Source: Nitrososphaerota archaeon (GTDB lineage: Archaea > Thermoproteota > Nitrososphaeria > Nitrososphaerales > JACQRY01). Taken from it: a DNA stretch of 64,000 nt. This document shows, one piece after another, positions 1 through 64,000 of the stretch. The position numbers and the translations under genes were made by a program. Each line of letters opens with the position of its first letter. Position 1 is the first letter of the stretch. The stretch spans positions 64,724 to 128,723 of the forward strand of contig JACPCU010000014.1 of NCBI GenBank assembly GCA_016184315.1. Reading direction: 5' to 3'. The notes below the pieces were generated by a model that was not told the origin of the DNA, made no database searches, and saw only the letters and a list, made by a program, of their open reading frames with translations.

Positions 1-2
1 GC

Positions 3-206
3 TTCAAGTTTCTCCCGGTTGACAGGGCAGTTGCATACAAAGGCGCCGAAATCAGAGCAGCCTGCGGACTCAAGCTCCCCGACGCTCTTATCGCCGCCAC
101 ATCCCTTCTAAACAACGCCCACAGCTTGGTCACCAGAGACAAGAAAATGTACGCCAAGGTAGAGGACCTGCGAACATCAACGCCCGAAGAACTAGGCTAT
201 CAGTAG
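3..206 (+). CDS. vapC: PIN-domain (VapC-like) toxin, C-terminal part; the 5' end lies outside the window
   Basis: Reading from base 3 to TAG at 204-206 gives ...LPDALIAATSLLNNAHSLVTRDKKMYAKV..., a typical PIN C-terminal block. Confidence 0.6.
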   Translation, partial: FKFLPVDRAVAYKGAEIRAACGLKLPDALIAATSLLNNAHSLVTRDKKMYAKVEDLRTSTPEELGYQ

Positions 207-374
207 AAACGAACATCCAACCGTCCAGACTTGTTAACACAAATCCGTCGTGCAACACCTAGAATAATCGATCAAGTCAACAGACCTGTCCACAACTGAC
301 ACAAAAGAATCTCCGAACAAACCGTATCAATAGGACAGCCTAAATAACAACTGGGTGGGACAAAAAGTGGGACC

Positions 375-617
375 ATGACACAAGAAGCAGTGATCGACAA
401 GAAAGGCAGAGTCGTCATCCCAAAACAGCTACGGGAGAAACTACGCCTACGTAACCAAACAAAAGTCAGACTCACCCTAGACGACGGAAAACTCATCATA
501 GCAAAAACAGTAACCCCCGAAGAATTCATCAACAAAATGGAAGGCTGCATCAAAGAAGACACACTCCTCCCCAAAACAAACCCCTTAGACCTCAAACGGA
601 TATGGGAACAAACATGA
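375..617 (+). CDS. vapB: AbrB/SpoVT-family antitoxin (VapB-like)
   Basis: 80 aa. The N-terminal IDKKGRVVIPKQLREKL is a swapped-hairpin motif. The stop overlaps the next ATG (ATGA). Confidence 0.8.
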   Translation: MTQEAVIDKKGRVVIPKQLREKLRLRNQTKVRLTLDDGKLIIAKTVTPEEFINKMEGCIKEDTLLPKTNPLDLKRIWEQT

Positions 618-733
618 TCTACGTAGACACCAACTACTGGATCTACTGGTTCGACAAACGCCTACCAGAACACAGAGACGTCCTGAAAACCATGAGAAAA
701 GCCACACGGGAAGGAATCATTCGGACGATCTGA
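614..733 (+). pseudogene. vapC: Truncated PIN (vapC) gene; only the first 39 codons remain
   Basis: MIYVDTNYWIYWFDKRLPEH... has the PIN N-terminal Asp motif and is translationally coupled to the antitoxin. It stops at TGA 731-733, far short of the ~130 aa of a PIN domain. The end coincides with a composition change and the start of the next TA cassette. Confidence 0.55.
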
Positions 734-763
734 TTTTATAGCAAAACGTTAAACAATTCCCGA

Positions 764-1075
764 TTGCACATACGTGAATCAATTGCCAGAAGAGTCAAGA
801 AATCCGTCAAGTTTACAGAGCATGCGAGACTGGCTATGCGCGACGACAATCTAACCACCCACAATGTCTTGGCAGCCGCCCAAAGTTTTCAAGTAGTAGA
901 AAAATATCTCGATGCCAAGCCCTTTCCAGCATGTCTGTTGCTATGTCGGCTGGACGATGGAAGTCCACTGCACGTGGTGTGTGCTCTGCCTGAAAGCGTA
1001 GATATGTTAATAATTGTGACCGTGTATAAACCTTCAGAATCCGAATGGTCGGATCAAGGAAGGAGAAGGAAATGA
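764..1075 (+). CDS. DUF4258-like putative toxin
   Basis: 103 aa. The pattern FTEHARLAMRDDNLT...PFPACLLL...GSPLHVVCA...IIVTVYKPSESEW resembles my recollection of DUF4258. It is coupled to the zinc-ribbon gene downstream. Confidence 0.55.
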   Translation: MHIRESIARRVKKSVKFTEHARLAMRDDNLTTHNVLAAAQSFQVVEKYLDAKPFPACLLLCRLDDGSPLHVVCALPESVDMLIIVTVYKPSESEWSDQGRRRK

Positions 1076-1320
1076 GAGCAGGAAAATGCCCAATCTGCGG
1101 AGGAAAGACTACTATGAAGCGAGTCGATGTGACTGAATCAGTTGGCAATAGGCTTGTAGTTGTAAAGAGCGTAGAGGCCGAGGTGTGTACTCAATGCGGA
1201 GAACGTCTGTATTCAGAAAGCACTATGCGCAAACTCGACTCACTAATGCAGAAAGTGAAGTCAGGATCAGCTAAGCCAGAGAGCAAAAGAGAACTCGAAG
1301 TATACGCATTGAGTCATTAG
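1072..1320 (+). CDS. YgiT/MqsA-type zinc-ribbon protein (putative antitoxin)
   Basis: The ATG at 1072 overlaps the upstream stop (ATGA). The motif CPICGG...VEAEVCTQCGERLY is a CxxC...CxxC ribbon. Confidence 0.6.
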   Translation: MRAGKCPICGGKTTMKRVDVTESVGNRLVVVKSVEAEVCTQCGERLYSESTMRKLDSLMQKVKSGSAKPESKRELEVYALSH

Positions 1321-1706
1321 AGAAGTGTCAGGCCCTTGCCTGTTTTTTCAGAATGTTGAAAAACGGTTGGCAGAAGCCAGCCGACTTACCTGCCTCTGGG
1401 GCAGCTGCACACAGGCGTCTCTCTATCGCAGCCTGCGCAATATCTTAATGCTCCCTTCAAATAGGCTCCTCTGCCGCAGCTACCGTACAGCAAACCTGCT
1501 TCAAACATCTCGGAGGACAGACTTATCAACTCCCAATAACTGCCAATACGATCATACAGATGTGCCCAGACGCCTAAAAACCCCGCGCGGGCATATCATA
1601 GAAGAATCCTATGGAGGCACCCTACGCCGCGTTGACGGGGGCTCTGTCCAACGTTTCTCCCAGCATCCCAGGAGAGCCAACACCGCCTAGACGCACATAA
1701 CTCTGT

Positions 1707-2102
1707 TCATCTTATTTCAGGCATCCTGCGGCCCCTCAGATTCATCTCCCTGTAGACCTCGGGAATAGCCCACGCAAACCCCACGTGCACACAGTCTCCC
1801 CTTTGATCAACGCTGCAGTAGAAGACGCCGTTCTTCATGGTAACCTCGACTATCCTGCCGGTCTTGTTGTCCTTGATGAAGATGGCTTCAGGGTTCTCAG
1901 TAGGAATATATTCGAGGTAGGGGCCTTTCCTCGACAGCTGTTCGTCGCTCTCAATGACCCGCCAGATCAGGGCTTGGACGAAGCCGTTGAAGGTGCGGAT
2001 ATTCCGGTCCAGCAACTCGTGCTTCCTACGCTCATAGATATCTCTGAGCCGCTGCTCGTATTCTTGTTTGACTTGAAGAGTCTTCCAGCCTTTCTCAGGC
2101 AT
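1707..2102 (-). CDS. Hypothetical protein, possibly RHH-like N-terminus plus a Cys/His C-terminal domain
   Basis: A 131-aa ORF divergent from the 2212-3587 operon. The C-terminus reads FYCSVDQRGDCVHVGF. No family was recognised with confidence. Confidence 0.45.
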   Translation of the reverse strand: MPEKGWKTLQVKQEYEQRLRDIYERRKHELLDRNIRTFNGFVQALIWRVIESDEQLSRKGPYLEYIPTENPEAIFIKDNKTGRIVEVTMKNGVFYCSVDQRGDCVHVGFAWAIPEVYREMNLRGRRMPEIR

Positions 2103-2211
2103 ATCTACCGTTGATATGGCGGTACTTGTGACAGAAAAGCTTTACGGTATCTACCATAACGGTTAAATAAGGTATTTACCCTAAATACTCTACCGAAAAC
2201 GGTGAAAAAAC

Positions 2212-2397
2212 ATGCCCAACGCCTTCAAATGCGCAGACTTCACAGGAAACCACTACCAAGCAGAATGCCCACCCACAGAAGAACTATGCGCATACAACCA
2301 TGAAGCCTTCAGCACCGACTACACCCTATGCGGAACCAGAAGCGAAACAATCAGCGGCGCAAACTACCGCCTACTACTCAAAGAGGCAGACTACTGA
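2212..2397 (+). CDS. Small Cys-containing protein (61 aa), function unknown
   Basis: Its stop (TGA 2395-2397) overlaps the ATG at 2397 of the next gene. It has four Cys and the same A/C-ending codon bias as the downstream gene. Confidence 0.4.
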   Translation: MPNAFKCADFTGNHYQAECPPTEELCAYNHEAFSTDYTLCGTRSETISGANYRLLLKEADY

Positions 2398-3587
2398 TGC
2401 CCGCCAGAAAATGGAGCGGCAGCGGAGACCAGATCACAGGAAACGACTGGAACACTATGGTCGACTGGCTGCAAAAGGAGACTGCTTCACATGACCATGA
2501 CGGAACAACGAATCACGGCGTCAAGATCAAGCCCGTCAACCTTTCTTCCTTACTGGCAGATGCAGCTAACTTCGACTGGACACTCAAAAAAGCCACGCCA
2601 GCGGTCAGACTCATAGGCACAGAAACATCGTGGAAAGACGTCAGGATCAGCGAGGACGCAGGGTTAATCAAATTCCAGCACAACACGGGAACCGAATCCG
2701 TCCCAGTCTGGACAAACAGGCTCACAGTAGATATGGCGGATGGGGCTCTCGTAGGCGTGAAACTCGGCGGACAGATGGACGCTAATAATCAAACAATCAC
2801 GAATTGCCTCCTCATCCAAGGGAGAAACGTCAATGGCCCAAGCCTCGCATTCCAAGGCAGACGCAACGTTGCCGTTGGAGTAGACACTTCGTTCGAAACA
2901 AGAAACGCCGCTGACAGTGCCTACGTCACAGCCCTAGAAATATACGGCCTGTATAATGCAGGGAAGGGAAAAATCGCCTGCTATCAACCCTTCTTGCTTA
3001 CCGGCGGCATCGACCCAGACAACACCGTGGTTTCAGGCTATCCCGGCATAATGACCGACGTGGGAAACAACCTTTTCCTTAAAGCCGGAACCGGCGGCGT
3101 CTTCAAACTCGCCAACATAACGTTCTCAGCAGTAATATTCGAAGTAGACAATTCAGGCATCATAAAGCCGTACAGCCACATAACCCCGAATGCAGACAAC
3201 ACAGTAACCGTAGGCGCGACCGATAAACGCCTAGCAGGAGTAAACATCGACACCGTCAACGGCATCCGCATCTGGAACAACCCCACTCCAACAGACACCT
3301 ACCCGCTCACAAAACTCACAGACAAACTGTGGTTCGGACCCGGAGGCACCGGCTCAGACATCGACACTAACCTCTACCGCGGCGCAGCCAACCTCTTGAA
3401 GACAGATGATGCTCTAAACATCCAGGGCAGACAGTATCTAGGCTCCCCGAACAGTGCTCCTACCGACAGTGATCTGTTCAACGGAAGCATAAGCCTCTAC
3501 CTGGACGAAGCGGGAAACAACCTCAAAGTGAGAGTCAAGTACTCCGACGGAACGACTCTGAAGACGGGGAGCATCGCCTTGACGTAG
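2397..3587 (+). CDS. Virus tail-fibre-like / receptor-binding-like protein
   Basis: The internal start MPARKWSGSGDQITGNDWN... is preferred over the ORF-track start at 2328. The motifs SHDHDGTTNHGVKI and QMDANNQTITN and a Gly/Asn/Thr-rich beta-type sequence resemble fibre proteins of tailed viruses. This was judged by eye only. Confidence 0.45.
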   Translation: MPARKWSGSGDQITGNDWNTMVDWLQKETASHDHDGTTNHGVKIKPVNLSSLLADAANFDWTLKKATPAVRLIGTETSWKDVRISEDAGLIKFQHNTGTESVPVWTNRLTVDMADGALVGVKLGGQMDANNQTITNCLLIQGRNVNGPSLAFQGRRNVAVGVDTSFETRNAADSAYVTALEIYGLYNAGKGKIACYQPFLLTGGIDPDNTVVSGYPGIMTDVGNNLFLKAGTGGVFKLANITFSAVIFEVDNSGIIKPYSHITPNADNTVTVGATDKRLAGVNIDTVNGIRIWNNPTPTDTYPLTKLTDKLWFGPGGTGSDIDTNLYRGAANLLKTDDALNIQGRQYLGSPNSAPTDSDLFNGSISLYLDEAGNNLKVRVKYSDGTTLKTGSIALT

Positions 3588-3611
3588 CCTCCATGCAGGT
3601 GAGTTTGAGAA

Positions 3612-3791
3612 ATGGTTCTCTCTGAAAAGGAGAAACAGATCGTTCTCCACCTCAACCGTGTCAGAGCCATGCAGCAGCTGGCTCTTAACGCTCTTTTTGA
3701 AGCAGAAGTCTTGTTCAACGAGGTTGCCGGCTTCCTCGCCAAGGAAAACTCCGCTGAGCCCGAAAACAAAGATGAGAAGATGGGGGCGTGA
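3612..3791 (+). CDS. Small helical protein (59 aa), unknown function
   Basis: ATG 3612 to TGA 3789-3791 gives MVLSEKEKQIVLHLNRVRAMQQLALNALFEAEVLFNEV.... It is just under the track cutoff. It looks more protein-like than the 123-aa antisense ORF at 3438..3809. Confidence 0.35.
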   Translation: MVLSEKEKQIVLHLNRVRAMQQLALNALFEAEVLFNEVAGFLAKENSAEPENKDEKMGA

Positions 3792-3999
3792 AGAGAAGTT
3801 TTGGGTCACTGCTGTAACGGACTGTGCAGCGGGCTATCACCCTTCGGCGGCAGGAGGATTGTCCCGTATTACTGTTCGACTTGTGAAGTGGGCGTGAAGG
3901 AAAATGAAGTCAAGTGGAGTAGCGATGGGCGCCGCGTGCATGTTTGCTGCGGGAATTTTCTCAGGCTGCGGCCTTGCGTTAAGCATAGGGGGATCAGCC

Positions 4000-4188
4000 A
4001 TGGCTAACGTCCGCAGCAGGGTGCTGAGAGAGAAGAATGTGTCTCTTCACCCAGAGATACACAGGAAGCTTAAGCTTCTAGCTCTTCAGGGAGACTCAGA
4101 GATAAAGGCTGTAGTGGACGTCATGCTCAGATTCGTCTTGGAGTCTGATGATCGAGTAAACGAGTGCGTACGAAGACTATCCCCGTAG
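4000..4188 (+). CDS. Ribbon-helix-helix (CopG-like) protein
   Basis: From the internal ATG at 4000: MANVRSRVLREKNVSLHPEIHRKLKLLALQG.... This is an RHH beta-strand plus two helices. The longer form from 3904 cannot be excluded. Confidence 0.5.
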   Translation: MANVRSRVLREKNVSLHPEIHRKLKLLALQGDSEIKAVVDVMLRFVLESDDRVNECVRRLSP

Positions 4189-4228
4189 TTCATTACATTG
4201 TCACTGTAAGTATTGCGTGCTCATGTCT

Positions 4229-4271
4229 GTATTACTAAGAAAATTTAAGTAATACGCTACTGAATAGCGTA
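4229..4271. promoter_or_regulatory. Two overlapping palindromes upstream of the vapBC operon (candidate operator)
   Basis: GTATTACT (4229-4236) pairs with AGTAATAC (4248-4255). TACGCTA (4253-4259) pairs with TAGCGTA (4265-4271). The second pair ends 11 nt before the antitoxin start at 4282. Confidence 0.4.
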
Positions 4272-4281
4272 ATGAATAACA

Positions 4282-4509
4282 TTGTCAACAGTGACACAGA
4301 AGTATCAGGCAACAATACCAAAAGAAGTCAGAAAAAAACTCGGCATCAAACCTAGAGACAAAATCGTATTCTTCGAAGAATCACCCGGGAAATTCACAGT
4401 AATGAAAGAAGAAGATTTCGTCAGGCAGATAGCGGAGATTTGCCAAGACATAGACAAGACTGTAGAGGAAAGCAAGAAAGGGTTCAGCAGAGGCATAAAG
4501 AAGCAATAG
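4282..4509 (+). CDS. vapB: AbrB/SpoVT-family antitoxin
   Basis: 75 aa. The N-terminus reads QKYQATIPKEVRKKLGIKPRDKIVF. A PIN gene lies 16 nt downstream. Confidence 0.8.
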   Translation: MSTVTQKYQATIPKEVRKKLGIKPRDKIVFFEESPGKFTVMKEEDFVRQIAEICQDIDKTVEESKKGFSRGIKKQ

Positions 4510-4525
4510 AGAGGTCAGTCAAAAG

Positions 4526-4924
4526 TTGAAAGTGCTACTTGACACTAACACCCTATCGGATCTTGAGTTCCTAAACTGGTTAAGGACCGCCGAACAAACG
4601 GAGAAACATATGTCAACAATCACCCTCATGGAATTCGCGTATCACCTGATAAAGAAAGGCAAAGGGGTAGGAACACTGAAAGCCTTCAAACAGCTTTACT
4701 CGATTTCCGCCTCCCCATACAGCGAAGAGGCAGCTGTAATCGCGGCACAGAATGCTGCAGGCAGATGGGACTTCAAGGAAAACGCTAGGGATTATTCAAT
4801 AGGCGCCACAGCTATGTCTCTAGACGCGATCTTGATCACCAAGAATCTGAGAGACTTCGGATGGATGCCGAAAGGAAAGGTTATGGATCCTAGGAAGTTT
4901 AGCGAAAACTACAAACCGAAATAA
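4526..4924 (+). CDS. vapC: PIN-domain toxin VapC
   Basis: 132 aa with N-terminal MKVLLDTNTL and C-terminal AILITKNLRDF. Confidence 0.8.
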   Translation: MKVLLDTNTLSDLEFLNWLRTAEQTEKHMSTITLMEFAYHLIKKGKGVGTLKAFKQLYSISASPYSEEAAVIAAQNAAGRWDFKENARDYSIGATAMSLDAILITKNLRDFGWMPKGKVMDPRKFSENYKPK

Positions 4925-5035
4925 GAGCCACCACTTCGGGGAAAACTAGTCAGGAATCATTAGTTATCCAGCATCAACACGACAAAACAAGTGAGAAGAT
5001 TAATATGTGCATATACATATGTAGAAAGAGGTCTG

Positions 5036-5260
5036 ATGTCTAGAACGATAGCGATATCAGACGAAGCCTACAAGTTGCTCAAGAGGTCGAAGCTTCCGGG
5101 TGAAAGCTTCTCGTCGGTCATAACGCGTAGCTTGCGAAAGGGAAAGCTTTCAGAGATAGTTGGTAGTGGCACCATAAGCAGGGCTGATTGGGAAGATGCG
5201 ATGGAGAGCCTCTTGACGGCTGAGGCCATAAGTTCAAAGAAGCTGAGAGGGGTCTCTTGA
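5036..5260 (+). CDS. vapB: VapB-type antitoxin (archaeal 'putative antitoxin' family, PF02697-like)
   Basis: From ATG 5036: MSRTIAISDEAYKLLKRSKLPGESFSSVITRSL. This is the typical signature of that family. A PIN start lies 1 nt after the stop. Confidence 0.65.
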   Translation: MSRTIAISDEAYKLLKRSKLPGESFSSVITRSLRKGKLSEIVGSGTISRADWEDAMESLLTAEAISSKKLRGVS

Positions 5261-5261
5261 G

Positions 5262-5468
5262 TTGTATCTGTTTGACACAACTTTCGTCGTGGATCTGGTG
5301 AATTCTGATTCTGGTGCAGTTGAATTCGCGAAGAGAGTAGACTGGGACGTCTCTCTGGTTGCCATATCGGCGATTTCGGTTCACGAGTACATGTTTGGAG
5401 TCTACTATAGATATGGCAAAGATGGAGATGATCTATTTCCCTCTGAGAGCGCCGTATTGCGTGGGTAA
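5262..5468 (+). pseudogene. vapC: PIN (vapC) N-terminal half only
   Basis: MYLFDTTFVVDLVNSDSGAVEF...ISAISVHEY stops after 68 aa. The missing C-terminal half is replaced by the 3' end of a convergent PIN gene, with overlap at 5433-5468. Confidence 0.55.
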
Positions 5469-5855
5469 GACTACTCTTATTGAGTTGACGCGTTTGAATT
5501 GTCGGTCATTGGTAATAAAAGAGTCCGCTCGCTCGATCAACGATGTCGCAACATGGATGGCGTCATAGCCGCCAATTCTGTACTTCCCCACTATTTCGTC
5601 AGCAAGCATTAGGACGTCTGAATTCGCATCTACGAATTTGATGGGAAGAGAGTAGATCAATTCAAGAGCTATCTTTGATTTGGAAGGTTCGATACTCGCG
5701 ACCACGCTCATAATTTCGATAGGCACAAGAGTCGAGACGACGGCCTGTAGTTTTCCTGTTTCCACATCGTCAATTATGTGCTTACTTTGCCTGCCAGATT
5801 GGGGATGAGCAAAGACTGAGTAGATGAAAATGTTAGTGTCAATGTAGGCTTTCAG
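5433..5855 (-). CDS. vapC: PIN-domain toxin VapC
   Basis: The reading frame is open to 5858. Upstream of the track's Met it reads (L)KAYIDTNIFIYSVFAHPQ..., which includes the essential N-terminal Asp. The C-terminus reads GGYDAIHVATSLIERADSFITNDRQF. No ATG/GTG/TTG precedes the Asp motif, so the only candidate start is CTG at 5855-5853. Confidence 0.7.
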   Translation of the reverse strand: MKAYIDTNIFIYSVFAHPQSGRQSKHIIDDVETGKLQAVVSTLVPIEIMSVVASIEPSKSKIALELIYSLPIKFVDANSDVLMLADEIVGKYRIGGYDAIHVATSLIERADSFITNDRQFKRVNSIRVVLPTQYGALRGK

Positions 5856-6099
5856 CTCTCATCTTCTCCGCCCTTTTCTTTCTGACTCTACGGACTTCTT
5901 TTACTGCGTCTCTGGATGAAGGGACAAGCCCGAAGAGCTTCTCAGAAGGGTTTATGATCTTCTTGGGAGGTTCAACAACGATCATTCCAGCGTCATATCT
6001 CCATGTGAGCGTATCCCCAACCGATATGCCTGTGGTTTCTCTTATCTTCCTTGGGACAACTGTTTGCCACTTCTTCATCACTTTGCTCTTGGCCCTCAT
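5839..6099 (-). CDS. vapB: AbrB/SpoVT-family antitoxin
   Basis: 86 aa with WQTVVPRKIRETTGISVGDTL. It overlaps the PIN gene downstream. Confidence 0.8.
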   Translation of the reverse strand: MRAKSKVMKKWQTVVPRKIRETTGISVGDTLTWRYDAGMIVVEPPKKIINPSEKLFGLVPSSRDAVKEVRRVRKKRAEKMRAESLH

Positions 6100-6380
6100 G
6101 TTGCCTTACGTAAGGTGTAAGGCGAAATAAGTATTTTGCTATACGCTGTTTGATTCTGTGAATTTGCCCTTTCTTCGAGACTTAGCTGGCTAGATCATCC
6201 TCACGTTTAAGATCGGGACATGTTCGCTTCACCCGTTTTATATACCCCCCCTAAACCCGCCCTACGCCGGTGCGCCGAACCCAAGCAAGCCCCCGACAAC
6301 TGAACAGAACCAAAGTCTCGGAGCTGCCATTCGGAGAAAGTTTCATACCCAAGTACGCAAGACACGCCCTTTGACCGGAT

Positions 6381-6878
6381 TTGAGCGAGCCGACATCGCT
6401 GGCAGTGTACATGTTCTACGCAGTTATGTTTGCCTTTGCGTCGCTGTGGAGCTTCAGGACAATAAGACTGCTCGGAACCGCGAAGATTAGGATAAGCCGT
6501 AACTGGTGGTACGTATCAACCGCTGTCCTACTCCTATTCCTAGGCTCTGTCTGGCAGCTGTACCTCGACCTCGCTCAGCTGACTGACTCTGTGGTGACGG
6601 TGGTGTTTGTGGCGCCGGCCTCGGTTCTTCTAACCGTGGGGTTGTACTCTGAGTACCGCTATTGGAGTCAGCATGCCGTTAAGCTCAACGATTACAGGGA
6701 ACAGATGGACGAAGTGTTTGAAACGATCATAAGGCTCAGGAGACCGGATCTCCTGTCAGATGAACGAGTCAAGGATGGATTGAAGAAGCTGATGCTTTGG
6801 CAAGGCGGGGGCCTCTCTCTTGCGGTCTTGCTCGCTGCAGTTGATGAATATGAGGTTGAGTCAGAGAGCCCGTCATGA
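6381..6878 (+). CDS. Membrane protein (about 3 TM) with a soluble C-terminal tail; paralog of 38022..38312
   Basis: It has hydrophobic helices. By eye it aligns with the 96-aa protein at 38022: ...ISxxWW...GSxxQLYxD...FxAPxS...GxYxExRxW. Confidence 0.55.
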   Translation: MSEPTSLAVYMFYAVMFAFASLWSFRTIRLLGTAKIRISRNWWYVSTAVLLLFLGSVWQLYLDLAQLTDSVVTVVFVAPASVLLTVGLYSEYRYWSQHAVKLNDYREQMDEVFETIIRLRRPDLLSDERVKDGLKKLMLWQGGGLSLAVLLAAVDEYEVESESPS

Positions 6879-6993
6879 AATGCGGTTCAGAAACCTCTCT
6901 CCTGCACTAATAAGCGGATGTCTGTAGTAGAGACCACACACAACTGATTTATAGTGTCCGCAGCATGGATACGGATCACCACGGGGAGATTCC

Positions 6994-7524
6994 GTGTCAG
7001 ACAAGCATAGGGAAAACGGGAAGGTGAAGGCCACGCTCATTCTTGACAAGGATGCCAGAGCGTATATCCAGTCTACAGGCAGCTCCCTGCAGAACTTCTT
7101 CACGGAGCTGTTGGAGGCGCACAGACACTTCGACATGCAGAGATGGCAGCAAGGCTTAATGTTCCACCATGGCCACCGAGTCCTTGTATTCTACACAGAT
7201 GCATTGAACCAGCTTATCAGCCAGTCAAGAGATCCGTATGAGACGGGGAAGGCACTAGGTTCACAGTTGAGAGAAACGATACAGGCCATCGATCCAAAAA
7301 TGTTCCAACAGGAGTTCATCATCAATAACCTTGGGCTCTTCGGCGTCCTCTTCGGATGGGGGACAGTCAAATACTCCGCCGAGAAATTGATCATCGAGCA
7401 TCCAGCCATCACCAACACCGAGTTCACAAGAGGATACTTTGAGGCACTGCTCTCGACCAGCCTTGTCCCCAAGGTGGCCGGCAACCATATTCAAGTCTTC
7501 TTGACAGAAAATGCGGGAAACTGA
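6994..7524 (+). CDS. RHH-like N-terminus fused to a degenerate (Cys-less) V4R-like domain
   Basis: The N-terminus reads KVKATLILDKDARAYIQSTGSSLQNFFTELL. The C-terminal region (...GVLFGWGTVKY...FTRGYFEALL) is colinear with the V4R protein at 38379 but lacks its Cys residues. The call is tentative. Confidence 0.4.
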   Translation: MSDKHRENGKVKATLILDKDARAYIQSTGSSLQNFFTELLEAHRHFDMQRWQQGLMFHHGHRVLVFYTDALNQLISQSRDPYETGKALGSQLRETIQAIDPKMFQQEFIINNLGLFGVLFGWGTVKYSAEKLIIEHPAITNTEFTRGYFEALLSTSLVPKVAGNHIQVFLTENAGN

Positions 7525-7542
7525 AGTAGGGGCTAATTAGAA

Positions 7543-7863
7543 TTGGAAGCAAGCTCGACTCCAAACAAAGCCTATGAAGAATCAATCCTCGAAGGCATGA
7601 ATAACACTTTAGGCAAGGGAGGCACACAGGCGCTCCTCTTCCACTTACAACTCATACAGTACGCAAATAATCCCAGACAATTCCACAACAACCTCTACTC
7701 CATACTCGGCCCAGGCGCCATCACGCTTGAGAAGGTGATAGTAAAGGAGCTGTTCAACAGGCTCAACATGAGGTACGACGATCGAAACGACTTCGATTTC
7801 GAGAAGCACATGGATCTTGCAAGACACATCATCGCAACTAGGTTACAGGAAGCCGAACAATGA
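7543..7863 (+). CDS. Hypothetical protein; paralog of 17444..17848
   Basis: 106 aa. The shared pattern is I(L/N)EG...LG...(L/V)LFH...FH..L..I.G.G...LE..I...LF..L. It is the first gene of a tightly packed four-gene run. Confidence 0.5.
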   Translation: MEASSTPNKAYEESILEGMNNTLGKGGTQALLFHLQLIQYANNPRQFHNNLYSILGPGAITLEKVIVKELFNRLNMRYDDRNDFDFEKHMDLARHIIATRLQEAEQ

Positions 7864-8162
7864 TGGCTAACACAACGGAATTACTGAACAAGATGCTATC
7901 CTCAGAGGTCAAGGGAGACCTCCTAGTGCTGTTCCGGAAGAACCCGGGGATCATCGACACCATGGAGGGAGTTGCAAGGAGAATAGGAAGGCGACCTCAG
8001 TCGGTAGAGACCGATGTGAGGGATTTGGTGAACATAGGTATGATCAAAACTAAGAAGATCGGGACTATGGAGGTCTTTTCACTCGACTACGCGAAGGACA
8101 TGGAGATTCAGAAGGCTGTCGAGGAACATTTCAAGAGCCTGAAGCCTCCAGGAGGTCACTGA
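7860..8162 (+). CDS. Winged-helix DNA-binding protein
   Basis: 100 aa with GVARRIGRRPQSVETDVRDLVNIGMIKTKKIG. There is an ATGA overlap with the upstream gene. A KaiC-like gene lies 2 nt downstream. Confidence 0.55.
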   Translation: MMANTTELLNKMLSSEVKGDLLVLFRKNPGIIDTMEGVARRIGRRPQSVETDVRDLVNIGMIKTKKIGTMEVFSLDYAKDMEIQKAVEEHFKSLKPPGGH

Positions 8163-8164
8163 TC

Positions 8165-8935
8165 GTGCCGAGAGTAAAGACAGGCATAGAAGAACTGGAT
8201 GAGATGTTGAAAGGTGGTTTCATGGAGGGCGACGCCGTCATACTAGCTGGAAGCGCGGGCACAGGCAAGACAACATTAGCACTTCAGTACCTTGTGAACG
8301 GCGTGAAGCTCGGTGAAGGAGGCGTCTACGTGACCTTCGAGCAGCTCCCTTCGCAGATTTATCGTGACGCGGAGAACTTCGGCTGGAACCTCCGCAAACT
8401 GGAGGAGGACAAAAAGTTTCGAATAGTATGCACCTCACCGGACTTACTGCTCAATGCCGACGGTGAGCATATTCTCGACGAAGTCATCAAGGAGATACAG
8501 CCAAGCAGGATCGTCGTCGACTCCCTGAGCCACCTCGCCATGTATGTCGACGAGAAGGAGATGAGGAAGGAAGCCTACCGCATCATCATGTACCTCAAGA
8601 CCAGAGGCCTTAGCTCAATGTTCATCTGGGAAACCCCCCAGATTGTCGGCCAAACCTTCTCGGTAACGGACCTTGGGATGAGCTTCCTTGTGGATGCAAT
8701 AGTCATGCTTAGACTCGTGGAGGTGGAATCATCCATGCGCAAAGCGTTGGCAATATTGAAGATGAGGGGCAGCGACCACGATAAACGACTAAGAGAGTTC
8801 GACATCACGCCTCAGGGAATAAGGGTGTCAACACCCTTCACAGGCTACGAAGGCGTCATGACTGGTTCACCGAGGAAGGTCGCTCGTCTTACAGCCAAGG
8901 ACCTTGCAAAGAAGGGTTTACTCAAAAAGAGGTAA
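8165..8935 (+). CDS. Single-domain KaiC-like (RecA-superfamily) ATPase
   Basis: It reads TGIEELDEMLKGGFMEGDAVILAGSAGTGKTTLALQYL (Walker A). The Walker B-like stretch is RIVVDSLSHL. The C-terminus reads ALAILKMRGSDHDKRLREFDI. Confidence 0.85.
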   Translation: MPRVKTGIEELDEMLKGGFMEGDAVILAGSAGTGKTTLALQYLVNGVKLGEGGVYVTFEQLPSQIYRDAENFGWNLRKLEEDKKFRIVCTSPDLLLNADGEHILDEVIKEIQPSRIVVDSLSHLAMYVDEKEMRKEAYRIIMYLKTRGLSSMFIWETPQIVGQTFSVTDLGMSFLVDAIVMLRLVEVESSMRKALAILKMRGSDHDKRLREFDITPQGIRVSTPFTGYEGVMTGSPRKVARLTAKDLAKKGLLKKR

Positions 8936-8940
8936 GCAGA

Positions 8941-9273
8941 TTGACGCATATAGTTGAGTTTGTTGAGCTGAATCTTCTGCTTACTGTCATAACGCTCGTT
9001 TTAGGTGTAATAGCTGGCTTACTTGCTGTTTTGGCTGGGAGAAGGTTTGCTGGCGACATAGGAAGAGGCTTCAATTTTCTGGTCTTGGGCGGAGGCGTGA
9101 TGGCCCTGAGTTTTTTGTTTGGATTAGATGATCACCTGCACACAGCAGGAGCTGAGACCTTGCTAGCTCATCCGGGATGGGTACATGGGTCAACCACCAT
9201 CCTTGCCCTTATCTTCTTCCTCATCGGTTTCCTGATCATCTACAAGGCGGCCTTGAGAGCTGCCAAAGAATAA
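8941..9273 (+). CDS. Small membrane protein (about 3 TM)
   Basis: A 110-aa hydrophobic ORF 5 nt after the KaiC-like gene. Confidence 0.5.
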   Translation: MTHIVEFVELNLLLTVITLVLGVIAGLLAVLAGRRFAGDIGRGFNFLVLGGGVMALSFLFGLDDHLHTAGAETLLAHPGWVHGSTTILALIFFLIGFLIIYKAALRAAKE

Positions 9274-9517
9274 GATGCATGATCCCCCACTTAGCTTTCA
9301 AGTTTCCGTGATAAACCTATAAGAACTGACAAGATCCAGAAGATGAAGTCAGATACGCCTAGATAGCATCTCAGCACAACTGCGTGTTCACTCCTCTAGA
9401 TAGTAAGTATCAGTTCACGTCTCGTCATTCTTTCTTTCATTCAGCGGATCCTCGATAATCCATGTAGCGCATATGGTATGACCGCTGTTCCAAATTGTTG
9501 CCTCACGCCGTACGTCT

Positions 9518-9865
9518 CTATCGGTTTTCCCGGCGGCGTGCGACTCTGATAAACGCTCTAAGGACAAAAATCACGATCGCAAGGTAAGATGCAGCGAAGA
9601 TGAGCTCAGCGCTCTCGTAGGCAAGCGTATGGCCGAACAGGAAATGGACTATCCCTGCCAACAAAAGAACTGCGAAACTCGCCTCATGGGCCAAAATGGA
9701 CTTGGGTAATTTCCCTGAAACAGCGGCACCAGAAACCCCCAGCAGCATCGCCCTAGACGGACTGTAAGTTCTGTACATAATAGAAATATACACGTAGACG
9801 GCAATTACTGCTGTGAGACAGATCGTCGTAAGAATGTTGCTAACAAGTGTAACCTGCAGGGTCAT
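9518..9865 (-). CDS. Small membrane protein
   Basis: 115 aa with 3-4 hydrophobic helices. It overlaps the upstream gene by 4 nt. Confidence 0.5.
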   Translation of the reverse strand: MTLQVTLVSNILTTICLTAVIAVYVYISIMYRTYSPSRAMLLGVSGAAVSGKLPKSILAHEASFAVLLLAGIVHFLFGHTLAYESAELIFAASYLAIVIFVLRAFIRVARRRENR

Positions 9866-10185
9866 TGCATAGGCCCCATCTTTTTCCTGAGAAGAAAAGC
9901 AACGGCCACGATGTTCCTCAGCAGCATCAAGGTTCCAGTTGTGAGGAGAAATGCCTCTGACAGACCTTCGTAGCTAAATGTAAGCTCAAGAACCTCATGG
10001 AGCCAAAACAAGATAAGGGCAGCAAAGGCGAATAGGTAAAGCAAGGCAGCCCACGCAAGGTTCATGAAAGATGCGACCATGACTCGCTGAGGAGACTTCC
10101 ACTCAGTACCCATAAGCAAAAGGGAGAGGAACAAAGCTACCAGAAAAGGAGAAACGAGGACTAGTTCATGCGAAGACATTTCCAA
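9862..10185 (-). CDS. Small membrane protein
   Basis: A 107-aa hydrophobic ORF, coupled to 9518..9865. Confidence 0.5.
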   Translation of the reverse strand: MEMSSHELVLVSPFLVALFLSLLLMGTEWKSPQRVMVASFMNLAWAALLYLFAFAALILFWLHEVLELTFSYEGLSEAFLLTTGTLMLLRNIVAVAFLLRKKMGPMQ

Positions 10186-10446
10186 CCTCCGTTGCAGAGA
10201 AGACTTCGCTATCCGTTACACCTACTCTACGCAAGAAAATTTCTCTTCACGCTAAGATCCGCGATGCACAGGACGCATCCTTATTGACTTATCGGAGAAC
10301 ATCGACCAAACATATCAACAAAAATCGACGCTGCCACAGAACCACTGTATCTTGATGCCATGATAGCAAGAGAACAGCCCTTGCAGTTCACCGGAATCAG
10401 CGCAAAAGAACATGTTAACCAATCGAAAAGAACCTTTCTGCACACC

Positions 10447-10956
10447 CTATCCGCGGCTTGTTCCCGCGAACACCACGCTGAATTCGCACACGCTGGCTCC
10501 TTCACATCGGCACTTGGTTTCCTTGGCCATGTTTTCGCCGAACAGTTCTTTCACAATGCCTGCGATTATTCCGGCAAAATCGTAGCACATAACGCCATTT
10601 GAATTCCTGATGTCCGCGCAGAACACGCAGTCCTCCACTGTAACCATCAACATCATGTCTGATCCCTGGGTCATGTCGATCTTTATTCTCCCCCAGCCTG
10701 CTTGATTAGCCAACTTCGTGAGGTACCCTATGGCTTCCAACGGGTCATCACCCACAGCCCTCTTAGCATGCCTACCGTGCACAACCCCGTAATCAATACC
10801 CGCCCTGTAGAGAATAGACGCGGCTCCAGTCGAATAGTCGCGGAAAAGAGATTGCTTTAGGCGCGCCCACGCACTACTCCCCATAAGGAAGACTCTGCCT
10901 ATGTCGCTGTCAATAACACCTTTCACGGGATCATGCTTGAACAATCCGCTGGTCAT
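10447..10956 (-). CDS. V4R (4-vinyl-reductase-like) domain protein
   Basis: 169 aa with ...AGWGRIKIDM...VEDCVFCADI...CYDFAGIIAGI...KCRCEGASVCEF. This is the canonical V4R Cys pattern. Confidence 0.75.
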   Translation of the reverse strand: MTSGLFKHDPVKGVIDSDIGRVFLMGSSAWARLKQSLFRDYSTGAASILYRAGIDYGVVHGRHAKRAVGDDPLEAIGYLTKLANQAGWGRIKIDMTQGSDMMLMVTVEDCVFCADIRNSNGVMCYDFAGIIAGIVKELFGENMAKETKCRCEGASVCEFSVVFAGTSRG

Positions 10957-11279
10957 GTCAAGCCTATCTTAACACACGCAAGCCGCAGTTATAAGCCGTA
11001 AGCCAGCGAGCCACCGTCGACCCCCAGTCTGAACGAAGACCATACTTCACGAGTTCACGCAGTCTTTCCTTTCAATACAATGAGCTGCTCGCGGATAAGA
11101 AGGACTAGCGCAATCATGAAAGTTACTGCAGCCATACTATCTTACTAGTGATTATCAGATTCGGGTAACTGGGAGATCGTTCTTTCTCAGTTCATGCGGG
11201 TCTCTTGTCACATTGGGACAACCGTTCCACATAGTGCCTTATTAGCCGGTTTAGCCTCTATGCCACGCTGAGAAGATAT

Positions 11280-11855
11280 ATGAGAACGCTTGAGTCCATA
11301 GGAGTGATATTTGTAACCGTTTTGGCGTTTTCTTTACTCATCCTGACATCTTACGCGGAGATCGAAGATACCCAGAGGCAAACGGAAAGCATCCAAGGCG
11401 TCGTACAAAACATTACGTCGAAAGGTCTTTACCTGAATACTGGTTCCGAGACTCTCCTCATTAGCTCAGGAGGCAGATGGTCATATGCAATTAGAGGGGA
11501 AACCAAGACATACAGCTGGGGTGAAATCGTTTCTGGAAGCTACATAAGGATAGGAGATATGGTCATGGTGTCAGCTCTCAAGGATTCTAAAGGAGGTGCG
11601 ACACCAAAGGCAACTAGAATAGAGGACCTGACCTCAGGGGCCTTGTTGGCTGAAGCCAAGGGCGGAGGAGAGGAGAAGGCGCCTAATGCAACCAATGATA
11701 TCGAGAAATTCCTCAAGTCTCAAGACACCAAGCTAAATGTTACGCTCGCCATAGTCGGAGGAACATCATTCGTTGTCGGGTTCGGCGCAAGAGATATCCT
11801 TGGAAGGAGAAAGCAGCGACAAACGCAAGAAACCATGAGGCATCCGAAGCAGTAA
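11280..11855 (+). CDS. Secreted or membrane-anchored protein, unknown function
   Basis: It has an N-terminal signal/anchor helix and a beta-rich middle. The C-terminus has a TM helix followed by a basic tail (RRKQRQ). Confidence 0.5.
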   Translation: MRTLESIGVIFVTVLAFSLLILTSYAEIEDTQRQTESIQGVVQNITSKGLYLNTGSETLLISSGGRWSYAIRGETKTYSWGEIVSGSYIRIGDMVMVSALKDSKGGATPKATRIEDLTSGALLAEAKGGGEEKAPNATNDIEKFLKSQDTKLNVTLAIVGGTSFVVGFGARDILGRRKQRQTQETMRHPKQ

Positions 11856-11879
11856 AACTAAAGGAGAAGGCAGATACAC

Positions 11880-12440
11880 ATGAAATTCAGAGAAAACTTC
11901 CAACGCTCATGGAAGACATACCCCTTTATCATAGTCGTTCTGACATCAGTGTTTGCTTCAATATCTTTTCTGTCAGGCTCCCAACAAGTTCTTGCAGACG
12001 CCTTCAAGGGTTTGAAAGGAGGTTCCGCTAACGGATTGCTCTTGACCTACACTGGCTCCATCTCCTTAGTAGCAGCCAAATTCTACACCGTTGTCAAAAG
12101 AGTCGGGACGCCTACCTATGCCAGGAGGATGGGAGGCGCCAAGCTCTGGCTCAGCCTCCACGTCGGACTAAGCTTCATAGGACTCGTTCTAGTATTGTTA
12201 CATGCGGGTCTGCCCTTTCAGTTCAAGTACGCAGCTCTGCTAAGCGGCGGGTTTGCAGGGTTGGCTACATGGTTGCTGATAGGTGTAAGTGTAAGTGGCG
12301 TGTTTGGTCGGTACCTATTCAAGAGGCTTCCCATGATGCAGAAAGAGTTCAGGTACTGGAGACAAGCTCACTTGGTGATCGTAGCCCTCCTATTCATGTT
12401 CGCAGTTGCCCATATGACAACGACGATAGGTGAAGATTGA
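11880..12440 (+). CDS. Polytopic membrane protein with conserved His pairs (possible b-haem-binding, DUF4405/ferric-reductase-like)
   Basis: It has 4-5 TM helices with His inside them (LSLHVGL...LLHAGL; QAHLVIV...AVAHM). The functional guess is weak. Confidence 0.4.
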   Translation: MKFRENFQRSWKTYPFIIVVLTSVFASISFLSGSQQVLADAFKGLKGGSANGLLLTYTGSISLVAAKFYTVVKRVGTPTYARRMGGAKLWLSLHVGLSFIGLVLVLLHAGLPFQFKYAALLSGGFAGLATWLLIGVSVSGVFGRYLFKRLPMMQKEFRYWRQAHLVIVALLFMFAVAHMTTTIGED

Positions 12441-12744
12441 GCTAACCATCAGGATGCAGTAGCCATGTTTTGACACACCAAAAGCAAGGAGACGTTTGAA
12501 TAACAATTACATCCCTACGTAGATAACTCAAGGATTGGGGCAAAAATTCATTCGGAACACCTGTCGGAGCAAATAATTTTGCGGGCTTGGTGGTTTCCGC
12601 CCAAAAGATTAGGCAGATGCCCTTCCTGCTCATTGTTCTGTGCGAGTTCCGGTTTTAGGGATGCGGCGAGCCTATGTAATGCTGTCATACATAGCATACC
12701 TAACTCTCTTTCCATATCTTGAATGCTCAGACAATGCAGCCCAG

Positions 12745-13254
12745 CTACAGTGGAGACCATCGATTCAGGTCAGCAACCCTATCAAAATCGCTGTCAGCAG
12801 ACACCAAATCATTGCAGTCCAAAGTCTTCATTACCGACAAATGAATAGCGTCTCTCGGAAGCATAGAATACCTTTGCATGGACTCTATCGCTTCCTCCAC
12901 ATGGTGTCTTTCAACCGGCAGAACAGTTAGGGCTTCAATCCCAAGTACAATGTCCACCGCTCTGCGAATCTCTGGTGCGTGGACGCCTATTTCCTTCGGA
13001 GTCTTCTGCAAAACAGTCAAAGGATTCTTCTTATGTTTCTCCTCAATTTTCTTTAGAAGGATCTTGTAGATGAGTTCATCTAGCACAAGTGTAGAAGTGT
13101 AGCCACCAATATCCTTCCTTTCGATCCTCTCAAGGAGAAGGATACAAGCTTTTTGTAGGCTGCTAGGCCCTCTCAGATAGAAGTGGAAGATATTCGCGTC
13201 TACGAAAACGGACTTCCCTTTGGGTATGTCAGCCAGCGGCTTAACCATGTTCAT
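12745..13254 (-). CDS. vapC: PIN-domain toxin (larger VapC-like)
   Basis: 169 aa with SVFVDANIFHFYL near the N-terminus and DAIHLSVM...LVSADSDFDRV near the C-terminus. Confidence 0.7.
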   Translation of the reverse strand: MNMVKPLADIPKGKSVFVDANIFHFYLRGPSSLQKACILLLERIERKDIGGYTSTLVLDELIYKILLKKIEEKHKKNPLTVLQKTPKEIGVHAPEIRRAVDIVLGIEALTVLPVERHHVEEAIESMQRYSMLPRDAIHLSVMKTLDCNDLVSADSDFDRVADLNRWSPL

Positions 13255-13532
13255 CTAGGATACTTCTTTGAATAATGCTGAAATATCAGCTCAGGATCCA
13301 TTATCGCCAACTTAACCTCATCAGTATCCGCCTGTCCAAGAGCACCCGCGTCATCCTTCACCCTAGTTCGTCTAACAGGCCTAATGACAGCACGATCCTC
13401 CTCAGCGGCTATCACTATTTCTGCTCCTTCATCTAAACCCCATCGTTTCCTTAGCCGCTGGGGAAGCGTGATTTGCCCTTTTTTTCTTACTCTAACCCTC
13501 GTTGTCTGCACATTGTTCCTAAATCCAACCAA
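13251..13532 (-). CDS. vapB: AbrB/SpoVT-family antitoxin
   Basis: 93 aa with RVRKKGQITLPQRLRKRWGLDEGAEIVI. It overlaps the PIN gene by 4 nt. Confidence 0.75.
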   Translation of the reverse strand: MVGFRNNVQTTRVRVRKKGQITLPQRLRKRWGLDEGAEIVIAAEEDRAVIRPVRRTRVKDDAGALGQADTDEVKLAIMDPELIFQHYSKKYPR

Positions 13533-13908
13533 ACTTAAAAAGTCTTACCAAAAAGATATTTTCCAACCAAATAACAGTGTTCTTGCCTTTTCGTCCCGAT
13601 GGAGCGATAGTTCCCATGGAGAACTGAGGAGGATTGGGCGGGCCCGGTGGGTTCAAGTCTCTTAGGGTTCGCTACAACGGTCATTATGGATGGTTCACAT
13701 CAGGATTATGTCCCAATAATCACTAGGTTGTTTCGTTGCCCATTTAGATATGGGCTGGGGGACGGTTAAGGAGGTTTTCACGGTAGGTTGTCATTCGGAA
13801 GGTAAACAGTTCATATCAGCTCGGCGCTCAAATGACCTTATCCACGAGCCGTTCGCCGCCAACCATGACAGCAGCGAACTTATGAGGATGATATGACGCT
13901 ACCGGCAC

Positions 13909-14460
13909 ATGGCAAGGCGACTGGGAAAGTCTGGCCCGTCGAAACATACATGGAGAATCATTGGTCTGGGCGCAGAGGGACCATTATCGGATCTGCAGGA
14001 AAAACTTACGCTCTTCGGCCAGTTCGTCGGCGATTGGGATATCGTAGAATCTCGCTATCCACGACCCGACGGAACAGAGGTCAAGCGGAGGGGAGAACTC
14101 CACTTCGGATGGATTTTGGGAGGAAGGGCGATACAGGACGTCTGGATGATGCAAGACAAGGACACTCACGTAGCCTTACCAGTGGGAACAACTGTTCGAT
14201 TCTACGATCCAAGGATTGATGCTTGGCAGAGTATCTGGATTTCTCCTGTTCAGGGCGTTGTGCAGACCTTTGTGGCGCGAAAGGTCGGAGACGAAATAGT
14301 GCTCGAAGGCAAGACCAAAGAAGGATACCCTGAAAAATGGATCTTTTCCCAAATCACGCCAAACTCATTCAGATGGCATGCCGAAGAAACGCATGACAAC
14401 GGCAAGACTTGGATGCTTACTGAGGAAATGCAGATTCAGAGGCGGCGCACAGAAACCTAG
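13909..14460 (+). CDS. Hypothetical beta-rich protein (possibly DUF1579-like)
   Basis: 183-aa ORF with FGQFVGDWDI...GWILGGRAIQDVW...FRWHAEETHDNGKTW. The family assignment is from memory only. Confidence 0.4.
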   Translation: MARRLGKSGPSKHTWRIIGLGAEGPLSDLQEKLTLFGQFVGDWDIVESRYPRPDGTEVKRRGELHFGWILGGRAIQDVWMMQDKDTHVALPVGTTVRFYDPRIDAWQSIWISPVQGVVQTFVARKVGDEIVLEGKTKEGYPEKWIFSQITPNSFRWHAEETHDNGKTWMLTEEMQIQRRRTET

Positions 14461-14752
14461 CGGACGCATCGTGCCAGCGTCGAGAAATCCGCGAACATGC
14501 CCTCCGGTGCACGCTCCGTCTACGGACTTGACTTATTCCGCACCCTCCAAAGCACTCCGCTGTTTCCTTTTTGCGCATTCCAATGAAGAAAACGACGGGA
14601 GCAGAGAAAGCTGAGGCGTACATCTAGCCTCTCTTTGAGCTACCTCCCGTTGACCTTATAGAGGCGGTAAGAGCGAGGACTGAAACGTGCACACTAGAGA
14701 GATTGCGGAAGAAAATCAAATTTTGAGCCCACTTACAAGCATGTTCTTGTAG

Positions 14753-14798
14753 CTGGCCAGGTGGGATTCGAACCCATGACCCTAACTCTTAAGGCTAG
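14753..14798 (-). other. tRNA-like 3' fragment (anticodon arm to acceptor 3' strand); no matching 5' half
   Basis: The minus strand reads CTAGC-CTTAAGA-GTTAG (5-bp stem, 7-nt loop with U33 and anticodon UAA). Then come GGTC and ATGGG-TTCGAAT-CCCAC (a T arm with one mismatch), then CTGGCCA-G. No D arm or complementary 5' acceptor strand lies upstream, and there is no long variable arm as a real tRNA-Leu would have. Confidence 0.4.
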
Positions 14799-14869
14799 TG
14801 TCCCAATCAATTCTCCGATGCGGGGCGAAAGTCAAGCCGCCGTCATGCAAGACTGATTTCCTGAATTAA

Positions 14870-14901
14870 TTCATTCATCTATTCATTCTTTCATTCATTT
14901 T
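14870..14901. repeat. Short TTCATTC repeat cluster
   Basis: TTCATTC occurs at 14870, 14882 and 14890 within an AT-rich stretch between the tRNA-like fragment and the 14964 ORF. Confidence 0.5.
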
Positions 14902-14963
14902 CACGGCCTATATTAGGTAAACAGCATCCATCCTCCACACCAGCATTACAAGAGGTTGATGAG

Positions 14964-15344
14964 TTGAACAACCGTGGAATAGAAGAAAAGATCAGTGACG
15001 CAGTCGCCCAGCTCAATCAGGGCGACTATGTTACTGCCACTTGGATAGACGCCTCCCAGACCAGACCGATCAGGTTGCAGGGGAAACCACTGCCAAACCA
15101 CACCGTTGAAACCAGAAAGACCACCTCAGGCAGATTCATTACGCTGCAACGAGGAGACACATGGCACGACCCGCACCTCGTACTGGGAATAGAGAAGACC
15201 GACGACCAATGGGAGATCATAAGCATACCCCTCTCCCTAGTAAAACAGCTTTCATCAGCCGAAGCCAAGGAACCCCTGAAAGGAACCCCCAGATCCGCGA
15301 AGAGACGCTTCGCAGACGGCAGCGTGAAAAACTATGGTGACTGA
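14964..15344 (+). CDS. Hypothetical protein (126 aa)
   Basis: An ORF with strong A/C-ending codon bias shared with the downstream genes. No family was recognised. Confidence 0.45.
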   Translation: MNNRGIEEKISDAVAQLNQGDYVTATWIDASQTRPIRLQGKPLPNHTVETRKTTSGRFITLQRGDTWHDPHLVLGIEKTDDQWEIISIPLSLVKQLSSAEAKEPLKGTPRSAKRRFADGSVKNYGD

Positions 15345-15561
15345 AGACACCGTCCACACCAAAGAGAAAGACGACAAACTCGAAATCAAAGACGCCCACC
15401 TACGAGTAACGGAAAGAGACTACCGCGCTCTAATAGCAACACTACTAGTAACAGGACTACTAATACTCCTACTCAAAGGAGACCACCAAGCAGCAAGCAC
15501 CATCGGCCCACTCGCAGGCTCAGCCATAGGCTGGTATTTCACCGGAGGACGACAGCGATGA
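15334..15561 (+). CDS. Small two-TM membrane protein (holin-like topology)
   Basis: 75 aa with a charged N-terminus, then ALIATLLVTGLLILLL and GPLAGSAIGWYF. It overlaps both neighbours. Confidence 0.4.
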   Translation: MVTEDTVHTKEKDDKLEIKDAHLRVTERDYRALIATLLVTGLLILLLKGDHQAASTIGPLAGSAIGWYFTGGRQR

Positions 15562-15722
15562 GCAACCGCCCCGACCAACCAAAGACGACCCCGAATGAAA
15601 AATGGGGAGGAGCAAGAACAGGCGGATTCAGATTCACCCACAGACAAGGAACCCACGACGACCTCGCCTACGCCCTAGCACTAGCATGCCGGGCAGCCAA
15701 AACCCCGACAGAGGAGAAATAG
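15558..15722 (+). CDS. 54-aa ORF ending in a RuvC/terminase-nuclease-like motif (possible gene stump)
   Basis: The ATG overlaps the upstream stop (ATGA). The sequence ...GTHDDLAYALALAC... resembles the last catalytic-Asp motif of RuvC-fold nucleases and large terminases. It is too short to be a complete enzyme. Confidence 0.3.
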   Translation: MSNRPDQPKTTPNEKWGGARTGGFRFTHRQGTHDDLAYALALACRAAKTPTEEK

Positions 15723-15729
15723 TCACAAT

Positions 15730-17205
15730 ATGAAGATCATCCTACACCCACCACAAAAGACACCCAAAAAAGAATTCAAAGTCAACAAAACCTTCAACAC
15801 CAAATCAGCAACCACCAAACGAACCATAGACATCTCCGAAGCCTTCGGCATCGGCATAGACGAACAAAAAACCTTCACAGTCTACAAAAACTTCACCGCA
15901 GACATAAACCCAGGAGACATCACATACATCACAGGAGACTCAGGCAGCGGCAAAAGCCTCCTCCTCAAAGAACTCTCAACAGCCATCCAAAACCTACAAG
16001 AATTCAGAGGCATAGCCCCCACCACCGAACCCGACCCCAACGAAATACTCATCGAAGGCGTAGGCAAAGACACCGGCGAAGCCATCTTAACCCTCAGCAA
16101 AACCGGGCTAAACGAAGCCTTCCTCATGCTCCGCAGATACAGAGACCTCAGCGACGGCCAAAAATACCGTTACCGCATCGCCAAAGCCATAGACTCAGGA
16201 AAAGGAACATGGATATTCGACGAATTCTGCTCAGTTCTAGACAGAACAACAGCCAAAGTCGTAGCCTACACAATTCAAAAAGCAGCCCGAAAACACAACA
16301 AAACACTGATCGTCGCAACAACACACACAGACCTCTTCGACGAACTCGACCCATCAGTATACATCTACAAACAGTTCGGAAACAACGCGAAAATAGACTA
16401 CAGGCAAAACAACCAACTCGGCAAACACAGCTTCAGCCTACTCAACGAAGCCACAATCCGCGAAGGAACCAAAGAAGAATTCCAACACCTAGAATCCTTC
16501 CACTACCGCGGAGGACTACCAGCCTTCACAAAAAAGATCTACGTAGCCGAGCTAAGAGGAGAAATCATCGGAGGCATCATCTACTCCTCACCCCACCTCG
16601 CCCTCACAGGAAGACACCTCGCACTACCCGAATACAAAATACGGCCAATGAAGGAGCGACTCAAAAAACTCAACACCGATTTCCTCCGGATAAGCAGAGT
16701 AGTCATCCTACCCAAGTTCAGAAGTATAGGCCTAGGAGTCATGCTCGTCAAGGAAACGGTGAAGAAGGTACACGTCCCCTACGTGGAGACTCTGGCAGTA
16801 ATGGCGAAATATAACCCCTTCTTCGAGAAAGCAGGATTCCGCAAAATCTATGATCCGCTGCAGGAACAAAGCACTCTGGTCAGACTGCTCAAAAAGCTTG
16901 GGCAATTGGGCTTGAACACCGATCTGATACGCAGCAAGAACGCCAACCTACAATATCTTAACCGCCTAAACCAGAAAGACCTCCAAGCAATTCTGGACAC
17001 ACTCATCGCCCATAACGCCAACGCAAAGCGTCTAAGCCGCGCCATAACACTCATCGAAAAAGCCAAGAAAGGGGACAGAGAAGCCTTGGCAGACGCTCTA
17101 ACCAGACTTCCGTTGCCGGCCGTCTACCTGATCTGGAAGAACCCCGCCCACCAGCTCAAAGAACACCACGATCCACATGCTTCAGGCTCCCAAGCAGCAA
17201 CCTAA
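15730..17205 (+). CDS. ABC-type ATPase fused to a GNAT acetyltransferase domain (COG2401-like architecture)
   Basis: The ABC motifs are Walker A GDSGSGKS (aa 69-76), signature LSDGQKYR, Walker B TWIFDEF and H-loop ATTH. The GNAT motif A is RISRVVILPKFRSIGLGVMLVKE. A helical C-terminal region follows. Confidence 0.75.
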   Translation: MKIILHPPQKTPKKEFKVNKTFNTKSATTKRTIDISEAFGIGIDEQKTFTVYKNFTADINPGDITYITGDSGSGKSLLLKELSTAIQNLQEFRGIAPTTEPDPNEILIEGVGKDTGEAILTLSKTGLNEAFLMLRRYRDLSDGQKYRYRIAKAIDSGKGTWIFDEFCSVLDRTTAKVVAYTIQKAARKHNKTLIVATTHTDLFDELDPSVYIYKQFGNNAKIDYRQNNQLGKHSFSLLNEATIREGTKEEFQHLESFHYRGGLPAFTKKIYVAELRGEIIGGIIYSSPHLALTGRHLALPEYKIRPMKERLKKLNTDFLRISRVVILPKFRSIGLGVMLVKETVKKVHVPYVETLAVMAKYNPFFEKAGFRKIYDPLQEQSTLVRLLKKLGQLGLNTDLIRSKNANLQYLNRLNQKDLQAILDTLIAHNANAKRLSRAITLIEKAKKGDREALADALTRLPLPAVYLIWKNPAHQLKEHHDPHASGSQAAT

Positions 17206-17230
17206 CCTACCGTACGTATCACTGATGCCT

Positions 17231-17386
17231 CTAATTCTCCTCGAAGTCCACCTCAATAACAGCCTTCCTCGGAGACTCCACGCCCCTAAGAGGAGTTATG
17301 AGCCCTCTCACCACATTACCCACTATATCATTCACAAAGAGAGCAGTTTCCAGGACTTTTCCATCGACGGTTATCTTGACTTTCAA
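17231..17386 (-). CDS. Possible small beta-rich protein (51 aa from TTG)
   Basis: The open frame directly after the 17444 gene's stop reads (M)KVKITVDGKVLETALFVNDIVGNVVRGLITPLRGVESPRKAVIEVDFEEN*. It is below the track cutoff and the start is uncertain. Confidence 0.3.
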   Translation of the reverse strand: MKVKITVDGKVLETALFVNDIVGNVVRGLITPLRGVESPRKAVIEVDFEEN

Positions 17387-17443
17387 CGCAGAGCCCAGTC
17401 CCGCTGGCTTCGAGAAAAGGTTATCGCGAGACGTCTGTTTCCT

Positions 17444-17848
17444 TCAGAAAGGATGTTGAAAAAGAGCAGCCAGCCTCTTAGCCTCCGCAACCTTGATAGC
17501 AAACTCGGAAGCCCTCTTCGAGTCAAAAGGCAGATCCAGCTTACTGAAAAGCCTGTCCAAGATCACCATCTCCAGCTTCAGGGAACCCGCGCCGAAGATG
17601 GCGAAGAGAGCCTGATGGAACTGATCTAACCTATCCGGCAGATCCTCATCAGAGATGCCTGAGAACTTCCTAACATGGAAGAGCACGACTTCGCGGAAAG
17701 GTTCACCAAGAGACGACAAACCTTCGTTGATCGCCTCAACGACAATCTTGTTGAACGCCTTTCTTTCCAGCTTATAGGGGAGCTCTAAGTTCCTACTGTA
17801 CCCCTTGTCTTCTATCTGCAATGCGTACTCTGTCGACTGATGCATCAA
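17444..17848 (-). CDS. Hypothetical protein; paralog of 7543..7863
   Basis: 134 aa with AINEGLSSLGEPFREVVLFHV...FHQALFAIFGAGSLKLEMVILDRLF, colinear with the 106-aa protein of the KaiC operon. Confidence 0.5.
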   Translation of the reverse strand: MMHQSTEYALQIEDKGYSRNLELPYKLERKAFNKIVVEAINEGLSSLGEPFREVVLFHVRKFSGISDEDLPDRLDQFHQALFAIFGAGSLKLEMVILDRLFSKLDLPFDSKRASEFAIKVAEAKRLAALFQHPF

Positions 17849-18126
17849 GCTACTTATTACCTTTTTCGGTTAACCCAACTCGATATTTACTCTGAACAGT
17901 AACCATTATCTTGAAATAAATCATGACCTAGTTCCCATATCTTCAGCAATCCCACGCCCTACACCAGTCCCAACCTCCCAAGATCCACGACCAACTACTT
18001 CAAGAAGCACAGACATTTCCAGCAATAACAACATCAAAACCCATGATTTCATGCGAAAGGAAAACAAATCGGTCTTTGTCCAATAACGGTAAAACTTATA
18101 CACATCCCAGCGTCTACAGACATGCC

Positions 18127-19062
18127 ATGCCTGATGCGGAGAAACCGGATGCAGTACAAAAGATCTACAGATCATTATCGAACCTAGACTCAATGTTCCT
18201 ATTCAACCTCGCAGTAGAGGGAATAGAAGCAAGCACAGGAGCAGAAGCCAAATACGGCCTAACCCACAGGCGCTACTACAAACGCCTCAAAGAACTCACC
18301 GACAGCGGCCTCATAACAAAACAAGGAGGCAAATACGTGCACACAACACTAGGCTCAGTCTTCTACGAGAGCCAGCTCAAACCCCTACGCCAAATACTCC
18401 TCAAACGCGACACCATACAACTACTAGAGAAATTCAAATCCACCTCACCACCATCAGAAGAAGGCCCATCAAAAGCCCTCCAAGAACTAGAAGACATGCT
18501 CGGCATCTCAGACCTAAAACCTGTACGCATAATCAAAGAATGGGACGAAGTAGTGGCAACACTCCAAAGAAACATCGAAACCATGAACCACCAGCTCCTA
18601 ATAGCAACACGCTACGCCGACTTCAGAACAGTACAAAGCACTCTCCAAGCCCTCAAGAAAGGAGCCAAAATAAATGTGCTCCACGGCGACCGCGGAGGAA
18701 TAACCACCAAAGTACAGCTGATCGCCAACCTCCTCGCCCAAGGAGGCAGCTTCAAAAAATACCTTGAACTAGTCAAGAACCCAAACGTTGATCTAAGACA
18801 CTCCTATGTCCCCTACTCCTTCTTCATCATTGATGAAACATTCGTCGGAATCGAAATAGTGAACCCCGCCTCCCCCAACGACTTCTTCATAGGAATAAGC
18901 TTCGAAAACGCCGCCCTCGGACAAAAAATGTCCGAATACTTCAACATAATGTGGGAGAAAGCCCGGAAAGACCCCATGGACTCCTTCTTCGGCAAACCCG
19001 ACGAAGAAATACTGAAAGGCTTACTCGAACTCACCGCCAAACAAGACTCCACCTCCAACTGA
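18127..19062 (+). CDS. TrmB-like transcriptional regulator (wHTH plus PLD-like C-terminal domain)
   Basis: From ATG 18127. The wHTH reads GLTHRRYYKRLKELTDSGLITKQGGKYVHT. The C-terminal half (LLIATRYADF...INVLHG...YSFFIIDETFVGIEI) matches the TrmB C-domain pattern. Confidence 0.55.
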   Translation: MPDAEKPDAVQKIYRSLSNLDSMFLFNLAVEGIEASTGAEAKYGLTHRRYYKRLKELTDSGLITKQGGKYVHTTLGSVFYESQLKPLRQILLKRDTIQLLEKFKSTSPPSEEGPSKALQELEDMLGISDLKPVRIIKEWDEVVATLQRNIETMNHQLLIATRYADFRTVQSTLQALKKGAKINVLHGDRGGITTKVQLIANLLAQGGSFKKYLELVKNPNVDLRHSYVPYSFFIIDETFVGIEIVNPASPNDFFIGISFENAALGQKMSEYFNIMWEKARKDPMDSFFGKPDEEILKGLLELTAKQDSTSN

Positions 19063-19073
19063 GGCGAATCTGC

Positions 19074-19955
19074 TTGCTGAAAGGTGGCAGCCGATATGCC
19101 ACCTTTAGAAGCTATTTCGTACTGATCCGCTCAGAGAAACGAGTCGTCATATTCGTCTGGGCCCTATTCGCCTCCATCGTAATCGCATCAGGCAGAGTCG
19201 TAGACCCGACGAAAACCCTGATGGCCATAGTAGCCATGTATTGCCTAAGCCTATCAGTCTACCTGCTCAACGACCTAATGGACATCGATGAAGACAAAGT
19301 CAACTCGCCCAACAGACCCCTAGCCTCAGGCAAAGCCACCGAAAAGGACGCTTCGATCCTAATAGTCATAACCGGCCCCCTCTCTCTCATACTTGCCTAT
19401 CTCATAAACCCTCTAACGCTAATACTCTTCACCCTCGCCATGATACTCGGTTTGTCATACTCACTCCCCAAAGTAAGAGCAAAGGAAAGATTCCCCCACA
19501 AAGTCCTAGTAGCATCCGCAGGAGCAGCCATATCAAGCCTAACCGGCGGAACAGTAGCTGGCTCAATCTCACCAGGCGTCATCCTTGCAGCAGGCGTCTT
19601 CGCCCTATTCGCCCAAGTCACACTCCTCCTAGGCGACCTGGCCGACGTCAAAGGAGACATACTGAGAGGAATCAAATCCTTCCCCATAGTGCTGGGAAGC
19701 AAGATCACTTCCAGAATTATCCAAAGCATACCGCCAACAATCTTCACACTTACAATAGGCTTCCAAGTAGCCTTCTACCCGAGCATCACGACCCCCCTTC
19801 TGATCGGAGCACTATGCTTCTACTGCTGCGTCACAATGAAAGACTTGGCGAAGAAATGCACTGACTACGGGTTCTGCAGGCTGGTTAAAGGAAAGATGAG
19901 AACTGTGCATCTTGTGCTTCAGCTCTCCTTGATGATAGGAGCAGTAACCTTCTGA
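19074..19955 (+). CDS. UbiA-family prenyltransferase
   Basis: It has the motif NDLMDIDEDKVNSPNRPLASG (NDxxDxxxD) and about 8 TM helices. A TTG start at 19074 is proposed, because the longer track ORF overlaps the upstream gene. Confidence 0.8.
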   Translation: MLKGGSRYATFRSYFVLIRSEKRVVIFVWALFASIVIASGRVVDPTKTLMAIVAMYCLSLSVYLLNDLMDIDEDKVNSPNRPLASGKATEKDASILIVITGPLSLILAYLINPLTLILFTLAMILGLSYSLPKVRAKERFPHKVLVASAGAAISSLTGGTVAGSISPGVILAAGVFALFAQVTLLLGDLADVKGDILRGIKSFPIVLGSKITSRIIQSIPPTIFTLTIGFQVAFYPSITTPLLIGALCFYCCVTMKDLAKKCTDYGFCRLVKGKMRTVHLVLQLSLMIGAVTF

Positions 19956-20013
19956 TGCGAAACCTAAACAAATATCTCCAGTCACCTCCTCCACCCCCAT
20001 AGGCGCGCAAAAC

Positions 20014-21759
20014 ATGGCTAGAACCTCCGAAATGGCGGCGCAAATATCCAACTATGAGGCCGCAGCCTCCTTCTACGAACTCGCCTTCTACATGGATCTG
20101 GAGGACGACCCTTTCAGAGGGAGAGCCTACGAAAGGGCGGCCCGAGCCATCGAGTCATCCCCACAGTCAATCATAGCTCTATACAAGAAAGGAGGAGTAG
20201 ATGAACTACAAACCCTACCCGGCGTGGGAAAAGCCATAGCAAAGAAACTACAAGACCTATTCAAAACCGGCAGAATCCCCACCTTGGAGAAACTCCAAGC
20301 CAAATACCCCATCAAACTAAGCGAACTCCTCTCAGTAGAAGGCCTAGGACCAAGGAGAATCAAAACTCTCTACGAGAAACTCTCAGTGAAAAACCTCGAA
20401 GACCTAGAAACAGCCGCCAAAACAGGCAAGGTGAGGCAGCTGACAGGTTTCGGAGAGAAGACCGAGGAGAAGATCCTGCAGAGCTTGGAGTTCCTGAAAG
20501 CTGAGAAAGGAAGAATACCCCTCGCAATAGCCATACCCTTAGCAGACCAATTTCAACATGCCCTAGCAAGTGTAGAGGGCGTTGAAGAAGTCTACGTGGC
20601 TGGAAGCATAAGAAGAGGCAGAGAAACCATTGGCGACATAGATCTACTCGCCATAACATCTAATCCAAGACAAGTCATAGATACCTTCACGTCTCTCCCC
20701 CAAGTAGTAGCAGTACATCAGAAGGGCGAAGTCAAAGCCTCCATCAGACATAAATCTGGCATAGACGCCGATCTAAGAGTCATCCAAAAGGGAAGCATGG
20801 GCGCAGCCCTCATGTATTTCACGGGCAGCAAAGAACACAATGTCGCTCTGCGAACCATAGCGTTAAGTAAAGGCATGCACCTCAATGAATACGGCCTATT
20901 CAAAAAAGAAAAGAAGACCGCCGGCGAACAGGAAGAAGAAGTCTACAAGACCCTAGGCCTCCCATACATTCCACCGGAGCTAAGAGAGAACAGAGGCGAA
21001 ATAGAAGCAGCCTCCAAGAACAGTCTCCCACACCTAGTTGAGCTAACAGACCTGAAAGGAGACCTGCAGGTCCAGACCAGCTGGACCGATGGCGCCAACA
21101 GCATCACAGAAATGGTTCAAGCTGCGAAAACCTTTGGCCTAGAGTACATCGCGATAACCGATCACACAAAGAGCCTAGCTATGACTGGAGGCCTGAACGA
21201 AGAGAAACTCCGAACACAGATGAAGGAGATAGACAAGCTCAACCAGCAATCGGATGGCTTCAGGATCCTGAAGAGCGCGGAAGTAAACATACTGAAAGAC
21301 GGCAGCCTAGACATAGACGATCAAACACTTGGAGATCTCGATGCCGTAGGAGCAGCGGTTCACACCAACTTCAACCTACCCAGAGAAGAAATGACTCGGC
21401 GAATCATCAGAGCCATTGAGAATCCCAATGTGGATATTCTCTTCCACCCTACGGGCAGACTCATCGGGCAGAGGCCACCATATCAAGTAGACATAGAATC
21501 TGTGATTGAGGCAGCTAAGAGGACTGACACTATCCTGGAGATAGATGCTTATCCTGAACGCCTAGACTTGAAAGATGAGCATGCCCGAATGGCTGTAGAC
21601 AGAGGGGTGAATCTCTGCATAGATTCTGATGCTCATTCCAAGGAACAATTCCCCTATTTGCAGTACGGCGTTACGCAGGCTAGGCGAGGTTGGGCTGCAA
21701 AAGAAAGCATTGTGAATACTAGGTCCGTAGACGAGTTTCTAAGGTATGTGAAGCATTAG
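20014..21759 (+). CDS. polX: Family X DNA polymerase with C-terminal PHP domain
   Basis: 581 aa with an HhH region (LPGVGKAIAKKL) and the nucleotidyltransferase motif GSIRRGRETIGDIDLL. The PHP domain reads ITDHTKSLAMTGG...DSDAHS. Confidence 0.9.
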   Translation: MARTSEMAAQISNYEAAASFYELAFYMDLEDDPFRGRAYERAARAIESSPQSIIALYKKGGVDELQTLPGVGKAIAKKLQDLFKTGRIPTLEKLQAKYPIKLSELLSVEGLGPRRIKTLYEKLSVKNLEDLETAAKTGKVRQLTGFGEKTEEKILQSLEFLKAEKGRIPLAIAIPLADQFQHALASVEGVEEVYVAGSIRRGRETIGDIDLLAITSNPRQVIDTFTSLPQVVAVHQKGEVKASIRHKSGIDADLRVIQKGSMGAALMYFTGSKEHNVALRTIALSKGMHLNEYGLFKKEKKTAGEQEEEVYKTLGLPYIPPELRENRGEIEAASKNSLPHLVELTDLKGDLQVQTSWTDGANSITEMVQAAKTFGLEYIAITDHTKSLAMTGGLNEEKLRTQMKEIDKLNQQSDGFRILKSAEVNILKDGSLDIDDQTLGDLDAVGAAVHTNFNLPREEMTRRIIRAIENPNVDILFHPTGRLIGQRPPYQVDIESVIEAAKRTDTILEIDAYPERLDLKDEHARMAVDRGVNLCIDSDAHSKEQFPYLQYGVTQARRGWAAKESIVNTRSVDEFLRYVKH

Positions 21760-22664
21760 AGAGAGATGATGTAAGAACCTACAGCCACCAATATGCTTGC
21801 CAGAATGATTCTTACTCCAATGAACTCCATTCGCTGAATGAAGAAGTATGACCAAATCGCAGCGAAAATAGGGCTTAGAGAAGCAAACGGAGCTATGACT
21901 ACTATGGGTGAGAGGCTCAAGGCCAACATAAAGGCCAGAAAAGCGGCTGTCGTCACCACTCCTGACGCAAGGAAGTATCCCATAGATCTCCTGTCTGGGA
22001 CCACCGTGCCTGCACTTCTGAAACTGGGCAGAGCCATGACTGTTTGTGTAACTGCTGCAGCAGCAACAGTTAGAAAAGACGCGCTGAGTGGCGGATATTC
22101 ATCTACCATGAGTTTCGAGACAAGGAAACCGAAAGCCCAGATGACACTCCCGACAATCCCCATGATCAATCCTCTCCTAAGGTTATAGCCCAAGGGTTTG
22201 AGTCTCAGATCCATGGGGCTGAACAACAAGAAGGATATTGCTGCAAATATGATGATCGTCCCAACAGCCACATAGATCGTCATGGTCTCTCCTTTGAACA
22301 CAACGCCGAAGATTGACGTGAAAATGAGTTGTGTTGCGATGAGCTGGCTTGCCCGAGATGCTCCCAGACTCCTAATGGTTTCAAACAGAAATAGCCTCCC
22401 GAGATTAAAGTTGAACATTCCAGTCAACGGGATCAGGATCAAGGTGAAAGGAGTGATCTTCAGCCAAGCGTACTCTCCTGTGATTACTGTGGCGGCAAGA
22501 AGGATTGGAACAGCCGGTAGCAAAGTGTAGAGGATCGCGATCTGAACAGGCATATGCATGACTCCTTTCCTATAGAGGATCTTGCTGAAACCGAAGAGCA
22601 CACTGTTCACTAAGGCGAATGTTACTGCAAGTGCAAATGTGTCCGCCATGGCCTCTACTCTCAC
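21756..22664 (-). CDS. DMT/EamA-family transporter
   Basis: 302 aa with about 10 TM helices and a two-fold internal repeat typical of EamA. Confidence 0.75.
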   Translation of the reverse strand: MRVEAMADTFALAVTFALVNSVLFGFSKILYRKGVMHMPVQIAILYTLLPAVPILLAATVITGEYAWLKITPFTLILIPLTGMFNFNLGRLFLFETIRSLGASRASQLIATQLIFTSIFGVVFKGETMTIYVAVGTIIIFAAISFLLFSPMDLRLKPLGYNLRRGLIMGIVGSVIWAFGFLVSKLMVDEYPPLSASFLTVAAAAVTQTVMALPSFRSAGTVVPDRRSMGYFLASGVVTTAAFLAFMLALSLSPIVVIAPFASLSPIFAAIWSYFFIQRMEFIGVRIILASILVAVGSYIISL

Positions 22665-22727
22665 CTCCGACCCCAGCGAGGCTAAGTTAAACGTCTTTAC
22701 GCCTTGTCCATGACGCTACGCAGTCTG

Positions 22728-23495
22728 TTACAGAAATAGATCTCCGCCGTTAACTGCCAGTGTCTGACCTGTAATGAATTTACTCATATCTGATGCCAAG
22801 AATACTACTGTACCTACAACATCTTCAGTCTCCTCCTGTTTCGGCAAGCATCTTGCAGCTACCGCTTGATTCATCCGGTCCTCACCAGCCATAAGCATAG
22901 ACGCCTCCGTCAAAGTGAAACCCGGCGCCACCGCGTTGACATTGATCCAGTGCTTACCCAACTCTTTGGCAAGAGTCCTTGTGATCCCTATGACAGCTGC
23001 TTTAGACGCATTATAGTGAAGGAGCCCAGGGTTGCCTTTCAAAGGAGCCCCTGACGCAACATTGATTATTCTTCCTCCGCCCTGCTGCTTCATGTGCGGC
23101 GCCACCGCCTTTACGCATAGCCAAACACCCTTCACGTTCACCGACAATATGCGGTCCCATTCTTCGCTGGACAGCTGGTCGAAGGGAGTATACTTCAACC
23201 CGTAGAAGATCGCTGCGTTATTCACCAAGATATCTATTCTGCCGTACATCTTAGCGCAGGTCTCGGCCATGCTCTTTGTATCCTGCTCCTTGCTCACATC
23301 AACCTTGAATGGCGTAGCGTTTCCCCCACTTTTCCTGATTGCCTCAGCCACTTTGATGGCGCCCTCACCGTTGATGTCAGCCACCATAACTTTGGCTCCT
23401 TCCTCAGCGAACCTGTGGCAGTAAACCTCGCCTAATCCGCGGGCGCCGCCGGTGATTATCGCAACCTTATCCTTGAGAAGCATAGCTAACTGCAC
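22728..23495 (-). CDS. Short-chain dehydrogenase/reductase (FabG-like)
   Basis: The motifs are KVAIITGGARGLG (TGxxxGxG), NNAA and YNASKAAV (YxxxK). Confidence 0.9.
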   Translation of the reverse strand: MQLAMLLKDKVAIITGGARGLGEVYCHRFAEEGAKVMVADINGEGAIKVAEAIRKSGGNATPFKVDVSKEQDTKSMAETCAKMYGRIDILVNNAAIFYGLKYTPFDQLSSEEWDRILSVNVKGVWLCVKAVAPHMKQQGGGRIINVASGAPLKGNPGLLHYNASKAAVIGITRTLAKELGKHWINVNAVAPGFTLTEASMLMAGEDRMNQAVAARCLPKQEETEDVVGTVVFLASDMSKFITGQTLAVNGGDLFL

Positions 23496-23788
23496 CTATC
23501 AGCTGTGGATTTAAGCCTTCTAGAATGTTCTGATAACTCCTAGGAGTAAGTATATCATCCATTTGAAAAAACCAGAACCCCCCTAGGTTTCAACGATGCT
23601 TAACCTTCAAATCCTTCTCCGAATATAGATCTAATGAAGCTGAAACGAAGATGACAGCAGAGGATCTGTTATCACATAATTAGAGTCAACTTTGTACAGT
23701 AACACTGAAAAGATGTTCATATAGAATTATATTAATACTGAATATTGTCAAGGCTGGAAATACGGTCACAGGAATAGAGTGATGCAAC

Positions 23789-24031
23789 ATGGTTACGCAG
23801 GAGGGGATGACACTAGATTGCCGGGGATTATTCTGTCCTGAGCCATTGTTAAGAACCATCAGCACCATGGACGGAATAAGAGCAAACGAACAGTTGACGG
23901 TACTACTCTCCTCGCCAGCAGCCTTAGAGGACATCGCAGCTTGGGCTAAGGGCCGAGCTCAACTGATCTCCAGAGACAACAAGCAAGGCTACATCGAGGT
24001 CTTGTTGGAGAAACAGACGAGTTTATCTTAA
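23789..24031 (+). CDS. tusA: TusA/SirA-like sulfurtransferase
   Basis: 80 aa with LDCRGLFCPEPLL (the CPxP motif). Confidence 0.75.
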   Translation: MVTQEGMTLDCRGLFCPEPLLRTISTMDGIRANEQLTVLLSSPAALEDIAAWAKGRAQLISRDNKQGYIEVLLEKQTSLS

Positions 24032-24060
24032 TGCTTCTCTGACACCTATAAAATCAGGGA

Positions 24061-24804
24061 ATGGACTCATTCAAGTACATTCAAGCCAAATGGGTCTATG
24101 GGTATCATAGACCAGTAGATGCTATCGCGAAGCTAGGCATCAAAGATGGAGACTCTCTTCTCATAGTGGGCTCAGGCTTCGGGAAAACCGCCATGATGGC
24201 GGCGAAACGCTTCAAATGCAACGTGATAGGCGCTGAAATAGTTCCTTTCTTCGTAGAAAAGGCGAACAAACGGACCCATGAAGAAGGATTGAATGAAAGG
24301 GTCAACTTCATACAACTAGATCCCGTCAGCCCTTATCTTGATGTGGGTGCAGACAGGGTGTTCTTCGAGTCGTTCTTGAGCTTCTTGGAGAATCCTTCTG
24401 ATGTCCTTAGCTACTACTCAAAGAAAATAGGGGACGAAGGGAGGATAGGTGTGATGGAGATAACTTACCTGCCAAACGTTGAATCTGAAGGTCTAACCGC
24501 TCGTCTGAAAGAGTTTTTTGGGGAGGACGCTCATTTCAGAGACAGGGGATCTTGGTTAAACATTTTCCTTGAATCCAAACTCAACCGCGTAGCGGAAGAC
24601 GAGGCGCAGCTGAGTTTGATAAGAAAATTCTGGGAGGATTTTAGAGAGGAGCCTTGGGGTATCATCAGGGATCTAAGTAGAACCCTGTATCTTAGCTACA
24701 CCGAAGAGAAAGCAGGTAAGGCGATGAGGCTCTTCAGACGTTTCTTCAGAGAATACTCGGACAAGATGGCGTCCAGCTATTATCTGCTAGAGGCAAGCCG
24801 CTAA
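24061..24804 (+). CDS. Class I SAM-dependent methyltransferase-like protein
   Basis: LLIVGSGFGKTAMMAA is a GxGxG motif. It is followed by acidic-residue strands (VIGAEI; FIQLD). Confidence 0.55.
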   Translation: MDSFKYIQAKWVYGYHRPVDAIAKLGIKDGDSLLIVGSGFGKTAMMAAKRFKCNVIGAEIVPFFVEKANKRTHEEGLNERVNFIQLDPVSPYLDVGADRVFFESFLSFLENPSDVLSYYSKKIGDEGRIGVMEITYLPNVESEGLTARLKEFFGEDAHFRDRGSWLNIFLESKLNRVAEDEAQLSLIRKFWEDFREEPWGIIRDLSRTLYLSYTEEKAGKAMRLFRRFFREYSDKMASSYYLLEASR

Positions 24805-24822
24805 CTCCAAAGCAATCTAGGG

Positions 24823-27192
24823 TCAAGGCGTCTTACGCGCTTTAGCTAGCTTGAACAAGTAGTCTGGCTTCAACGTTGTCTCAGTTATTCTAATCTTCAG
24901 GGGGGCCAATGCATCTTCAATAGCTCCTGCGATTGCAGCGGCTACTGCACCAGGCCCTGATTCACCAACAGAGCGTGAGCCGTAGAGACTTACTGTAGAT
25001 GGCGTTGACAGGTGGCTTACCTCGATGTTTGGAACCGAGACGGCGGAAGGAATCATGTAGTCCATCAACGTGGATGTGAGGAGTTGCCCTTGGGAATCGT
25101 ATATCATTTCTTCCAGCAGACATCCTCCTAACCCTTGGACAAGGCCACCAATTATTTGTCCTTCAACCAGCTGCTTGTTGAGCAAGGGGCCAGCGTCATG
25201 AACTAGTGCGTACTTCAGAACCTTGACCTCCAAGGTCTCCGGATCTACTTCTACAACAGCCACGTCGGCGCCATTGCAGTAGACTCCGCTCGTCTCAACA
25301 GTTCTACCATCCCTCAGCTTTACTGTGGGCCTCTGATAACGGGCAGTGGCTTCAACAGGTTCTCCTCCATGGGCCGCCATTACCTCTTTGAGTGCAATCT
25401 CTTTGCCTAGAGACTTGCAAACCAGTTTACCGCCGATAATCTCTACGGAGCCAGCCGAAACCCCGAGCATTTCTCCAGCCATCGAAACAAGCTCTTCTCT
25501 GAGCTTTCTACACGCCTCGACAACCGCGAGCCCTCCCAGAGTAGTGCTCCTGCTCGCAAAGACGCCACCATACTCCGGGCACTTGTCGGTGTCGCCCATC
25601 ACAACCTCAACCCTGTCAGAAGAGACTCCCAGTTCTTTGGCTGCAACAGCAACGTAACTAGCATCAGCTCCGCTTCCAATTCGTGAACCAGCGATGAAGA
25701 CTGTCACCACGCCCTCACCGTCGATCCTGACCCTAGCTGCATCTTGGATAGGCGCGAAGACTCCACTCGCGTTCACTAACGGATCATCCATGGGAAAGAG
25801 GGTCTTCGTAGGTGTCGCTGACGCTCGCACATAGCAGGCTACCCCTATCCCTATGTGGCGCCCTTCCTTCCTTGCAGCATCCTGAAGTCTTCTGAAACTT
25901 GCGTAATTAGCCAGCCGTAACGCTTCTCCAAGTGAATCACGGAATTTGCCGGCATCGTAAACAGCACCAGTCGCCGAAACATACGGAAACTCTTCCTTTC
26001 GCACGAAGTTCTTCATCCTAACGTCGGTAGCATCCATCTTCAACTCTCCTGCAAGCTTGTCGATCATCCTCTCGAGCGCGAAGGTTGCTTCAGGAACACC
26101 GAAGCCTCTGTAAGCACCGAAAGGAGCCTTATTCGTAACTGCGGCAATCAGCTCAGCGTCAAGATTCCTGAAGCGGTAAGGTCCAGGCATGCTGTAAACC
26201 GTTACTAGGGCGGAGGCGAGACCACCATGGGGGTGCAGAGCATAAGCACCAAGATCGGCGGTGACTCTGTCTTTGAACCCGATGATTTCGCCATCTCTGC
26301 GTGCAGCTATCTGAACCTGATGTGTCTGTTCCCTTGCGTGGCATGATAACAAATTCTCGCGTCTGCTCTCTATCCACTTCACCGGCCTGTTGAGCAGCAT
26401 AGAGCAGAACACCACCACGACGTCCTCGTTAAACAGGTGGCTCTTCAGGCCGAACCCTCCGCCAACGTCTGGCGCCACCACCCTTACAGATGAAGGATGC
26501 AAGTTGAAAGAATATGCTAGGAGCAGTCTGATCTCATACACGTTCTGAGAAGAAGAGTAGAACGTAATCTTACGGTTGACCCTATCATAATCCGCCACAC
26601 ACCCCCTAGGCTCCATGGGGCAGGCAGCTTGGCGATGAATCCTAATTCTATCGTTGAGGAGAACATCCGCGTCATTGGAGGCCTTATTGTAATCACCGAA
26701 GCTGAAGTGCGCAGTAAAGTAGATGTTATCCCCCCAGTCATCATACAGAAGAGGTGATCCCTTTTCTACGGCCTTCTTCGCATCCATAACCGGAGCAAGA
26801 GTCTCATAGTCAACGTCTATCAGATCCAAAGCATCTTCAACAGTCTGCTCATCTTCACCCACCACGGCCGCGATGGGCTCACCAACATACCTCACCCTAT
26901 CTCTAGCCAGGTACGTATAACCTAGCTTACGAGCTCTAAAAGACTGCGCTTTAGGAGGATGCACAGGTACAGGCATAGGGCGAATCCTAGATGCCAATGC
27001 AGACGCGTCAAGTGCGAGCAGTATTCCCGCGAAACGAGAAGCCTTTTCCACATTTATCCTCTTGATCAAGGCATGTGAATAGGGGCTTCGCAGGAATGCA
27101 GCGCACGCAGTGTTTGGGAACGCCAGGTCATCGACGTATCCTCCCTTACCTACCAAGAACCGTCTGTTTGCGTCCATTGTGCTGGTGGCCAA
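24823..27192 (-). CDS. Xanthine dehydrogenase/aldehyde oxidase/CoxL-family molybdopterin-binding large subunit
   Basis: 789 aa with GKGGYVDD near the N-terminus, PFGAYRGFGVPE in the middle and SVGESGPGAVAAAIAGAIEDAL near the C-terminus. No small or medium subunit genes are adjacent. Confidence 0.9.
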   Translation of the reverse strand: MATSTMDANRRFLVGKGGYVDDLAFPNTACAAFLRSPYSHALIKRINVEKASRFAGILLALDASALASRIRPMPVPVHPPKAQSFRARKLGYTYLARDRVRYVGEPIAAVVGEDEQTVEDALDLIDVDYETLAPVMDAKKAVEKGSPLLYDDWGDNIYFTAHFSFGDYNKASNDADVLLNDRIRIHRQAACPMEPRGCVADYDRVNRKITFYSSSQNVYEIRLLLAYSFNLHPSSVRVVAPDVGGGFGLKSHLFNEDVVVVFCSMLLNRPVKWIESRRENLLSCHAREQTHQVQIAARRDGEIIGFKDRVTADLGAYALHPHGGLASALVTVYSMPGPYRFRNLDAELIAAVTNKAPFGAYRGFGVPEATFALERMIDKLAGELKMDATDVRMKNFVRKEEFPYVSATGAVYDAGKFRDSLGEALRLANYASFRRLQDAARKEGRHIGIGVACYVRASATPTKTLFPMDDPLVNASGVFAPIQDAARVRIDGEGVVTVFIAGSRIGSGADASYVAVAAKELGVSSDRVEVVMGDTDKCPEYGGVFASRSTTLGGLAVVEACRKLREELVSMAGEMLGVSAGSVEIIGGKLVCKSLGKEIALKEVMAAHGGEPVEATARYQRPTVKLRDGRTVETSGVYCNGADVAVVEVDPETLEVKVLKYALVHDAGPLLNKQLVEGQIIGGLVQGLGGCLLEEMIYDSQGQLLTSTLMDYMIPSAVSVPNIEVSHLSTPSTVSLYGSRSVGESGPGAVAAAIAGAIEDALAPLKIRITETTLKPDYLFKLAKARKTP

Positions 27193-27309
27193 ATTCAGGC
27201 TTCACGGCAAAACTATTTCTTATTTATTATCTGTGACGCCCAGATCAATAGAGCAGCATAGTCATCACTACCCACTCTCAGTGATTCCTAGCACAACATC
27301 GTGTGAATA

Positions 27310-28665
27310 CTAATCTAGGTTGGCTTTTGTGATGACTATCTGCTTCTTTTCCAGCCGTAAGTGTGTTGAGAAGAGCGCCCTTATGCTTGAAGCAATCTTG
27401 GGATCGTGTGCGCTCATATTGAACAAGAATAGAGCGGTTAACTTTGGGCTCGAAAAAAGTTCAACTGTATTAACTAGGAAACCATAGGTTTTCTCAGCTC
27501 CGAGGCTGATCACCAGATCGGATGTGATATCAAAAACAATGGCTGTTCCCAAATTAGACCTAGCTAGAATAACCTTGCTTACGGCATCGAATATGATTGC
27601 GTGATCGTTGTACGGCAACAAAACCTCATTGGGCGATCTGCCCTCCTTAGGGTAAGATACTGTAGGTGTCAGCGCTAGGGTCTTGATCTCCGTATGTTTG
27701 GATAATGCTTGATGTAGAGGGCTTGAGTTACGGGTAATCAGCAAAACATCGGCTGCATTCGCCTCTAATACGAAGTCACTAACTGCCTCAGAATAGGCGT
27801 CAGATGGCTCAAATTCGAAGAGCATTTTCTTGCCTGTGATCTTCGACCAATCTAGGTTCAGCCTCCTGCTAAACAGATTGGGTCTTTGCGCAGCGCCCTC
27901 TTTGCGGGAAGGCTTTTCGAAAAGTGTCTCCAGAATCGTGGTCTTCCTGAAGTAGTATGCGGTAGCCAGCCAAGGGATAGCTGAAAGGAGGCTTCCCAAC
28001 GCAGCCGTCTCAAGACCAATCAGAACCAAGTAGACCTTGAACAGGTATAATGAGACGCCGATCATTATCCAAGATAAAGGCAGAGCAAGTAGGGCCTTGG
28101 ATACAGCTCTAGAGCTGACCTGCCTGCTTTTCAACATCATAAGTCTGAACGGATAACCCACAACGAAGAACAGCGCGCCCAGAAGCACTATGGAATACCA
28201 CCGTTGATAGACGGTGTAGACAGCTACACCACCAGCGTCTTCAATGATCCCGAGTGAAAAAGGCCTTAGCAGCCACGCAGCGACTATGAGCACAAATATG
28301 TACACTCCGGAGAAGATGATAGGCACACTCACTGCTCGGTCAGTTCTAATGGCGGAGTAGAATCCTCCACTAGAATTGATAGTATTGGCTCTGCTGATAA
28401 GAATCGATGCAGCCGTAAAAGGCAGCACCGCCATCAGAACAGACGACACCGATAGAGATGTGAGAAAATGCGCGGTGTCCAACGACTGAGCAAAGTCTCT
28501 TGCAAACTCTAAGAGCAAAGTCAGCCCCAAGAACACATGTCCTGCAATCAGAAAGATCTGTACTGGTTTGAAGTAAGAACCCCTTTGCCTTATCAATAAT
28601 GCAACAGTGATTACGATGAACGGGATAGAAGCTCCATTAAGAGCAATGGAAGTGACTACGCTCAA
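27310..28665 (-). CDS. Multi-pass membrane protein with a C-terminal degenerate KaiC/RecA-like (DUF835-like) domain
   Basis: The N-terminal ~260 aa are hydrophobic. The C-terminal ~180 aa (MLFEFEPSDAYSEAV...AIVFDITSDLV...LFLFNMSAHD) follows the KaiC-fold strand pattern but has no P-loop. Confidence 0.45.
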   Translation of the reverse strand: MSVVTSIALNGASIPFIVITVALLIRQRGSYFKPVQIFLIAGHVFLGLTLLLEFARDFAQSLDTAHFLTSLSVSSVLMAVLPFTAASILISRANTINSSGGFYSAIRTDRAVSVPIIFSGVYIFVLIVAAWLLRPFSLGIIEDAGGVAVYTVYQRWYSIVLLGALFFVVGYPFRLMMLKSRQVSSRAVSKALLALPLSWIMIGVSLYLFKVYLVLIGLETAALGSLLSAIPWLATAYYFRKTTILETLFEKPSRKEGAAQRPNLFSRRLNLDWSKITGKKMLFEFEPSDAYSEAVSDFVLEANAADVLLITRNSSPLHQALSKHTEIKTLALTPTVSYPKEGRSPNEVLLPYNDHAIIFDAVSKVILARSNLGTAIVFDITSDLVISLGAEKTYGFLVNTVELFSSPKLTALFLFNMSAHDPKIASSIRALFSTHLRLEKKQIVITKANLD

Positions 28666-28757
28666 ATTCTCACGGGCTAATTATGGTCTGGCTATCTTTT
28701 TCCAAGTTTTAAGGGTAAGGGACGCTTGATATATCTTGCTCGCGGAAATCTGACTCA

Positions 28758-31115
28758 TTAAGGCGCCTGAATCCGTCTTACTAGATTGTCATATATCCTA
28801 AGTCTCTCTAGCCCAGCGTCGATTCCTTTCTCAGCTTCAGGAATCTTATTCGCTTCAAAGAACTTCTCTACCTCACTAACTTTGCCTACTCCTAGAACCG
28901 GGAGAGTCGAAAGGAAGATCCTAGACAGGGTGCCGGTGCCCTCATAGAGTCTGCGCAGCCGACTCACGTTAACCTTGATCCACGTCCAAGCAGTATCCTT
29001 GGCCTCAGGGTTCTTTGAAGCCGTCAGAATCATCGCCATCACATCCTGCTTCTTCACATCGCCGCTAAGAGCCAAGCCAAGAGACAATGCGACTAACTCC
29101 TTCTCCTTGAAGGTCGTCAACGCAGACAGAAGCCTGAGCCTCTCCTCGTCTGACCCGCTACTTCTATACTTGCTCACAATCCCCTCGAAGTCGCCTGATG
29201 ACCTAGCATAGGCAACGGCGACCGCGTCGCGCATATCAGGCTCAACTTTACCATAATCCATGAATCTTAACGCCAAATTCTCCGCGTAATTATCATCGAC
29301 CACGACAAGCCTAGCAGCCATAATGCCCCTAAGCATAGAGCTATTCCCATCATTCTTCCCTTCAAGCCTGTTGAGCTGGGAACGGTGAAACTCCGTTGAA
29401 GCCTTCTTAATGCTTCCCGATGAAAGAATGTATAGAAAGGCTAACTGATCAGACACTTCCAAAGAAGGCAGGTAATCGGACTCACCGTAATAGCGGTTCA
29501 CCAAGCCGAAATAATCCGCGAAAGACAACTTGCATGAAACGAGAAAAGCCAATGCGTCGGAGATTAACCCCCACCTATCAAACTCTGAGAGACTGCTCCT
29601 CCAGACTACGTCGTAGAGCCCATCATAACGCACCCTGTAGAACCCCGTCTGATCAACATTCAGCTTAAGCGAGTCAACGCCTCCAACATCGACAGCCTTC
29701 TGTTCCTTGTCCAAGAGAACTCTCCTCGCCTCGCCGTTCACTCTAAGAGTGACTGGGATCGGCCAAAGATCCTTCTCATATTCCCCTGAAAGAAGGAACC
29801 TTTCCTGCCTCAGGATCAGCTTCCCTTCGTCCATCGAAGCCGTGACGACTGGGTACCCGGGCTTCCGTATCCATTGATCCATAATCCAGCTTATCTGCTT
29901 CTCCGAAGCTTTCTCCAACGCCTCCCAGAAGTCCCTGCCAGCGGCGTTTGAATACCTGTATCTGTTAAGATAGTCATCGACGCCTTTTCGGAAACTGTCC
30001 GCCCCCATGTAGGCCTCGATCATACGGAGTACGCTGGCTCCTTTACCGTAGCTAATGTCGTCGAATATCTGCTCGATGTCGCTAGGCTGATTGATCTGGG
30101 CTTCAATCGGATGAGTGCTCCTCAAGGAGTCCCGGTTCATGGCGCCAGACGTGTCTCCTCTCAGAAAATCCTGCCAAGCCTTCCATTCCGGGTAAGTCGC
30201 ATCAACAAACTTGTATGCCATGAACGTGGCAAAGCTCTCGTTAAGCCAGAGATCATCCCACCACTTCATAGTCACAAGGTTCCCAAACCATTGATGGGCA
30301 AGCTCATGGGCCACCACCTCTGCAACCCTCTTCTTCGTCCTAACCGCACTATCACTATCAACTAGGAGAGCTATCTCCCGGAAGGTTACCGCACCCCAGT
30401 TCTCCATGGCTCCGGCGGCGAACTCAGGCACAGCTATCAGATGCACTTTAGGTAGCATGTAGGGTATGGCGAAATAAGACTCGTAGAACCACAGCGCCTT
30501 CTTGGCGACAGACAAGGCGAATTCTCCTTTACGGGCCTTTCCAAGAGTTGTCGCTGCAACCAGATCTACGCTTCCAAACTTATCTCTGATCTCTTCGAAT
30601 CGCCCGACCCCCAAGTAGAGAAGATAGGTAGACATTCTCGGTGTCTTTTGGAAGGAAACAGTCTTCTTCTTGCCATTGACAGTCACGTTTTCGACAGGGG
30701 TGTTGGATATCGCGTCAAGCTCTTTGTCTATTCTAACAGCCAGTTTGAAGGTAGCCTTATGGCCGGGGTGGTCTAAGCATGGAAGCATCCTCCTCGCGTT
30801 GGCTGCTTCGAACTGGGTAGAGATGATGTGGGTGTCATCATAGGGCGCCCTGTAGATTCCTACAAGAGTGTCTGAAACCGTTCCGGAGTACTCGACTGTC
30901 AGCCTGCCACTATGACCCCCGGTTTTTATGACTAGGTTCTCTTCTTCGTGCTCAAAAGGGAGGGTCTTGTCTCCGTCTCTGACCTGCAGAATGTTGAGGC
31001 CCAACGCGTTTAAGGTCAAGTCTTCTTCGGTGTCAACATCTATGACAACTTGCCCATCAAACTTCAGGCTCTTGAAGTCTAGGTCAAGGAACAGGTCGTA
31101 GCTGTTTACCTGCAA
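28758..31115 (-). CDS. M1-family aminopeptidase (aminopeptidase N / tricorn-interacting-factor-like)
   Basis: It has the GAMENWG exopeptidase motif and HELAHQWFGNLVTMKWWDDLWLNESFA (HExxH-18-E). Confidence 0.9.
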   Translation of the reverse strand: MQVNSYDLFLDLDFKSLKFDGQVVIDVDTEEDLTLNALGLNILQVRDGDKTLPFEHEEENLVIKTGGHSGRLTVEYSGTVSDTLVGIYRAPYDDTHIISTQFEAANARRMLPCLDHPGHKATFKLAVRIDKELDAISNTPVENVTVNGKKKTVSFQKTPRMSTYLLYLGVGRFEEIRDKFGSVDLVAATTLGKARKGEFALSVAKKALWFYESYFAIPYMLPKVHLIAVPEFAAGAMENWGAVTFREIALLVDSDSAVRTKKRVAEVVAHELAHQWFGNLVTMKWWDDLWLNESFATFMAYKFVDATYPEWKAWQDFLRGDTSGAMNRDSLRSTHPIEAQINQPSDIEQIFDDISYGKGASVLRMIEAYMGADSFRKGVDDYLNRYRYSNAAGRDFWEALEKASEKQISWIMDQWIRKPGYPVVTASMDEGKLILRQERFLLSGEYEKDLWPIPVTLRVNGEARRVLLDKEQKAVDVGGVDSLKLNVDQTGFYRVRYDGLYDVVWRSSLSEFDRWGLISDALAFLVSCKLSFADYFGLVNRYYGESDYLPSLEVSDQLAFLYILSSGSIKKASTEFHRSQLNRLEGKNDGNSSMLRGIMAARLVVVDDNYAENLALRFMDYGKVEPDMRDAVAVAYARSSGDFEGIVSKYRSSGSDEERLRLLSALTTFKEKELVALSLGLALSGDVKKQDVMAMILTASKNPEAKDTAWTWIKVNVSRLRRLYEGTGTLSRIFLSTLPVLGVGKVSEVEKFFEANKIPEAEKGIDAGLERLRIYDNLVRRIQAP

Positions 31116-31213
31116 GACACCGCCTCAAACCTATGTGGACATAAAAGAGTTTATCAGCGAAGTCCAGCTAGTGTACGACGGAACAGCCGGCTTTTTCGCA
31201 TACTGTTTCCCAT

Positions 31214-32224
31214 CTAGTATCCTCGCATTTCCTCGACTCCTTTGAGCAAATCAACCTCTGTCCCTAGATTTTTCTTCAAAGCCTTCTCGTAGACGTATCC
31301 GGCGACAACAACGTCTTGCACGCCTACTCCTGAGCTGTCAAAGAGAGTTATCTCTTGGTCAGTGATTCTCCCCTGCTTTTTGCCGACTACAAGTTCTCCA
31401 AGGTCGCCGTACACATCTTTCTCTGTTATTGTCCCCTTACTGATTGCGTAGAAGCATTTTCCACCTGAAACAGCATTGGGTATAGAGTCTGCAACGACTT
31501 TGCATCTTCTGAAAACGTTAGGGTCGACTTCGGTTCTTCTCCCCATGGCGCTGATATGCATACCTGCTTCGACCATCCTATCGGTGAGGACTGGTGTTGT
31601 AGAGTTGGTTCCACTTATCAGGATGTCAGCTTCTTCAACAGCTTCTTTGGAAGAACTTGTTTGCTTGACTTCTACGTTGTATTGGGTGCTGAGTTTTCGA
31701 CAGAGGTTTTCCCCTTGTTTTCTGTTTATGCTGTAGACTCTGGCTTCCCTTACGCTGCGAAATGCTTCTAGGATTGCTCTGAAAGTGAAACCTGCGGTGG
31801 TGCCGCTGCCTATCACACAGATCTTCTGAGGGTTTTTCTTGGCGAGAAACCTTGCAGCTAAGGCTCCACCAGCACCAGTTCTGAGGGCCGTTATGTATTC
31901 GCCGTCCATAAAGCAGAGAGGAAGCCCTGTCTTCGGATCGACTAGAGTGATGAATCCTACCGTTGTGGGTAGATTATGCAGCTCATTGTTCAAGTCGAAG
32001 CTGTTGCTACTTTTCACAATGGCGTATTCACCATCTTCTGTTTCAACGTAAGAGCCCATCACCTTCAGGCTCCCCTTGTACTTGTCAAGCTCAAGCCAAG
32101 AGCTAGGTATACTGATAGTCTTGCTCATGCCAAGGGCTCTGAACGCCTTTTCCTGAAGATCGATGCATTCTTTGATAGTAACTAAGATCTTGGTATCATC
32201 CATGGACAGGATCAGAGTTTTCAA
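31214..32224 (-). CDS. Ornithine cyclodeaminase/mu-crystallin-family enzyme
   Basis: 336 aa with ITALRTGAGGALAARFL and the Rossmann motif VIGSGTTAG. Confidence 0.85.
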   Translation of the reverse strand: MKTLILSMDDTKILVTIKECIDLQEKAFRALGMSKTISIPSSWLELDKYKGSLKVMGSYVETEDGEYAIVKSSNSFDLNNELHNLPTTVGFITLVDPKTGLPLCFMDGEYITALRTGAGGALAARFLAKKNPQKICVIGSGTTAGFTFRAILEAFRSVREARVYSINRKQGENLCRKLSTQYNVEVKQTSSSKEAVEEADILISGTNSTTPVLTDRMVEAGMHISAMGRRTEVDPNVFRRCKVVADSIPNAVSGGKCFYAISKGTITEKDVYGDLGELVVGKKQGRITDQEITLFDSSGVGVQDVVVAGYVYEKALKKNLGTEVDLLKGVEEMRGY

Positions 32225-32297
32225 ACTACTCCCATTCCTATTCTTGCAAGTCCATCAATCAAAGATCTTTGACAGCAGCTTTCTGTCTGCAACACTA

Positions 32298-32318
32298 GAC
32301 CCCCCCTTACAATATAAA
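32298..32318 (-). promoter_or_regulatory. Shared TATA-containing motif (copy 1), upstream of the OCD-family gene
   Basis: The plus strand reads GACCCCCCCTTACAATATAAA, so the minus strand reads TTTATATTGTAAGGGGGGGTC. The same ~20-nt sequence, with one fewer C, recurs at 63084-63103 upstream of another minus-strand gene. Confidence 0.35.
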
Positions 32319-32361
32319 GTTCAAGCTGTTTTTGGTGAGGGTAAAGTGAACAGGTCTTAAA

Positions 32362-32439
32362 TGGTGCTCCGGGCGGGATTTGAACCCGCGTCGTCGGCTC
32401 GAGAGGCCGAAATGCTTGACCGGGCTACACCACCGGAGC
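32362..32439 (-). tRNA. tRNA-Glu (anticodon CUC), CCA encoded
   Basis: The minus strand reads GCTCCGG-TG-GTGT...GCAT-T-TCGGC-CTCTCGA-GCCGA-CGAC-GCGGG-TTCAAAT-CCCGC-CCGGAGC-A-CCA. It folds into a full cloverleaf by hand. Confidence 0.85.
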
Positions 32440-32552
32440 AGAAGCATGAACAAGCGCAGAAAACCTGCGTTTTAAGGATAACGCGACTACACTGGACACC
32501 TCCCACTAAGCAGGCAGTGGCTTCCGTTGAAATTGTTTGGAGAAAACTTTGG

Positions 32553-32774
32553 CTAAGTCTTCCGCATGGACTTCACTGCTAGCTTAACGTCGGACTCCTT
32601 CACAGTCTTGCGTCCAGCGTGAGACGCGAACTCGACTGCTTCCTTCGCGATCGTCACACCAATCTCCTCCAACGCTATTCGGAGCTCTTCAGCAGCATCA
32701 TCACCAACTCTCTCCGCCCCAGCCTTCTTTATCAGCCTGTAGACCGCAGCTAACCCAAATTCGGCGTCAGGCAT
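32553..32774 (-). CDS. Archaeal histone (HMf family)
   Basis: 73 aa. [59 protein letters not shown] is the histone-fold pattern. Confidence 0.9.
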
Positions 32775-32803
32775 CTATCTTCGTTTCTAAGGCAAAGAAC
32801 GGC

Positions 32804-32812
32804 AATATTTAA
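32804..32812 (-). promoter_or_regulatory. TATA-like box for the histone gene
   Basis: The minus strand reads TTAAATATT about 30 nt upstream of the histone ATG. This fits a leaderless or short-leader transcript. Confidence 0.35.
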
Positions 32813-32884
32813 CCGTTCTAAGCTCCCAGCGGCAAGCCAAAAACCCAGAGAACACACGGAATCGCCCCGAAACACTCAAAATTG

Positions 32885-32892
32885 TTTAATAT
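32885..32892 (+). promoter_or_regulatory. TATA-like box for rps17e
   Basis: TTTAATAT lies about 28 nt upstream of the TTG start at 32917. Confidence 0.35.
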
Positions 32893-32916
32893 GACCCAAA
32901 TTCACGGCTTGGTTGC

Positions 32917-33147
32917 TTGGACCGCGTGAGAAGGATATCAACACAGCTCCTAGAGCGGCACCCCGCCCTCTTCACGGAGAACTTTCAGGAAAACAAGGTG
33001 AAACTAGACGAAGTGGCCATAATCTTGTCAAAGCAGCTCAAGAACCAGATAGCCGGCTACATCACCATTCTTGTAAAAAACCAGAAGAAGGCCCAGGACG
33101 CCCCCGAAACATCTGAAGAAATGGTCCCATCTCCAGAAGCGGCCTAG
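32917..33147 (+). CDS. rps17e: 30S ribosomal protein S17e
   Basis: 76 aa with VRRISTQLLERHPALFTENFQENKVKLDEV...KQLKNQIAGYIT, matching the S17e pattern. Confidence 0.85.
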   Translation: MDRVRRISTQLLERHPALFTENFQENKVKLDEVAIILSKQLKNQIAGYITILVKNQKKAQDAPETSEEMVPSPEAA

Positions 33148-33193
33148 GCTCTCCGAGCCCGCGAGAACAGGCTGGTGCGGTGAAAGCGGTTCG

Positions 33194-33442
33194 ATCAACG
33201 TAAAGCTCCTCGGCTACCTTAAAACACTAGTAAAGAAAGGTGAGTTATTCTTAGACAGAGACAGCATGACTGTGGCGGAGATCATAAGGCACATCCAAAA
33301 GGAATCTCCCCGTCAAGAGGTATCAGCTAGCAGCCTTCTGGTGGCGGTAAACGGGGCAGAGATCTCAACGCTAAACGGGCTTGAAACCGTCATCTCAAAC
33401 GGCGACACCGTTACTATTATCCCTGTGGTGCACGGCGGTTAA
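33194..33442 (+). CDS. Ubiquitin-like MoaD/ThiS/SAMP-type small protein ending in Gly-Gly
   Basis: The frame ends ...NGDTVTIIPVVHGG*. The N-terminal strand (I)NVKLLGYLKTLV is typical of the fold. There is no ATG/GTG/TTG upstream of this strand, so the nearest candidate start is ATC at 33194. The first ATG (33266) would remove the first strand. Confidence 0.5.
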   Translation: MNVKLLGYLKTLVKKGELFLDRDSMTVAEIIRHIQKESPRQEVSASSLLVAVNGAEISTLNGLETVISNGDTVTIIPVVHGG

Positions 33443-33484
33443 GACATTGACTAGTGGACAGACTTGCACAGGTGAAAACCCTGA

Positions 33485-34045
33485 TTGATCGAGGAAACCT
33501 CTGAGCCAAACTCGGTGCGGTTGGAAGGAGAGGTGTACGCAGGGTGGATCGGGTTGAAGAACGTCGCTATCACGGATGGCAGGGAGTGGATGAGTCGTCT
33601 ACGGGGTCTTAACTCCAAAGTTATGACTCAAGCGTGTGACGCAAGGTTCGTAGCAGGGTCCAAGCATTTAGAGATCCTTGCAAGGCAAACATTTGAAGCA
33701 AATACACGGTCTCAGCTCTATGCTGAAAGGTTTGAAGTGGATTTCCTGATGAGGACCGCCTGCGAAAAACAGATCAAGAATGCTCTCTCTAAAGCTGGGT
33801 TAAGTAGCACTGTAAGAGACGTGGCGGTCACCGGGTTTGGAAGCAAAGGTGATCTGCAATCTTTCTTCAAGACGGTTTCAACATTGTGGAAAAGAGATGA
33901 CAGTGTGCTTGGATTGACCGAGTCGAAGAAAAAATTCCTATCTCGACACCACAAGATCGTCAAAGACACACTAAAACTTGGTGTACGCGATTTATTTCCG
34001 CGCTTACTTTCTGAGCGAGCAGCGCTACTGCAAGTCAAAGGCTAA
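33485..34045 (+). CDS. cgi121: KEOPS subunit Cgi121-like protein
   Basis: 186 aa with ARFVAGSKHLEILARQTFEANTRSQLYAERFEVDFLMRTACEKQIKNALSKAGL, resembling the Cgi121 core. It is convergent with Sua5. Confidence 0.5.
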   Translation: MIEETSEPNSVRLEGEVYAGWIGLKNVAITDGREWMSRLRGLNSKVMTQACDARFVAGSKHLEILARQTFEANTRSQLYAERFEVDFLMRTACEKQIKNALSKAGLSSTVRDVAVTGFGSKGDLQSFFKTVSTLWKRDDSVLGLTESKKKFLSRHHKIVKDTLKLGVRDLFPRLLSERAALLQVKG

Positions 34046-34646
34046 GCCCAAGGACCTGCTCCAGCCTCCAAAACCCTTGCCTAAGCAGCTTCACTTCCCC
34101 TTCGGCGACTCGGATCACAGTAGACTCTTTACCCAGCAGCGTCCTACCTCCATCAAGACCGATATCTACACTATCTGCAAGGTCTTTGTTCACCTCCCTC
34201 AAAACTCTTGCTGCCGGTTCGCCAGATTTGTTGGCACTCGTACCCACCAAGTAGCCCCCAGATGAGTCAAGAAGCCTGAGAGTGCATCCGAAGTTGGGCA
34301 CCCTAACACCTAAGCTAGTTGCGCCGGCAGTAACTTCTTTGGGGATTTTGAAGTCTCTTAGAGGTGCTACAATTGTAAGCGGACCGGGCCAGAATCGTTT
34401 TGCTATGCGCTCAGCTAACTCGTCTAAGATAACTAGTTTGGATGCTGCTTCCATGCTTGAGCAGAGGATGGGAAGCGGCTTCAGGTCTCTCTCCTTGGCT
34501 TCGATGATCTTTGAGATTGTCTTAGAGTTGAATGGGTCGCAGCCTACTCCGTAAACCGTGTCCGTCGGGTAGATTAATAGTCCTCCGCCCTTAGCTACTG
34601 AGGTTGCTTCTTCCAAGCCCTCTGGGTTACACTTGACTGTCCGCAT
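34035..34646 (-). CDS. sua5: L-threonylcarbamoyladenylate synthase (Sua5/YrdC/TsaC family)
   Basis: 203 aa with GGLLIYPTDTVYGVGCDPFN, FWPGPLT and GTSANKSGEP. Confidence 0.9.
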   Translation of the reverse strand: MRTVKCNPEGLEEATSVAKGGGLLIYPTDTVYGVGCDPFNSKTISKIIEAKERDLKPLPILCSSMEAASKLVILDELAERIAKRFWPGPLTIVAPLRDFKIPKEVTAGATSLGVRVPNFGCTLRLLDSSGGYLVGTSANKSGEPAARVLREVNKDLADSVDIGLDGGRTLLGKESTVIRVAEGEVKLLRQGFWRLEQVLGLSL

Positions 34647-34679
34647 CGCTGTGAGGAGGTGCGCAGCGAAAACTTATTA

Positions 34680-34796
34680 ATGCTTAGGGTGCCGTCTGCC
34701 GCCGAAAGGTGGCAAAGGCTCTTGTCAGGGGAAGAGGACTTCGAGGAAGACTTCGATGAAGAAGGCTGGGAAGAGGACTTCGAGGACGAAGAGTAG
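34680..34796 (+). CDS. Possible 38-aa acidic micro-protein
   Basis: MLRVPSAAERWQRLLSGEEDFEEDFDEEGWEEDFEDEE*. It contains a 19-nt direct repeat (34729-34747 and 34768-34786). Coding status is unproven. Confidence 0.25.
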   Translation: MLRVPSAAERWQRLLSGEEDFEEDFDEEGWEEDFEDEE

Positions 34797-34853
34797 CCTA
34801 CCCAACAGCTTTATTTTCTTGTCCAACCTTGGCTCGTACCAAGGTCTTTAGGT

Positions 34854-35963
34854 ATGCGTATCACCTTTTCAGTCATAAAGGCAGACGTAGGCAGCCTCGT
34901 TGGGCATCATACTGTTCACCCACAGCAGCTAGAGGTAGCTAGGTCATCTCTCTCCAAAGCTAAGAACGAGGGACTCCTTACAGACTTCCATGTCACAGCA
35001 GTAGGAGATGACATCCAGCTCATCATGACTCATCAGAAAGGCATCAACAGTACGCAGATCCATCAGTTAGCCTGGGATACATTCATGGAGATCACAGAGA
35101 AGGTCTCCAGAAAACTCAAGCTCTATGCTGCGGGACAAGACCTAGTAGCCACAGCGTTCTCAGGGAACATGAAGGGTTTGGGCCCAGGGATCGCGGAAGC
35201 GGAGTTTGAAGAGCGGACCAGTGAGCCCATAGTGGTCTTCATGGCTGACAAAACTGAGCCCGGTGCTTGGAATCTGCCTCTCTACAAAATCTTCGCCGAT
35301 CCCTTCAGCACGCCAGGACTGGTGATTGATGAAACCCTCCACTCGGGTTGCACATTCAGGGTGATGGATGTTATGGAAGACAAATTCGTAGACATAGACA
35401 CCCCTGACGAGGTCTATGATCTTCTTGCTCTCATAGGCACTCCAGGAAGATACATTGTTCACTCAGTCTACAGGCGGACGGACGGTCTCTTTGCAGCCGC
35501 TGCCAGCACTGCTCGCCTCGCCTTGATCGCAGGGAAATATGTAGGCAAAGACGATCCGGTGATGTTTGTCCGCTGCCAGCACGGCTTACCCGCAGTGGGC
35601 GAAGCTCTTGAGCCCTTCGCTTTCCCCCACCTAGTTGCCGGCTGGATGAGAGGTTCACACCACGGGCCTCTTATGCCGGTATCCATCAAAGATGCTAGGT
35701 GCACAAGGTTCGACGGCCCTCCAAGAGTTGCAGCGCTAGGATTCCAGTTATGCGAAGGCAAGCTAATCGGGCCATCTGACATGTTCGATGATCCTGCCTT
35801 CGACAAGGCGAGAGCCACAGCTAATGAGATTACTGACTATATGCGGAGACATGGTCCTTTCATGCCTCACCGCCTCGGCCCCGAGGAGATGGAGTACACC
35901 ACATTGGTTTCAGTGTTGAAGAAGCTTGAGGGGAAATTGAAGCCGGCCTCAGAGCTACAGTAG
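34854..35963 (+). CDS. fbp: Fructose-1,6-bisphosphate aldolase/phosphatase (class V FBPase)
   Basis: 369 aa starting MRITFSVIKADVGSLVGHHTVHPQ, with the highly conserved archaeal Fbp sequence throughout. Confidence 0.95.
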   Translation: MRITFSVIKADVGSLVGHHTVHPQQLEVARSSLSKAKNEGLLTDFHVTAVGDDIQLIMTHQKGINSTQIHQLAWDTFMEITEKVSRKLKLYAAGQDLVATAFSGNMKGLGPGIAEAEFEERTSEPIVVFMADKTEPGAWNLPLYKIFADPFSTPGLVIDETLHSGCTFRVMDVMEDKFVDIDTPDEVYDLLALIGTPGRYIVHSVYRRTDGLFAAAASTARLALIAGKYVGKDDPVMFVRCQHGLPAVGEALEPFAFPHLVAGWMRGSHHGPLMPVSIKDARCTRFDGPPRVAALGFQLCEGKLIGPSDMFDDPAFDKARATANEITDYMRRHGPFMPHRLGPEEMEYTTLVSVLKKLEGKLKPASELQ

Positions 35964-35981
35964 GCAGAGCCCGCGAAAGCT

Positions 35982-36659
35982 TTGAAGATACCTTTCCTGC
36001 TCATCAACTTCAAGAACTACGCTGAGGTTGCAGGAGCAGCTTCTCTATCCCTAGCCAAAACTGCTGAACACGTCTCACAGGAGATCGGAGTGAGCATAGG
36101 AGTTGCACCTCCGACTCCGCTTCTATCGCAAGTAGCGAAGGCTGTGGAGATCCCTGTCTTTGCTCAACATGTCGACAAAGAGGGGATGGGAAGCACTACT
36201 GGTGCTACTGTTGTGGAGCATGTGAAGGCAGCCGGGTGTGTCGGCTCCATCGTCAACCATAGCGAGAAGCGTATTCCGTTAGAGTCTATACGCATAGTGG
36301 TGGAGAATCTTAATGGTTTAGGCATGGTCTCCATGGTTTGCGCCAAGACTCCTGCTGAAGTTGCTTCAATAGCTGCTTTTGGACCGAGCTTCGCTGCTAT
36401 TGAGCCCCCTGAGTTGATAGGTTCGGGTAGGGCGGTGTCAAAGGTTAGGCCTGACGTCGTGGTGGATTCAGTTAAGGCAGCTGAGGGGGTGAACCCTTCT
36501 GTCAAGGTGGTTTGCGGCGCAGGTGTTGTTTCGGGAGAGGATGTGGCTGCAGCCATCCGTCTAGGCTCAAAAGGGGTTCTTGTGGCGAGTGGAGTGGTCA
36601 AAGCTAAGGACTGGAAAAAGGCCATCTTCGATCTGGCGCTGCCGTTGGTTAAGCGATGA
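35982..36659 (+). CDS. tpiA: Triose-phosphate isomerase (short archaeal type)
   Basis: 225 aa with LLINFKNY, NHSEKR and AIEPPELIGSG. Confidence 0.9.
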   Translation: MKIPFLLINFKNYAEVAGAASLSLAKTAEHVSQEIGVSIGVAPPTPLLSQVAKAVEIPVFAQHVDKEGMGSTTGATVVEHVKAAGCVGSIVNHSEKRIPLESIRIVVENLNGLGMVSMVCAKTPAEVASIAAFGPSFAAIEPPELIGSGRAVSKVRPDVVVDSVKAAEGVNPSVKVVCGAGVVSGEDVAAAIRLGSKGVLVASGVVKAKDWKKAIFDLALPLVKR

Positions 36660-36698
36660 TAGGCCTTATATGAAATTCTTGCAAGATGCGGCTACAAG

Positions 36699-36707
36699 AT
36701 ATATATA
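36699..36707 (+). promoter_or_regulatory. TATA-like box for gdhA
   Basis: ATATATATA lies about 27 nt upstream of the ATG at 36730. Confidence 0.35.
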
Positions 36708-36729
36708 ACCTATTGTTTAGCGCAGCCTC

Positions 36730-37989
36730 ATGTCATCAAGCCAGCAGTCGTTAAACCCTCTGCAGAACGCTTGGAAGCAGCTTGACATCGCTGCTGAAAT
36801 GTTGAAGCTCGCTCCGGATCTTCATGAAGTGTTGAAACATCCTAAGAGAACACTCACCGTGTCTATTCCAGTAAAGATGGATGACGGTCACGTTGAGGTT
36901 TTCACCGGTCACCGGGTGCAGCACAGTGACGCTAGGGGTCCGTATAAGGGCGGAATAAGGTATCATCCCGGCGTAACTCTGGACGAGGTTAAGGCTCTGG
37001 CTTCTTGGATGACATGGAAATGCGCCACCATAGACATACCCTACGGTGGAGCAAAAGGAGGCGTAACCTGTAACCCCAAAGAAATGTCCGCAGGTGAAAA
37101 AGAGAGGTTGACAAGAAGATACACCCTAATGATCTCCGAAATTATTGGGCCTCGGAGAGACATTCCTGCTCCAGACGTCTACACTGACTCCCAGACCATG
37201 GCTTGGATCACAGACACCTACAGCCAGATCCACGGCTATTCTATCCCCGAGGTTGTGACTGGTAAGCCGCTTCACCTAGGCGGCTCCGAGGGAAGAATCT
37301 ATGCAACCTCCAAGGGTACAGTGATCTGCGCAAGAGAAGCAGCTTCAGCCCTCAAGATCAATTTGAAGAGTGTGACTGCTGCAGTGCAGGGCTATGGTAA
37401 CGCTGGCTCCTATTCAGCTATCTTCCTACAGCAGATGGGCGTCAAGGTTATCGCTGCCAGCGACTCGAAGGGAGGAGTATACTCAAAGAAGGGAGTCGAC
37501 GCTGTTAAGCTGAACATCCACAAGAATAAGACTGGGAGCGTAGTAGGTTACCCAGGCACCGAGAAGATCAGCAATGAGGAGTTGTTGGAGTTGGACTGCG
37601 CCATTCTGGTGCCTGCTGCTCTCGAAAACGTGATAACCAAGAAAAATGCCTCCAGGATTCAGGCTAAGATCATATCAGAGGCAGCCAATGGGCCGACTAC
37701 TCCTGACGCGGACAAGATTCTTGCGAAGAACGAGGTTCTTGTGATACCCGATATTCTGGCTAACTCTGGCGGCGTTTTGGTCAGCTATTTGGAATGGGTG
37801 CAGAACTTGAACAGAGAGCATTGGACCGAAGACGAGGTGAACAAGAGGATGGAGGCGAAGATGATTAAGGCCTTCAAAGATGTCTACAACTTGTCCAAAG
37901 TCAAAGGTATCGATATGCGCTCCGCAGCCATGGTTCTCGCAGTTGGCAGGGTATCTGACGCGGTGAAGACCCTAGGCATCTGGCCATAG
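36730..37989 (+). CDS. gdhA: Glutamate dehydrogenase
   Basis: 419 aa with GPYKGGIRYHP, IPYGGAKGG and VQGYGNAG. Confidence 0.95.
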   Translation: MSSSQQSLNPLQNAWKQLDIAAEMLKLAPDLHEVLKHPKRTLTVSIPVKMDDGHVEVFTGHRVQHSDARGPYKGGIRYHPGVTLDEVKALASWMTWKCATIDIPYGGAKGGVTCNPKEMSAGEKERLTRRYTLMISEIIGPRRDIPAPDVYTDSQTMAWITDTYSQIHGYSIPEVVTGKPLHLGGSEGRIYATSKGTVICAREAASALKINLKSVTAAVQGYGNAGSYSAIFLQQMGVKVIAASDSKGGVYSKKGVDAVKLNIHKNKTGSVVGYPGTEKISNEELLELDCAILVPAALENVITKKNASRIQAKIISEAANGPTTPDADKILAKNEVLVIPDILANSGGVLVSYLEWVQNLNREHWTEDEVNKRMEAKMIKAFKDVYNLSKVKGIDMRSAAMVLAVGRVSDAVKTLGIWP

Positions 37990-38021
37990 CATCGTTTAAT
38001 CTTTCGGATCATCATAGGAGA

Positions 38022-38312
38022 TCAGCGTAGCTGCCAGAAGCGATGTTCTAGATAGATGCCTATGAGGAATAGGCTGATGGCGGGGGCGAACAGCGCCTGC
38101 AGTGCCAGTGGGACGGGTGCTTCGATGATGTCCATGTAGAGCTGGAAGATGCTTCCTGCGAAGAAGAGTATCATCCCTGAGCAGATGAACCACCATGAAA
38201 TAGAGATCTCTCCGCCTCTGAGGGCGCTTATCAGCCTCCAGCTGAAGTAAGAAGCTTGAATTGAAATTACTACGTAGAAGACGTCTATGGATATGGCCAA
38301 CCAGTTCGGCAT
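38022..38312 (-). CDS. Small membrane protein; paralog of the N-terminal part of 6381..6878
   Basis: 96 aa with three helices. It shares the pattern ISISWW...GSIFQLYMD...FAPAISLFLIGIYLEHRFW with the 6381 protein. Confidence 0.5.
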   Translation of the reverse strand: MPNWLAISIDVFYVVISIQASYFSWRLISALRGGEISISWWFICSGMILFFAGSIFQLYMDIIEAPVPLALQALFAPAISLFLIGIYLEHRFWQLR

Positions 38313-38378
38313 CAGAAGCTTTGTGAGAATAGGAGGGATTAGTAAGGTTTTTCTCAGAGCTTCTCAATCATAAGAACA

Positions 38379-38906
38379 TTGCCTTCTGAAACAGTCAATG
38401 AGACCAATAACCCCCTTAAGGAGCTGCGGTACAAGAGTGACGCAGGAGAACTCATATTAGAAGATGTGGGGGAAATAGTGGTCTTCCTCAGCCTCTCCTT
38501 CAGGAGCATGGTGAAGTGGACTGCCAAGAAGTTCGGTAGCGGCTCATCAATGATATGGTATAACATCGGTAAGGCCTCCGCTTCGCCCCTTGTCGAAGTC
38601 TTGCAAAAGAGGAAAGGAGTAGAGACGCAGGAGGAGCTGATCAAGCGTCTTGATTCCTATGCAACCATTCTTGGATGGGGATACGTTGAGACAACCATTT
38701 TTGATTCTCAGGAGAAGAAGGCGGTAATCAGGGTGACCAATTCTCTATTAACGAGAGGCAAGAACGAGGGGTTGGAATGCCACTTCCTAAGAGGCTACCT
38801 CTCAGGTCTATACGACATGATCTTTGAGACCCATACCTTCTGCGAAGAAGCCTTATGCAAGAATATGGGCGCCAACCACTGCGAATTCCATGTCAGGACC
38901 AGATAA
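38379..38906 (+). CDS. V4R-domain protein
   Basis: 175 aa with ...ILGWGYVET...ECHFLRGYLSGLYDMI...CEEALCKNMGANHCEFHV, the V4R Cys pattern. Confidence 0.75.
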   Translation: MPSETVNETNNPLKELRYKSDAGELILEDVGEIVVFLSLSFRSMVKWTAKKFGSGSSMIWYNIGKASASPLVEVLQKRKGVETQEELIKRLDSYATILGWGYVETTIFDSQEKKAVIRVTNSLLTRGKNEGLECHFLRGYLSGLYDMIFETHTFCEEALCKNMGANHCEFHVRTR

Positions 38907-38967
38907 CTGTGTCCTTTGCAATCGTCAAGGTTTTATAGAAACCCCTACCAACGGTAAAAATTAGATT

Positions 38968-39366
38968 TTGGAAAACAAAGAGGCTTTAATCGCCTCGATA
39001 AAGCAATTTCTGCGTGACTCCGGATACATGGTCGCAGCGCCAGCAGTACTCAGAGGAGAATCTGGTGTGGATCATACTTTTGACCTTTATGCTGTAGGTC
39101 CCGACAACTTCAAGATTCTCATGGAGACTTGGGTCTCCCTAGAAATGGTTGACGTAGACAAAGTGCTGTCAACTTACGTTAAGGTTCTCGATGTCGGGCC
39201 GTCCAAAGCTTTCTTGGCGGCTATCCCGGGCGCCACGTTCTTCGCTAAGGAGCTGGCGCATCTCTACAAGATTCATCTCATGGAAGGGGTTTCAACTCAT
39301 GAGATCACGTCGAAGTTCAAGGAGATCGTCTTGACCAGCTCTAACGGTTCAAGTGTTCTGCAATAG
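38968..39366 (+). CDS. Hypothetical protein, possibly restriction-endonuclease-like fold
   Basis: 132 aa with GESGVDHTFDLYAVGPDNFKILMETW, reminiscent of a PD-(D/E)xK core. The assignment is weak. Confidence 0.35.
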   Translation: MENKEALIASIKQFLRDSGYMVAAPAVLRGESGVDHTFDLYAVGPDNFKILMETWVSLEMVDVDKVLSTYVKVLDVGPSKAFLAAIPGATFFAKELAHLYKIHLMEGVSTHEITSKFKEIVLTSSNGSSVLQ

Positions 39367-39404
39367 TACGTATTACTGTGGAATGCGTTTATCTGTCATG
39401 TTAC

Positions 39405-39431
39405 AATCGTTTTGGCATTGGCAAAACGATT
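39405..39431. terminator. 10-bp stem hairpin between convergent genes
   Basis: AATCGTTTTG (39405-39414) pairs with CAAAACGATT (39422-39431), with a 7-nt loop. It is followed by a T-rich run. Confidence 0.35.
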
Positions 39432-39463
39432 TTGTATGTAAGTGAAAAATCATTTCATGCTTA

Positions 39464-40576
39464 TCACTGCACTACGACAGGAGCGCCTAGTAGATGTTCA
39501 TCTAATTCTACTCCTAAGCCAGGCGTATCAATGTTCTCCAATCTAGCTATTCCGTTATCCAAGACTATTCCACCAGTCTTCACCAAATCCTGCCCTTGCC
39601 TTGTAAACTGGCTGAATCCGCCACATACGTCTTTAGCTGTAGCCATCGCCAAGTGGAGAGAGGCGGTGCACGCCAGGCGAGTCTGTTCCATTCCATCGTA
39701 CCGGTAAATCATGCCTGCAGACTCTGCTATGGCTATGATTCTGCCACTCTTGTTAAGCCCTCCCATCTTTGCTGGCTTAACACTGATCATATCTGCTGCT
39801 TGTTTCTGAATTATCTCTATAACGTCCTCTGGTGTCGCACAACTCTCGTCAGCTATTATTGTTGCTGCTACGGACTTCCTTACCTCTGCCAACCCATTTA
39901 TGCTCCTAGTGGGCTGCTCCACCATGACGTCAAACTGTTCTATTCGTTTAATGATGTTGATGGCCGTGCGGGCAGACCATCCGATATTGGCGTCAACGAC
40001 GAGGGTAATACCATATCCTATTGCGTCTCTTACCTCCCTAACCCTGGCAATCTCTAGGTCATTGTCCACCGAGCCTCCGACTTTCCCCACCTTCATCTCT
40101 ATTGTTTTGAATCCCTCCTCTACTCTCATCTTTGCTTCTTGAGCCATTTCTTCGGGTTTCTTAATTGGCACAGTTATGTGGATGGGAACCCTCTGTTTTC
40201 TCAGACCACCCAGCAATCTGTACACTGGCTGGCCACTGGCCTTGCCCAGTATGTCATAGAGCGCAAAGTCGATAGCTGTCTTTGCGCCCAAGTTGCCTGC
40301 TATGATGTCGAGCTGATCTAGGATTTGAGTGATGTTTCTTGGGTCCATACCTACTAGCTTGGCGGAAACGCGCTTCAAGAATCCCACTGCCGAGTCTTGG
40401 CTCTCGCCAAAAGGGAAGACTGCTGCTGCTTCCCCCAACCCTACAATGTCTTCGTCTGTATGAACTTTGACCACTACATTCTCCAATCTGGTGATGGGAC
40501 CATATGATACGTAGAAGATACGGTCTGGTTTGTAGTCTATGTGCAAAGGATAGATTTCGACTTTGGTAATTTTCAC
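39464..40576 (-). CDS. Enolase-superfamily enzyme (mandelate racemase/muconate-lactonizing/dipeptide-epimerase-like)
   Basis: 370 aa with an N-terminal capping domain (KVEIYPLHI...) and barrel motifs LVVDANIGW, MVEQP and IIADES. Confidence 0.9.
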   Translation of the reverse strand: MKITKVEIYPLHIDYKPDRIFYVSYGPITRLENVVVKVHTDEDIVGLGEAAAVFPFGESQDSAVGFLKRVSAKLVGMDPRNITQILDQLDIIAGNLGAKTAIDFALYDILGKASGQPVYRLLGGLRKQRVPIHITVPIKKPEEMAQEAKMRVEEGFKTIEMKVGKVGGSVDNDLEIARVREVRDAIGYGITLVVDANIGWSARTAINIIKRIEQFDVMVEQPTRSINGLAEVRKSVAATIIADESCATPEDVIEIIQKQAADMISVKPAKMGGLNKSGRIIAIAESAGMIYRYDGMEQTRLACTASLHLAMATAKDVCGGFSQFTRQGQDLVKTGGIVLDNGIARLENIDTPGLGVELDEHLLGAPVVVQ

Positions 40577-40644
40577 GTCTTGTCGACGAAGAAGAATATC
40601 TCTTAAAGTATTTGTGCATTCTCAGGGTCGAATCTATCTCAAAG

Positions 40645-40815
40645 CTTTTGTTTTTGCGGGGTGGTTTGTGCGCGTGTGTTCTTGGGTTGTCTCCTAGGGG
40701 GGTTTTTATTGGTTCGGGGTTTGGTTTCTGCTGTTTTTGTTTTGTTGGAGGTGTTTTCTGGTTGTTGGGGTGGTGTTTTCTGGGTTGTTTGCGGTGGTGT
40801 AGGCTGGGGCTCTTC
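40645..40815. other. Extreme G+T tract on the plus strand (A+C on the transcribed minus strand) between two co-oriented genes
   Basis: In a hand count over ~141 nt (about 40661-40800) only ~15 bases are A or C. The tract lies between the amidohydrolase stop (40862) and the enolase-family start (40576). Confidence 0.8.
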
Positions 40816-40861
40816 TCTACGCGTGTAAGGCAGGTATGTTTTGAGATAGGCTCGTCCTACA

Positions 40862-42253
40862 TCATATGATACGCCAACGTGGTTGGGCAAACCTTTGTAG
40901 ACCCGCTCGCTGAATAATTCCCTCAGCAACTCTCTGACCTTCTTCCAATAGTTCTGGCTCGTTGAGCGTCTTAACTTGTCTGTTCTCCATCAGGATCTCG
41001 CCGTCCACGATTACTGTAGCGACACTATCGCCACATGCTGAGTGAAGAAGGTTGGACACGGGATTAAGCAGAGGCACCCATTCAGGTCGCTTGACGTCGA
41101 ATAACACTATGTCTGCTCTCTTCCCGAGCTCGATAGACCCCACTTGGTCTTCCAAGAGAAGCGCCTTAGCGCCGTTTGTCGTCAACATCTCCAGCAATGT
41201 CTCAGGTGGATACAGCTCCGTGTTGGTTCTTGCATCACGAAAAGCTGCCAACCCATATGCTACCCTTATCATATCTAGGAAATTCGATGCGATTGAGCCA
41301 GAGCAGCCCAGTGATAACACGACTCCTCTTCTCATCATGTCATCGAACCTAGCAGCTTTCAGACCTCCGTGTCCGAGGGCGAAGTTGGTCGTGGGCGTCA
41401 CTGATACCTTGACATTCTTTTCGATCATGAGTTCTATTTCTCCTTCCGTGAGCCATGACCCATGAGCGATGAGAAGATTGGGGCCAAGGACTCCTGCTTC
41501 ATGGTAACGGCTGATAGGCAGTTTACCTGAAAAACGGGCCTTATGGTTTTCAAGTGATTCTGTGCTTGCAGACACGTGCGATTGTATTCCCACATTTTCG
41601 GCGTCTGCGAGGCGTTTGATCTCTGATGCTAATTCGCTTGATACTGATGATTCAGCTCTAAGCGAAAACCAAGCTTTAACTCTGCCACTAGCCGCTCCGT
41701 TGAACTTCTTTACGAAACTTTGCCCTTTCTTCACCATTTCATCGGTAAGTGCTGGCGATCTTTCAGAAGCTTTGCCCGGAGGAAAATCCGTGAGGTTTTC
41801 CGCGATAACCGCTCTAGTGCCTGATTTTTCGACAGCTCCGACCAGAGGGTAGGCGTTACCAAAGGCTGGTCCCGGATCGGCTATGCAAGTGACGCCGTTC
41901 TTTAGCAATTCAAGGATGCATAGGCTGGTTGATAGTTGGAGTTCACTGGGGTTTAGTGCAGCTTCGAGAGGATACATTCTTTCACGTACAACTGTCCCCA
42001 TGGGGGCGTTGTCAGCTATTCCTCGGCCGAAGTGACTGGCTGTATGTATGTGGGTGTTTATGAAACCTGGTGTTACAACATTGTTGTGGCCGTCGATGAC
42101 TTTGTCTGCAGAAGGATATTTCTTTAGAACATCGTGCGTCTTCCCAACTGCGGCGATGACGCCGCCCTCAATTGCCATGGCGCCGTCCGCTATGATCTGC
42201 CGTTGAGGGTTTACCGTAATTAGGTATGCAATGTTTTTGATAAGTATGTCCAC
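40862..42253 (-). CDS. Amidohydrolase-superfamily enzyme (chlorohydrolase/aminohydrolase-like)
   Basis: 463 aa with VTPGFINTHIHTASH (the HxH metal motif), and later SHVS and HGSWL. Confidence 0.9.
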   Translation of the reverse strand: MDILIKNIAYLITVNPQRQIIADGAMAIEGGVIAAVGKTHDVLKKYPSADKVIDGHNNVVTPGFINTHIHTASHFGRGIADNAPMGTVVRERMYPLEAALNPSELQLSTSLCILELLKNGVTCIADPGPAFGNAYPLVGAVEKSGTRAVIAENLTDFPPGKASERSPALTDEMVKKGQSFVKKFNGAASGRVKAWFSLRAESSVSSELASEIKRLADAENVGIQSHVSASTESLENHKARFSGKLPISRYHEAGVLGPNLLIAHGSWLTEGEIELMIEKNVKVSVTPTTNFALGHGGLKAARFDDMMRRGVVLSLGCSGSIASNFLDMIRVAYGLAAFRDARTNTELYPPETLLEMLTTNGAKALLLEDQVGSIELGKRADIVLFDVKRPEWVPLLNPVSNLLHSACGDSVATVIVDGEILMENRQVKTLNEPELLEEGQRVAEGIIQRAGLQRFAQPRWRII

Positions 42254-42357
42254 GGTATGAGTGACATTGGGGGATAATTAGAGTCTTACTCTTGCCTTGA
42301 TGGCGGGTTAACATGGATATGTTTGTGGTTGTCAAAAAAGGGGGAGTGCCCAACCTT

Positions 42358-43593
42358 TTAGGCTGGGCCGAATATTGGCTCTAGGTACTTCTTCGCGAAT
42401 TCTTGGGGTTTTGTCAGTGTTTCTGGGTTGGATGAGCCGAGTATTTGGTCTGGGGAAATGTTGGGGAACAGGATGCTAAGAGAGGATTTGGCTACGAAGC
42501 CTAGTCTCATGGGGGATCTGTAGGCGCGGGAGTATATTTCTTGTCCGTCTGGACTTAGCATGAATTCTATGAGTAGTTTAGCTGCGTTGGGATGGGGGGC
42601 ATTCTTGGAGATGATGAAACCTGATGGTAGGACTACAACCGGTGTGATGGGAATGAATTCCAATGGAGCTGCTCTTTCTCTGGCTTGAAGGACATCGTGT
42701 AGGAGACCGTTTATGCCTATGCTTCCCTCTTCAGAGATGACCAGTCGTCCTATTTGGCCGGTGCTCCTGAACATTCTTGCGTCGAGGGCTCTGAGGTCGT
42801 TAAGGAACTTGGTCCACTTTGCGTCATCATTCCAGTTGACCTTAAGTTCTCCTAGGACGTGCGTGAATGGGCCGGCTCGCGCTGGATGATCCAGCAAGAT
42901 CTTGCCTTGGTATTTCGCCGCTAACCCTGGTAGCTGCTCCCATCTTGTTATGCCTTGGATGTCACTCTTCTTCACCAGATTGGGATTGTAGATTGCTACT
43001 GGGACTGTTGCGCCGTAGAAGAACATGCGGTTAGTAGGGTCCTTGATGGGAAAGAGGTCTTTGGTGTATTGTTTAGACTCGTATGGTTGTGCGACTCCTA
43101 TTTCGACTGCGCTTGCGAGAGTGGCTCCATCGTTATCATATACATCCCATATGCTTTGAGCTAGTTTTGATTCAGAAGAGACCCTTGACAGAAGTTCTGG
43201 GCTTTGGGCTGTGTAGAAGTCAACTTTGATGCCGGGGAATTTTTTCTGAAATTCTTGGGCTAGCTTGACCATGTCTTGCTGTTCTCTCACAGAATAGATC
43301 GTGAGTGTTCCTTCTTTGAGGGCTGCTGCGACTAGATTGGGGTCAAAGGGAGTTATTTGTTGGAGAAGGCCTTCTCTTTCAGAAACTTGCTTCCTAGCTT
43401 CTTGTAGAGCTGTTTGGAGGCTGCCTCGGAGCTGTTTTAGGTCGGCGTCAACTGTTGCAATGTCTTTGGTTATTGTGTTGAGGTGGCTTCTGAGCTGACT
43501 TGCTTCTTGGCTCACAGCTAGGTTTGCGTAGCCAAGGGAGGCAGCGGCTAGAAGTATCGCGACTACGGATACAATGATAGGTGTGTTCGCCAT
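42358..43593 (-). CDS. ABC-transporter solute-binding protein (family 1, Fe3+/polyamine-like) with an N-terminal TM anchor and coiled coil
   Basis: From ATG 43593: MANTPIIVSVVAILLAAASL, then a ~60-aa heptad-like stretch, then an SBP fold (YSVREQQD...FYTAQSPE...). No permease or ATPase genes are adjacent. Confidence 0.75.
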   Translation of the reverse strand: MANTPIIVSVVAILLAAASLGYANLAVSQEASQLRSHLNTITKDIATVDADLKQLRGSLQTALQEARKQVSEREGLLQQITPFDPNLVAAALKEGTLTIYSVREQQDMVKLAQEFQKKFPGIKVDFYTAQSPELLSRVSSESKLAQSIWDVYDNDGATLASAVEIGVAQPYESKQYTKDLFPIKDPTNRMFFYGATVPVAIYNPNLVKKSDIQGITRWEQLPGLAAKYQGKILLDHPARAGPFTHVLGELKVNWNDDAKWTKFLNDLRALDARMFRSTGQIGRLVISEEGSIGINGLLHDVLQARERAAPLEFIPITPVVVLPSGFIISKNAPHPNAAKLLIEFMLSPDGQEIYSRAYRSPMRLGFVAKSSLSILFPNISPDQILGSSNPETLTKPQEFAKKYLEPIFGPA

Positions 43594-44027
43594 TTTAGCT
43601 CGTGAAGAATTCCGCTCTATGATAAAAATATTGCTTCTAATAGTTCTACTAATTTCTTGGGTGAAACAAGTCAATATTCACGTTATTATCTGATGATAAT
43701 GAACCATATGTCATTGTTTTGGCAATGATATGAGCCGAGGCTTCTAAGGATCTACGTAGACATTGCGCCGGGTATTGCCGCATAATCGTTGAGTCATAAA
43801 ATCCTTGTCGGTCATCCGGCTCCAGACGTCATGCATCGCATAAATGTCTGCTTGCTCTTAGCCGCGGTGACGGTAGGCTCTTTTCCCTCTTGCGCTATAG
43901 AACGGATTAGAACTAGGGTCAAGACAGTGGCATACTGCTGCAGGTGATAAGAAATATTGATTATTTTCAAAGACGCTTAAAATTGCAGAAAAAGCAGATA
44001 TTGGCGGACAGCTGCACCCGCAGAACA

Positions 44028-46433
44028 ATGGGCAACCGCTATGTAGGCACACGAGTACCACCTAGAGAAGATGTCAGATTTCTGACTGGACGAGGCCAGT
44101 ATATTGATGACTTGAAGCTTCCTGGAATGCTCTATGCCTCAATCCTCCGCAGCCCATATGCCCACGCCTTGATCAAAAGCATCGATACATCATCTGTCCT
44201 AGACCATCAAGGAGTCGCGGCGGTACTGACAGGCACTCAGGCAGCTAAACTTACGGTCCCGGTCTACTCGTGGGCTACGAGGGTCATGAAGCAGTATTGC
44301 CTAGCAACGGATAAAGTTCGTTTCGTAGGAGAGCCAGTCGTCGCAATCGCGGCCTCCACTAGGGCTGAAGCAGAAGAGGCACTCGAATATACCAAGCTTG
44401 AATATGAGCCGCTCAAAGCAGTTGTGGACATCGACAGCGCGGTTAAGCCAGGCGCTCCCCTTGTGTGGGCGGATTTTCCGAACAACATAATCCTAAAGAA
44501 GGTTTGGCATTACGGCGACGTGGAAGCGGCTTTCGCCGAATCCGACTTTACCATCAATGAAAAGCTTAGGATCCATCGATACTCCTCCACCCCGCTTGAA
44601 TGCTACGGCTGCATCGCAAGCTACGACCCATCAAGCCACACACTAACGATCTGGAGCAACTCGCAGCACCCAGGGAGAGATGCCACCTTCCTCTCCGAGG
44701 CGCTAAGGATTCCCCAACACAGAGTAAGGATCATCATACCAGACAGTGGAGGGGGCTTCGGCAACAAGCTGCAGGGACTCAGATACCAGATAATCGCCTC
44801 CTTACTCTCCATGGAGACGAGTAGACCCGTAAAATGGATCGAAAGCAGGATAGAGCATCTTATGGCGCTCTGCCATAAGGCAGATGAGTTCTTCGATGTG
44901 GAAGCTGCATGCACAAAAGATGGCAAGATCCTTGGCCTCCGGATCAAGGACTTCGAAAACAGTGGATCCGACATGGGCTTCGCAGGCTTCTTCTTGCAGA
45001 ACAAGGTGAAGGCGCTGCCAGGGCCATACAGGGCGAGACATTTGCTAGTAGAGGGCACGGCGGTCGCTACGAACAAGGGGCCGATAGGCCCAGACAGAGG
45101 GGTAGCAAAGCCCAGTGCTGCGTTCATCTACGAACGAATGATGGACCTAGTCGCTAGAAAGCTGAATCTAGACAGAGCAGAAATAAGGCGTCGCAACTTC
45201 ATACAGCCAAACGAGTTTCCCTATCGATCACCAACGCGAGAGCTGTATGGAAGCGGCAACTACCCTGAAGCCCTGCAGACAGCGTTGACAATTTCCGGCT
45301 ACCCCCATTTCACAGAGGACGAGCGAGTAGCGAAGGAAGGAAGGCATATTGGCATAGGGCTGGCAACATTCGTCCATGCCGGCACTCCTAACTACGCAGC
45401 AGACTACATCTCAACACGGAGAACCGGCGAAGGGCTTGCAAACAGCTGGACCGGTTTAACCTTGGCATCCACCATCAAGGTCAGCGAGCAGGGAAAGGTA
45501 ACAGTTTTGATGAGTGCTGCAGCCTGCGGGCAAGGTTGGGAGACTGCTTCAGCCCAGGTTGTTGCAGATGAGTTGAAGATAAACATGGATGACGTGAATG
45601 TAATTGGCATCTTCGACTCCTTGACCCACCCTACAACCGGTTACTCGGGCTCGTTCTCTAACACTTTTCAAAGCATGATGGTAGGCTCCATTGTTGGCGC
45701 GGCGAAGAAGGTCAAGGAGAAAGTGTTGCGAATAGCCGCAAGAATCCTCAGTTCGTCACCGAAGGAGCTGATATGGGACTGGAATGGAATCTATGTCAGG
45801 AGCAACGAAGAGAAGCGTACCACGTTCCACGAAGTGGCTTTTGTAGCCAATCGGAATCTGTTTGCTTTATCAAAGGATATTGAACCCGGGCTCCACGAGA
45901 CCTGCTACTACATTCATCCGGAATACCATTTCCAGGAACCAGATGCACAGGGCAGAACAGGTCATTCTCTGACATGGGGAATTGAAGTTCATGTGGCGAC
46001 GGTGCAGGTTGACGTTGAGACGGGTAAAGTCGAGGTGCTCAGATATGCGGTGGTATCGGATAGCGGGAACATCATAAATCCGATCATAGTGGAGGGAATG
46101 GCTCACGGCTCAACAATCCATGGGATCGGGGCAGCACTAGGAGGCGAATTCATATACGACGAAAACGGCCAACCATTGACAACTACATTCATGGATCTAA
46201 TTAAGCCAACAGCGGTCGAATGCCCAGAAGTTCAAGTAAAACATATGGGCACAGCGGATCCTTTCACAGTCCTAGGAACCAAAGGCGCTGGCGAAGGGGG
46301 GTCAACCCCTGCTCCAGCAGCCATCGCAAGCGCCGTAGAAGACGCATTGTCTTCTTATGGAGTGAAGGTCACGGCTCTTCCTCTGACTCCTGAGAAGGTT
46401 TGGAACCTGATTAGACAAGCAGGTCATCAATAA
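44028..46433 (+). CDS. Second XDH/aldehyde-oxidase/CoxL-family molybdopterin-binding large subunit
   Basis: From ATG 44028: MGNRYVGTRVPPREDVRFLTGRGQYIDD. The C-terminus reads TKGAGEGGSTPAPAAIASAVEDAL. The usual AYRG(F/A)G loop reads GPDRGVAKP here. No partner subunits are adjacent. Confidence 0.9.
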   Translation: MGNRYVGTRVPPREDVRFLTGRGQYIDDLKLPGMLYASILRSPYAHALIKSIDTSSVLDHQGVAAVLTGTQAAKLTVPVYSWATRVMKQYCLATDKVRFVGEPVVAIAASTRAEAEEALEYTKLEYEPLKAVVDIDSAVKPGAPLVWADFPNNIILKKVWHYGDVEAAFAESDFTINEKLRIHRYSSTPLECYGCIASYDPSSHTLTIWSNSQHPGRDATFLSEALRIPQHRVRIIIPDSGGGFGNKLQGLRYQIIASLLSMETSRPVKWIESRIEHLMALCHKADEFFDVEAACTKDGKILGLRIKDFENSGSDMGFAGFFLQNKVKALPGPYRARHLLVEGTAVATNKGPIGPDRGVAKPSAAFIYERMMDLVARKLNLDRAEIRRRNFIQPNEFPYRSPTRELYGSGNYPEALQTALTISGYPHFTEDERVAKEGRHIGIGLATFVHAGTPNYAADYISTRRTGEGLANSWTGLTLASTIKVSEQGKVTVLMSAAACGQGWETASAQVVADELKINMDDVNVIGIFDSLTHPTTGYSGSFSNTFQSMMVGSIVGAAKKVKEKVLRIAARILSSSPKELIWDWNGIYVRSNEEKRTTFHEVAFVANRNLFALSKDIEPGLHETCYYIHPEYHFQEPDAQGRTGHSLTWGIEVHVATVQVDVETGKVEVLRYAVVSDSGNIINPIIVEGMAHGSTIHGIGAALGGEFIYDENGQPLTTTFMDLIKPTAVECPEVQVKHMGTADPFTVLGTKGAGEGGSTPAPAAIASAVEDALSSYGVKVTALPLTPEKVWNLIRQAGHQ

Positions 46434-46536
46434 AGGCAGTAACATCTTGAGAATGGTGGCAGAGTGAGAATAATGGTTTTGATACTTCACAAGGCATCAT
46501 TGGATGTCTACACATAGATGTAAGAAACAGGGGGGC

Positions 46537-47550
46537 TCAGATTAGGGGTGAAACAACCTGATCAGTAAGCGTCTTTATGAACGAAAACGTGTCTGGATGC
46601 TCCTGTATGGCAAAAGAGAATTGGTTTACTCCACTCGTATTCATTATTTCTTCGAGTCTGGAGATGCAGTATGACGGTGTGCCGGCTACGACCATGTTGT
46701 CTAGGATCCTGTCGGTTACTAGGCTTATGTGACGAGCTTTCATCCCTTGGTGTTCATAGTAGTCGTACTGCTTGCTTAGTGCTTCGATGTCTTCAATCAG
46801 TTCTTTTGACATGTGTTTCCTGAAGGATTCATCTTTGGCGTACCGAGCCAAGCCGTTTGCCTTGGTCGCAGCTGCCCCCCTGACTATTGATCTTGCTTTG
46901 TCTGCATCTTCGTTGGGATAACACGTGAGTCTAACCCAAATGTCCAGTTCATGTATACTTCTCCCGGTCTCCTTGGCGCCTTCTGCGAGTTGTTCAAGAG
47001 CCCATTCGATGAACCCTGGATGGGAGCCTACGTTGACTATCACTCCGTCGCCTATTTGGGCTGCTAACTTTAGTGATTTGGGTCCAGTAGATGCAATGTA
47101 GATTGGTATTCTAGTCTTTGTCCAAGTTAGCCTTATGTTTCCACTGTCAACTTGCACCTCTTTTCCATTCAGTAGATTTCTGATGATTTGCACGGACTCT
47201 TTGAGTTTCTGGAGGGTGGCAGGTGACCTGTGGATGGTGTGGACCGCGCTGTCTCCGACCCCCATTCCGAGTACCACTCTGCCGGGCGCCAGTTCTTCTA
47301 CGGTAGCTATTGCTCCCGCTGTTACGGTAGGATCTCTGGTTACCGGATTGGTTACGCCGGGTCCTAAGTGAATGTTCTGTGTCTTCTGCAGGGCTAAGAC
47401 AAGGGACGCGTAAACATCTCGCCAGATGAGTTGAGAGTCAGAAAGCCAAGAAATTCCGTTTAGCCCCTTTTCCTCAGCTAGAGCCACATACTCCGCCACC
47501 TTAAGAGCTGGCTCAGTCAGGTTAAATCGGCCACCAGCTCTAATTCTCAT
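46537..47550 (-). CDS. Luciferase-like (LLM-class, probably F420- or flavin-dependent) oxidoreductase
   Basis: 337-aa TIM-barrel LLM pattern: LSDSQLIWRDVY...LGPGVTNPVTRDP...VVLGMGVGDS. Confidence 0.8.
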   Translation of the reverse strand: MRIRAGGRFNLTEPALKVAEYVALAEEKGLNGISWLSDSQLIWRDVYASLVLALQKTQNIHLGPGVTNPVTRDPTVTAGAIATVEELAPGRVVLGMGVGDSAVHTIHRSPATLQKLKESVQIIRNLLNGKEVQVDSGNIRLTWTKTRIPIYIASTGPKSLKLAAQIGDGVIVNVGSHPGFIEWALEQLAEGAKETGRSIHELDIWVRLTCYPNEDADKARSIVRGAAATKANGLARYAKDESFRKHMSKELIEDIEALSKQYDYYEHQGMKARHISLVTDRILDNMVVAGTPSYCISRLEEIMNTSGVNQFSFAIQEHPDTFSFIKTLTDQVVSPLI

Positions 47551-47763
47551 TTGTCATGTACCGTCGTATGCTGGGCTTGATTAAGATTGTCTGCCCACAC
47601 ATTTCCCTGTGTTTCTTTGCGGGTTGGTAAATATGGTGAAATTACTAGGTAACCTCCTTGCAATATAAGCCGTCCGTCAAATAATGTTCCATAGTCAGCA
47701 AAGTTATCTCAACCCTTCAGAGATAGCGATTTAACTCTCTTTTCTCTTGGCAGAAGACGTGGT

Positions 47764-47855
47764 GCGGTCGTCGTCCAGCCTGGTCTAGGACATCAAGGCT
47801 GATGCCGTGTAAGCTTCCCAAGCTGATGACCCGGGTTCAAATCCCGGCGACCGCA
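47764..47855 (+). tRNA. tRNA-Gly (anticodon CCC) with a 17-nt intron in the anticodon stem
   Basis: The sequence reads GCGGTCG-TC-GTCC-AGCCTGGTCTA-GGAC-A-TCA[AGGCTGATGCCGTGTAA]GC-TTCCCAA-GCTGA-TGAC-CCGGG-TTCAAAT-CCCGG-CGACCGC-A. Removing 47796-47812 restores a perfect TCAGC/GCTGA stem. CCA is not encoded. Confidence 0.7.
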
Positions 47856-48407
47856 TTCTCATCTACGCTGCAATTCTCTTCCCAGACGTCTTCCTCCTCT
47901 TATGGAGGAGTACTATCTATTCTCATGTGGAGGATGTACATGAGCACTTGAAACCAGAGCAACCACTGAAAAAGTCAAGAATTCAAGGGGGTAAGACCAC
48001 AGGATAAGACGTTGATAGAGGGAATCAACATCATTCTGCGGACCCAGCGGCTCCAATAAGCTGGGATGCGAAATACGTGAACCACCTGAAGACAATCGGA
48101 GAGACGCTTCAACTGAATCATACCAATGAAGGGCTGAAAGGAGTGACGAAGGAAGACATACAGCAAGTCAGCGATCAGATCAAAGGGTATGAGATCGAGT
48201 TCCACACAAAGAGTGACTGTACAACTGTACAGATTCCATGAAGGGTGTCATCGCCCCATCGAATGGCGTCTAGGAATTCGCCCAGAATGGGAATGAAGAA
48301 CACGTTATTCTCTTTGGCCAGAGACTCCATTAGAAACCTTAGGTCTTGTTGGCGGATCTGTTCTTCAGAATGACTTAATATCATATCATGAGAATACTTG
48401 AGAGCAG

Positions 48408-48818
48408 ATGAATCTCAGAATAATCATCGACAAGGAGGAGTTCCCCGCGAAACTGCATCAAGCCACTGCCCCTAAGACATGCAGCGCCCTCTTACGGGTT
48501 CTACCATTAGCAGGCCATGTGGTTCATGCCCGATGGAGTGGTGAGGCAATCTGGTTACCATTGCCCGATCTGAGAATCGATGTTGGTTTTGAGAATCACA
48601 CGATTTATCCTTCACGAGGAGACTTGCTTTTTTACCCCGGGCTCGTGAGCGAAAAGGAGATTCTCATACCATATGGGCCTTGTGCCTTCGCTAGTAGAGC
48701 CGGCTTCTTGCCAGGCAATCATTTCGCGACTATAACCCAGAAATTAGATAAGTTGGCCGAGATTGGCAAACGCGTTCTATGGGAGGGGGCCAAGAAAATT
48801 TCAATAAGGGCGGGCTGA
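48408..48818 (+). CDS. DUF3830-like (cyclophilin-like fold) protein
   Basis: 136 aa with APKTCSALLRVLPLAGHVVHARWSGEAIWLPL, matching my recollection of the DUF3830 signature. Confidence 0.55.
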   Translation: MNLRIIIDKEEFPAKLHQATAPKTCSALLRVLPLAGHVVHARWSGEAIWLPLPDLRIDVGFENHTIYPSRGDLLFYPGLVSEKEILIPYGPCAFASRAGFLPGNHFATITQKLDKLAEIGKRVLWEGAKKISIRAG

Positions 48819-48858
48819 AAATTCAGCCAATCAGCCTATCGGAAGAACCAAGACTGTT

Positions 48859-49173
48859 CTAGCAATAATGTGAAGGCTTCTGTTCAAACTTCGGGACTTG
48901 ATGCTTGAACTTCGAGGCATCGACTTTGAGGATTACCTTCTGTGAGGATTCTTCTACCATCGTTTTACTTGCACCGCCGTCGGCGCCGAACCTCCGCGCT
49001 CCCTTTGCCATGATATTGATGGCGGTGTTCATGTCTCTGTCGATGGAGACTTTGGGTTTCGGATAGAAGAGGGTGCGGTGTCCATTCAGGTATGTCTTGA
49101 ACCTACATGCCGAGCATTTCGCACTTGTGCCTCTTGCGTCCATATAGATAATTGGTATGCTTTCCCACTTCGC
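48859..49173 (-). pseudogene. tnpB: tnpB (IS200/IS605-type RNA-guided nuclease) C-terminal stump
   Basis: AKWESIPIIYMDARGTSAKCSACRF...SIDRDMNTAINIMAKG contains a zinc-ribbon remnant and the RuvC-III DRDxNAAxNI motif. An in-frame TAG lies at 49174-49176. About 300 N-terminal codons are absent, and the second CxxC is lost. Confidence 0.7.
48878..48899. repeat. Left terminal inverted repeat
   Basis: TTCTGTTCAAACTTCGGGACTT is the exact reverse complement of 50172-50193. Confidence 0.9.
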
Positions 49174-49256
49174 CTATAATCTATCTGCCTCAGCTTAGCT
49201 TAACTATGTTGTTGCATCGACCAACGTTTATCTAATATCGCTGGAGAGCACAACAA

Positions 49257-50087
49257 ATGAAAATCACCAATGAGCAGCTGGACGAGTTGAAGACTGCCGT
49301 ACAGACCTTGGAGAGGCCCGAATACGATTATCCAAACACAGCCAAACTAATTGAATCCAAGCTGGGCGAACTTACGAGTTACGGATGGAAGGAGCTAAAC
49401 CAGCTCTTTCACGAAATCAAAACCAATTTCTACAATGAGTTGTGTGATGACGGAACCTTTTGCCAGACTGTCTTCACCCTGATTTTTGATGGTATAATAA
49501 TTCCATCTCTTGATGCAGATCAAGCAATCAAGATTCAGTTCTTTGACCAATACAAGGCACAACTGGAGAGCAGATGTCTATCAGCAAGAACAGTGAACAG
49601 GATAATGCGGGCGTTCCAAACGAAAATCGACCGTGAGCAGATGTATTATGCCGACTGCCTTCTATATTTGTTGCTGGTTGAGGGTGTGTACGACGAGAAC
49701 ATGAAGATTCTTTACAGCCAGTGGAAGGCAGCCAAAGGTGAGATGGTGGATCCTAATGAACTAGCGAACAAGAACTTGGGCGACATTATGGCTGAAATGA
49801 CCAAGGATGGTTTTGACCCTTTGTTTAGAGGCTGGAAGAAGCATCTTCGGAACTCCATAGCACATGCTCGATTTGCCTTCGACCCTGTATCGGGCAAGAT
49901 CACATTCAAGGATGGAGAATATGACAAGTCTGAGAGGAAGTGGGTCGAGAATTTTAGTGAAGAGCTTACAGTGCAGGAGTTTGAAGAGAAGTACTTCAAC
50001 AAGGTCTGGACTGTCTGCGTATGCAATCAGCATCTACCGATGCTAGTCAGGATTTTCGAAATCTTTTTTGCAGAACAGAATCCATAG
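49257..50087 (+). CDS. All-alpha protein with an RNxxxH (HEPN-like) motif; candidate RNase toxin or defence effector
   Basis: An intact 276-aa ORF. It has KKHLRNSIAHARFAF (R198-x4-H203) in a helical context. No other family was recognised. Confidence 0.45.
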   Translation: MKITNEQLDELKTAVQTLERPEYDYPNTAKLIESKLGELTSYGWKELNQLFHEIKTNFYNELCDDGTFCQTVFTLIFDGIIIPSLDADQAIKIQFFDQYKAQLESRCLSARTVNRIMRAFQTKIDREQMYYADCLLYLLLVEGVYDENMKILYSQWKAAKGEMVDPNELANKNLGDIMAEMTKDGFDPLFRGWKKHLRNSIAHARFAFDPVSGKITFKDGEYDKSERKWVENFSEELTVQEFEEKYFNKVWTVCVCNQHLPMLVRIFEIFFAEQNP

Positions 50088-50171
50088 GAACTATTCAGTG
50101 TCAAGAAGTCTCTGGTATCCCGAACTGAAGCCTTTGAAGTCAGGAACCGCTTGGCAATCTAGGCTTAGAAT

Positions 50172-50193
50172 AAGTCCCGAAGTTTGAACAGAA
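50172..50193. repeat. Right terminal inverted repeat
   Basis: AAGTCCCGAAGTTTGAACAGAA is the exact reverse complement of 48878-48899. Confidence 0.9.
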
Positions 50194-50220
50194 CTATGTG
50201 AAGGAAGATACAAATTCACC

Positions 50221-50269
50221 CTCCGTCTGGCCAAGACGGAGAAGCACTCGTGGTAAGGTGAAGAGTGCT
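50221..50269. other. Two consecutive perfect 7-bp hairpins just outside the right repeat
   Basis: CTCCGTC (50221-50227) pairs with GACGGAG (50235-50241). AGCACTC (50243-50249) pairs with GAGTGCT (50263-50269). A further GCGC-TGA-GCGC hairpin follows near 50310. Confidence 0.5.
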
Positions 50270-50532
50270 GAGGCGGCAAACACTGTCCCGTTGAGCATCT
50301 GAGCAGAAGATTGCGCTGAGCGCAGCGACCGCACACACTCTTCCACTGCGAACATTTGGGGTAGTAGGCAATTTCTTGGATGTACTGTTACGAAGTCAAG
50401 AGAAATCTTCTGCTCTCTTGCGGGCTAGGTCAATCCTGCATCAGTTGAACAAATCTCTTAATGAACCTTCCTTGAGTCTTTGTCTCACCACATAATACAA
50501 CCGTTAAATGCACTTGATGCAAAGCTTAGACT

Positions 50533-51009
50533 ATGGCTCCGACACCTGAAGAAACTGTTGAACCACAAAAAAAGCCACAGGAAAGAGCCGACCAAGTCTT
50601 CGACGCTTTCACAAATAGACAGCGGCTCAGAATCTACTGGCTTTTGATTACCAGTAGTGAGCCTTTAGGTGTCAGGGAGATTCAGAGAGGTTTAGGTCTG
50701 TCGAGCCCCAGCGTGGCTTTTCACCATCTTGACAAGCTTGTGGAATCAGGGCTGGCGGAGAAAGATGCCCACGGCCGCTATCTGCCTGTAAGGAACGTGG
50801 AGGTATCTGTTCTTCAAGCCTTCGCCAAGGTTGGAAGGTTTGTTCTTCCACGCTACTCGTTTTACGCGGCTTTCTTCACTACACTGACCATAGGGTATCT
50901 AGTGCTCTCAGGTTCATCAGTGAACCTGTTCACTACGATTCTTGGGGTCGCCAGTGCAGGAGCCTTTTGGTATGAGGCAGTAAGAGCATGGAGGAAGAGA
51001 CCATTTTGA
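50533..51009 (+). CDS. ArsR-type wHTH regulator fused to C-terminal TM helices
   Basis: 158 aa with FTNRQRLRIYWLL...PLGVREIQRGLGLSSPSVAFHHLDKLVESGL, followed by two hydrophobic helices. Confidence 0.65.
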   Translation: MAPTPEETVEPQKKPQERADQVFDAFTNRQRLRIYWLLITSSEPLGVREIQRGLGLSSPSVAFHHLDKLVESGLAEKDAHGRYLPVRNVEVSVLQAFAKVGRFVLPRYSFYAAFFTTLTIGYLVLSGSSVNLFTTILGVASAGAFWYEAVRAWRKRPF

Positions 51010-51114
51010 CAGCTATGCCTCCGAGGGAGAGCGCTGTTCTAAACCCTAGTCTTATAGCCGAGGAAAACCCAGTGAGACACGGCAAGGTGGGGGCAAACGA
51101 ACCTTAGAATCCAG

Positions 51115-51429
51115 ATGTTTCTCAGCGTGTTTCTGGCAGTCGCCTTAGCTGCCCCTATTCTATTCTTGACAGTTCAACCCTACTCAGAAAAAGATGCTCC
51201 ACCCGCCTTCCAGTCAACTCAAGTAGCCCAGTCTGCAGAGAAATCCTTAGGCGTGTCGAGGGCTAGTGTCAATGAGACTAGGCAGCAGGACGCTGCTCCG
51301 GAGACCTCCAAAACTGGCCCCGCAGTTACCTCTCCTCCCCCCAATCCCCCGCAACCCTTACTGCTCTTGGCCGCATCCCTGGTGGTAGGTCTGACTGCCT
51401 ACGGGCTTGTGAAGCGGCTTCAACCATAG
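51115..51429 (+). CDS. Small membrane-anchored Pro-rich protein
   Basis: 104 aa with N- and C-terminal hydrophobic segments and a Pro-rich linker. Coding status is uncertain. Confidence 0.35.
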   Translation: MFLSVFLAVALAAPILFLTVQPYSEKDAPPAFQSTQVAQSAEKSLGVSRASVNETRQQDAAPETSKTGPAVTSPPPNPPQPLLLLAASLVVGLTAYGLVKRLQP

Positions 51430-51518
51430 CTGGCAGGACTGTTCAACTCTTAGAACACCTTGTTCAAGAGCCAAGGATTATAGTCATCAAGCCTCCAATA
51501 GAAGCGTGATGAGCAAAG

Positions 51519-52283
51519 TTGAGCGCGAATAGCAGGTTGCTTCCCACAGTCACCGTAGGCCTCCTGGTAATTCTGGCAGCGGTCACTGGCATGGTATACA
51601 CCGGCTTCAACACCAACACAACGCCAGGGACGACAAGCGAGATCAAGAAGATCACTGTAACCGGCATAGGTGAAGTCAAAACTGTTCCGGATCGAACCAG
51701 AATATTCCTCGCCATCGTAACCCAAGGAAAAACCGCTGAAGAAGCGTCATCCCTTAACGCAGACATATTCCAGAAATTCTCAGCAGCTCTAAGTCAAGCA
51801 GGAGTCACACGTGACAGGCTTGAAACACAATCATACAACATAAACCCAATCTACGATTATCCCGAGAAGGGCAGACCCGTCCTCATAGGGTACGAGGCGA
51901 GGCACCGCCTCCTGGTAACAGTTGTCCCCAAGAACATAGATGACTTGGGCAAAGAATCAGGCAAAGTCATCGACATAATTGTCGCACAGGGCGTCAACCA
52001 AATAGAGTACATCGAGTTCACAGTCGCCAGCGAAACCCGTAGCAAACTGAAAGATGACGCTTTGAAAGCTGCTCTAACCTCCGCCCAGTCTAAGGCAGAA
52101 CTGATGGCTCAAAGCCTCGGGGTGAAGATCACTGGAGTGCAAAGCGTCTTCGAAGCAGGGTTCATTGAGCCACCTTCGCCAGTAGTCAGAGGCTCCGTAG
52201 CTGAAGTCAAGGCCGCGACTGAAGTCGTTCCCGGAACAGTGACAGTGTCAACTAGCGTCACCGTCGTATACGCCCTAGGGTAG
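51519..52283 (+). CDS. SIMPL/DUF541-family protein
   Basis: It has a signal/anchor helix followed by ITVTGIGEVKTVPDRTRIFLAIVTQGKTAEEA...YNINPIYDY. The start is TTG. Confidence 0.75.
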   Translation: MSANSRLLPTVTVGLLVILAAVTGMVYTGFNTNTTPGTTSEIKKITVTGIGEVKTVPDRTRIFLAIVTQGKTAEEASSLNADIFQKFSAALSQAGVTRDRLETQSYNINPIYDYPEKGRPVLIGYEARHRLLVTVVPKNIDDLGKESGKVIDIIVAQGVNQIEYIEFTVASETRSKLKDDALKAALTSAQSKAELMAQSLGVKITGVQSVFEAGFIEPPSPVVRGSVAEVKAATEVVPGTVTVSTSVTVVYALG

Positions 52284-52350
52284 ACAGCCGTCTGTGGTAG
52301 GGAGGGAACAGTAGTTCCCTCTCCCCCGATTTGTTCCAAACCTATAACCC

Positions 52351-52887
52351 TTAGCGCCGTTCGACTGGATGCCTGAGAATAGTCTTGAGCTTTGAAGGAG
52401 TAGCTCTCCTAGGATCACCTAAGTATATTTCGTGGTGTTTTCCTCTAGTATTGTAGCCCCTCTCCCTTATGTACTTGTGAAGCGTAGCTATGGTGGCTTC
52501 TTCAGCTGAATATGGGCCTATGTGCATTATTTGTGCGGATAGACCCTCATAGAAGCTTTCAAGTCTTGCTTTTCTTAATGCGTGGAGACTGCTTTTCTTC
52601 TGCTCTACACGTTTGACGGCTCTGCCAAAGAGCTCATCGGTTATCAGCTTGGGTTGCATATCCATCAAGGTCCACTTCCATTCTTCCTTGTTGTTGAGCG
52701 AGAATTTGTCCCTTGAGTCGTCTGTCCACCAGAGTCCCTCTAAGGCCATAACCGGGTAATCTATTGCCTGCTCTTGCCTGATCATGAATTTCAGGGTGTA
52801 GGAAAGACTGTATATTGCTCCTATCGCGTCTTGAAACATGGCGGACTTGTTTGGGTCGCCTGTTCCGTCGACCATGATGAACTTCAT
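52351..52887 (-). CDS. GyrI-like small-molecule-binding domain protein
   Basis: ...PEMKFIMVDGTGDPNKS...LEGLWW...HIGPYS...HHEIYLGDPRR...KLKTILRHPV. The homologous N-terminal segment (KKLDLKKEFKHLYSP...) continues upstream to about 53004 in the same open frame, but no ATG/GTG/TTG is present there. Confidence 0.75.
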   Translation of the reverse strand: MKFIMVDGTGDPNKSAMFQDAIGAIYSLSYTLKFMIRQEQAIDYPVMALEGLWWTDDSRDKFSLNNKEEWKWTLMDMQPKLITDELFGRAVKRVEQKKSSLHALRKARLESFYEGLSAQIMHIGPYSAEEATIATLHKYIRERGYNTRGKHHEIYLGDPRRATPSKLKTILRHPVERR

Positions 52888-53076
52888 TTCTGGGGCTTCA
52901 ATGATTTCGGCTTCTGTGGCAGATGGGCTGTACAGGTGTTTGAACTCTTTTTTGAGGTCGAGTTTCTTTGACGTTACCGTTCTTTTCGTTTTCCTTCCCT
53001 CAATGCGACGTGGAAGAGTTTCATGTAGTTAAATGGGCGACCTGATTCTCAAGACTGGGTTCAAGCCTTCTGCAAA

Positions 53077-53916
53077 CTAGGAGAAGAGGCTCTGAGAGAT
53101 CTCTTTACCTCTTCTTGTAGCTGCTTCGACAGCCCTGATCAATGTTCCTCTGAGCCCTGATTCTTCGATGATGGCTAATCCTTCTATGGTTGTACCTGCA
53201 GGAGTTGCTACCATGCTTCTCAGCTCGGCAGGATGTTTGCCCGCCTCAAGAACCATCTTGCTAGCTCCTAGCACTGTCTGGGCTGCAAGTTGTAGCGCAA
53301 TGTCATAAGGTAACCCCGTCTTGACCCCTCCGTCCGTCAATCCTTCGATTATGGCGAAGATGTATCCGGGGCCGCTTCCGCTCAGAGCTGTTATCGCATC
53401 CATCAGCTTCTCATCCACCACTATGCATCTGCCTACGGATGTGAAGAGTGCCTTTGCTGCCTCCAAGTCCTCTGGAGAAGCGTTTGTCCCTGGAGCAAGG
53501 GCCGTTATCGCTTCTTGAACTGTGGCAGCAATATTGGGCATAGCCCTGACTACCTTAGCTTTCTTCAAATGCTGTTCTATGAATGAGAGTGGTACTCCTG
53601 CAGCGATGGAGATCACAAGCCGTTTGTCGCCTATTGCTGTTGAGATCCCATCCAAGACATGTGCCATGTCTTTGGGCTTGACCGACAGTAGCACCATGTC
53701 AGATGCTTTGGCAGCGTCAGCGTTGCTCTTCATCGTCTTGACGCCGATCTTCTTCATAGCTTCCAGTCTTGACTCAAGGACATCCGTCGCGATTACTTGT
53801 GAAGCTAGACCAGCGCGCAGCACGCCCCGAGCTAGGGCTTCGCCCATCTTCCCTGCGCCTAGAATCGCTACCACCTTCTTCCTGCTAGCAATCTTCTTCT
53901 GCTCAGCTGAAGCCAT
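53077..53916 (-). CDS. proC: Pyrroline-5-carboxylate reductase
   Basis: 279 aa with VAILGAGKMGEAL, VRAMPN and the C-terminal dimerisation-domain pattern SGSGPGY...TPAGTT. Confidence 0.9.
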   Translation of the reverse strand: MASAEQKKIASRKKVVAILGAGKMGEALARGVLRAGLASQVIATDVLESRLEAMKKIGVKTMKSNADAAKASDMVLLSVKPKDMAHVLDGISTAIGDKRLVISIAAGVPLSFIEQHLKKAKVVRAMPNIAATVQEAITALAPGTNASPEDLEAAKALFTSVGRCIVVDEKLMDAITALSGSGPGYIFAIIEGLTDGGVKTGLPYDIALQLAAQTVLGASKMVLEAGKHPAELRSMVATPAGTTIEGLAIIEESGLRGTLIRAVEAATRRGKEISQSLFS

Positions 53917-53977
53917 AGGGTCTACGATCTAAGATGAGATCTGATCTGATATTAAAGCCCGCTGTGTGTCTGTCAGC

Positions 53978-54319
53978 CTAGACTCCTTCAGAGACCTTTC
54001 TAAGAGTCAGGCTTCCGTCCTTCATGATTAGGTCGTAAATGTCGTTGACCTCAAACCGTATGCCCAGTAAGTCATACTCCTCCTCGGTGAGAAAGAGGGT
54101 TATCTTGGGAACCATCATCTCCCTTATCTGAGGGAAAATTCCCATGGACTGGAACTGGCTTACGATGTTCTTCACCAGTTTCGCCTCGTCTTCACCAACT
54201 CCAGGGAACATCGGTTGAAGGCCCTTCGGCCTAATCTCTACTAATTCAACCTGTTTTCCCGGTCTGCCGGTCTCAGGGTCGTTGACGCTGGTAACCCGGT
54301 AGATCCTAATCTTGGTCAA
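53978..54319 (-). CDS. Conserved hypothetical protein (113 aa)
   Basis: A clean ORF with typical coding composition. No family was recognised with confidence. Confidence 0.45.
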   Translation of the reverse strand: MTKIRIYRVTSVNDPETGRPGKQVELVEIRPKGLQPMFPGVGEDEAKLVKNIVSQFQSMGIFPQIREMMVPKITLFLTEEEYDLLGIRFEVNDIYDLIMKDGSLTLRKVSEGV

Positions 54320-54555
54320 TTCATGCTAGCCTCGTGTGTGGAGCGCGGAGACTTATGAGCTTCTACAAAAGGGTTTACAATGGGTCACGGCGCCGTCGGG
54401 ATGAAGTTTGACTGCTTGCATCTTCCTCTTATGCAGCGTTGTGATCTCCTTGCAACATAGACTCATGAACGGTCTTTCTTGCATAACATCTCCCAAGACA
54501 TGGGACTGCTGGATCCCAGCTTATATCTGCCGTACGGCTTTCTACTGAACAGAGA

Positions 54556-55533
54556 TTGGCGATTCGTTTCACACCGTTGGCCGCGGAGTCACTAGGCGTG
54601 AGGTCTATGGCTCTGATGGTTGAAACACCTGACCTTAGGATTCTGCTAGATGCGAGTGCAGCTCTAGGAATGCGGCAAAGGCTACTGCCTCATCCGAGCG
54701 AGTATTTGGCCCTCAGGGAATCTAGGAAGAGAATCGTTGAAAATGCGGAGAAGGCAGACATAATCACGATCTCCCACTACCATTTCGACCATTATACTGC
54801 CACATGGAAAAGTCTCGAAGTAGTGTCGAGCTGGAGCAGCTACGATGAGGCCAGACGAATCTATGGAGGAAAAACAGTTTACGCCAAGGACTATCGGAGC
54901 AGCATAAACCCAAGTCAGAGGAGGCGTGGATATCTGTTCAGCAAAATCGCCTCCGATTTCATCGGAAAACTGCAGTACTCGGACTCCAAGAAGGTCACGG
55001 TGGGAGACACAACCATCAAATTCACGAAGCCGCTGCTCCACGGAGAAGAAGATTCAGGCCTGGGATACGTAATCGGAGCCATGATCTCCCACGGAGACTC
55101 GACCCTGATGTTCTGCCCCGATGTGCAGGGACCAATGAACAGCTCAACTCTCAGGCTTATTATTAGAACTAAACCAGATGTACTAGTCATAGGTGGACCA
55201 CCTGAATACCTATCAGGATACAAAGTCCCTGAAGATATGATCAAAAGGGGAATGGGGAATCTGGGGAAGCTTGCAGCGCAAGTCCCTTTGACGATTGCTG
55301 AGCATCATCTTCTAAGGAGTATGCGTGGCTTAGGTTGGCTGGACGATCTGAAGAAAATTGCTGCTGAGAACGGCAATCGAATGTGCAGTGCGGCAGACTA
55401 TCTGGGCGTTGAGAACCGGCTTCTTGAAGCTAATCGAAGCCTTCTTTACGAGGAGGAGCCTCCTGCTCAAGAGTTTCAGAAGTGGGTGAAGATGTCTCCT
55501 CTTCGACGGGGGTCTCTGCCGCCTCCTCTATGA
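54556..55533 (+). CDS. Metallo-beta-lactamase-fold hydrolase (archaeal UPF0282-like)
   Basis: FTPLAAESLGVRSMALMVET...ISHYHFDHYT is the HxHxDH motif. The C-terminal tail overlaps the convergent gene. Confidence 0.7.
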   Translation: MAIRFTPLAAESLGVRSMALMVETPDLRILLDASAALGMRQRLLPHPSEYLALRESRKRIVENAEKADIITISHYHFDHYTATWKSLEVVSSWSSYDEARRIYGGKTVYAKDYRSSINPSQRRRGYLFSKIASDFIGKLQYSDSKKVTVGDTTIKFTKPLLHGEEDSGLGYVIGAMISHGDSTLMFCPDVQGPMNSSTLRLIIRTKPDVLVIGGPPEYLSGYKVPEDMIKRGMGNLGKLAAQVPLTIAEHHLLRSMRGLGWLDDLKKIAAENGNRMCSAADYLGVENRLLEANRSLLYEEEPPAQEFQKWVKMSPLRRGSLPPPL

Positions 55534-55963
55534 CTTGTTCAGCAGGTTCAGGCGGCTGGGCAGGCTGCTGATTTGCCTGCGCAATTTGCTTTGCGATTTG
55601 CTCTGCGTACTCTTCGGTGATGACTCTCGCCATATGGAGGTTTACCAGAGAGTTGGCTGAGGCTTCTCCGCTGACCTTCCCCGCTCGCCCACGTATCTGT
55701 CTCCAGATTAAACGTGTATTGCCGCTTTTGGATGCGTATATGACTCCGAGTATGTCTGTTGCATTGATGAACGAAATGTCACGTATCCCCTTGAGGGTGA
55801 CTTTGTCAGCTGCCTCTACGTATATGGCTCCGCCTTCGCCTTCTCTTTCAGGGAAGACCTCTGGGTCTCCAAGGTAGCTGTCAGGGATGAAGGATCGGCA
55901 TGTGCTGTAGATGACGAATCTCCTGAAGCTCTCCAACGATGCTGTGGTGTTGATCTGAACCAA
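55430..55963 (-). CDS. Hypothetical protein with an acidic/Pro-rich C-terminal tail
   Basis: A 177-aa ORF with no family recognised. Its last ~35 codons overlap the 3' end of 54556..55533. Confidence 0.4.
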   Translation of the reverse strand: MVQINTTASLESFRRFVIYSTCRSFIPDSYLGDPEVFPEREGEGGAIYVEAADKVTLKGIRDISFINATDILGVIYASKSGNTRLIWRQIRGRAGKVSGEASANSLVNLHMARVITEEYAEQIAKQIAQANQQPAQPPEPAEQVIEEAAETPVEEETSSPTSETLEQEAPPRKEGFD

Positions 55964-56046
55964 GGCGGCGCTCCCCCTTCTGCCAGAGCACCCGTATTAA
56001 TGTGTTAAAAACCCTGTTTCCTTAAAGCTTAAGATATATGCATGGC

Positions 56047-58164
56047 TCATTGTCTCAGTATAAGCTCGGAGTCAAGTAGCCTGCCGCAGCTAGGACACAA
56101 GAACTGTCTCAGTAAAGCTCGGCTACGCTTAGGATACATCAAGCCTCCTTCTGAAAGCTCTGCTTCCAGGAATTTGATTGCCAGATTCTTGCCGCCGAGG
56201 CTCCATACTCCGTTGCCGCAGCCGGCGCACTCCACTGAAGACTTTTCGTTTTTGCTCGGGCGTAGAGATTCGCCCAACCTGGCGGATCCATCGTTGCGAC
56301 CTGAGATTAGGAATGTTGGCGTATCAGTGTCAGTTGCCTTTCTCCTCCTTTCCTCACTTATCTCGGCTCTCAGCACTGAGGTTTTCTGTTTGTCAACTTC
56401 TTTTCCAACGAGATCGACGGAAACACCGTATATCGCTGACGCTGCTCTAGGTGAAACAAACCCGTTCAACGCGTCGTGTAACACGCTATCCACTTCTCTT
56501 TCCAAGGGGTCTCCGTAGCCTCCTCCTGCATTGTGGCGGCAGTAGAAGACAGAGTCGTCTGCAAACTCTTTGGGTGATATCTTCGATGGAAAGTCTTCTC
56601 CCTCGCCGTCAAGCTCCTCTAGGGATGCCGGAATCCTACCTGCCTTCAACATGCTGCGGATGTTTGTCTTGCGTCTGATTGCTCTCAGCATACATCCTCC
56701 GGGGTAACCTCCGTAGATTCCTTGCGAGGCCGGCACCTCAGAGCCGTGTCCTCCCCCACTCACTTGCACGCTGCTGCTCTTGTGCCTGATGAAGGCGTAT
56801 TCGCAGGCTAGACCTCCGCGAAACTTACCCGCACCACCTGAATCCATGGCGAGACGGTGGTAAAGAAAGAGAATAGGAGCGAAGGCTTCAGCAGCCTCTA
56901 CGTTGGGCATGCTGGGCTTGGTTGGTGACATGCTGAAGCTGGAGTCGAAGCCGTCTTTGTAGGCCATTCCTCCCGCTCCGCCACTGCTCTGAAAGGGGAA
57001 CGAAAATCTCTGCCCGTACTGGTCCTCTCCGCTCGTCAGGGGTGTTGCTTTGCCTCCTTCCCAGACTGCACCTGCTCTCTGCCAATACTTGTCGCTCGAA
57101 CCAAGCATCCGTGAAATGGCGAGAGTGGCTGCGTTTCTAACGGCGAAGGACGCTGCAGTCGAGGCTAACCCGACTGGAGCAGGAGGAATTGAATTCACCA
57201 CGCTTCCCTCAGGAGCTATTACAGAGATAGGGTGAAGCACACCGTGGTTCCACGGAATATCGTAGCAGAGGAAGGGCAGCACGGCGCCCATGACCCCCGC
57301 CCAGGTGCCCGAAATGGTGCAGTTGATAGGACCCTTTGCTTGTCCGTCTGATCCGGTGAAGTCGAAGGTCAGCGAGTCGTTCTTCTTGGTGAGCTGAAGT
57401 TTGACTGTGTAAATGTGGCTCGTGTTGCCGTCGTGATCAATGTAGTCGTTCTGGGGGAAGTTTCCGTCGGGAAGTTCCCTCAGTCTTTGCCTCAGCCTAG
57501 TCTCGGAGATCTGGATCAGCTGGTTCATCATGCTGTTTGCAGTTTCGGAACTGTATCGCCTGAATAATGATTCAAGCCTATTTCTCGCAGTGTTGTTCGT
57601 CGCTATTCTTGCCTTGATGTCAAGGCCAACTAAACCGGGCTGCCTGACATTGCTCAGAATCATGTCCAAGACATCTTTTTTCAAAACGCCTTTGTTGACA
57701 ATCTTCAGGGAAGGGATGCGTAGACCCTCCTGATATGTCTCTGAGGCACCAGATGGAGCGCCTGGCTGCATGGCGCCTATGTCAACTTCGTGGGCGACTA
57801 CGCCTGTCCACGCGGATAGTCGGCCTTCGTAGAAGAACGGTGCAACAACAGCAACGTCTAGCTGGTGGAGGGCTCCTTTGTAAGGATCGTTGGCGATGAA
57901 CATGTCGCCTTCCGAAACATCGTCGCCATACACTGATGCTATGTGTTGGATGATGGTGGGCAGCACAGTGGCATGGATGGTTACGTAGGATCCCATGGTC
58001 ACCATCTTGCTATCAGGTGTCATGATTCCTACGTTGAAGTCGCTGGCTTCTTTGACTGTAGGCGAGCCTGAGACGTTCCTCAGCGTAATCGCCATCTCCT
58101 CGGTGATTTGCCACAGCCTGTGCCTAACCACCTCCAAGGTGAAAGGATCGGTCGAAGGCTTCAA
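56047..58164 (-). CDS. hyuB: Hydantoinase B/oxoprolinase-family subunit with a C-terminal zinc-ribbon extension
   Basis: 705 aa with the HyuB core (DPFTLEVVRHRLWQITEEM...). The extra ~120 aa end in CAGCGN...CPSCG, which resembles the acetone-carboxylase gamma-subunit-type ribbon. Confidence 0.85.
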   Translation of the reverse strand: MKPSTDPFTLEVVRHRLWQITEEMAITLRNVSGSPTVKEASDFNVGIMTPDSKMVTMGSYVTIHATVLPTIIQHIASVYGDDVSEGDMFIANDPYKGALHQLDVAVVAPFFYEGRLSAWTGVVAHEVDIGAMQPGAPSGASETYQEGLRIPSLKIVNKGVLKKDVLDMILSNVRQPGLVGLDIKARIATNNTARNRLESLFRRYSSETANSMMNQLIQISETRLRQRLRELPDGNFPQNDYIDHDGNTSHIYTVKLQLTKKNDSLTFDFTGSDGQAKGPINCTISGTWAGVMGAVLPFLCYDIPWNHGVLHPISVIAPEGSVVNSIPPAPVGLASTAASFAVRNAATLAISRMLGSSDKYWQRAGAVWEGGKATPLTSGEDQYGQRFSFPFQSSGGAGGMAYKDGFDSSFSMSPTKPSMPNVEAAEAFAPILFLYHRLAMDSGGAGKFRGGLACEYAFIRHKSSSVQVSGGGHGSEVPASQGIYGGYPGGCMLRAIRRKTNIRSMLKAGRIPASLEELDGEGEDFPSKISPKEFADDSVFYCRHNAGGGYGDPLEREVDSVLHDALNGFVSPRAASAIYGVSVDLVGKEVDKQKTSVLRAEISEERRRKATDTDTPTFLISGRNDGSARLGESLRPSKNEKSSVECAGCGNGVWSLGGKNLAIKFLEAELSEGGLMYPKRSRALLRQFLCPSCGRLLDSELILRQ

Positions 58165-58169
58165 AGTTT

Positions 58170-60290
58170 CTACACTTCTCCTGTGCGCAGCCTGAAGTTC
58201 AGGAACGGATCCACAGTCAAAGTTGATTTCGGCGCCACGGGGATTGTGTTGCCCATCAGCTCCACTACTGCGGGCCCCTGAATCTGGTTTCCATTCCTCA
58301 ATCTGTGTCCATCGTAGATGACTGTTCTCAGGAATCTGTCTTCTTCTTCAAAGTAGACTTCTCTGTAACCTTTCTTGGTTTTGGACAGGTCGGAACTCGT
58401 TTGTTCACTCTTCTTCAAAGAGGGTTTCCATGTTCTGCCTAGGATATCGACGCGGAAGGTTGACGCCTCTAAGCCTGCCTCAGAGTAAGCTGTCCCACTT
58501 CCGTAGCGAGTCTCATAGGTGTCGAGAAACCTGTTCTCTAGGGTCTTCGCGTCGATCTCTGACAGGGTGCCGTTGGGAACAGACACCATTAACTCGTTCA
58601 TCTGCGCCCTGAACCTTAACCCTATGGATCTGATTAGGAACAATGAGTCCGGAGGCAAATGCCATGGGGCAGCAGCCTCTAAGGCAGTTTTCTCAAGCTT
58701 AGAAAAGTTCCCGTTGAACCGACTCAGATCTGGCGGGAACCGCATATAGTCCGACAGAACATATGACTGTTGGAGATCAGACACAGCCACGCCAAACGCA
58801 CTGTGCACAGTTGCCAAAGAGGGAATAACTACTTGCTGCGATAACTCTTTCGCGTACCCCGGGCAGTGGAGAGGCCCTGCTCCCCCGTAGGCGAAGAGCA
58901 CAAACTCATTAGGATCCAGCCCACGTTCCACCGTGGCGTTACGAATCAAGTCTGCTGCTTGACTGTTAGCTACACTGTAGATCCCTGCAGCTGCTTCAAC
59001 CATGTCTACCCCTAGTCTGTCTGCTAGTTTCTTAACGGCCTCCTTGGCGTTATGCTCGTCGAGCCTCATTTTTCCTCCGAGGAAATAGTCAGGATTAAGA
59101 TAGCCCAACACAAGATCAGCGTCAGTAACTGTGGGCTCAGCACCTCCCCAGCCATAGCATGCAGGCCCAGGATTCGCTCCTGCGCTTCTCGGCCCTACTT
59201 TGACCATGCCTCCTTCATCTATCCAGGCTAAGCTTCCTCCACCTGAACCTATGGCTGTCAGATCTATGGTGGGAACCTGAAGGGTGTAGCGCGTCATGTA
59301 AGGGCCGAAGCGAGGGGAAAACGCTTCAGCCCTAATTAGGGGGCTACCGTCAAGGATTACTCCGACTTCGAAGGTTGTTCCCCCCATGTCTGTTGTGATG
59401 ATGTTTGAGAAGCCTAAGAGTTCACCTAGGTATTTGGAGGCGATTACTCCTCCTGCTAGGCCCGATGCTAGTGTTGACACCGCCATCTTGGGGGCGTCCG
59501 ACATCGGTATGACTCCTCCGCTCGACTGCATCATAAGAGGTGTCGAGACGAGGCCGTTGGAGAAGAGGGCTTCCCGCAGATCCTCAGCGTAACGCCTTAA
59601 CACGGGGCCCAGATAGGCGTTGATGGCTGTTGTAGCTGTCCGCTCATATTCTCCCAGCACAGGGGCGACTTCAGAAGATAGGCTTACGAACAGGCCTTTC
59701 CTCTTACGTTCAATTATCTTCTTGACTGTCTGCTCATGGCTGGGGTTCTTGAAGGACCATAGGAGTGAGACTGCTATCGATTCGACTCCCTTGTCAATTA
59801 GGTTTTCGACTGCTTCCTCAGCGCTCTTCTCGTTTAGCTGGCAGATCACTTCGCCGCTGTAGTCAACTCTCTCTTCCACCTCTTCGGTTAGATCCAATGG
59901 CACTATCATAGGTGGTCTTGTAACTCTGTTCATGTCTACCGCCTCAGATTCGGGGAGGCCTGCGGCCCTTGTGGCTTTCATCATGTAGAGGTGATGCTGG
60001 AAGCCCTTGGTGGTGATAAGCGCGGTTTTGGCGCCTCGGAGCTGGACGAGGGCGTTGACGGCTACTGTTGTGCCGTGGGCGAAGAGTTGTGTGTGTTTGA
60101 GGAGGTCTGGTATGCTTAGCTGTAGTTGTTGGGCTAGGATTTGGAGGCAGTTGACTACTCCTGTGTGTATGTTGTCTGTCGTTGGGGTCTTGGCGTAAAC
60201 CATGTTTTCGTCTTCTCCCATCGCGATTCCGTCGGTGAAGGTGCCTCCTACGTCGATTCCGACGGAGTATTTTGTTGATCTTTGTTCCAT
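58170..60290 (-). CDS. hyuA: Hydantoinase A/oxoprolinase-family subunit
   Basis: 706 aa with the ATPase motifs SVGIDVGGTFTD and TDMGGTTFEV. It lies 5 nt upstream of hyuB. Confidence 0.9.
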   Translation of the reverse strand: MEQRSTKYSVGIDVGGTFTDGIAMGEDENMVYAKTPTTDNIHTGVVNCLQILAQQLQLSIPDLLKHTQLFAHGTTVAVNALVQLRGAKTALITTKGFQHHLYMMKATRAAGLPESEAVDMNRVTRPPMIVPLDLTEEVEERVDYSGEVICQLNEKSAEEAVENLIDKGVESIAVSLLWSFKNPSHEQTVKKIIERKRKGLFVSLSSEVAPVLGEYERTATTAINAYLGPVLRRYAEDLREALFSNGLVSTPLMMQSSGGVIPMSDAPKMAVSTLASGLAGGVIASKYLGELLGFSNIITTDMGGTTFEVGVILDGSPLIRAEAFSPRFGPYMTRYTLQVPTIDLTAIGSGGGSLAWIDEGGMVKVGPRSAGANPGPACYGWGGAEPTVTDADLVLGYLNPDYFLGGKMRLDEHNAKEAVKKLADRLGVDMVEAAAGIYSVANSQAADLIRNATVERGLDPNEFVLFAYGGAGPLHCPGYAKELSQQVVIPSLATVHSAFGVAVSDLQQSYVLSDYMRFPPDLSRFNGNFSKLEKTALEAAAPWHLPPDSLFLIRSIGLRFRAQMNELMVSVPNGTLSEIDAKTLENRFLDTYETRYGSGTAYSEAGLEASTFRVDILGRTWKPSLKKSEQTSSDLSKTKKGYREVYFEEEDRFLRTVIYDGHRLRNGNQIQGPAVVELMGNTIPVAPKSTLTVDPFLNFRLRTGEV

Positions 60291-60584
60291 TGGTGTTGAG
60301 CCTCACATGGACTTTGGATGCTGTGCTTCTGGTGTAGGGGTAGTTATGTTTGACCCATCTTCCTTTCGATTTGAGCTAAAGTTGTTTCGTTGGACAGTAG
60401 ATGGGGGTTGCGGTGCTTGAATGTTGTTTTGACTAGGGTCCGTTGAAGAGGTTTTCGGCTGGGTATTGGGTTAGTAGTGGAGGGTCTCTTGTCTTTGTTG
60501 CAAGGCTGATATGTTCGCGGCTCCATTAGGAATATTAGCAAGGTGCATTCTCTGTGTCATGGTCTTTTCTAAGAGTGTGGGTGT

Positions 60585-61376
60585 GTGAAGACAGGTTTGA
60601 AGAACAGGTGGCTGCTGCTCGTGGGTCTATTCTCTATCCTACTGCTAGTCGCCTCACCTACAGCTGCATACGCTAGTCCTTTCACCGGTAGGAAGAGCGT
60701 TGAGTCTTCTTCCACGCAGTTTCTGATAGAGTCTCCGAGTGGTGGCGGAGCGGTGTGGAGTCAGGTCGTCTTGAAGGTCCTCATAGATCCGAATGTGTAT
60801 TCGCCGAGTTCCATAGAAGTGTCGGCGGGGCGTCGAGGCATAGATAGCTGGAAGACGTACATAACGTGGTTCTCGGTGAAAGATTGGGATGGAAACGGTG
60901 CCCCAGATCATCCTTGGCTCGACCGTTTGAGCTTCATAGTTTATGTGATGGGTGTAAACGAGAGTCTTCTAGCAGGGACTGCGGACATAACAGTAACATA
61001 CTATTCTCAGATATCGCCGAGATCAGCATTGGGCTACGCGAGTTTGGACTACAAGAGAGTCGGCGGACAGTATGCGATAAGTTATGTCGAAATAGCTTTA
61101 GCTGTGAGGGGGCTCAGCACTGTGGGCATACAGAATGTTGCGGCACACGAGTTCGGCCACGCGTTGGGCTTGGGTCACAGCAACAAGAGAGGTGATCTGA
61201 TGTACCCTGCTTTTGATGCGAGTACGGAGAATAGGCTTGTTGTGCTGCCCTCAACGCTTAATCTTTACGCGCTTGCCTTGACATACGGGTGGCTTTCTTC
61301 GGGTGTCTTCTCAGAATATCGCGGCCGGTTGTCGGTAACCCTGCCGCCGAGCCATATTGCCGCAGCGTACAGATGA
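60585..61376 (+). CDS. Secreted metzincin (matrixin-like) zinc protease
   Basis: It has a signal peptide (LLLVGLFSILLLVASPTAAYA) and HEFGHALGLGHS (HExxHxxGxxH). The start is GTG. Confidence 0.75.
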   Translation: MKTGLKNRWLLLVGLFSILLLVASPTAAYASPFTGRKSVESSSTQFLIESPSGGGAVWSQVVLKVLIDPNVYSPSSIEVSAGRRGIDSWKTYITWFSVKDWDGNGAPDHPWLDRLSFIVYVMGVNESLLAGTADITVTYYSQISPRSALGYASLDYKRVGGQYAISYVEIALAVRGLSTVGIQNVAAHEFGHALGLGHSNKRGDLMYPAFDASTENRLVVLPSTLNLYALALTYGWLSSGVFSEYRGRLSVTLPPSHIAAAYR

Positions 61377-61494
61377 TTGGACCCCGAGTTTCAGGTCTTC
61401 ACATAGGAATCGTCAGAGAGCCGTGGTAGCAACAATTGCCACGACGAAATATCGCAGAGGACATAAATAGCTAGATCTACGCTTGCGAACTCAA

Positions 61495-61911
61495 ATGAGC
61501 GAAAACTACTCTTTACCTGTGAACGAGAAGGCCTATGACACTTTGGCGAAGGCAAGAAAAACAGGAGAGAATTTCTCCGATGTCATCATGCGTCTGGCTT
61601 CTACGAAGCTAGTAGGTCTTCAGAAGCGAGGAGAACAGGTCATCACAAGTTCAGATGGAAAGAAGATCAGCATCAAGATCGAGCAGGACCTGTGCTTTGG
61701 AGCCGAGAGCTGTGTTAACTTGGCACCCATGGTTTTCGCTCTTGATGTGAGTCACTTGGGCTTCGGTCGAAAAGGTTCTGAGCCTCTGGGCATGATGGAT
61801 GTCCCGGAGGGTTCGGTTACAAGTGAAACAGTTGTTTTGGCGGCGCGTTCATGTCCCTATCGAGCCATAATTGTGAAGGATGTAGAGTCAGGGGAGCAGT
61901 TGTCTCCGTAG
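61495..61911 (+). CDS. Fusion of a VapB-type (PF02697-like) antitoxin domain and a single-cluster ferredoxin domain
   Basis: The N-terminus reads YSLPVNEKAYDTLAKARKTGENFSDVIMRL (compare the 5036 antitoxin). The C-terminus reads KIEQDLCFGAESCVNLAPMVF...AARSCPYRAI, a ferredoxin pattern with three Cys. An alternative TTG start is at 61483. Confidence 0.6.
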   Translation: MSENYSLPVNEKAYDTLAKARKTGENFSDVIMRLASTKLVGLQKRGEQVITSSDGKKISIKIEQDLCFGAESCVNLAPMVFALDVSHLGFGRKGSEPLGMMDVPEGSVTSETVVLAARSCPYRAIIVKDVESGEQLSP

Positions 61912-62008
61912 GCCGCCGTCGCGATTTGCACTGATGTTAACTAATATCGAATGGTTGGACGGCAGTTGGAGGGCTTCATTCAGCCACGTTGCATGGGGTT
62001 GGCGTTGT

Positions 62009-62965
62009 TTAGAGGCTTGTTTTCATCGGTCTTTTCTCGTATTCTAGTAGTTCTTTTAGTCCTTCGCGGATGGAGTAGTGGGGCTCGTAGTTGAAGTCTT
62101 GTCTTGCGGCGGAGATGTCGAAGACGCCTCCTTCCATAGTTTGGGGGAGGTTTTTGGCTGTGGTGGAGACTTCTCTTCCGGCTTTTATCTGGGCTCCGGG
62201 GATAAGTTCTTGGACTGTGTCTACGAGCTCTCCTATTGTGGTTGCTCCGGAGTTTATGTTGTAGAAGAGGCTGCTGGTCTTGCCGGTTTTGCTGGCTAGG
62301 AAATGGGCTCTGGCTGCGTCTTTGACGTATGTGGTGTACATGGTTGTACTGCGGTCGTATGGTAGGGCTGCTGGTTGTCCTCTTAGGGGTTTGCCTAGGG
62401 CTTCGTCGGTTATTCCGCTGATGCCTGTTCTCTGGCCGGGTCCGTAGATGAGTCTCAGTCTGAGTCCGTTGATTACTAGGCCGTATTTGCTGGTGTATGT
62501 TTCGCAGTAGCCTTCGCTTGCGAGTTTGGTTATTCCGTAGAAGCTGTTTGGTCTCCTAGGATAGTCTTCTTTGATTAGGGCGTCGTCTTGGGTGGGGCCG
62601 TAGACGCTGGAGGTGCTTGTGTAAACCATTTTCTCTATGTCGGTCAGCCTGCAGGCTTCAAGGACGTTCACTGTGCCTAGGAAGTTTACTTTGGCTGCGG
62701 CTACGGGTCTGTTGTTGGATTCCTTGGTGAGGAGGGAGGCTGTTTGGATGATTTTCTTTACGTTGTTGTCTTTGATGGCCTGCGCTATCTCAGCTAGGTT
62801 CAGCATGTCTCCTTTGACGTGTTTGACTTTGTCGGCTGCTTCTCCCAGGATAGTCTTCGGGGGAGGAGCTAGGTCGAAGACGATGGGTGTTTCGCCGCTG
62901 TGAAGTATTTCTAACGCGATGTGGGCGCCTACGTTGCCCGAGCCACCGATAATCATGGTGCTCAT
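62009..62965 (-). CDS. NAD-dependent epimerase/dehydratase (extended SDR)
   Basis: 318 aa with IIGGSGNVGAHI (GxxGxxG) and YGITKLASE (YxxxK). Confidence 0.9.
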   Translation of the reverse strand: MSTMIIGGSGNVGAHIALEILHSGETPIVFDLAPPPKTILGEAADKVKHVKGDMLNLAEIAQAIKDNNVKKIIQTASLLTKESNNRPVAAAKVNFLGTVNVLEACRLTDIEKMVYTSTSSVYGPTQDDALIKEDYPRRPNSFYGITKLASEGYCETYTSKYGLVINGLRLRLIYGPGQRTGISGITDEALGKPLRGQPAALPYDRSTTMYTTYVKDAARAHFLASKTGKTSSLFYNINSGATTIGELVDTVQELIPGAQIKAGREVSTTAKNLPQTMEGGVFDISAARQDFNYEPHYSIREGLKELLEYEKRPMKTSL

Positions 62966-63083
62966 GGGTTGGAAAGGGTCGGGATAGTCATGTCCTAGAT
63001 AAACGAATCTTTAGGCTTCTTGAGATCGACAGAGGTGTATTGAAGTTGGATATTGTCTGAGTAGCTTGCTTGTGTAGCGGGGA

Positions 63084-63103
63084 GACCCCCCTTACAATAT
63101 AAA
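63084..63103 (-). promoter_or_regulatory. Shared TATA-containing motif (copy 2), upstream of the epimerase gene
   Basis: The plus strand reads GACCCCCCTTACAATATAAA. It matches 32298-32318 apart from one C. Confidence 0.35.
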
Positions 63104-63176
63104 TTTGAAGTTACCTTATCCTCGGCTTTTTTTCACGGCGACATGACATTGATCTGCGGTCAAGGGTCTTACAGAG

Positions 63177-63725
63177 TTAGAGTGTTTCTTCGGTTGCTTC
63201 TTCATAGATTTTTAGGTCATAGGGAGAGAAGAGGGTGAAGACGACTTCCCGCAGGCTACTTTCTTTGTGCAGGAATTCCGTGACTGTCTTCAAGGCTACT
63301 CGGCTGGCCTTTTCAATAGGGTATCCGTATGCTCCTGTGCTGATCGAAGGAAAAGATATGCTCTTCAGGTCTTTGGAGGCTGCTAGGCTGAGCGAGTTGC
63401 GATAGCAATCTGCTAGGAGGTTTGGTTCGCCGTGGTTTCCGCCTCTCCATACGGGTCCAACGGTGTGGATTACGTGTCTGGCCTTCAGTTTGCCTCCTGT
63501 GGTTATGACTGCTTTCCCTGTTGGTAGTCCGCTAGGCCATTCTGTTTTTCGTATCTTCTTGCATTCTTCATGTATCTTGGGTCCGCCTCGGCGGTGTATG
63601 GCTCCGTCCACTCCTCCTCCGCCCATTAGGCTTGAGTTAGCCGCGTTCACTACTGCGTCTGTTTCCTGATCGGTTATGTCTCCTTGGATAATACTGATCT
63701 TTGTTTGGCCTAGTATTCTTTCCAT
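63177..63725 (-). CDS. Macro-domain protein (ADP-ribose/O-acetyl-ADP-ribose hydrolase, Af1521/YmdB-like)
   Basis: 182 aa with DITDQETDAVVNAANSSLMGGGGVDGAIH and ISTGAYGYP. Confidence 0.9.
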   Translation of the reverse strand: MERILGQTKISIIQGDITDQETDAVVNAANSSLMGGGGVDGAIHRRGGPKIHEECKKIRKTEWPSGLPTGKAVITTGGKLKARHVIHTVGPVWRGGNHGEPNLLADCYRNSLSLAASKDLKSISFPSISTGAYGYPIEKASRVALKTVTEFLHKESSLREVVFTLFSPYDLKIYEEATEETL

Positions 63726-64000
63726 GTGCTTACGCCATTTCAGATAATAGTCTGAGTTGCTTTGATATTTTAGTGCTTGGACAGTCAGTTTTCGGTTAGT
63801 TGGGGATATTGTTCAGTTGTCGAGAGTCGCTGGGTTTGGAGCACTGACATAGACCTCGTTTAGGGAGGGGTTATACAAAGCGGGTAAAATGAACACGCCT
63901 GAAGCCTGAATAGGTGTGTTGTGCAGTGTTGCATAATCATAGCGAATAATCAAGGAAATTTGATTCGAGTGCGCTTGAGCTGACGGCATCACCCCTACTC

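Follow-up and report, generated by a model that had tools for sequence, protein, structure and literature searches.

Kilobase-sized patches in an archaeal chromosome with A or C at nearly all silent codon positions of one strand

The 64,000-nucleotide stretch of a Nitrososphaerota archaeon chromosome analysed here (the window) contains kilobase-sized tracts in which nearly all silent codon positions of one strand have shifted to A or C without loss of protein conservation. Third codon positions in the core patches are 86 to 96% A/C on one strand, against 52% in neutral genes. This skew is real, strand-specific, lineage-specific, recurrent, long-lived and not driven by translation. The best explanation, to which we give about an even chance, is a persistent, local, strand-asymmetric mutation pressure acting in situ on the chromosome.

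Keto/amino (KM) skew, (G+T-A-C)/N, was calculated in 400-nt windows and compared with 200 shuffles of the window sequence. Its extremes (-0.47 and +0.405) exceeded those of the shuffles (-0.27 and +0.21), as did the standard deviation between 400-nt windows (0.14 real vs 0.05 shuffled), so the patchwork described in the original prediction from reading codons withstands the windowed calculation suggested there. A three-state HMM run on the keto/amino sequence returned borders nearly identical to the predicted ones: the plus strand was A/C-rich at 1-707, 2178-3327, 15084-17338, 17914-19059 and 19960-20429, and G/T-rich at 40522-40855, 41923-43529, 59911-60631 and 61691-63839. With third-position segmentation and homology added, the features are as follows (strand is the A/C-rich strand for patches and the coding strand for genes).

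1..707, plus strand: A/C patch (HMM) with the 3' end of a PIN gene, an AbrB antitoxin gene (375-617) and a PIN gene truncated at 733
2178..3590, plus strand: moderate A/C patch (HMM) with a virus-like tail-fibre-type gene (2397-3587)
14964..17338, plus strand: TerL-less cassette copy (HMM, third-position segmentation, cassette homology) with genes for a small protein (14964-15344), a membrane protein (15334-15561), a 54-aa product and an ABC-ATPase/GNAT protein (ABC-GNAT, 15730-17205)
17231..17848, minus strand: two genes within the A/C region, coding strands 65-67% G/T-ending; weaker skew of the same DNA polarity
17914..21414, plus strand: A/C run through DUF7436/wHTH, UbiA and PolX codons 1-467, stopping inside PolX
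28399..30444, inside a minus-strand aminopeptidase N gene: mild plus-strand excess of A/C at third positions (A/C3 0.62; third-position segmentation)
40522..40855, minus strand: non-coding tract, about 74-87% A/C on the minus strand, between two minus-strand genes and upstream of a TATA-like box
41923..43529, minus strand: patch with a solute-binding-protein gene (42358-43596) and the first ~110 codons of an amidohydrolase gene
59911..60631, minus strand: patch with hyuA codons 1-89 and the entire divergent intergenic region to the metzincin start codon
60585..61911, plus strand: metzincin and ferredoxin-like genes between two G/T patches; weak skew of the same DNA polarity
61691..63839, minus strand: patch with an epimerase gene (62009-62965) and a macro-domain gene (63177-63725)

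Ordinary genes in the window have a mean A/C3 of 0.52 (SD 0.066, minimum 0.39). At four-fold sites KM skew was -0.72 in gene 15730-17205, -0.75 in 18043-19062, +0.73 in 62009-62965, +0.58 in 63177-63725 and +0.46 in 42358-43674. Amino-acid composition is ruled out as the cause, since the signal resides in third and four-fold positions (0.87 A+C vs 0.52) and positions 1 and 2 shift only mildly.

In the left half, the saturated core of the cassette copy (15762-16641) reaches 96% A/C3 and falls abruptly at 16642. Within 15730-17205, where about 1 in 20 of the first ~300 codons had been tallied as ending in G/T, A/C3 is 95% in codons 1-304 and 67% thereafter (change point supported at codons 299-306, ΔlnL 33.7); segment 16644-18150 is at 0.64 on the plus strand. 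A/C3 is 0.88 from codon 36 onwards in DUF7436/wHTH (18043-19062), 0.77 in UbiA (19074-19955) and 0.72 in PolX codons 1-467. Of the borders originally placed inside ORFs, that near 16640 is sharp; those at 20430, 41990 and 62830 proved soft, the true drop in PolX lying at codon 467, about position 21415. Patch 1..707, with a third-position segment (440-718) at 0.89, reaches at least 808 nt left of the window in a Logan contig (L026). Its edge does coincide with the truncation of the PIN gene at 733, which was caused by a neutral DUF4258-MqsA cassette. In patch 2178..3590 segment 2807-3551 is at 0.78, and the C-terminal 50 aa of the product of 2397-3587 are 59% identical to two IMG/VR contigs.

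In the right half, the saturated core (61872-62621) has 91% G/T third positions on the plus strand. The 5' end of hyuA is rich in A/C-ending codons as predicted, with 90% in codons 1-89 and 56% in the rest. The metzincin gene, said to use mostly G/T-ending codons, has just 59%, within the range of ordinary genes; the ferredoxin-like gene has 58%, with 73% in the last 45 codons, and neither gene is individually significant.

The sequence comes from a metagenome-assembled genome, and chimeric assembly, a bias of sequencing chemistry or translational codon bias mistaken for strand skew might be suspected. However, independent single-run assemblies from six sequencing runs were 100% identical across the three stretches checked, which span most patch borders, thereby answering the concern over chimeras raised with the original prediction. 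In addition, the ORFs are intact and encode conserved proteins, and unrelated JGI metagenomes show the same phenomenon. Translational bias is excluded by the codon families and a histone gene: all synonymous families move toward both their A-ending and their C-ending codons, including the rare ATA, CTA and AGA, and the highly expressed histone gene favours G-ending codons (A/C3 0.34). Translational optimisation was thus rejected, and an artefact of any of these kinds is extremely improbable.

The process acts on bases rather than on codon choice. At third positions in patches the gain of A equals the loss of G (~0.17) and the gain of C equals the loss of T (~0.17), leaving GC content at 0.47 to 0.52, unchanged and equal to that of the host. 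Protein evolution inside the patch is not faster: in a relative-rate test, unique changes numbered 22 vs 26 inside the patch and 8 vs 8 outside. Those unique to the window copy are mainly V to I, D to N, V to A, I to T and R to H.

As first proposed, the skew tracks the DNA strand, and patch borders run through genes. The coding strands of minus-strand genes 17231-17386 and 17444-17848, which are embedded in an A/C region, are rich in G/T (A/C3 of 0.33 and 0.35, compared with 0.52 ± 0.066 in ordinary genes); for the latter, a tally of about two thirds G/T-ending codons is matched by a measured 65%. In related loci the essential ArgRS gene, on the opposite strand, shares the DNA-strand polarity of the adjoining cassette: coding A/C3 is 0.17 to 0.23 in codons 300-479 of ArgRS at locus L074, where protein identity is normal, and at L094 the skew fades as distance from the cassette grows. 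An opposite-strand TerL (L107) likewise has a G/T-rich coding strand (A/C3 0.21). A caveat absent from the original prediction is that all extreme segments in the window (A/C3 ≥ 0.86) lie on genes with an A/C-rich coding strand, opposite-strand genes and intergenic DNA in patches reaching only ~0.6 to 0.7. Overall, 76 of the 98 confidently called patch chunks have A/C enrichment on the coding strand; there is therefore some link with gene direction. If due to sense transcription, this link is opposite in sense to classical transcription-associated bias. Low-level skew runs ~3 kb past the 3' edge of the A/C-rich strand and is absent upstream of its 5' edge.

Along one transcription unit, the intensity of a patch goes up and down several times, with sharp edges at both ends; a single start site with decay does not account for this.

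Comparison with relatives shows that the skew is lineage-specific and absent from their orthologues. The best relatives are 53 to 63% identical and no close relative was found; four-fold cross-tables are saturated. Orthologues at 60 to 63% identity have an A/C3 of 0.52, among them ABC-GNAT in L025 and PolX in L019, which shares PolX-EamA synteny with the window.

By gene content and homology, the 14964-17205 patch is a TerL-less copy of a widespread archaeal cassette, newly recognized here. The cassette encodes a small protein, a membrane protein, the terminase TerL and the ABC-ATPase/GNAT protein, and is virus-derived. In a survey of 160 ABC-GNAT homologues, A/C3 was ≥ 0.70 in 20 and ≥ 0.84 in seven, from at least four independent lineages. 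Strong skew clustered between -2 kb and +1.5 kb of the ABC-GNAT gene (none in 525 control-locus windows), and in other genomes patches are isolated 1 to 6 kb islands at the cassette, from which skew can spread into the adjoining ArgRS gene. Extreme skew (up to 97%) arose repeatedly at the cassette, at times with reversed polarity, as in the 3' half of ABC-GNAT at L065 (3 to 20% A/C3). Loci L094 and L074 share a cassette-ArgRS arrangement, each with an extreme cassette (0.91 and 0.92), and their ABC-GNAT proteins are 69% identical, as are their ArgRS proteins; extreme skew was retained in situ while the proteins diverged by about 30%. Where extreme copies differ at silent sites, A-C transversions predominate (46 vs 20 transitions in one pair, 57 vs 4 in another). 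Particular versions of the mutation model fared poorly in simple tests: a convergent downstream gene did not predict skew, and a two-sided break pattern was present in one locus only.

Such persistence bears on mosaic import, the first explanation originally offered, in which patches come from an extrachromosomal replicon, viral or plasmid, that replicates very asymmetrically, and entered by insertion or homologous recombination. We consider this possible, though unlikely, and similarly that hybrid genes such as PolX, hyuA and ABC-GNAT are its result. Patch genes are largely of mobile-element type (toxin-antitoxin, tail-fibre-like, TerL cassette, macro, PolX), borders are sharp and intragenic at either patch end, the PIN gene is cut exactly at one, and some loci switch precisely at gene boundaries (L089: TerL 0.63, ABC-GNAT 0.97). 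Furthermore, many IMG/VR viral contigs carry ABC-GNAT, frequently at one end, and its skew in them tracks that of the whole replicon (r = -0.79 with upstream flanks). However, a contig extremely skewed over its full length was not encountered (viral contigs stay at 0.25 to 0.77, while chromosomal copies reach 0.9 or more), and an imported piece would drift back toward host composition over the divergence seen beside ArgRS. Patches have host GC content and are carried by essential ArgRS and syntenic PolX without unusual protein divergence. The first and second halves of ABC-GNAT stand equally close to the nearest homologue (61.5% and 56.7% identity).

Some results speak against mutation pressure. 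Parsimony in a moderately skewed viral clade indicates no current net flux from keto to amino bases (raw counts 129 vs 227, about equal per site). Within patches, skew is milder in intergenic DNA than at silent codon positions (0.68 vs 0.87 A+C), a difference that pure mutation pressure does not predict and that, together with the coding-strand preference, the long persistence of the skew and the conserved proteins, might instead reflect selection on nucleic-acid composition, either for unstructured A/C-rich transcripts that cannot base-pair or for a G/T-rich template strand needed for function or control. This is improbable: homologous genes are extreme in both polarities (ABC-GNAT at L065, TerL at L107), skew spreads to an opposite-strand essential gene and non-coding spacers, borders lie mid-gene, orthologues work without skew, and the favoured codons are rare ones, the histone gene preferring the opposite.

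Replication skew around an origin, with inversions rearranging it or head-on transcription strengthening it in some genes, is very improbable as an explanation. It would account for the plus strand being A/C-rich only at left and G/T-rich only at right, for a faint background skew of matching sign (about ±0.03) that switches near 30-31 kb, and would make all extreme genes head-on. Inversions against a replication skew, with a sign change at 31-37 kb, had been suggested; yet patches are neutral or skewed, never sign-reversed, and the background is slight. The window lacks both an Orc1/Cdc6 gene and any extended non-coding stretch resembling an origin; tRNA-Glu, histone, S17e and a ThiS-like gene occupy the ORF-poor interval at 32.2-33.5 kb. 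Most would-be head-on genes are neutral, a plus-strand gene in the right half (51519-52283) is A/C-rich (0.68), magnitudes are far above known replication skews, and patches elsewhere are isolated islands.

Of the original suggestions, the remaining one, a patch-wise, strand-specific transition bias, fits best, and we favour local mutation pressure. Keto bases would be converted to amino bases on one strand (G to A, T to C), probably by transitions, equivalent on the complementary strand to C to T and A to G, the two changes that hydrolytic deamination would produce in exposed single-stranded DNA. The probable cause is that one strand stays single-stranded for long periods; candidate sources of exposure are R-loops from untranslated or antisense transcripts and excision and resection beginning at a strand-specific nick. 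Because purifying selection would preserve the proteins, change would saturate at silent positions, get to about 65-70% in opposite-strand genes and intergenic DNA, and barely shift amino-acid composition. The pressure would be tied to particular DNA segments, mostly mobile-element cassettes, most clearly the small-protein/membrane-protein/TerL/ABC-GNAT cassette, and leak into neighbouring host genes, sharp intragenic borders at either patch end probably being recombination tracts that swapped skewed for unskewed DNA or the reverse. Recurrence around a virus-derived cassette in many archaeal genomes suggests a local mutation process, specific to one strand, that has not been described before.

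In animal mitochondrial DNA, strand asymmetry is put down to deamination of the heavy strand, which is displaced and single-stranded during strand-displacement replication and undergoes C-to-T and A-to-G changes. Shared with it are an A+C-rich and a G+T-rich strand near saturation at four-fold sites, unchanged GC content, and an A/C-rich strand that is the coding strand for most genes, an other-strand gene having the opposite codon bias. In contrast, the archaeal patches are 0.3 to 6 kb islands in a large cellular chromosome, with sharp intragenic borders, segment-wise intensity and both polarities, and we know of no replication mechanism that would expose them. The replication GC/AT skew of bacterial and archaeal chromosomes also follows the strand, with keto excess on one and a sign difference like that between left and right here; the patches, however, are several times more strongly skewed, do not cover whole replication arms, lack an origin in the window and, in many genomes, cluster at a mobile cassette. 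Transcription-associated mutational asymmetry, in which the non-transcribed strand is deaminated, has gene- or operon-scale domains, many edges near gene starts and paired-transition chemistry, but classically gives G+T on the coding strand, here mostly A+C, and presumably highly expressed central-metabolism genes are unaffected here; a transcription model could fit only with antisense or untranslated transcription as the driver. Horizontally acquired islands and mosaic phage genomes share mobile-element genes, sharp junctions and a truncated gene at one border, whereas here GC content is the host's, the anomaly lies only in how bases are split between strands, and it extends into native, syntenic, essential genes. 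Kataegis-type clusters on resected or displaced single-stranded DNA are also kilobase-sized, with one strand bearing every change. They are single events with many damaging changes, whereas the patches represent an evolutionary steady state filtered by selection, with deamination-type changes of both C and A kept through ~30% protein divergence.

Base counts across the whole window are near-equal (50% GC). Keto/amino skew, KM = (G+T-A-C)/N, ranged from -0.47 to +0.405 in 400-nt windows, compared with extremes of -0.27 and +0.21 in 200 shuffles. A three-state HMM applied to the keto/amino sequence of the window returned nine patches, in which silent codon positions are pushed to A/C on one DNA strand. 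They make up 19% of the window, the remainder being neutral:

1-707, plus strand A/C-rich
2178-3327, plus strand A/C-rich
15084-17338, plus strand A/C-rich
17914-19059, plus strand A/C-rich
19960-20429, plus strand A/C-rich
40522-40855, plus strand G/T-rich
41923-43529, plus strand G/T-rich
59911-60631, plus strand G/T-rich
61691-63839, plus strand G/T-rich

The original prediction was of a patchwork of strand-specific skew; the HMM patches fall almost at the coordinates it listed, and the shuffles were exceeded. The skew is confirmed and is broader than was first seen. It was strong at four-fold-degenerate sites of individual genes:

15730-17205 (the ABC-ATPase/GNAT gene, ABC-GNAT), KM -0.72
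18043-19062, KM -0.75
62009-62965 (epimerase), KM +0.73
63177-63725, KM +0.58
42358-43674, KM +0.46

A+C at codon positions 1, 2 and 3 was 0.57, 0.56 and 0.87 in the pooled extreme segments and 0.47, 0.52 and 0.52 in neutral genes; silent positions are the main seat of the signal. Segmentation of third positions located saturated cores with plus-strand A/C3 (the fraction of codons ending in A or C, on the coding strand unless otherwise stated) of 0.96 (15762-16641), 0.86 (18153-19688) and 0.09 (61872-62621), and showed no smooth gradient of intensity in the window.

Patch edges had been placed inside ORFs at several points. Two of these are clear: ABC-GNAT is 95% A/C-ending over codons 1-304 and 67% over the remainder, much as a hand tally had suggested, with a change point supported at codons 299-306, and hyuA is 90% A/C-ending over codons 1-89 and 56% beyond. 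The edges near 20430, 41990 and 62830 are soft. In the minus-strand gene 17444-17848, 65% of codons end in G/T, in agreement with the earlier count; the metzincin gene, described as using mostly such codons, shows only a weak preference (59%). The protein encoded by 17444-17848 is uncharacterized and has a paralogue of 30% identity encoded on the opposite strand at 7543-7863, within a KaiC-like ATPase gene cluster (6381-9273) and with a moderate A/C3 of 0.68. At 40640-40860 the minus strand carries 220 nt of low-complexity, non-coding sequence composed almost entirely of A and C (ACAACC/AAAACA-like). This tract, a possible regulatory or RNA element, separates the stop codon of an amidohydrolase gene from a TATA-like box upstream of an enolase-superfamily gene. 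A short transposase-like (TnpB-type zinc-ribbon) fragment (48859-49143) and an arcadin-1 family gene (53978-54319) lie farther right, where the window is neutral. ARAGORN also reported a 94-nt tRNA-like gene with no anticodon assigned (47763-47856), which had no Rfam match at the gathering score and could be a tRNA that is degenerate or contains an intron.

Chimeric assembly was ruled out, as independent single-run Logan assemblies were identical to the window. Every contig compared showed 100% identity, and most patch borders were spanned:

parts of 52009-63950, contigs of SRR12113422, 426 and 432
parts of 14234-27205, contigs of SRR12113390, 422, 426, 428 and 432
-808 to 11240 (from 808 nt left of the window), contig L026 of SRR12113432

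The patch genes are all intact and encode conserved proteins. Ends of the Logan assemblies coincide at 14234 (three runs) and 63950 (two runs), which hints at population heterogeneity or repeats.

Each extreme segment in the window lies on a gene whose coding strand is A/C-rich, and an effect of gene direction was therefore inferred at first. Gene direction alone is insufficient because genes on the opposite strand share the polarity of the DNA strand, more weakly. In the left region, two embedded minus-strand genes show a coding A/C3 of 0.33 and 0.35, compared with a mean of 0.519 (SD 0.066, minimum 0.39) in 31 ordinary window genes, and plus-strand A/C3 in segments of mixed orientation is 0.64 (16644-18150) and 0.36 (59178-61869). 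What fits is a bias of the DNA strand, at about 0.65-0.70 across whole regions and extending to intergenic DNA and to genes on the opposite strand, on which saturated segments are superimposed. Neutral genes of both orientations are interspersed between the patches.

Local inversions relative to a replication skew, with a sign change between about 31 and 37 kb, had also been proposed. A skew centred on a replication origin is not supported: the window contains neither an Orc1/Cdc6 initiator gene nor a long spacer, and the pattern is patchy. Rfam and tRNA scans showed that the ORF-poor gap at 32.2-33.5 kb holds a compact cluster (32362-33442) of tRNA-Glu(CTC), an archaeal histone, ribosomal protein S17e and a ThiS/MoaD-like protein. 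Plus-strand A/C3 is about 0.63-0.66 in both the histone gene (minus strand) and the S17e gene (plus strand), which form a small mild domain where skew follows the DNA strand.

Inside patches, A-ending and C-ending codons both gain ground in every synonymous family. Use of rare codons rises (ATA from 0.30 to 0.42, CTA from 0.15 to 0.37 and AGA from 0.34 to 0.45), and non-coding patch DNA is also skewed (0.68 A+C overall). In the histone gene, which marks high expression, G-ending codons are the preferred ones (A/C3 0.34). These three observations rule out translational codon bias. Transcription-associated asymmetry would be expected to grow with expression level; the genes for histone, FBP aldolase/phosphatase, TIM and GDH, taken as a proxy for high expression, are none of them A/C-skewed. 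Amino-acid composition was likewise rejected as a cause. At third positions the gain in A equals the loss of G and the gain in C equals the loss of T (about 0.17 each), so GC content stays constant. A diversity-generating retroelement or other targeted hypermutation was rejected, as the proteins are conserved without an increase in rate and the changes are mostly silent. The window has no close paralogues or repeat pairs, and all populations sampled in the Logan assemblies are identical.

No close relative was found among 5.8 billion proteins, the best non-self matches being 63% (PolX), 60% (ABC-GNAT) and 53% (hyuA); in genome contigs the best hyuA match was at most 42%, and single-protein scans of IMG/VR gave no relatives of the epimerase or DUF7436. 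The nearest orthologues are unskewed, with an A/C3 of 0.52 both for PolX in locus L019 and for ABC-GNAT in locus L025. PolX is native, since PolX-EamA synteny is common to the window and L019. The patch part of ABC-GNAT and its remainder are equally close to the nearest homologue (61.5% and 56.7% identity). A relative-rate test with 19 outgroups showed no acceleration (unique changes 22 versus 26 in the patch and 8 versus 8 outside it). The amino-acid changes unique to the window are mainly V to I, D to N, V to A, I to T and R to H, corresponding to G-to-A and T-to-C on the coding strand. Together with the codon-family ratios they favour transitions. Four-fold cross-tables against the nearest orthologues are saturated. 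In a 31-member clade (about 70-96% amino-acid identity) transitions dominate the parsimony spectrum with no net keto-to-amino flux, although parsimony may be biased by composition.

An alignment of the ABC-GNAT family was searched against JGI metagenomes and IMG/VR, giving 160 loci (1.63 Mb). In these the gene belongs to a conserved archaeal cassette encoding a ~126-aa protein, a ~80-aa membrane protein, a small helix-turn-helix protein, TerL (terminase large subunit, Pfam Terminase_6N/6C) and ABC-ATPase/GNAT. The cassette is very common, with more than 440 confirmed matches in each collection at least. The copy in the window (14964-17205) is without TerL:

14964-15344, counterpart of the ~126-aa protein
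15334-15561, counterpart of the ~80-aa membrane protein

The ABC-GNAT gene is often terminal on viral contigs. Its A/C3 spans 0.25-0.97 across loci and is at least 0.70 in 20 of them; seven reach 0.84 or more:

L089, 0.97
L093, 0.96
L105, 0.93
L074, 0.92
L094, 0.91
L032, 0.86
L031, 0.84

Windows with an absolute KM500 above 0.25 cluster from -2 kb to +1.5 kb around ABC-GNAT (4-9% of loci per bin); farther away they occur mostly in 0-4%, and in controls in 0 of 525 windows. Extreme skew has arisen in at least four independent lineages, whose nearest relatives are only at 0.52-0.67, and within a single clade of 75-87% protein identity A/C3 runs from 0.28 to 0.75. On viral contigs, where A/C3 is only 0.25-0.77, ABC-GNAT skew tracks the mild skew of the whole replicon (r = -0.79 upstream, -0.68 downstream). 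Chromosomal contigs have their extremes in local islands, 1-6 kb long.

Polarity can be reversed. The opposite-strand TerL gene of L107 has a coding A/C3 of 0.21, the 3' half of ABC-GNAT in L065 falls to 0.03-0.20, and among 98 confidently phased patch chunks the coding strand was A/C-rich in 76 and G/T-rich in 22. Selection for unstructured, A/C-rich RNA is contradicted by these reversed polarities and by the spill-over of skew into opposite-strand and non-coding DNA.

Such spill-over is seen in L094 (a 637-kb Bathyarchaeia contig) and L074, in which the cassette adjoins a convergent gene for arginyl-tRNA synthetase (ArgRS), an essential gene. Both ArgRS and ABC-GNAT are 69% identical between the two loci, and both cassettes are extreme. 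Plus-strand A/C3 of the L094 ArgRS gene is 0.74 beside the cassette and 0.56-0.66 over the following 3 kb, while the upstream flank is at about 0.5. When 25 strong patches were averaged, low-level skew extended about 3 kb past the 3' edge of the A/C-rich strand, with none upstream of the 5' edge. In L074 (4436-5035, ArgRS codons 300-479), about 80% of the codons in an internal stretch of 540 nt end in G/T on the coding strand. Protein identity there is normal (0.72-0.75); the same codons of L094 stand at 0.40-0.47, and the stretch is absent from this orthologue. Silent differences between extreme copies are dominated by A-C transversions (46 versus 20 transitions for L094/L105 and 57 versus 4 for L089/L093), indicating that keto states have long been excluded, whereas in ordinary pairs transitions exceed A-C differences about 2- to 25-fold.

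This long persistence in place also bears on import from a strongly skewed replicon. Import is possible for this window, whose mobile gene content, truncated PIN gene and gene-precise switches in skew would be explained by it. The second PIN gene (614-733) retains 39 codons and is cut by a DUF4258-MqsA cassette; the PIN side is A/C-rich and the cassette is neutral in composition. Toxin-antitoxin cassettes (AbrB/MazE-PIN, VapB-PIN and DUF4258-MqsA) are dense at -808 to 1320, 4282-6099 and 12745-13254. However, besides the persistence, a donor of matching composition is absent: no contig in the 1.63 Mb of related loci is extreme throughout.

The observations fit a mutation pressure that is persistent, local and strand-asymmetric, with purifying selection acting as a filter. 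Paired transitions at constant GC would result if C and A were deaminated on the complementary strand. Local exposure of that strand might come from R-loops formed by untranslated or antisense transcripts, which would explain why the G/T-rich strand is rarely the sense strand of translated genes. Alternatively, it may begin at a strand-specific nick, perhaps introduced by the terminase-type nuclease of the cassette, from which excision or resection proceeds. Sharp intragenic borders at either patch end would be explained most simply by recombination tracts swapping skewed and unskewed alleles. Repair bias of the NucS/EndoMS type could contribute. NucS/EndoMS cleaves G/T and leaves A/C mispairs (bioRxiv 10.1101/2023.12.20.572499).

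Simple predictions of the R-loop and nick candidates did not hold up. If a convergent gene downstream drove the skew by antisense read-through, its orientation should predict ABC-GNAT skew, and it does not (means 0.540 versus 0.554, P = 0.65). The two-sided switch of polarity expected at a recurrent double-strand break does not show in the average of 25 patches. In L069 an abrupt same-strand switch from G/T-rich to A/C-rich occurs at 3712/3713, inside the first cassette gene, which is the pattern expected flanking a recurrent break or nick and is clear in this locus only.

There is a real chance that a new local mutational mechanism lies behind the skew. More tentatively, and with the odds against it, some archaea (the 'Thaumarchaeota' MAG and Bathyarchaeia) may carry a cis-acting, self-sustaining local mutator. 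In kilobase domains one strand would be chronically exposed, for example by R-loops or by excision from a nick of the cassette nuclease, and deaminated, so that bases drift to near-complete amino/keto separation between the strands while proteins are kept; the TerS-like/TerL/ABC-GNAT cassette would be its recurrent seed.

If the patches arise in situ, archaeal chromosomes are subject to a mutation process that is strong, local and specific to one strand, able to rewrite nearly all silent sites and some amino-acid composition without destroying the gene. No current replication- or transcription-linked mutation model is known to predict such a process. Patches would mark stretches of DNA that spend time single-stranded in uncultured archaea. 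The TerL and ABC-ATPase/GNAT cassette stands out as a new candidate element, a widespread and uncharacterized archaeal site of repeated skew. If the patches are imported instead, they would point to an unseen class of replicon with near-mitochondrial strand asymmetry that trades gene fragments with its hosts. The skew also confounds methods based on codon usage, gene transfer and binning, which would flag patch genes as foreign.

No published description of the pattern was found in the literature on Thaumarchaeota strand asymmetry, keto/amino skew, archaeal proviruses or the run accessions. Replication-associated skew matches the difference in sign between the two halves of the window, but its arm-wide, uniform effect does not match a signal confined to patches (~19%). 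Transcription-associated asymmetry predicts a G+T-rich coding strand, whereas here 76 of 98 chunks and all extremes in the window are A+C-rich. The closest known analogue of the base pattern is the asymmetry between heavy and light strands of animal mitochondrial DNA. The features of such deamination skew, namely an A+C/G+T split between strands, unchanged GC, a maximum at four-fold sites and reversal on the opposite strand, are all found here.

Follow-up and report, generated by a model that had tools for sequence, protein, structure and literature searches.

Insertion sequences of the IS6/IS26 family are bounded by terminal inverted repeats (TIRs) whose consensus is GGTTCTGTTGCAAA (Harmer & Hall), and the hallmarks of the family have been given as a GG tip, the cTGTt and caaa motifs and 8-bp repeats (Varani et al.). 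In the archaeal members, the TIRs are of 18 bp or more and keep the GG and G7 but lack G10, the variant tips include CG/CA, GA and GT, and the duplications are mostly of 8 bp, with 9 bp in ISH15 and ISPfu5 (Harmer & Hall). Two IS6 MITEs and one passenger-carrying IS6 member have been reported as well (Varani et al.). As for elements associated with tnpB, those of the IS200/IS605 type, including the tnpB-only IS1341 group with its full-length tnpB and its miniature derivatives, contain tnpB sequence and a subterminal hairpin near the end. Their ends are asymmetric, and they possess neither TIRs nor target-site duplications (TSDs) (PMC13565253). In the DDE-associated TnpB transposons (DDE-1 to DDE-6, for example the IS630-linked ones), which have a complete tnpB and a DDE transposase within one pair of TIRs, the 3' end of tnpB is located at a symmetric end of the TIR type (Altae-Tran et al. 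2023; PMC10691335).

Here, we analyse a 1,320-bp unit at positions 48876-50195 of a 64-kb window, that is, the whole stretch of 64,000 nt under study, which comes from the metagenome-assembled genome (MAG) of a soil/groundwater archaeon of the Thaumarchaeota/Nitrososphaerota. The best explanation, to which we would give a probability of roughly 0.7, is that the unit is a non-autonomous archaeal IS6/IS26-like transposable element with a HEPN cargo gene and an inert tnpB relic. On this reading, it is not a new class of element, but a transposase-less derivative of the known IS6/IS26 kind.

Extent and Termini of the Element

The 22-mer TTCTGTTCAAACTTCGGGACTT occupies positions 48878-48899, and positions 50172-50193 are its exact reverse complement (22/22), as the preliminary description had reported, and no further match was found in the window with up to three mismatches, nor in any of 100 shuffles. 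A 9-mer, ATGTGAAGG, stands in direct orientation at 48868-48876 and 50196-50204, and occurs four times in the window, compared with 0.58 expected. For fixed and symmetric positions, the probability that the same 8-mer abuts both tips is 4^-8 = 1.5e-5. The repeats and the flanking duplication are far above the chance level.

The direct repeat had been described as 9 bp long and separated from the inverted repeats by spacers of 1 and 2 nt. The repeat exists as described, but the spacers are better read as imperfect tips, since the addition of two nucleotides on each side, GC at 48876-48877 and CT at 50194-50195 (AG on the other strand), leads to a symmetric geometry with a 24-bp TIR and an 8-bp TSD. 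In this better reading, 22 of the 24 positions of the TIR are matched and the tip dinucleotides are mismatched, while the left tip opens with the ninth matching G; a 9-bp duplication is also possible. The left TIR then extends over 48876-48899 on the plus strand (tip GC followed by the 22-mer) and the right TIR over 50172-50195 on the minus strand (AG-TTCTGTTCAAACTTCGGGACTT from the tip), and ATGTGAAG abuts both 24-bp ends, with its left copy at 48868-48875 and its right copy at 50196-50203, which is a duplication length of the IS6/IS26 family.

Within these limits, only a tnpB stump and an ORF for a HEPN-type protein were found, and the earlier observation that no recognisable transposase is present inside therefore stands: there is no gene for an IS6/IS26 transposase, that is, for a protein of about 210-235 aa with DDE and H-HTH domains. 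Consequently, the unit is non-autonomous and should be regarded as a derivative rather than a full IS6 member. A non-coding spacer of 84 nt (50088-50171) separates the stop codon of the cargo gene from the right TIR.

Copies in Other Contexts

The search for further copies that had been proposed for the unit was successful. A second copy was found in the Logan contigs L004-L006, which come from the same metagenomes, with a different and unrelated flank. Its identity to the unit is about 86% across the tnpB end, the cargo promoter and the N-terminus of the cargo, and the homology ends exactly at the tip, which is GG there, the terminus reading GG-TTCTGTTCAAACTTTGGGACTT. The flanking 8-mer beside this tip is GAGAAAAG. 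A third context of the 22-mer, an exact match, was provided by the JGI contig L011, which was also the only match to a degenerate 22-mer across the JGI metagenomes; it has unrelated sequence on both sides and no adjoining tnpB. This contig breaks 46 nt inside the 22-mer end; a TATA-like box and then an inward ATG lie behind the TIR, as would be expected of the start of a transposase gene. Although only one end of each is visible, the second copy and L011 thus represent copies in different contexts with common boundaries. The preliminary description would have been withdrawn had no other copy existed and had the 22-mer been merely a segment of the tnpB 3' end; the second copy and the tnpB-free 22-mers show otherwise. 

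It was also considered whether the right end duplicates the tnpB end in inverted orientation. The left end, the right end and L011 share no significant similarity inside the 22-mer, and the 84-nt spacer does not significantly resemble the inside of the second copy's end either; the right end is thus no such duplicate, and this candidate was rejected.

Other searches gave negative results. None of 185,579 representative genomes contains the exact 22-mer, the viral contigs contain neither a degenerate 20-mer core of it nor a sequence alignable to the stump, and the whole unit has no match in the phage collection. No TIRs were found around the cargo homologue L001. An IS6-type transposase with the same termini, or an autonomous parent, was sought in the representative genomes, the metagenomes and the viral contigs, and none was found. 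Nor did the proposed search for an empty site yield one, as the insertion is present in every contig with the exact flanking proteins, and all of these match the window at 100% identity. The empty site, as reconstructed, would read CTAGCAATAATGTGAAGGAAGATACAAATTCACC.

Relationship to the IS6/IS26 Family

The four ends, counted from the tip, start with GC, AG, GG and CG, and each then continues TTCTGTTCAAACTT(C/T)GGGACTT. Their consensus, GGTTCTGTTCAAACTT…, carries the IS6 signature GGTTCTGTT-CAAA with G7 and without G10, and its first nine bases are identical to the published IS6 consensus, the comparison being with the consensus text as published rather than with aligned archaeal IS6 sequences. 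The left TIR matches the terminus consensus GGTTCTGTTCAAAC… at 13 of the 14 positions of GGTTCTGTTCAAAC. The GG tip is intact only in the second copy, and the tips GC and AG in the window are within the tip variation tabulated for archaea. Like ISH14, ISH29, ISPfu1 and ISSis1, therefore, the unit starts with GGTTCTGTT…CAAA, with the cTGTt and caaa motifs, and combines repeats of at least 18 bp, variable tip dinucleotides and an 8-bp duplication (occasionally 9 bp in the archaeal elements). Unlike these elements, which are about 700-850 bp long and encode a DDE transposase, it is 1,320 bp long and contains unrelated genes in place of a transposase. Together with the boundary of the second copy and L011, the match to the IS6 consensus favours the first of the two possibilities that the preliminary description had offered for the TIR and TSD, namely that a non-autonomous element from a different family, with a tnpB end inside it, was inserted here.

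Among the described derivatives, the IS6 MITEs (227 and 336 bp) and ISDsp3, which has one passenger gene, likewise keep both IS ends. As with the MITEs, the transposase must come in trans, but the MITEs contain no ORF; as in ISDsp3, a passenger ORF is present, but ISDsp3 has retained its transposase. It is the combination of transposase loss, a functional-looking cargo and a tnpB relic that distinguishes the unit. In addition, the 37 archaeal ISs of the family tabulated by Harmer & Hall include none from the Thaumarchaeota/Nitrososphaerota, the phylum of the present host, in which an IS6/IS26-type element is now placed.

As to the mechanism, an IS6-type DDE transposase, encoded elsewhere in the genome or the community, would bind both repeats and link the 3' end of each to a target cut with an 8-bp stagger, and repair or replication would then produce the 8-bp duplication. 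The 3' end of tnpB now forms the subterminal sequence of the element. In the case of IS26, transposition proceeds by replicative copy-in, followed by resolution of the cointegrate.

The tnpB Relic and Alternative Origins

The stump is located on the minus strand at 48859-49173, where 104 codons follow an in-frame TAG (49174-49176). It reads KCSACR…SIDRDMNTAINI and comprises half a zinc ribbon, the RuvC-III motif DRDMNTAINI and the C-terminal tail. The translation matches the Pfam family Cas12f1-like_TNB (PF07282) with an E of 7e-9, above gathering, and corresponds to positions 330-389 of the 389 of NCBIfam guided_TnpB, i.e., to the last ~60 model positions, plus the tail. The assignment as a tnpB end with a CSAC ribbon, first made by eye, is thereby confirmed, as is the placement of the left repeat within its 3' coding end: the ORF crosses the left TIR and has its stop codon in the flank. 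Since RuvC-I, RuvC-II and most of the protein are missing, the relic cannot be a nuclease. Zinc-ribbon cysteines have been lost and there are indels upstream, and the codon differences from the second copy are 16 non-synonymous and 8 synonymous; judged from these changes, the stump is a decaying relic whose copies appear to be diverging about neutrally. Note that the 'transposase' annotated here in the MAG is this pseudogene fragment.

Full-length relatives were not obtained. A word-indexed protein search with the stump, or with the alignment of the two copies, returned only both stumps, none of 599 pattern matches to the stump protein in the 185,579 representative genomes was confirmed, and nothing was found among PDB sequences or by tblastn against phages. 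Two ORFs of 419 aa in the window were tried as full-length tnpB and rejected: they are not related, one encodes glutamate dehydrogenase, and the other has no Pfam match.

That the 3' end of tnpB here adjoins a terminal repeat of the DDE type deserves attention, for it bears on where the stump came from. The unit could have arisen from an autonomous IS6-like, TIR-bounded DDE transposon with a native tnpB at its right end, in which the guide-RNA scaffold ran into the TIR, and the HEPN cargo later replaced the transposase and most of tnpB; the stump would then be the original right end and not a captured fragment. We consider this possible but doubtful. In both copies, the tnpB frame stays open across the TIR as far as the tip. 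Conservation is highest in the terminal 65 nt of the unit, where the copies differ at 4 of 65 positions, compared with 24 of 132 in the adjoining interior (p = 0.03); the ends of the element thus look constrained, which also speaks for the main reading. A putative hairpin at 48882-48910 (minus strand) would have one arm, GTTCAAAC, made of TIR bases and the other, GCTTGAAC, after 13 nt; its 8 bp are all Watson-Crick pairs in the second copy (8/8), and in the window there are seven plus one G·T in place of A-T. The arrangement itself has precedents, since DDE-linked TnpBs with inverted terminal repeats, and with a distance of at most 250 bp between the tnpB 3' end and the end of the transposon, are documented (PMC10691335; PMC13565253), and the TATA-like box and inward ATG behind the TIR of L011 would suit such a parent.

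Against this origin, neither a full-length tnpB nor a transposase with such ends was found in the searches of representative genomes, proteins and viral contigs. The DDE families reported with TnpB are IS630, ISL2 and IS1031, and IS6 is absent from them (PMC13565253), so that the unit, with its dead 104-codon stump, its lack of a transposase and its IS6-like TIR, differs from the described DDE-TnpB transposons in spite of the similar position of the tnpB 3' end. Furthermore, replicative IS6 transposition would presumably leave no empty donor site for RNA-guided cutting. The predicted fold contains the hairpin, but the whole 203-nt end folds no better than shuffles (z = -0.85), and the end matches no Rfam family as a guide RNA. 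The second possibility in the preliminary description, an undescribed TIR-bearing element of the TnpB type, needs amendment in any case, because TIR-bearing prokaryotic TnpB transposons with DDE transposases have been described (PMC10691335), and the type is thus not wholly undescribed.

In its most specific form, which is unlikely and a little more so than the general one, the stump would be a fossil of the right end from a hitherto undescribed transposon family of the Nitrososphaerota, in which one TIR-bounded element combines an RNA-guided TnpB with a DDE transposase of the IS6 type, the guide-RNA scaffold ending inside the 24-bp TIR. If the tnpB end is native, one more transposase family would have recruited RNA-guided nucleases, which would be a further independent DDE-TnpB association and a prokaryotic parallel to the DDE transposons carrying Fanzor; it would also make one ask which role TnpB has in a transposon of the replicative type, for which 'restorative homing' should be needless. 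If it is not, the unit is an ordinary decayed relic of nested mobile elements, still useful for annotation.

According to another alternative, the 22-mer would be the right end, or the end of the guide-RNA scaffold, of an IS200/IS605 element of the IS1341 type, which was duplicated locally in inverted orientation at 50172, and the 8- to 9-mer match would be a coincidence. In two copies, the 22-mer lies within the 3' coding end of tnpB and next to a subterminal hairpin, which is indeed the anatomy expected of such a right end, and the contigs with the exact flanking proteins offer no empty site. However, the 22-mer occurs twice without adjoining tnpB (at the right end in the window and in L011), the 8-mer shared by both tips has a chance probability of only about 1.5e-5, and the consensus end agrees with that of IS6 at each of its first nine bases. 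Moreover, the preliminary description was right that IS200/IS605 elements are not expected to have TIRs or TSDs (PMC13565253), and the unit has both and no full-length tnpB, in contrast to the IS1341 group. This origin is therefore very improbable. The idea of an invertible DNA switch, with the 1.3-kb segment turned round between the 22-bp repeats by a site-specific recombinase, draws on the perfect inverted repeat around a gene with its own promoter, but it is hardly credible, as no recombinase gene lies within or beside the unit, the assemblies of several sequencing runs are 100% identical to the window in their overlap with it and show one orientation with no contig for the alternative junction (a single contig, L007, spans both repeats), and inversion leaves the direct duplication, the second copy elsewhere and the IS6-type repeat sequence unexplained.

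The Probable HEPN-type Cargo Gene

As a non-autonomous IS6/IS26-like element, the unit would show that a transposase-less derivative of a small IS is able to ferry a probable defence or addiction gene. The ORF of 276 aa at 49257-50087 (plus strand), in opposite orientation to the stump, is uninterrupted, in agreement with its earlier description as intact. The spacer before it (49174-49256) contains an archaeal TATA-like box, TTTATCTAATAT, at 49227-49238, about 26 nt upstream of the ATG, and the box and its spacing recur in the second copy as TTTATCTT, which suggests that the cargo may be transcribed from a promoter of its own. Neither an antitoxin nor another partner gene was found inside the unit.

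Relatives of the cargo form 138 representative clusters of about 275 aa. Among 41 sequences, the RNxxxH motif (R198-N199-x3-H203) and G143 are invariant columns, in accordance with the Rx4-6H motif of HEPN proteins, and 11 of the 41 relatives match the Pfam family HEPN pEK499_p136 (PF18736), with a best E of 4.4e-7. The protein in the window reaches an E of 0.011 and 15.9 bits, below the gathering cutoff of 26.6, and a few relatives have weak matches to CARF-HEPN/Csx1 in PADLOC. The Rx4H motif (R198…H203) is thus common to PF18736 and the cargo family, which differs from the former as a separate family of unnamed metagenomic singletons. No significant structural neighbour, solved or viral, was found by Foldseek against PDB and BFVD, and the PDB profile search gave only spurious matches to helical bundles; the AF2 model of the protein has a pLDDT of 94; the cargo protein has no match among plasmids, and an exact look-up of it returned no record. 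The cargo, a HEPN-type protein with an RNxxxH motif, is probably an RNase of the abortive-infection or addiction sort. Over the 45 codons visible in the second copy, 4 non-synonymous and 8 synonymous differences were counted. Together with the conserved TATA-like box and the invariant RNxxxH motif, these counts make the cargo look like that part of the unit which is under selection.

Terminal repeats and boundaries of the element

The unit at 48876-50195, from a thaumarchaeon, is an IS6-type element that lacks a transposase and carries a cargo gene and a tnpB relic. As the preliminary description had claimed, the 22-mer TTCTGTTCAAACTTCGGGACTT at 48878-48899 is matched by its exact reverse complement at 50172-50193, and the 9-mer ATGTGAAGG occurs in direct orientation at 48868-48876 and 50196-50204. 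With up to three mismatches allowed, the 22-mer occurs only twice in the 64-kb window, and not at all in 100 shuffles. The 9-mer is also found exactly at 10499-10507 (minus strand) and 36220-36228 (plus strand), neither close to any 22-mer-like sequence; its total in the window is four, compared with 0.58 expected from shuffles.

Read from outside to inside, the left end consists of the flank ATGTGAAG, the tip GC, the 22-mer and then GATGCTTGAAC…, and the right end consists of the flank CTTCACAT, the tip AG, the 22-mer and then ATTCTAAGCC…. Once a 2-nt tip is counted on each side, the unit is symmetric, with a 24-bp terminal inverted repeat (TIR) matching at 22 of 24 positions, and the 8-bp duplication ATGTGAAG directly adjoins both tips; the ninth matching base of the direct repeat, a G, is the first base of the left tip. 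Under this reading, the element is 1,320 bp long. The inverted and direct repeats described earlier are retained, and the 9-bp duplication with spacers is refined to 8 bp with 2-nt tips, a 9-bp duplication with asymmetric tips of 1 and 2 nt being a possible alternative geometry. An identical 8-mer would occupy both of these fixed positions by chance with a probability of 1.5e-5.

Family of the ends

The IS6/IS26 consensus is GGTTCTGTTGCAAA (Harmer & Hall), in which GG and G7 are nearly universal; archaeal members often retain GG and G7, have no G10 and show a longer consensus of at least 18 bp, their duplications are mostly 8 bp (9 bp for ISH15 and ISPfu5), and their tip variants include CG/CA, GG/CA, GA and GT (PMC6807381). 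Varani et al. gave the IS6 ends as a GG tip with cTGTt and caaa motifs and 8-bp repeats, and reported two IS6 MITEs and one passenger-carrying IS6 member (PMC7986276). The consensus of the element ends, GGTTCTGTTCAAAC, is identical to that of IS6/IS26 over the first nine bases, lacks the G at position 10 and continues with CAAA. The exact match of nine bases to the terminus of one family has a probability of about 4e-6. Together with the 8-bp duplication, this match makes a strong case for assigning the ends to the IS6-like kind, namely IS6/IS26-like ends of archaeal type; the comparison was made with published consensus text. However, the defining transposase is absent from the interior, and therefore the unit is not filed as an IS6 member; it is a non-autonomous derivative, which should work like an IS6 member if transposase were supplied in trans. 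Neither such a trans-acting transposase nor an autonomous copy with these ends was found in scans of representative genomes, metagenomes and viral contigs.

Other copies

A search with the protein of the stump, the minus-strand tnpB remnant at the left end, retrieved a relative of 66 aa at 77% identity; the three short Logan contigs that encode it (L004-L006) come from sequencing runs that also contain the window locus. In this second, diverged copy, identity to the window is 85.6% over 48873-49074, a block that spans the tnpB end and the 22-mer (which here has one G-to-A change), and 86.6% over 49208-49392, where the cargo promoter and first 45 codons lie. Between these blocks, the copies align only patchily with indels, apart from one 20-nt island over the first CxxC, as would be expected for a drifting pseudogene. 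The end of copy 2 on L004 reads flank GAGAAAAG, tip GG, 22-mer TTCTGTTCAAACTTTGGGACTT and then GATGTTTGAAC…; no similarity extends beyond the tip, and the genes that flank it have no relative in the window. Of the two ends of copy 2, the tnpB end was recovered; L004 stops inside the cargo gene, at the equivalent of 49392, and Logan contigs of the window locus (four runs; L008-L010 and L015) end at 49412 or 49425. The breaks at 49392-49425 probably reflect k-mers common to both cargo gene copies in the same samples, and therefore copy 2 would also have the remainder of the cargo gene.

A degenerate-22-mer scan of JGI metagenomes gave one further exact instance, on contig L011, with no tnpB sequence adjoining. 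This end (L011 1-76) reads flank GTTAAAAC, tip CG, the unchanged 22-mer and then GCTAACCC…. On the outside, about 3 nt separate its tip from the stop codon of an ORF (74-1066, minus strand) whose 330-aa product combines an N-terminal HTH with a CxxC…CxxC ribbon. On the inside, where the contig extends for 46 nt before it breaks, a TATA-like TTTATAT precedes an inward-pointing ATG, with which the missing transposase gene could begin. The sequences directly inside the 22-mer at the window left end, the window right end and L011 have no significant similarity, and the terminal 24 bp are the sole feature common to all four ends; consequently, the 22-mer behaves as a transposase-recognised TIR, not as a duplicated gene end. 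No empty site was found, every contig with the exact flanking proteins having the insertion. Copy 2, the tnpB-free 22-mers and the IS6 match bear out the earlier reading of a TIR and duplication bounding a non-autonomous element of another family.

The tnpB stump and its origin

The minus-strand tnpB frame at 48859-49173, downstream of an in-frame TAG (49174-49176), does translate as …KCSACRFKTYLNGHRTLFYPKPKVSIDRDMNTAINI…. Since it matches Pfam Cas12f1-like_TNB above threshold (E 7e-9) and aligns with positions 330-389 of NCBIfam guided_TnpB (model length 389), the stump is the extreme C-terminus of TnpB with a tail of about 47 aa, and it cannot be a nuclease because RuvC-I, RuvC-II and all upstream sequence are missing. 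In the window copy, the second CxxC of the zinc ribbon is degraded to YPKPK, whereas CPKC is retained in copy 2. Between the copies, 16 non-synonymous and 8 synonymous codon differences were counted, a divergence close to neutral. The terminal 65 nt contain 4 differences, compared with 24/132 further in (p = 0.03), which suggests a cis-acting constraint at the element end. An 8-bp hairpin is present there (GTTCAARC, 13 nt, then GTTTGAAC), one arm being TIR bases, with an A-T to G·T change between the copies. Taken whole, the 203-nt tnpB end is predicted to fold no more stably than shuffled sequences (z = -0.85), and an Rfam search of it gave no match.

Two histories of the tnpB end are compatible with the data. 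An IS605/IS1341-type tnpB element may have entered, or recombined with, an IS6-like element, and a deletion left its 3' end at the TIR; this nested insertion fits the data. The other history, which we consider rather unlikely, would have as parent a DDE transposon bounded by TIRs, with its own tnpB at the right end. In the six DDE-associated TnpB branches of Altae-Tran et al., inverted terminal repeats were present in 6/6, and the tnpB 3' end is usually less than 250 bp from the transposon end (PMC10691335). A native tnpB would agree with the reading frame, which in both copies continues across the TIR, the conservation of the terminal sequence and the hairpin built partly from TIR bases; however, the parent element was not found, and homing is of no obvious use to a replicative transposon. 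IS630, ISL2 and IS1031 are listed as DDE partners of TnpB in a 2026 review, which does not name IS6 (PMC13565253). The element would be of greater interest if its parent had carried tnpB natively.

An invertible switch, in which the segment flips between the inverted repeats, would leave the duplication and the second copy unexplained; moreover, a recombinase is absent nearby, and contigs assembled from several runs agree with the window at 100% identity wherever they overlap it, always in one orientation, although only L007 spans both repeats. Duplication of an IS605-type right end by local inversion, with a coincidental 8-mer, is contradicted by the 22-mers without tnpB, the low chance probability of the 8-bp duplication and the IS6 match of the ends.

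The cargo gene

The 276-aa ORF at 49257-50087 (plus strand) is intact, as previously stated. A TATA-like box, conserved in copy 2, precedes its ATG by about 26 nt. The 45 codons visible in copy 2 have 4 non-synonymous and 8 synonymous differences, a ratio that differs from that of the stump at no more than a suggestive level (Fisher p = 0.08). The protein family comprises 138 representative clusters, mostly of about 275 aa. Among 41 aligned members, R198, N199, H203 and G143 never vary, R198 to H203 forming the HEPN Rx4H motif. Pfam HEPN pEK499_p136 is matched by 11/41 members (best E 4.4e-7), and the window protein itself falls below threshold (E 0.011). Its AlphaFold model, which is confident (pLDDT 94), is mostly helical with a β-meander insert. 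We infer an RNase activity and a role in defence or addiction.

Two distant homologues with visible neighbourhoods, of about 30% identity, hint at a mobile or defence context: one (L001-L003, 5001-5876) shares an island with genes for a tyrosine integrase and an ERCC4-type nuclease, with no TIRs around it on L001, and the other (JGI contig of P0003) immediately precedes an SduA_C (Shedu-type) gene. The relatives examined are metagenomic singletons. In P0006 (1870 aa), 30 separate stretches match cargo residues 229-268, a segment that covers the last β-strand and the beginning of the C-terminal helix. Either P0006 is composed of repeats of this segment, or the match is a compositional artefact.

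Surroundings of the element

The 419-aa ORF at 2328-3587 (plus strand), whose length is suggestive of a full-length tnpB, is not tnpB and has no Pfam match at E ≤ 0.01. The element is placed between two gene sets, at 40862-48818 and 54556-60290, also on L007. One looks catabolic, with a molybdenum hydroxylase (xanthine-dehydrogenase-like), a luciferase-like monooxygenase, an amidohydrolase, an ABC substrate-binding protein and DUF3830, and hydantoinase A/B further on in the cluster; the other is housekeeping and regulatory, with an HTH regulator, SIMPL, GyrI-like, P5C reductase and arcadin-1. About 1 kb upstream of the element, a tRNA-like gene at 47763-47856 (plus strand; ARAGORN 'tRNA-???', 94 nt) scores only 21 bits against Rfam tRNA (gathering score 29). 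Its acceptor stem GCGGTCG…CGACCGC is clean, a T-arm CCGGGTTCAAATCCCGG is present and the anticodon region contains additional sequence; the gene probably encodes an archaeal tRNA with an intron.

Follow-up and report, generated by a model that had tools for sequence, protein, structure and literature searches.

A gene in the genome of an archaeon of the Nitrososphaerota codes for a protein of 138 amino acids in which a predicted ribbon-helix-helix (RHH) domain, homologous to the DNA-binding head of VapB antitoxins, is followed by a single-cluster ferredoxin domain with three conserved cysteines. The fusion represents a small family of non-ammonia-oxidising Thaumarchaeota, and the reading that we favour, with a confidence just short of even, is that of an RHH regulator in which the Fe-S domain controls the binding to DNA. 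All coordinates given below refer to the analysed window, i.e., the whole stretch of 64,000 nucleotides between positions 64,724 and 128,723 of contig JACPCU010000014.1 (assembly GCA_016184315.1). An initial annotation, made from the letters of this window, had proposed that the protein could act as a redox-gated regulator, a proposal that remains an inference.

Gene, start codon and promoter

The fusion gene occupies positions 61495 to 61911 on the forward strand (stop codon included) and was recognised as a real gene from the list of open reading frames and from its homologues. A search of a 90%-identity collection yielded 25 homologous clusters with 52–77% identity, nearly all of which share the length of the protein and contain both of its Pfam families. 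Because length and architecture are kept in these clusters, a chance open reading frame is ruled out. One of the clusters carries the automatically assigned name 'ferredoxin/predicted CopG family antitoxin'. The initial annotation had given the gene as 61483–61911, of which the gene itself stood but the start did not: the frame is also open from a TTG codon at 61483 (+) to the same end at 61911, but because the homologues align from the Met-Ser-Glu encoded at 61495, the ATG at that position is the likely start.

A TATA-like box (ATAAATA, 61463–61469, +) ends 26 nt before this ATG, and T/A-rich boxes are found at similar positions in most of the orthologous upstream regions. The spacing between the box and the start codon suggests transcription from a promoter of its own, with a leaderless or near-leaderless mRNA as the product. 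The gene is preceded by a gene for a secreted M10-like zincin (60585–61376, +) and followed by genes for an NAD-dependent epimerase (62009–62965, −) and, further downstream, a macro-domain protein (63177–63725, −). As had been noted initially, no toxin gene is present among these neighbours in the window. The same holds for the relatives, since no PIN domain was found in the scanned neighbour ORFs of 10 related loci, the directly adjacent ORFs being covered at eight of them.

N-terminal ribbon-helix-helix domain and linker

The RHH domain comprises residues 1–42 (61495–61620, +), as delimited by Pfam family PF02697, hhalign, an AF2 model and VIA-align, and consists of a would-be β-strand (residues 5–10), a first helix (11–20), a G-E-N-F-S turn and a second helix (27–42). 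Profile methods bear out the VapB-type homology that had been proposed for this half of the protein. PF02697 (VAPB_antitox) was matched by residues 9–41 with an E value of 1.6e-4 over profile positions 5–37 of 69, the score of this protein (22.8 bits) lying below the Pfam threshold of 27.9 bits, which sets it apart from canonical VapBs. Within the family, PF02697 was detected in all 23 full-length members with a best E value of 7.3e-10, and the two homologues without a match are N-terminally truncated fragments.

The same genome contains four canonical PF02697 VapB genes, two of which are followed by PIN ORFs, as well as several PIN genes. When the N-termini of the fusion family were aligned by hhalign with these four VapBs, a set that includes the one encoded at 5033–5257 of the window, the homology was supported with 97.5% probability and an E value of 8.4e-12 over 34 columns. 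In addition, tblastn showed 42% identity (E 3e-5) to the VapB encoded on contig C2. The corresponding family, COG1753, is archaea-specific and was predicted to consist of RHH antitoxins of PIN toxins (Makarova et al. 2009, PMC2701414). Like the VapBs of COG1753/PF02697 (DUF217), the fusion protein shows the order of strand, helix, G-E-x-F-S turn and helix in its N-terminal 40 or so residues.

The AF2 model of the fusion protein (mean pLDDT 77.7) contains an extended N-terminus and the two helices at residues 11–20 and 27–42, while the linker at 38–43 and a loop at 89–94 were modelled at low confidence. Using residues 1–45 of the model, VIA-align retrieved about 20 solved RHH domains with Z values of 4.5–5.3, which are modest in absolute terms but come from matches that span the whole small domain and belong to a single fold. 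They include the RHH domains of PutA (2rbf, Z 5.3, 43 of 44 residues) and NikR (1q5v, Z 5.2, rmsd 1.8 over 44 residues), followed by those of TraM, Rv0298, TacA, ParD2, Arc, SvtR, AmrZ and ArtA; the structures of PutA, AmrZ and ArtA are DNA-bound ones. When the N-terminal profile was searched against PDB sequences, nothing significant was obtained, the best relevant row being the RHH region of MatP with an E value of 0.47. Judged by its sequence, we regard the N-terminal domain as a homologue of the DNA-binding head of COG1753/PF02697 VapB antitoxins.

In the family alignment, residues L17, A20, E25, S28, V30, R33 and L34 of the RHH domain are invariant, with S28 opening helix 2. Conservation extends to basic residues at positions 12, 16, 19, 21 and 22, which include those on helix 1, and to small polar side chains at positions 6 and 10 of the strand. 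This pattern points to selection on the RHH core and on the features that typically contact DNA. Among the orthologues, variation is seen at strand position 8, which faces outward, and in the N-terminal residues, and this variability counts against a regulatory function.

After residue 42, the similarity to VapBs ends: profile positions 38–69 of PF02697 are unmatched, and the protein continues with the linker and the ferredoxin domain. The linker motif G-L-Q-K/R-R-G-E (residues 41–47; 61615–61635, +) was derived from an alignment of the 23 full-length sequences, in which L42, R45 and G46 are invariant and G41, Q43 and E47 nearly so. With a mean column entropy of 0.31, it represents the best-conserved stretch of the N-terminal half. 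The motif is specific for the fusion family and absent from the canonical VapBs.

C-terminal ferredoxin domain

Residues 55–130 (61657–61884, +) were assigned to a single-cluster ferredoxin domain by Pfam, a PDB profile search and VIA-align. The match to PF13459 (Fer4_15) covers profile positions 1–66 of 66 and scores 29.3 bits, exceeding the threshold of 22.4 bits, and the same family was matched by all 25 homologues; the ferredoxin nature of the C-terminus proposed in the initial annotation is thereby confirmed. The first cluster-binding segment reads C67-x-G69-A70-x-S72-C73 (61693–61713, +), with the codons TGC for C67 (61693–61695), GCC for Ala70 (61702–61704) and TGT for C73 (61711–61713), and the third cluster ligand is C120, which is followed by P121 (TGT CCC, 61852–61857, +) within an invariant S-C-P-Y motif. 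The three cysteines are invariant in 25 of 25 homologues, as are P121, G69 and S72, and alanine takes the position of the second Cys of a CxxCxxC motif, i.e., that of the fourth ligand, in 24 of the 25 sequences, so that the three-Cys/Ala pattern noticed in the single protein extends to the whole family. No conserved extra Cys, His or Asp placed as a fourth ligand was found among the 25 homologues. Because of the alanine at the fourth-ligand position and the lack of any other conserved candidate ligand, the domain is predicted to hold a [3Fe-4S] cluster. Ferredoxins of the type CxxXxxC...CP with a non-Cys residue X are typically [3Fe-4S] proteins, and [3Fe-4S] binding is well known for sites with three Cys in which Ala, His or Asp stands in for the fourth.

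The PDB profile search retrieved the [3Fe-4S] ferredoxin of R. palustris (4id8) with an E value of 1.5e-6 and, as further matches, ferredoxin I of D. africanus (1dax) and the ferredoxin of P. furiosus (1siz). In VIA-align, the model was superimposed on M. tuberculosis Fdx (8amp) with a Z value of 8.4 and an rmsd of 2.0 over 64 residues, on 4ov1 with Z 8.0 and on 1iqz with Z 6.9. Foldseek gave target-normalised TM-scores of 0.72–0.82 for the ferredoxin fold, with nothing at E ≤ 1e-3 in the search against the PDB. The C-terminal part is modelled with pLDDT values of 86–93 across residues 101–138. The fusion protein thus resembles the [3Fe-4S] ferredoxins 8AMP, 4ID8/4OV1 and 1SIZ in its fold (Z 8.0–8.4, rmsd 2.0 over 63–64 residues) and in the spacing Cys-x2-X-x2-Cys...Cys-Pro with a non-Cys X. 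It differs from them in a family-specific loop of about 15 residues, which ends in an invariant E-P-L-G-M (residues 96–100), and in the attached module of a DNA-binding type, whereas those ferredoxins are free-standing carriers of 60–70 amino acids, several with P450 partners. The idea that the fusion protein serves as a P450 redox partner was rejected, since a search of the window's genome, which is 92% complete, did not reveal any P450; the fusion contains the sole Fer4_15 domain of this genome.

Distribution of the fusion and of its membrane-anchored paralogue

In an exhaustive HMM search of 1.84 billion representatives at 50% identity, we obtained 656 relatives of the ferredoxin domain, and because just six of them reached E ≤ 1e-30, the fusion family is a small one. 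In the ESM Atlas, it is represented by two clusters of 'hypothetical proteins' with 79 and 92 members, all from Nitrososphaerota. Ten further loci with the full fusion (L001–L010) were found in GTDB species genomes, their sources being metagenome-assembled genomes (MAGs) of Thaumarchaeota or Nitrososphaerales, or MAGs labelled Bathyarchaeota or 'bacterium'; the orthologue at L001 is 77% identical to the fusion protein of the window. In a sample of 300 genomes of the class, the full-length fusion was confined to the genome of the window and two genomes of a third family. The tallies from this sample include three unpublished genomes (G132, G231 and G283), on which no individual claim rests. The hosts are non-ammonia-oxidising soil and groundwater Thaumarchaeota, and AmoA was not found in the genome of the window nor in the seven other fusion-bearing genomes tested, so the fusion marks the sampled non-ammonia-oxidising lineages. 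It is duplicated in two genomes. The family is vertically conserved, either as a single copy or duplicated, and differs in this respect from mobile toxin-antitoxin modules.

The nearest relatives beyond the fusion family (loci L011–L038) share 36–45% identity with it over residues ~55–138 only, i.e., over the ferredoxin domain. Instead of the RHH domain, these proteins start with one or two predicted transmembrane helices. The motifs common to both forms are C-M/L-G-x-x-S-C, a P-L in the loop, A-A-x-S-C-P-Y-x-A-I, and the C-terminal T-G-E..F-P. The ferredoxin domain was present in 175 of 180 and 38 of 39 genomes of two large ammonia-oxidiser families of the 300-genome sample, and AmoA was detected in representatives of both and of one more ammonia-oxidiser family, which lacks the ferredoxin domain. 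The closest relative of the ferredoxin domain of the fusion belongs to a membrane-anchored paralogue occurring in nearly all sampled genomes of two large AmoA-bearing families, whereas the fusion was found only where AmoA was not. Because both forms occur together in 6 of 11 fusion genomes, the fusion has not simply taken the place of the membrane form. The gene neighbourhood of the membrane paralogue was uninformative, consisting only of lineage synteny with citrate synthase and thermosome genes. Even if the fusion protein were only a carrier, the exchange of a membrane anchor for an RHH domain on one and the same ferredoxin domain would separate the sampled ammonia-oxidising from the non-oxidising lineages.

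Possible functions of the fusion protein

As a regulator, the fusion protein would be a soluble, probably dimeric RHH protein in which the toxin-binding tail of a VapB ancestor was replaced by the three-Cys ferredoxin domain. Two RHH heads would pair to form the usual two-stranded sheet, which would read an operator, and the Fe-S domains would be attached to these heads via the invariant G-L-Q-K/R-R-G-E linker. The redox state of the cluster, or its presence or absence, might then alter the geometry or the oligomerisation of the heads, and transcription would respond to the redox, oxygen or iron status of the cell. The type of the cluster, the dimerisation, the DNA binding and the coupling of cluster and DNA are features that we infer, and a two-copy complex prediction using the family alignment (score 0.19, mark 0.42) was neutral on dimerisation.

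We favour this reading because RHH heads, to our knowledge, almost always bind DNA and the core and the DNA-contact features are conserved in the family, because the order of the domains copies that of NikR and PutA with an N-terminal RHH and a C-terminal effector domain, because the linker is the best-conserved part of the N-terminal half, and because the fusion coexists with the membrane-anchored form. It is further supported by the lack of a PIN neighbour and by what appears to be the gene's own promoter, and also by the lack of an obvious electron-carrier job in the genome of the window, where no P450 was found and no second Fer4_15 domain is present.

Like NikR (1Q5V) and PutA (2RBF), whose heads were matched with Z values of 5.2–5.3, the fusion protein places an RHH head before an effector domain of the cofactor-binding kind. 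No sequence homology to either protein extends beyond the fold, and their effectors are an ACT-like Ni site (NikR) and a flavoenzyme (PutA) instead of a ferredoxin. In PutA, the redox state of the cofactor switches the protein between DNA binding and membrane association. We also propose a likeness to the Fe-S factors SoxR, FNR, IscR/NsrR/RsrR, the WhiB-like proteins and ArnR, in that the state of the cluster would set DNA binding; these factors are built on helix-turn-helix or other folds and use Cys motifs of their own. We know of no Fe-S transcription factor with an RHH head or a classical ferredoxin domain. Searches of the fusion protein against Pfam and NCBIfam gave no match to Fe-S transcription factor families (FNR, SoxR, Rrf2, WhiB) at E ≤ 1, and neither the full-text literature nor a survey of archaeal fusion proteins yielded a published description of a regulator combining an RHH/CopG with an Fe-S or ferredoxin domain. 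To this extent, the earlier statement that no example had been described was upheld, but the protein is not unique, since it belongs to a small conserved family with one automatically annotated member. The architecture joins two well-known modules in a combination that parallels known regulators and is seemingly undescribed.

Almost no regulators responding to redox, oxygen or iron have been characterised in Thaumarchaeota, and the RHH-ferredoxin fusion, if confirmed, would be a new sensor architecture. It would also clearly exemplify how part of an antitoxin can be recruited into a regulator and would aid the study of stress responses in the uncultured heterotrophic relatives of the ammonia oxidisers. 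A more far-reaching proposal, which we put forward only tentatively and with less than even confidence, is that the protein might be the first Fe-S transcription factor on an RHH head: non-ammonia-oxidising Thaumarchaeota would have exapted a VapB head and joined it to the [3Fe-4S] ferredoxin domain of their phylum, such that the redox state of the electron-transfer chain is read directly at the promoters of stress genes.

The best-surviving alternative, although we consider it doubtful, is an electron-transfer ferredoxin whose domesticated RHH domain only dimerises or docks the carrier, with no regulatory DNA binding. The nearest structures and sequences of the C-terminal domain belong to [3Fe-4S] and [4Fe-4S] carriers (4id8, 8amp, 4ov1), and the closest solved relatives, M. 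tuberculosis Fdx, R. palustris HaPuxC and P. furiosus Fd, are plain electron carriers, which speaks against a regulator. So does the fact that [3Fe-4S] clusters are usually stable carriers and not labile sensors. Moreover, the N-terminal module looks exchangeable, the domain being present with the same motifs in the membrane-anchored proteins, and the retention of these motifs in ammonia oxidisers is a sign of a conserved redox partner and not of a sensory function. Two further elements, the E-P-L-G-M loop, which is invariant, and the conserved tail at the C-terminus, resemble partner-binding surfaces as well. Set against a mere carrier are the DNA-binding habit of RHH domains and the conserved DNA-contact features of this one, the presence of the fusion beside the membrane form in more than half of its genomes, and the failure to find a P450 in the genome of the window.

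It is improbable that the three cysteines form a structural metal site, or that the protein is a nucleoid-tethered carrier or store of Fe-S clusters. Such functions would be compatible with the presence of three Cys only, with the low model confidence of loop and linker and with a cluster that is itself predicted, but in its CxxAxxC...CP spacing, its fold and its profile score, which exceeds the threshold, the domain agrees with true [3Fe-4S] or [4Fe-4S] ferredoxins, and Ala, His or Asp in the fourth position is well known from [3Fe-4S] binders.

VapBs are the partners of PIN-domain VapC toxins and bind the toxin through a C-terminal tail (PMC10127717). That the fusion protein still neutralises a PIN or RelE toxin encoded elsewhere, in a redox- or oxygen-dependent manner through its Fe-S domain, is very improbable: while its N-terminal domain belongs to the VapB family and the genome offers canonical VapBs and PIN genes, the protein would not be a working antitoxin because the toxin-binding tail is replaced and no toxin partner is encoded next to it at any of the eight loci with adjacent ORFs scanned; PIN neutralisation in particular is unlikely because the toxin-binding part of VapB (profile positions 38–69) is missing, and vertical conservation among housekeeping and stress genes is unlike the behaviour of mobile modules.

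Gene neighbourhood and a palindrome in the promoters

Returning to the regulator reading, the surroundings of the gene provide arguments in both directions. Across 11 loci, the fusion has no conserved gene neighbourhood, which counts against a regulator; the lack of a conserved oxidoreductase gene next to it in the scanned loci argues against a carrier. In the relatives, the recurring neighbours are genes for USP, CBS, HTH_10 and HTH_20 proteins (three loci each), and others code for hemerythrin, PAS, adenylate cyclase, ZIP and Amt proteins. These sensory and stress neighbours support the regulator reading, together with a promoter palindrome that the fusion gene has in common with USP, CBS and Hsp20 genes.

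This palindrome (cGATTCTCA-N4-TGAGAATCg) is located 10–15 bp upstream of the TATA box at the loci L001, L006, L008 and L010, and its proximal half-site is kept at L003 and L052. By comparing the upstream regions, we identified a degenerate counterpart in the window, CAATTGCCA-cgac-GAAATATCG (61433–61454), the arms of which match those of L006 in 7 of 9 and 5 of 9 positions when counted by hand. This copy in the promoter of the window's fusion gene is probably non-functional.

Allowing one mismatch, five fusion genomes contain 61, 22, 8, 7 and 6 sites, compared to 0–1 for a reversed control. In the genome of the window, four sites are clustered on contig C33 by genes for an FAD-oxidoreductase, Hsp20, USP and CBS proteins, the nearest ones preceding the starts of the Hsp20 and FAD-oxidoreductase genes by about 60–130 bp and also lying between two divergent CBS genes. 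The palindrome is absent from the fusion-bearing genomes G306 and G310, whereas exact copies at CBS and cyclase genes, one of them between a cyclase and a CBS gene, are present in the AmoA-positive genome G166, which contains neither the fusion nor a homologue of the ferredoxin domain. Therefore, we rejected the reading of ATTCTCA-N4-TGAGAAT as an autoregulatory operator, given up to 61 sites per genome, its absence from G306 and G310 and its presence in the fusion-less G166. No operator private to the fusion gene could be derived from 13 promoters, and this lack of an identified operator is in line with a carrier. That the sole conserved promoter palindrome occurs genome-wide and also in a fusion-less, AmoA-positive genome weighs against the regulator reading. 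Because of this genome-wide occurrence, its absence from two fusion genomes and its presence in a genome without the fusion, the palindrome is most likely bound by a factor other than the fusion protein, with the products of the recurring HTH_10 and HTH_20 genes as candidates.

In some lineages, the fusion gene belongs to the stress regulon of this palindrome. As an observation in its own right, the palindrome of the stress regulon offers a concrete cis-element for work on archaeal transcription.

Ferredoxin paralogues

The three-Cys domain of the fusion protein (CxGxxSC...SCPY) is shared with a membrane-anchored ferredoxin carrying one or two N-terminal transmembrane helices, which is encoded at loci L011-L038 and L040 (e.g., L013:5809-6246 and L017:5962-6327). 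It is near-universal in ammonia-oxidising Thaumarchaeota, where it was found in 175 of 180 and 38 of 39 sampled genomes of two families, and has apparently remained uncharacterised so far. In Nitrosopumilales, its gene is divergent to a citrate synthase gene. In two MAGs (G304, G303), the fusion itself is accompanied by a diverged second copy, a paralogue encoded on the minus strand (L052:3969-4364 and L053:4286-4681) and exhibiting a shorter loop (…L-G-R-E-P-L-G-M).

A palindromic promoter element

The palindrome ATTCTCA-N4-TGAGAAT represents a strong promoter element throughout the genomes of several Nitrososphaerales MAGs. Allowing one mismatch, we counted up to 61 sites per genome, versus 0-1 for the reversed motif used as control. 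The palindrome is located at L008:5831-5921, L010:5843-5929, L006:5911-5928 and L001:5939-5956, as well as in the window's own genome (contig C33, 13210-17040; L046:3211-7041). The sites adjoin genes for USP, CBS, Hsp20, FAD-oxidoreductase and adenylate cyclase, often immediately 5' of the starts, and the palindrome looks like the operator for a stress regulon not yet characterised. A copy likewise lies between a cyclase and a CBS gene in the AmoA-positive, fusion-less genome G166. No full palindrome was present upstream of the L052 and L053 paralogues.

Neighbouring genes and canonical VapB antitoxins

The canonical PF02697 VapB closest to the fusion N-terminus (42% identity over 33 aa) is encoded on contig C2 of the window's genome (2093-2347; L051:394-648). 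No PIN-like ORF was visible beside it, and the 1 kb downstream contains only low-complexity Pro/Thr/Lys-rich frames. The VapB at 5033-5257, regarded as a bona fide antitoxin in the initial annotation, is directly followed by a PIN ORF (5262-5468, plus strand). This VapC partner looks truncated, because the ORF comprises just 68 aa, matches Pfam PIN only in its N-terminal part (E 0.011) and overlaps a longer, convergent PIN-like ORF (5433-5765, minus strand) with its own AbrB-type antitoxin (5839-6099).

The product of the upstream neighbour of the fusion gene (60585-61376, plus strand) has 263 aa, a signal-peptide-like N-terminus, the zincin motif HExxHxxGxxH and a Peptidase_M10 match limited to the C-terminal part (Pfam, E 2.5e-10). 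A secreted metalloprotease is the probable identity.
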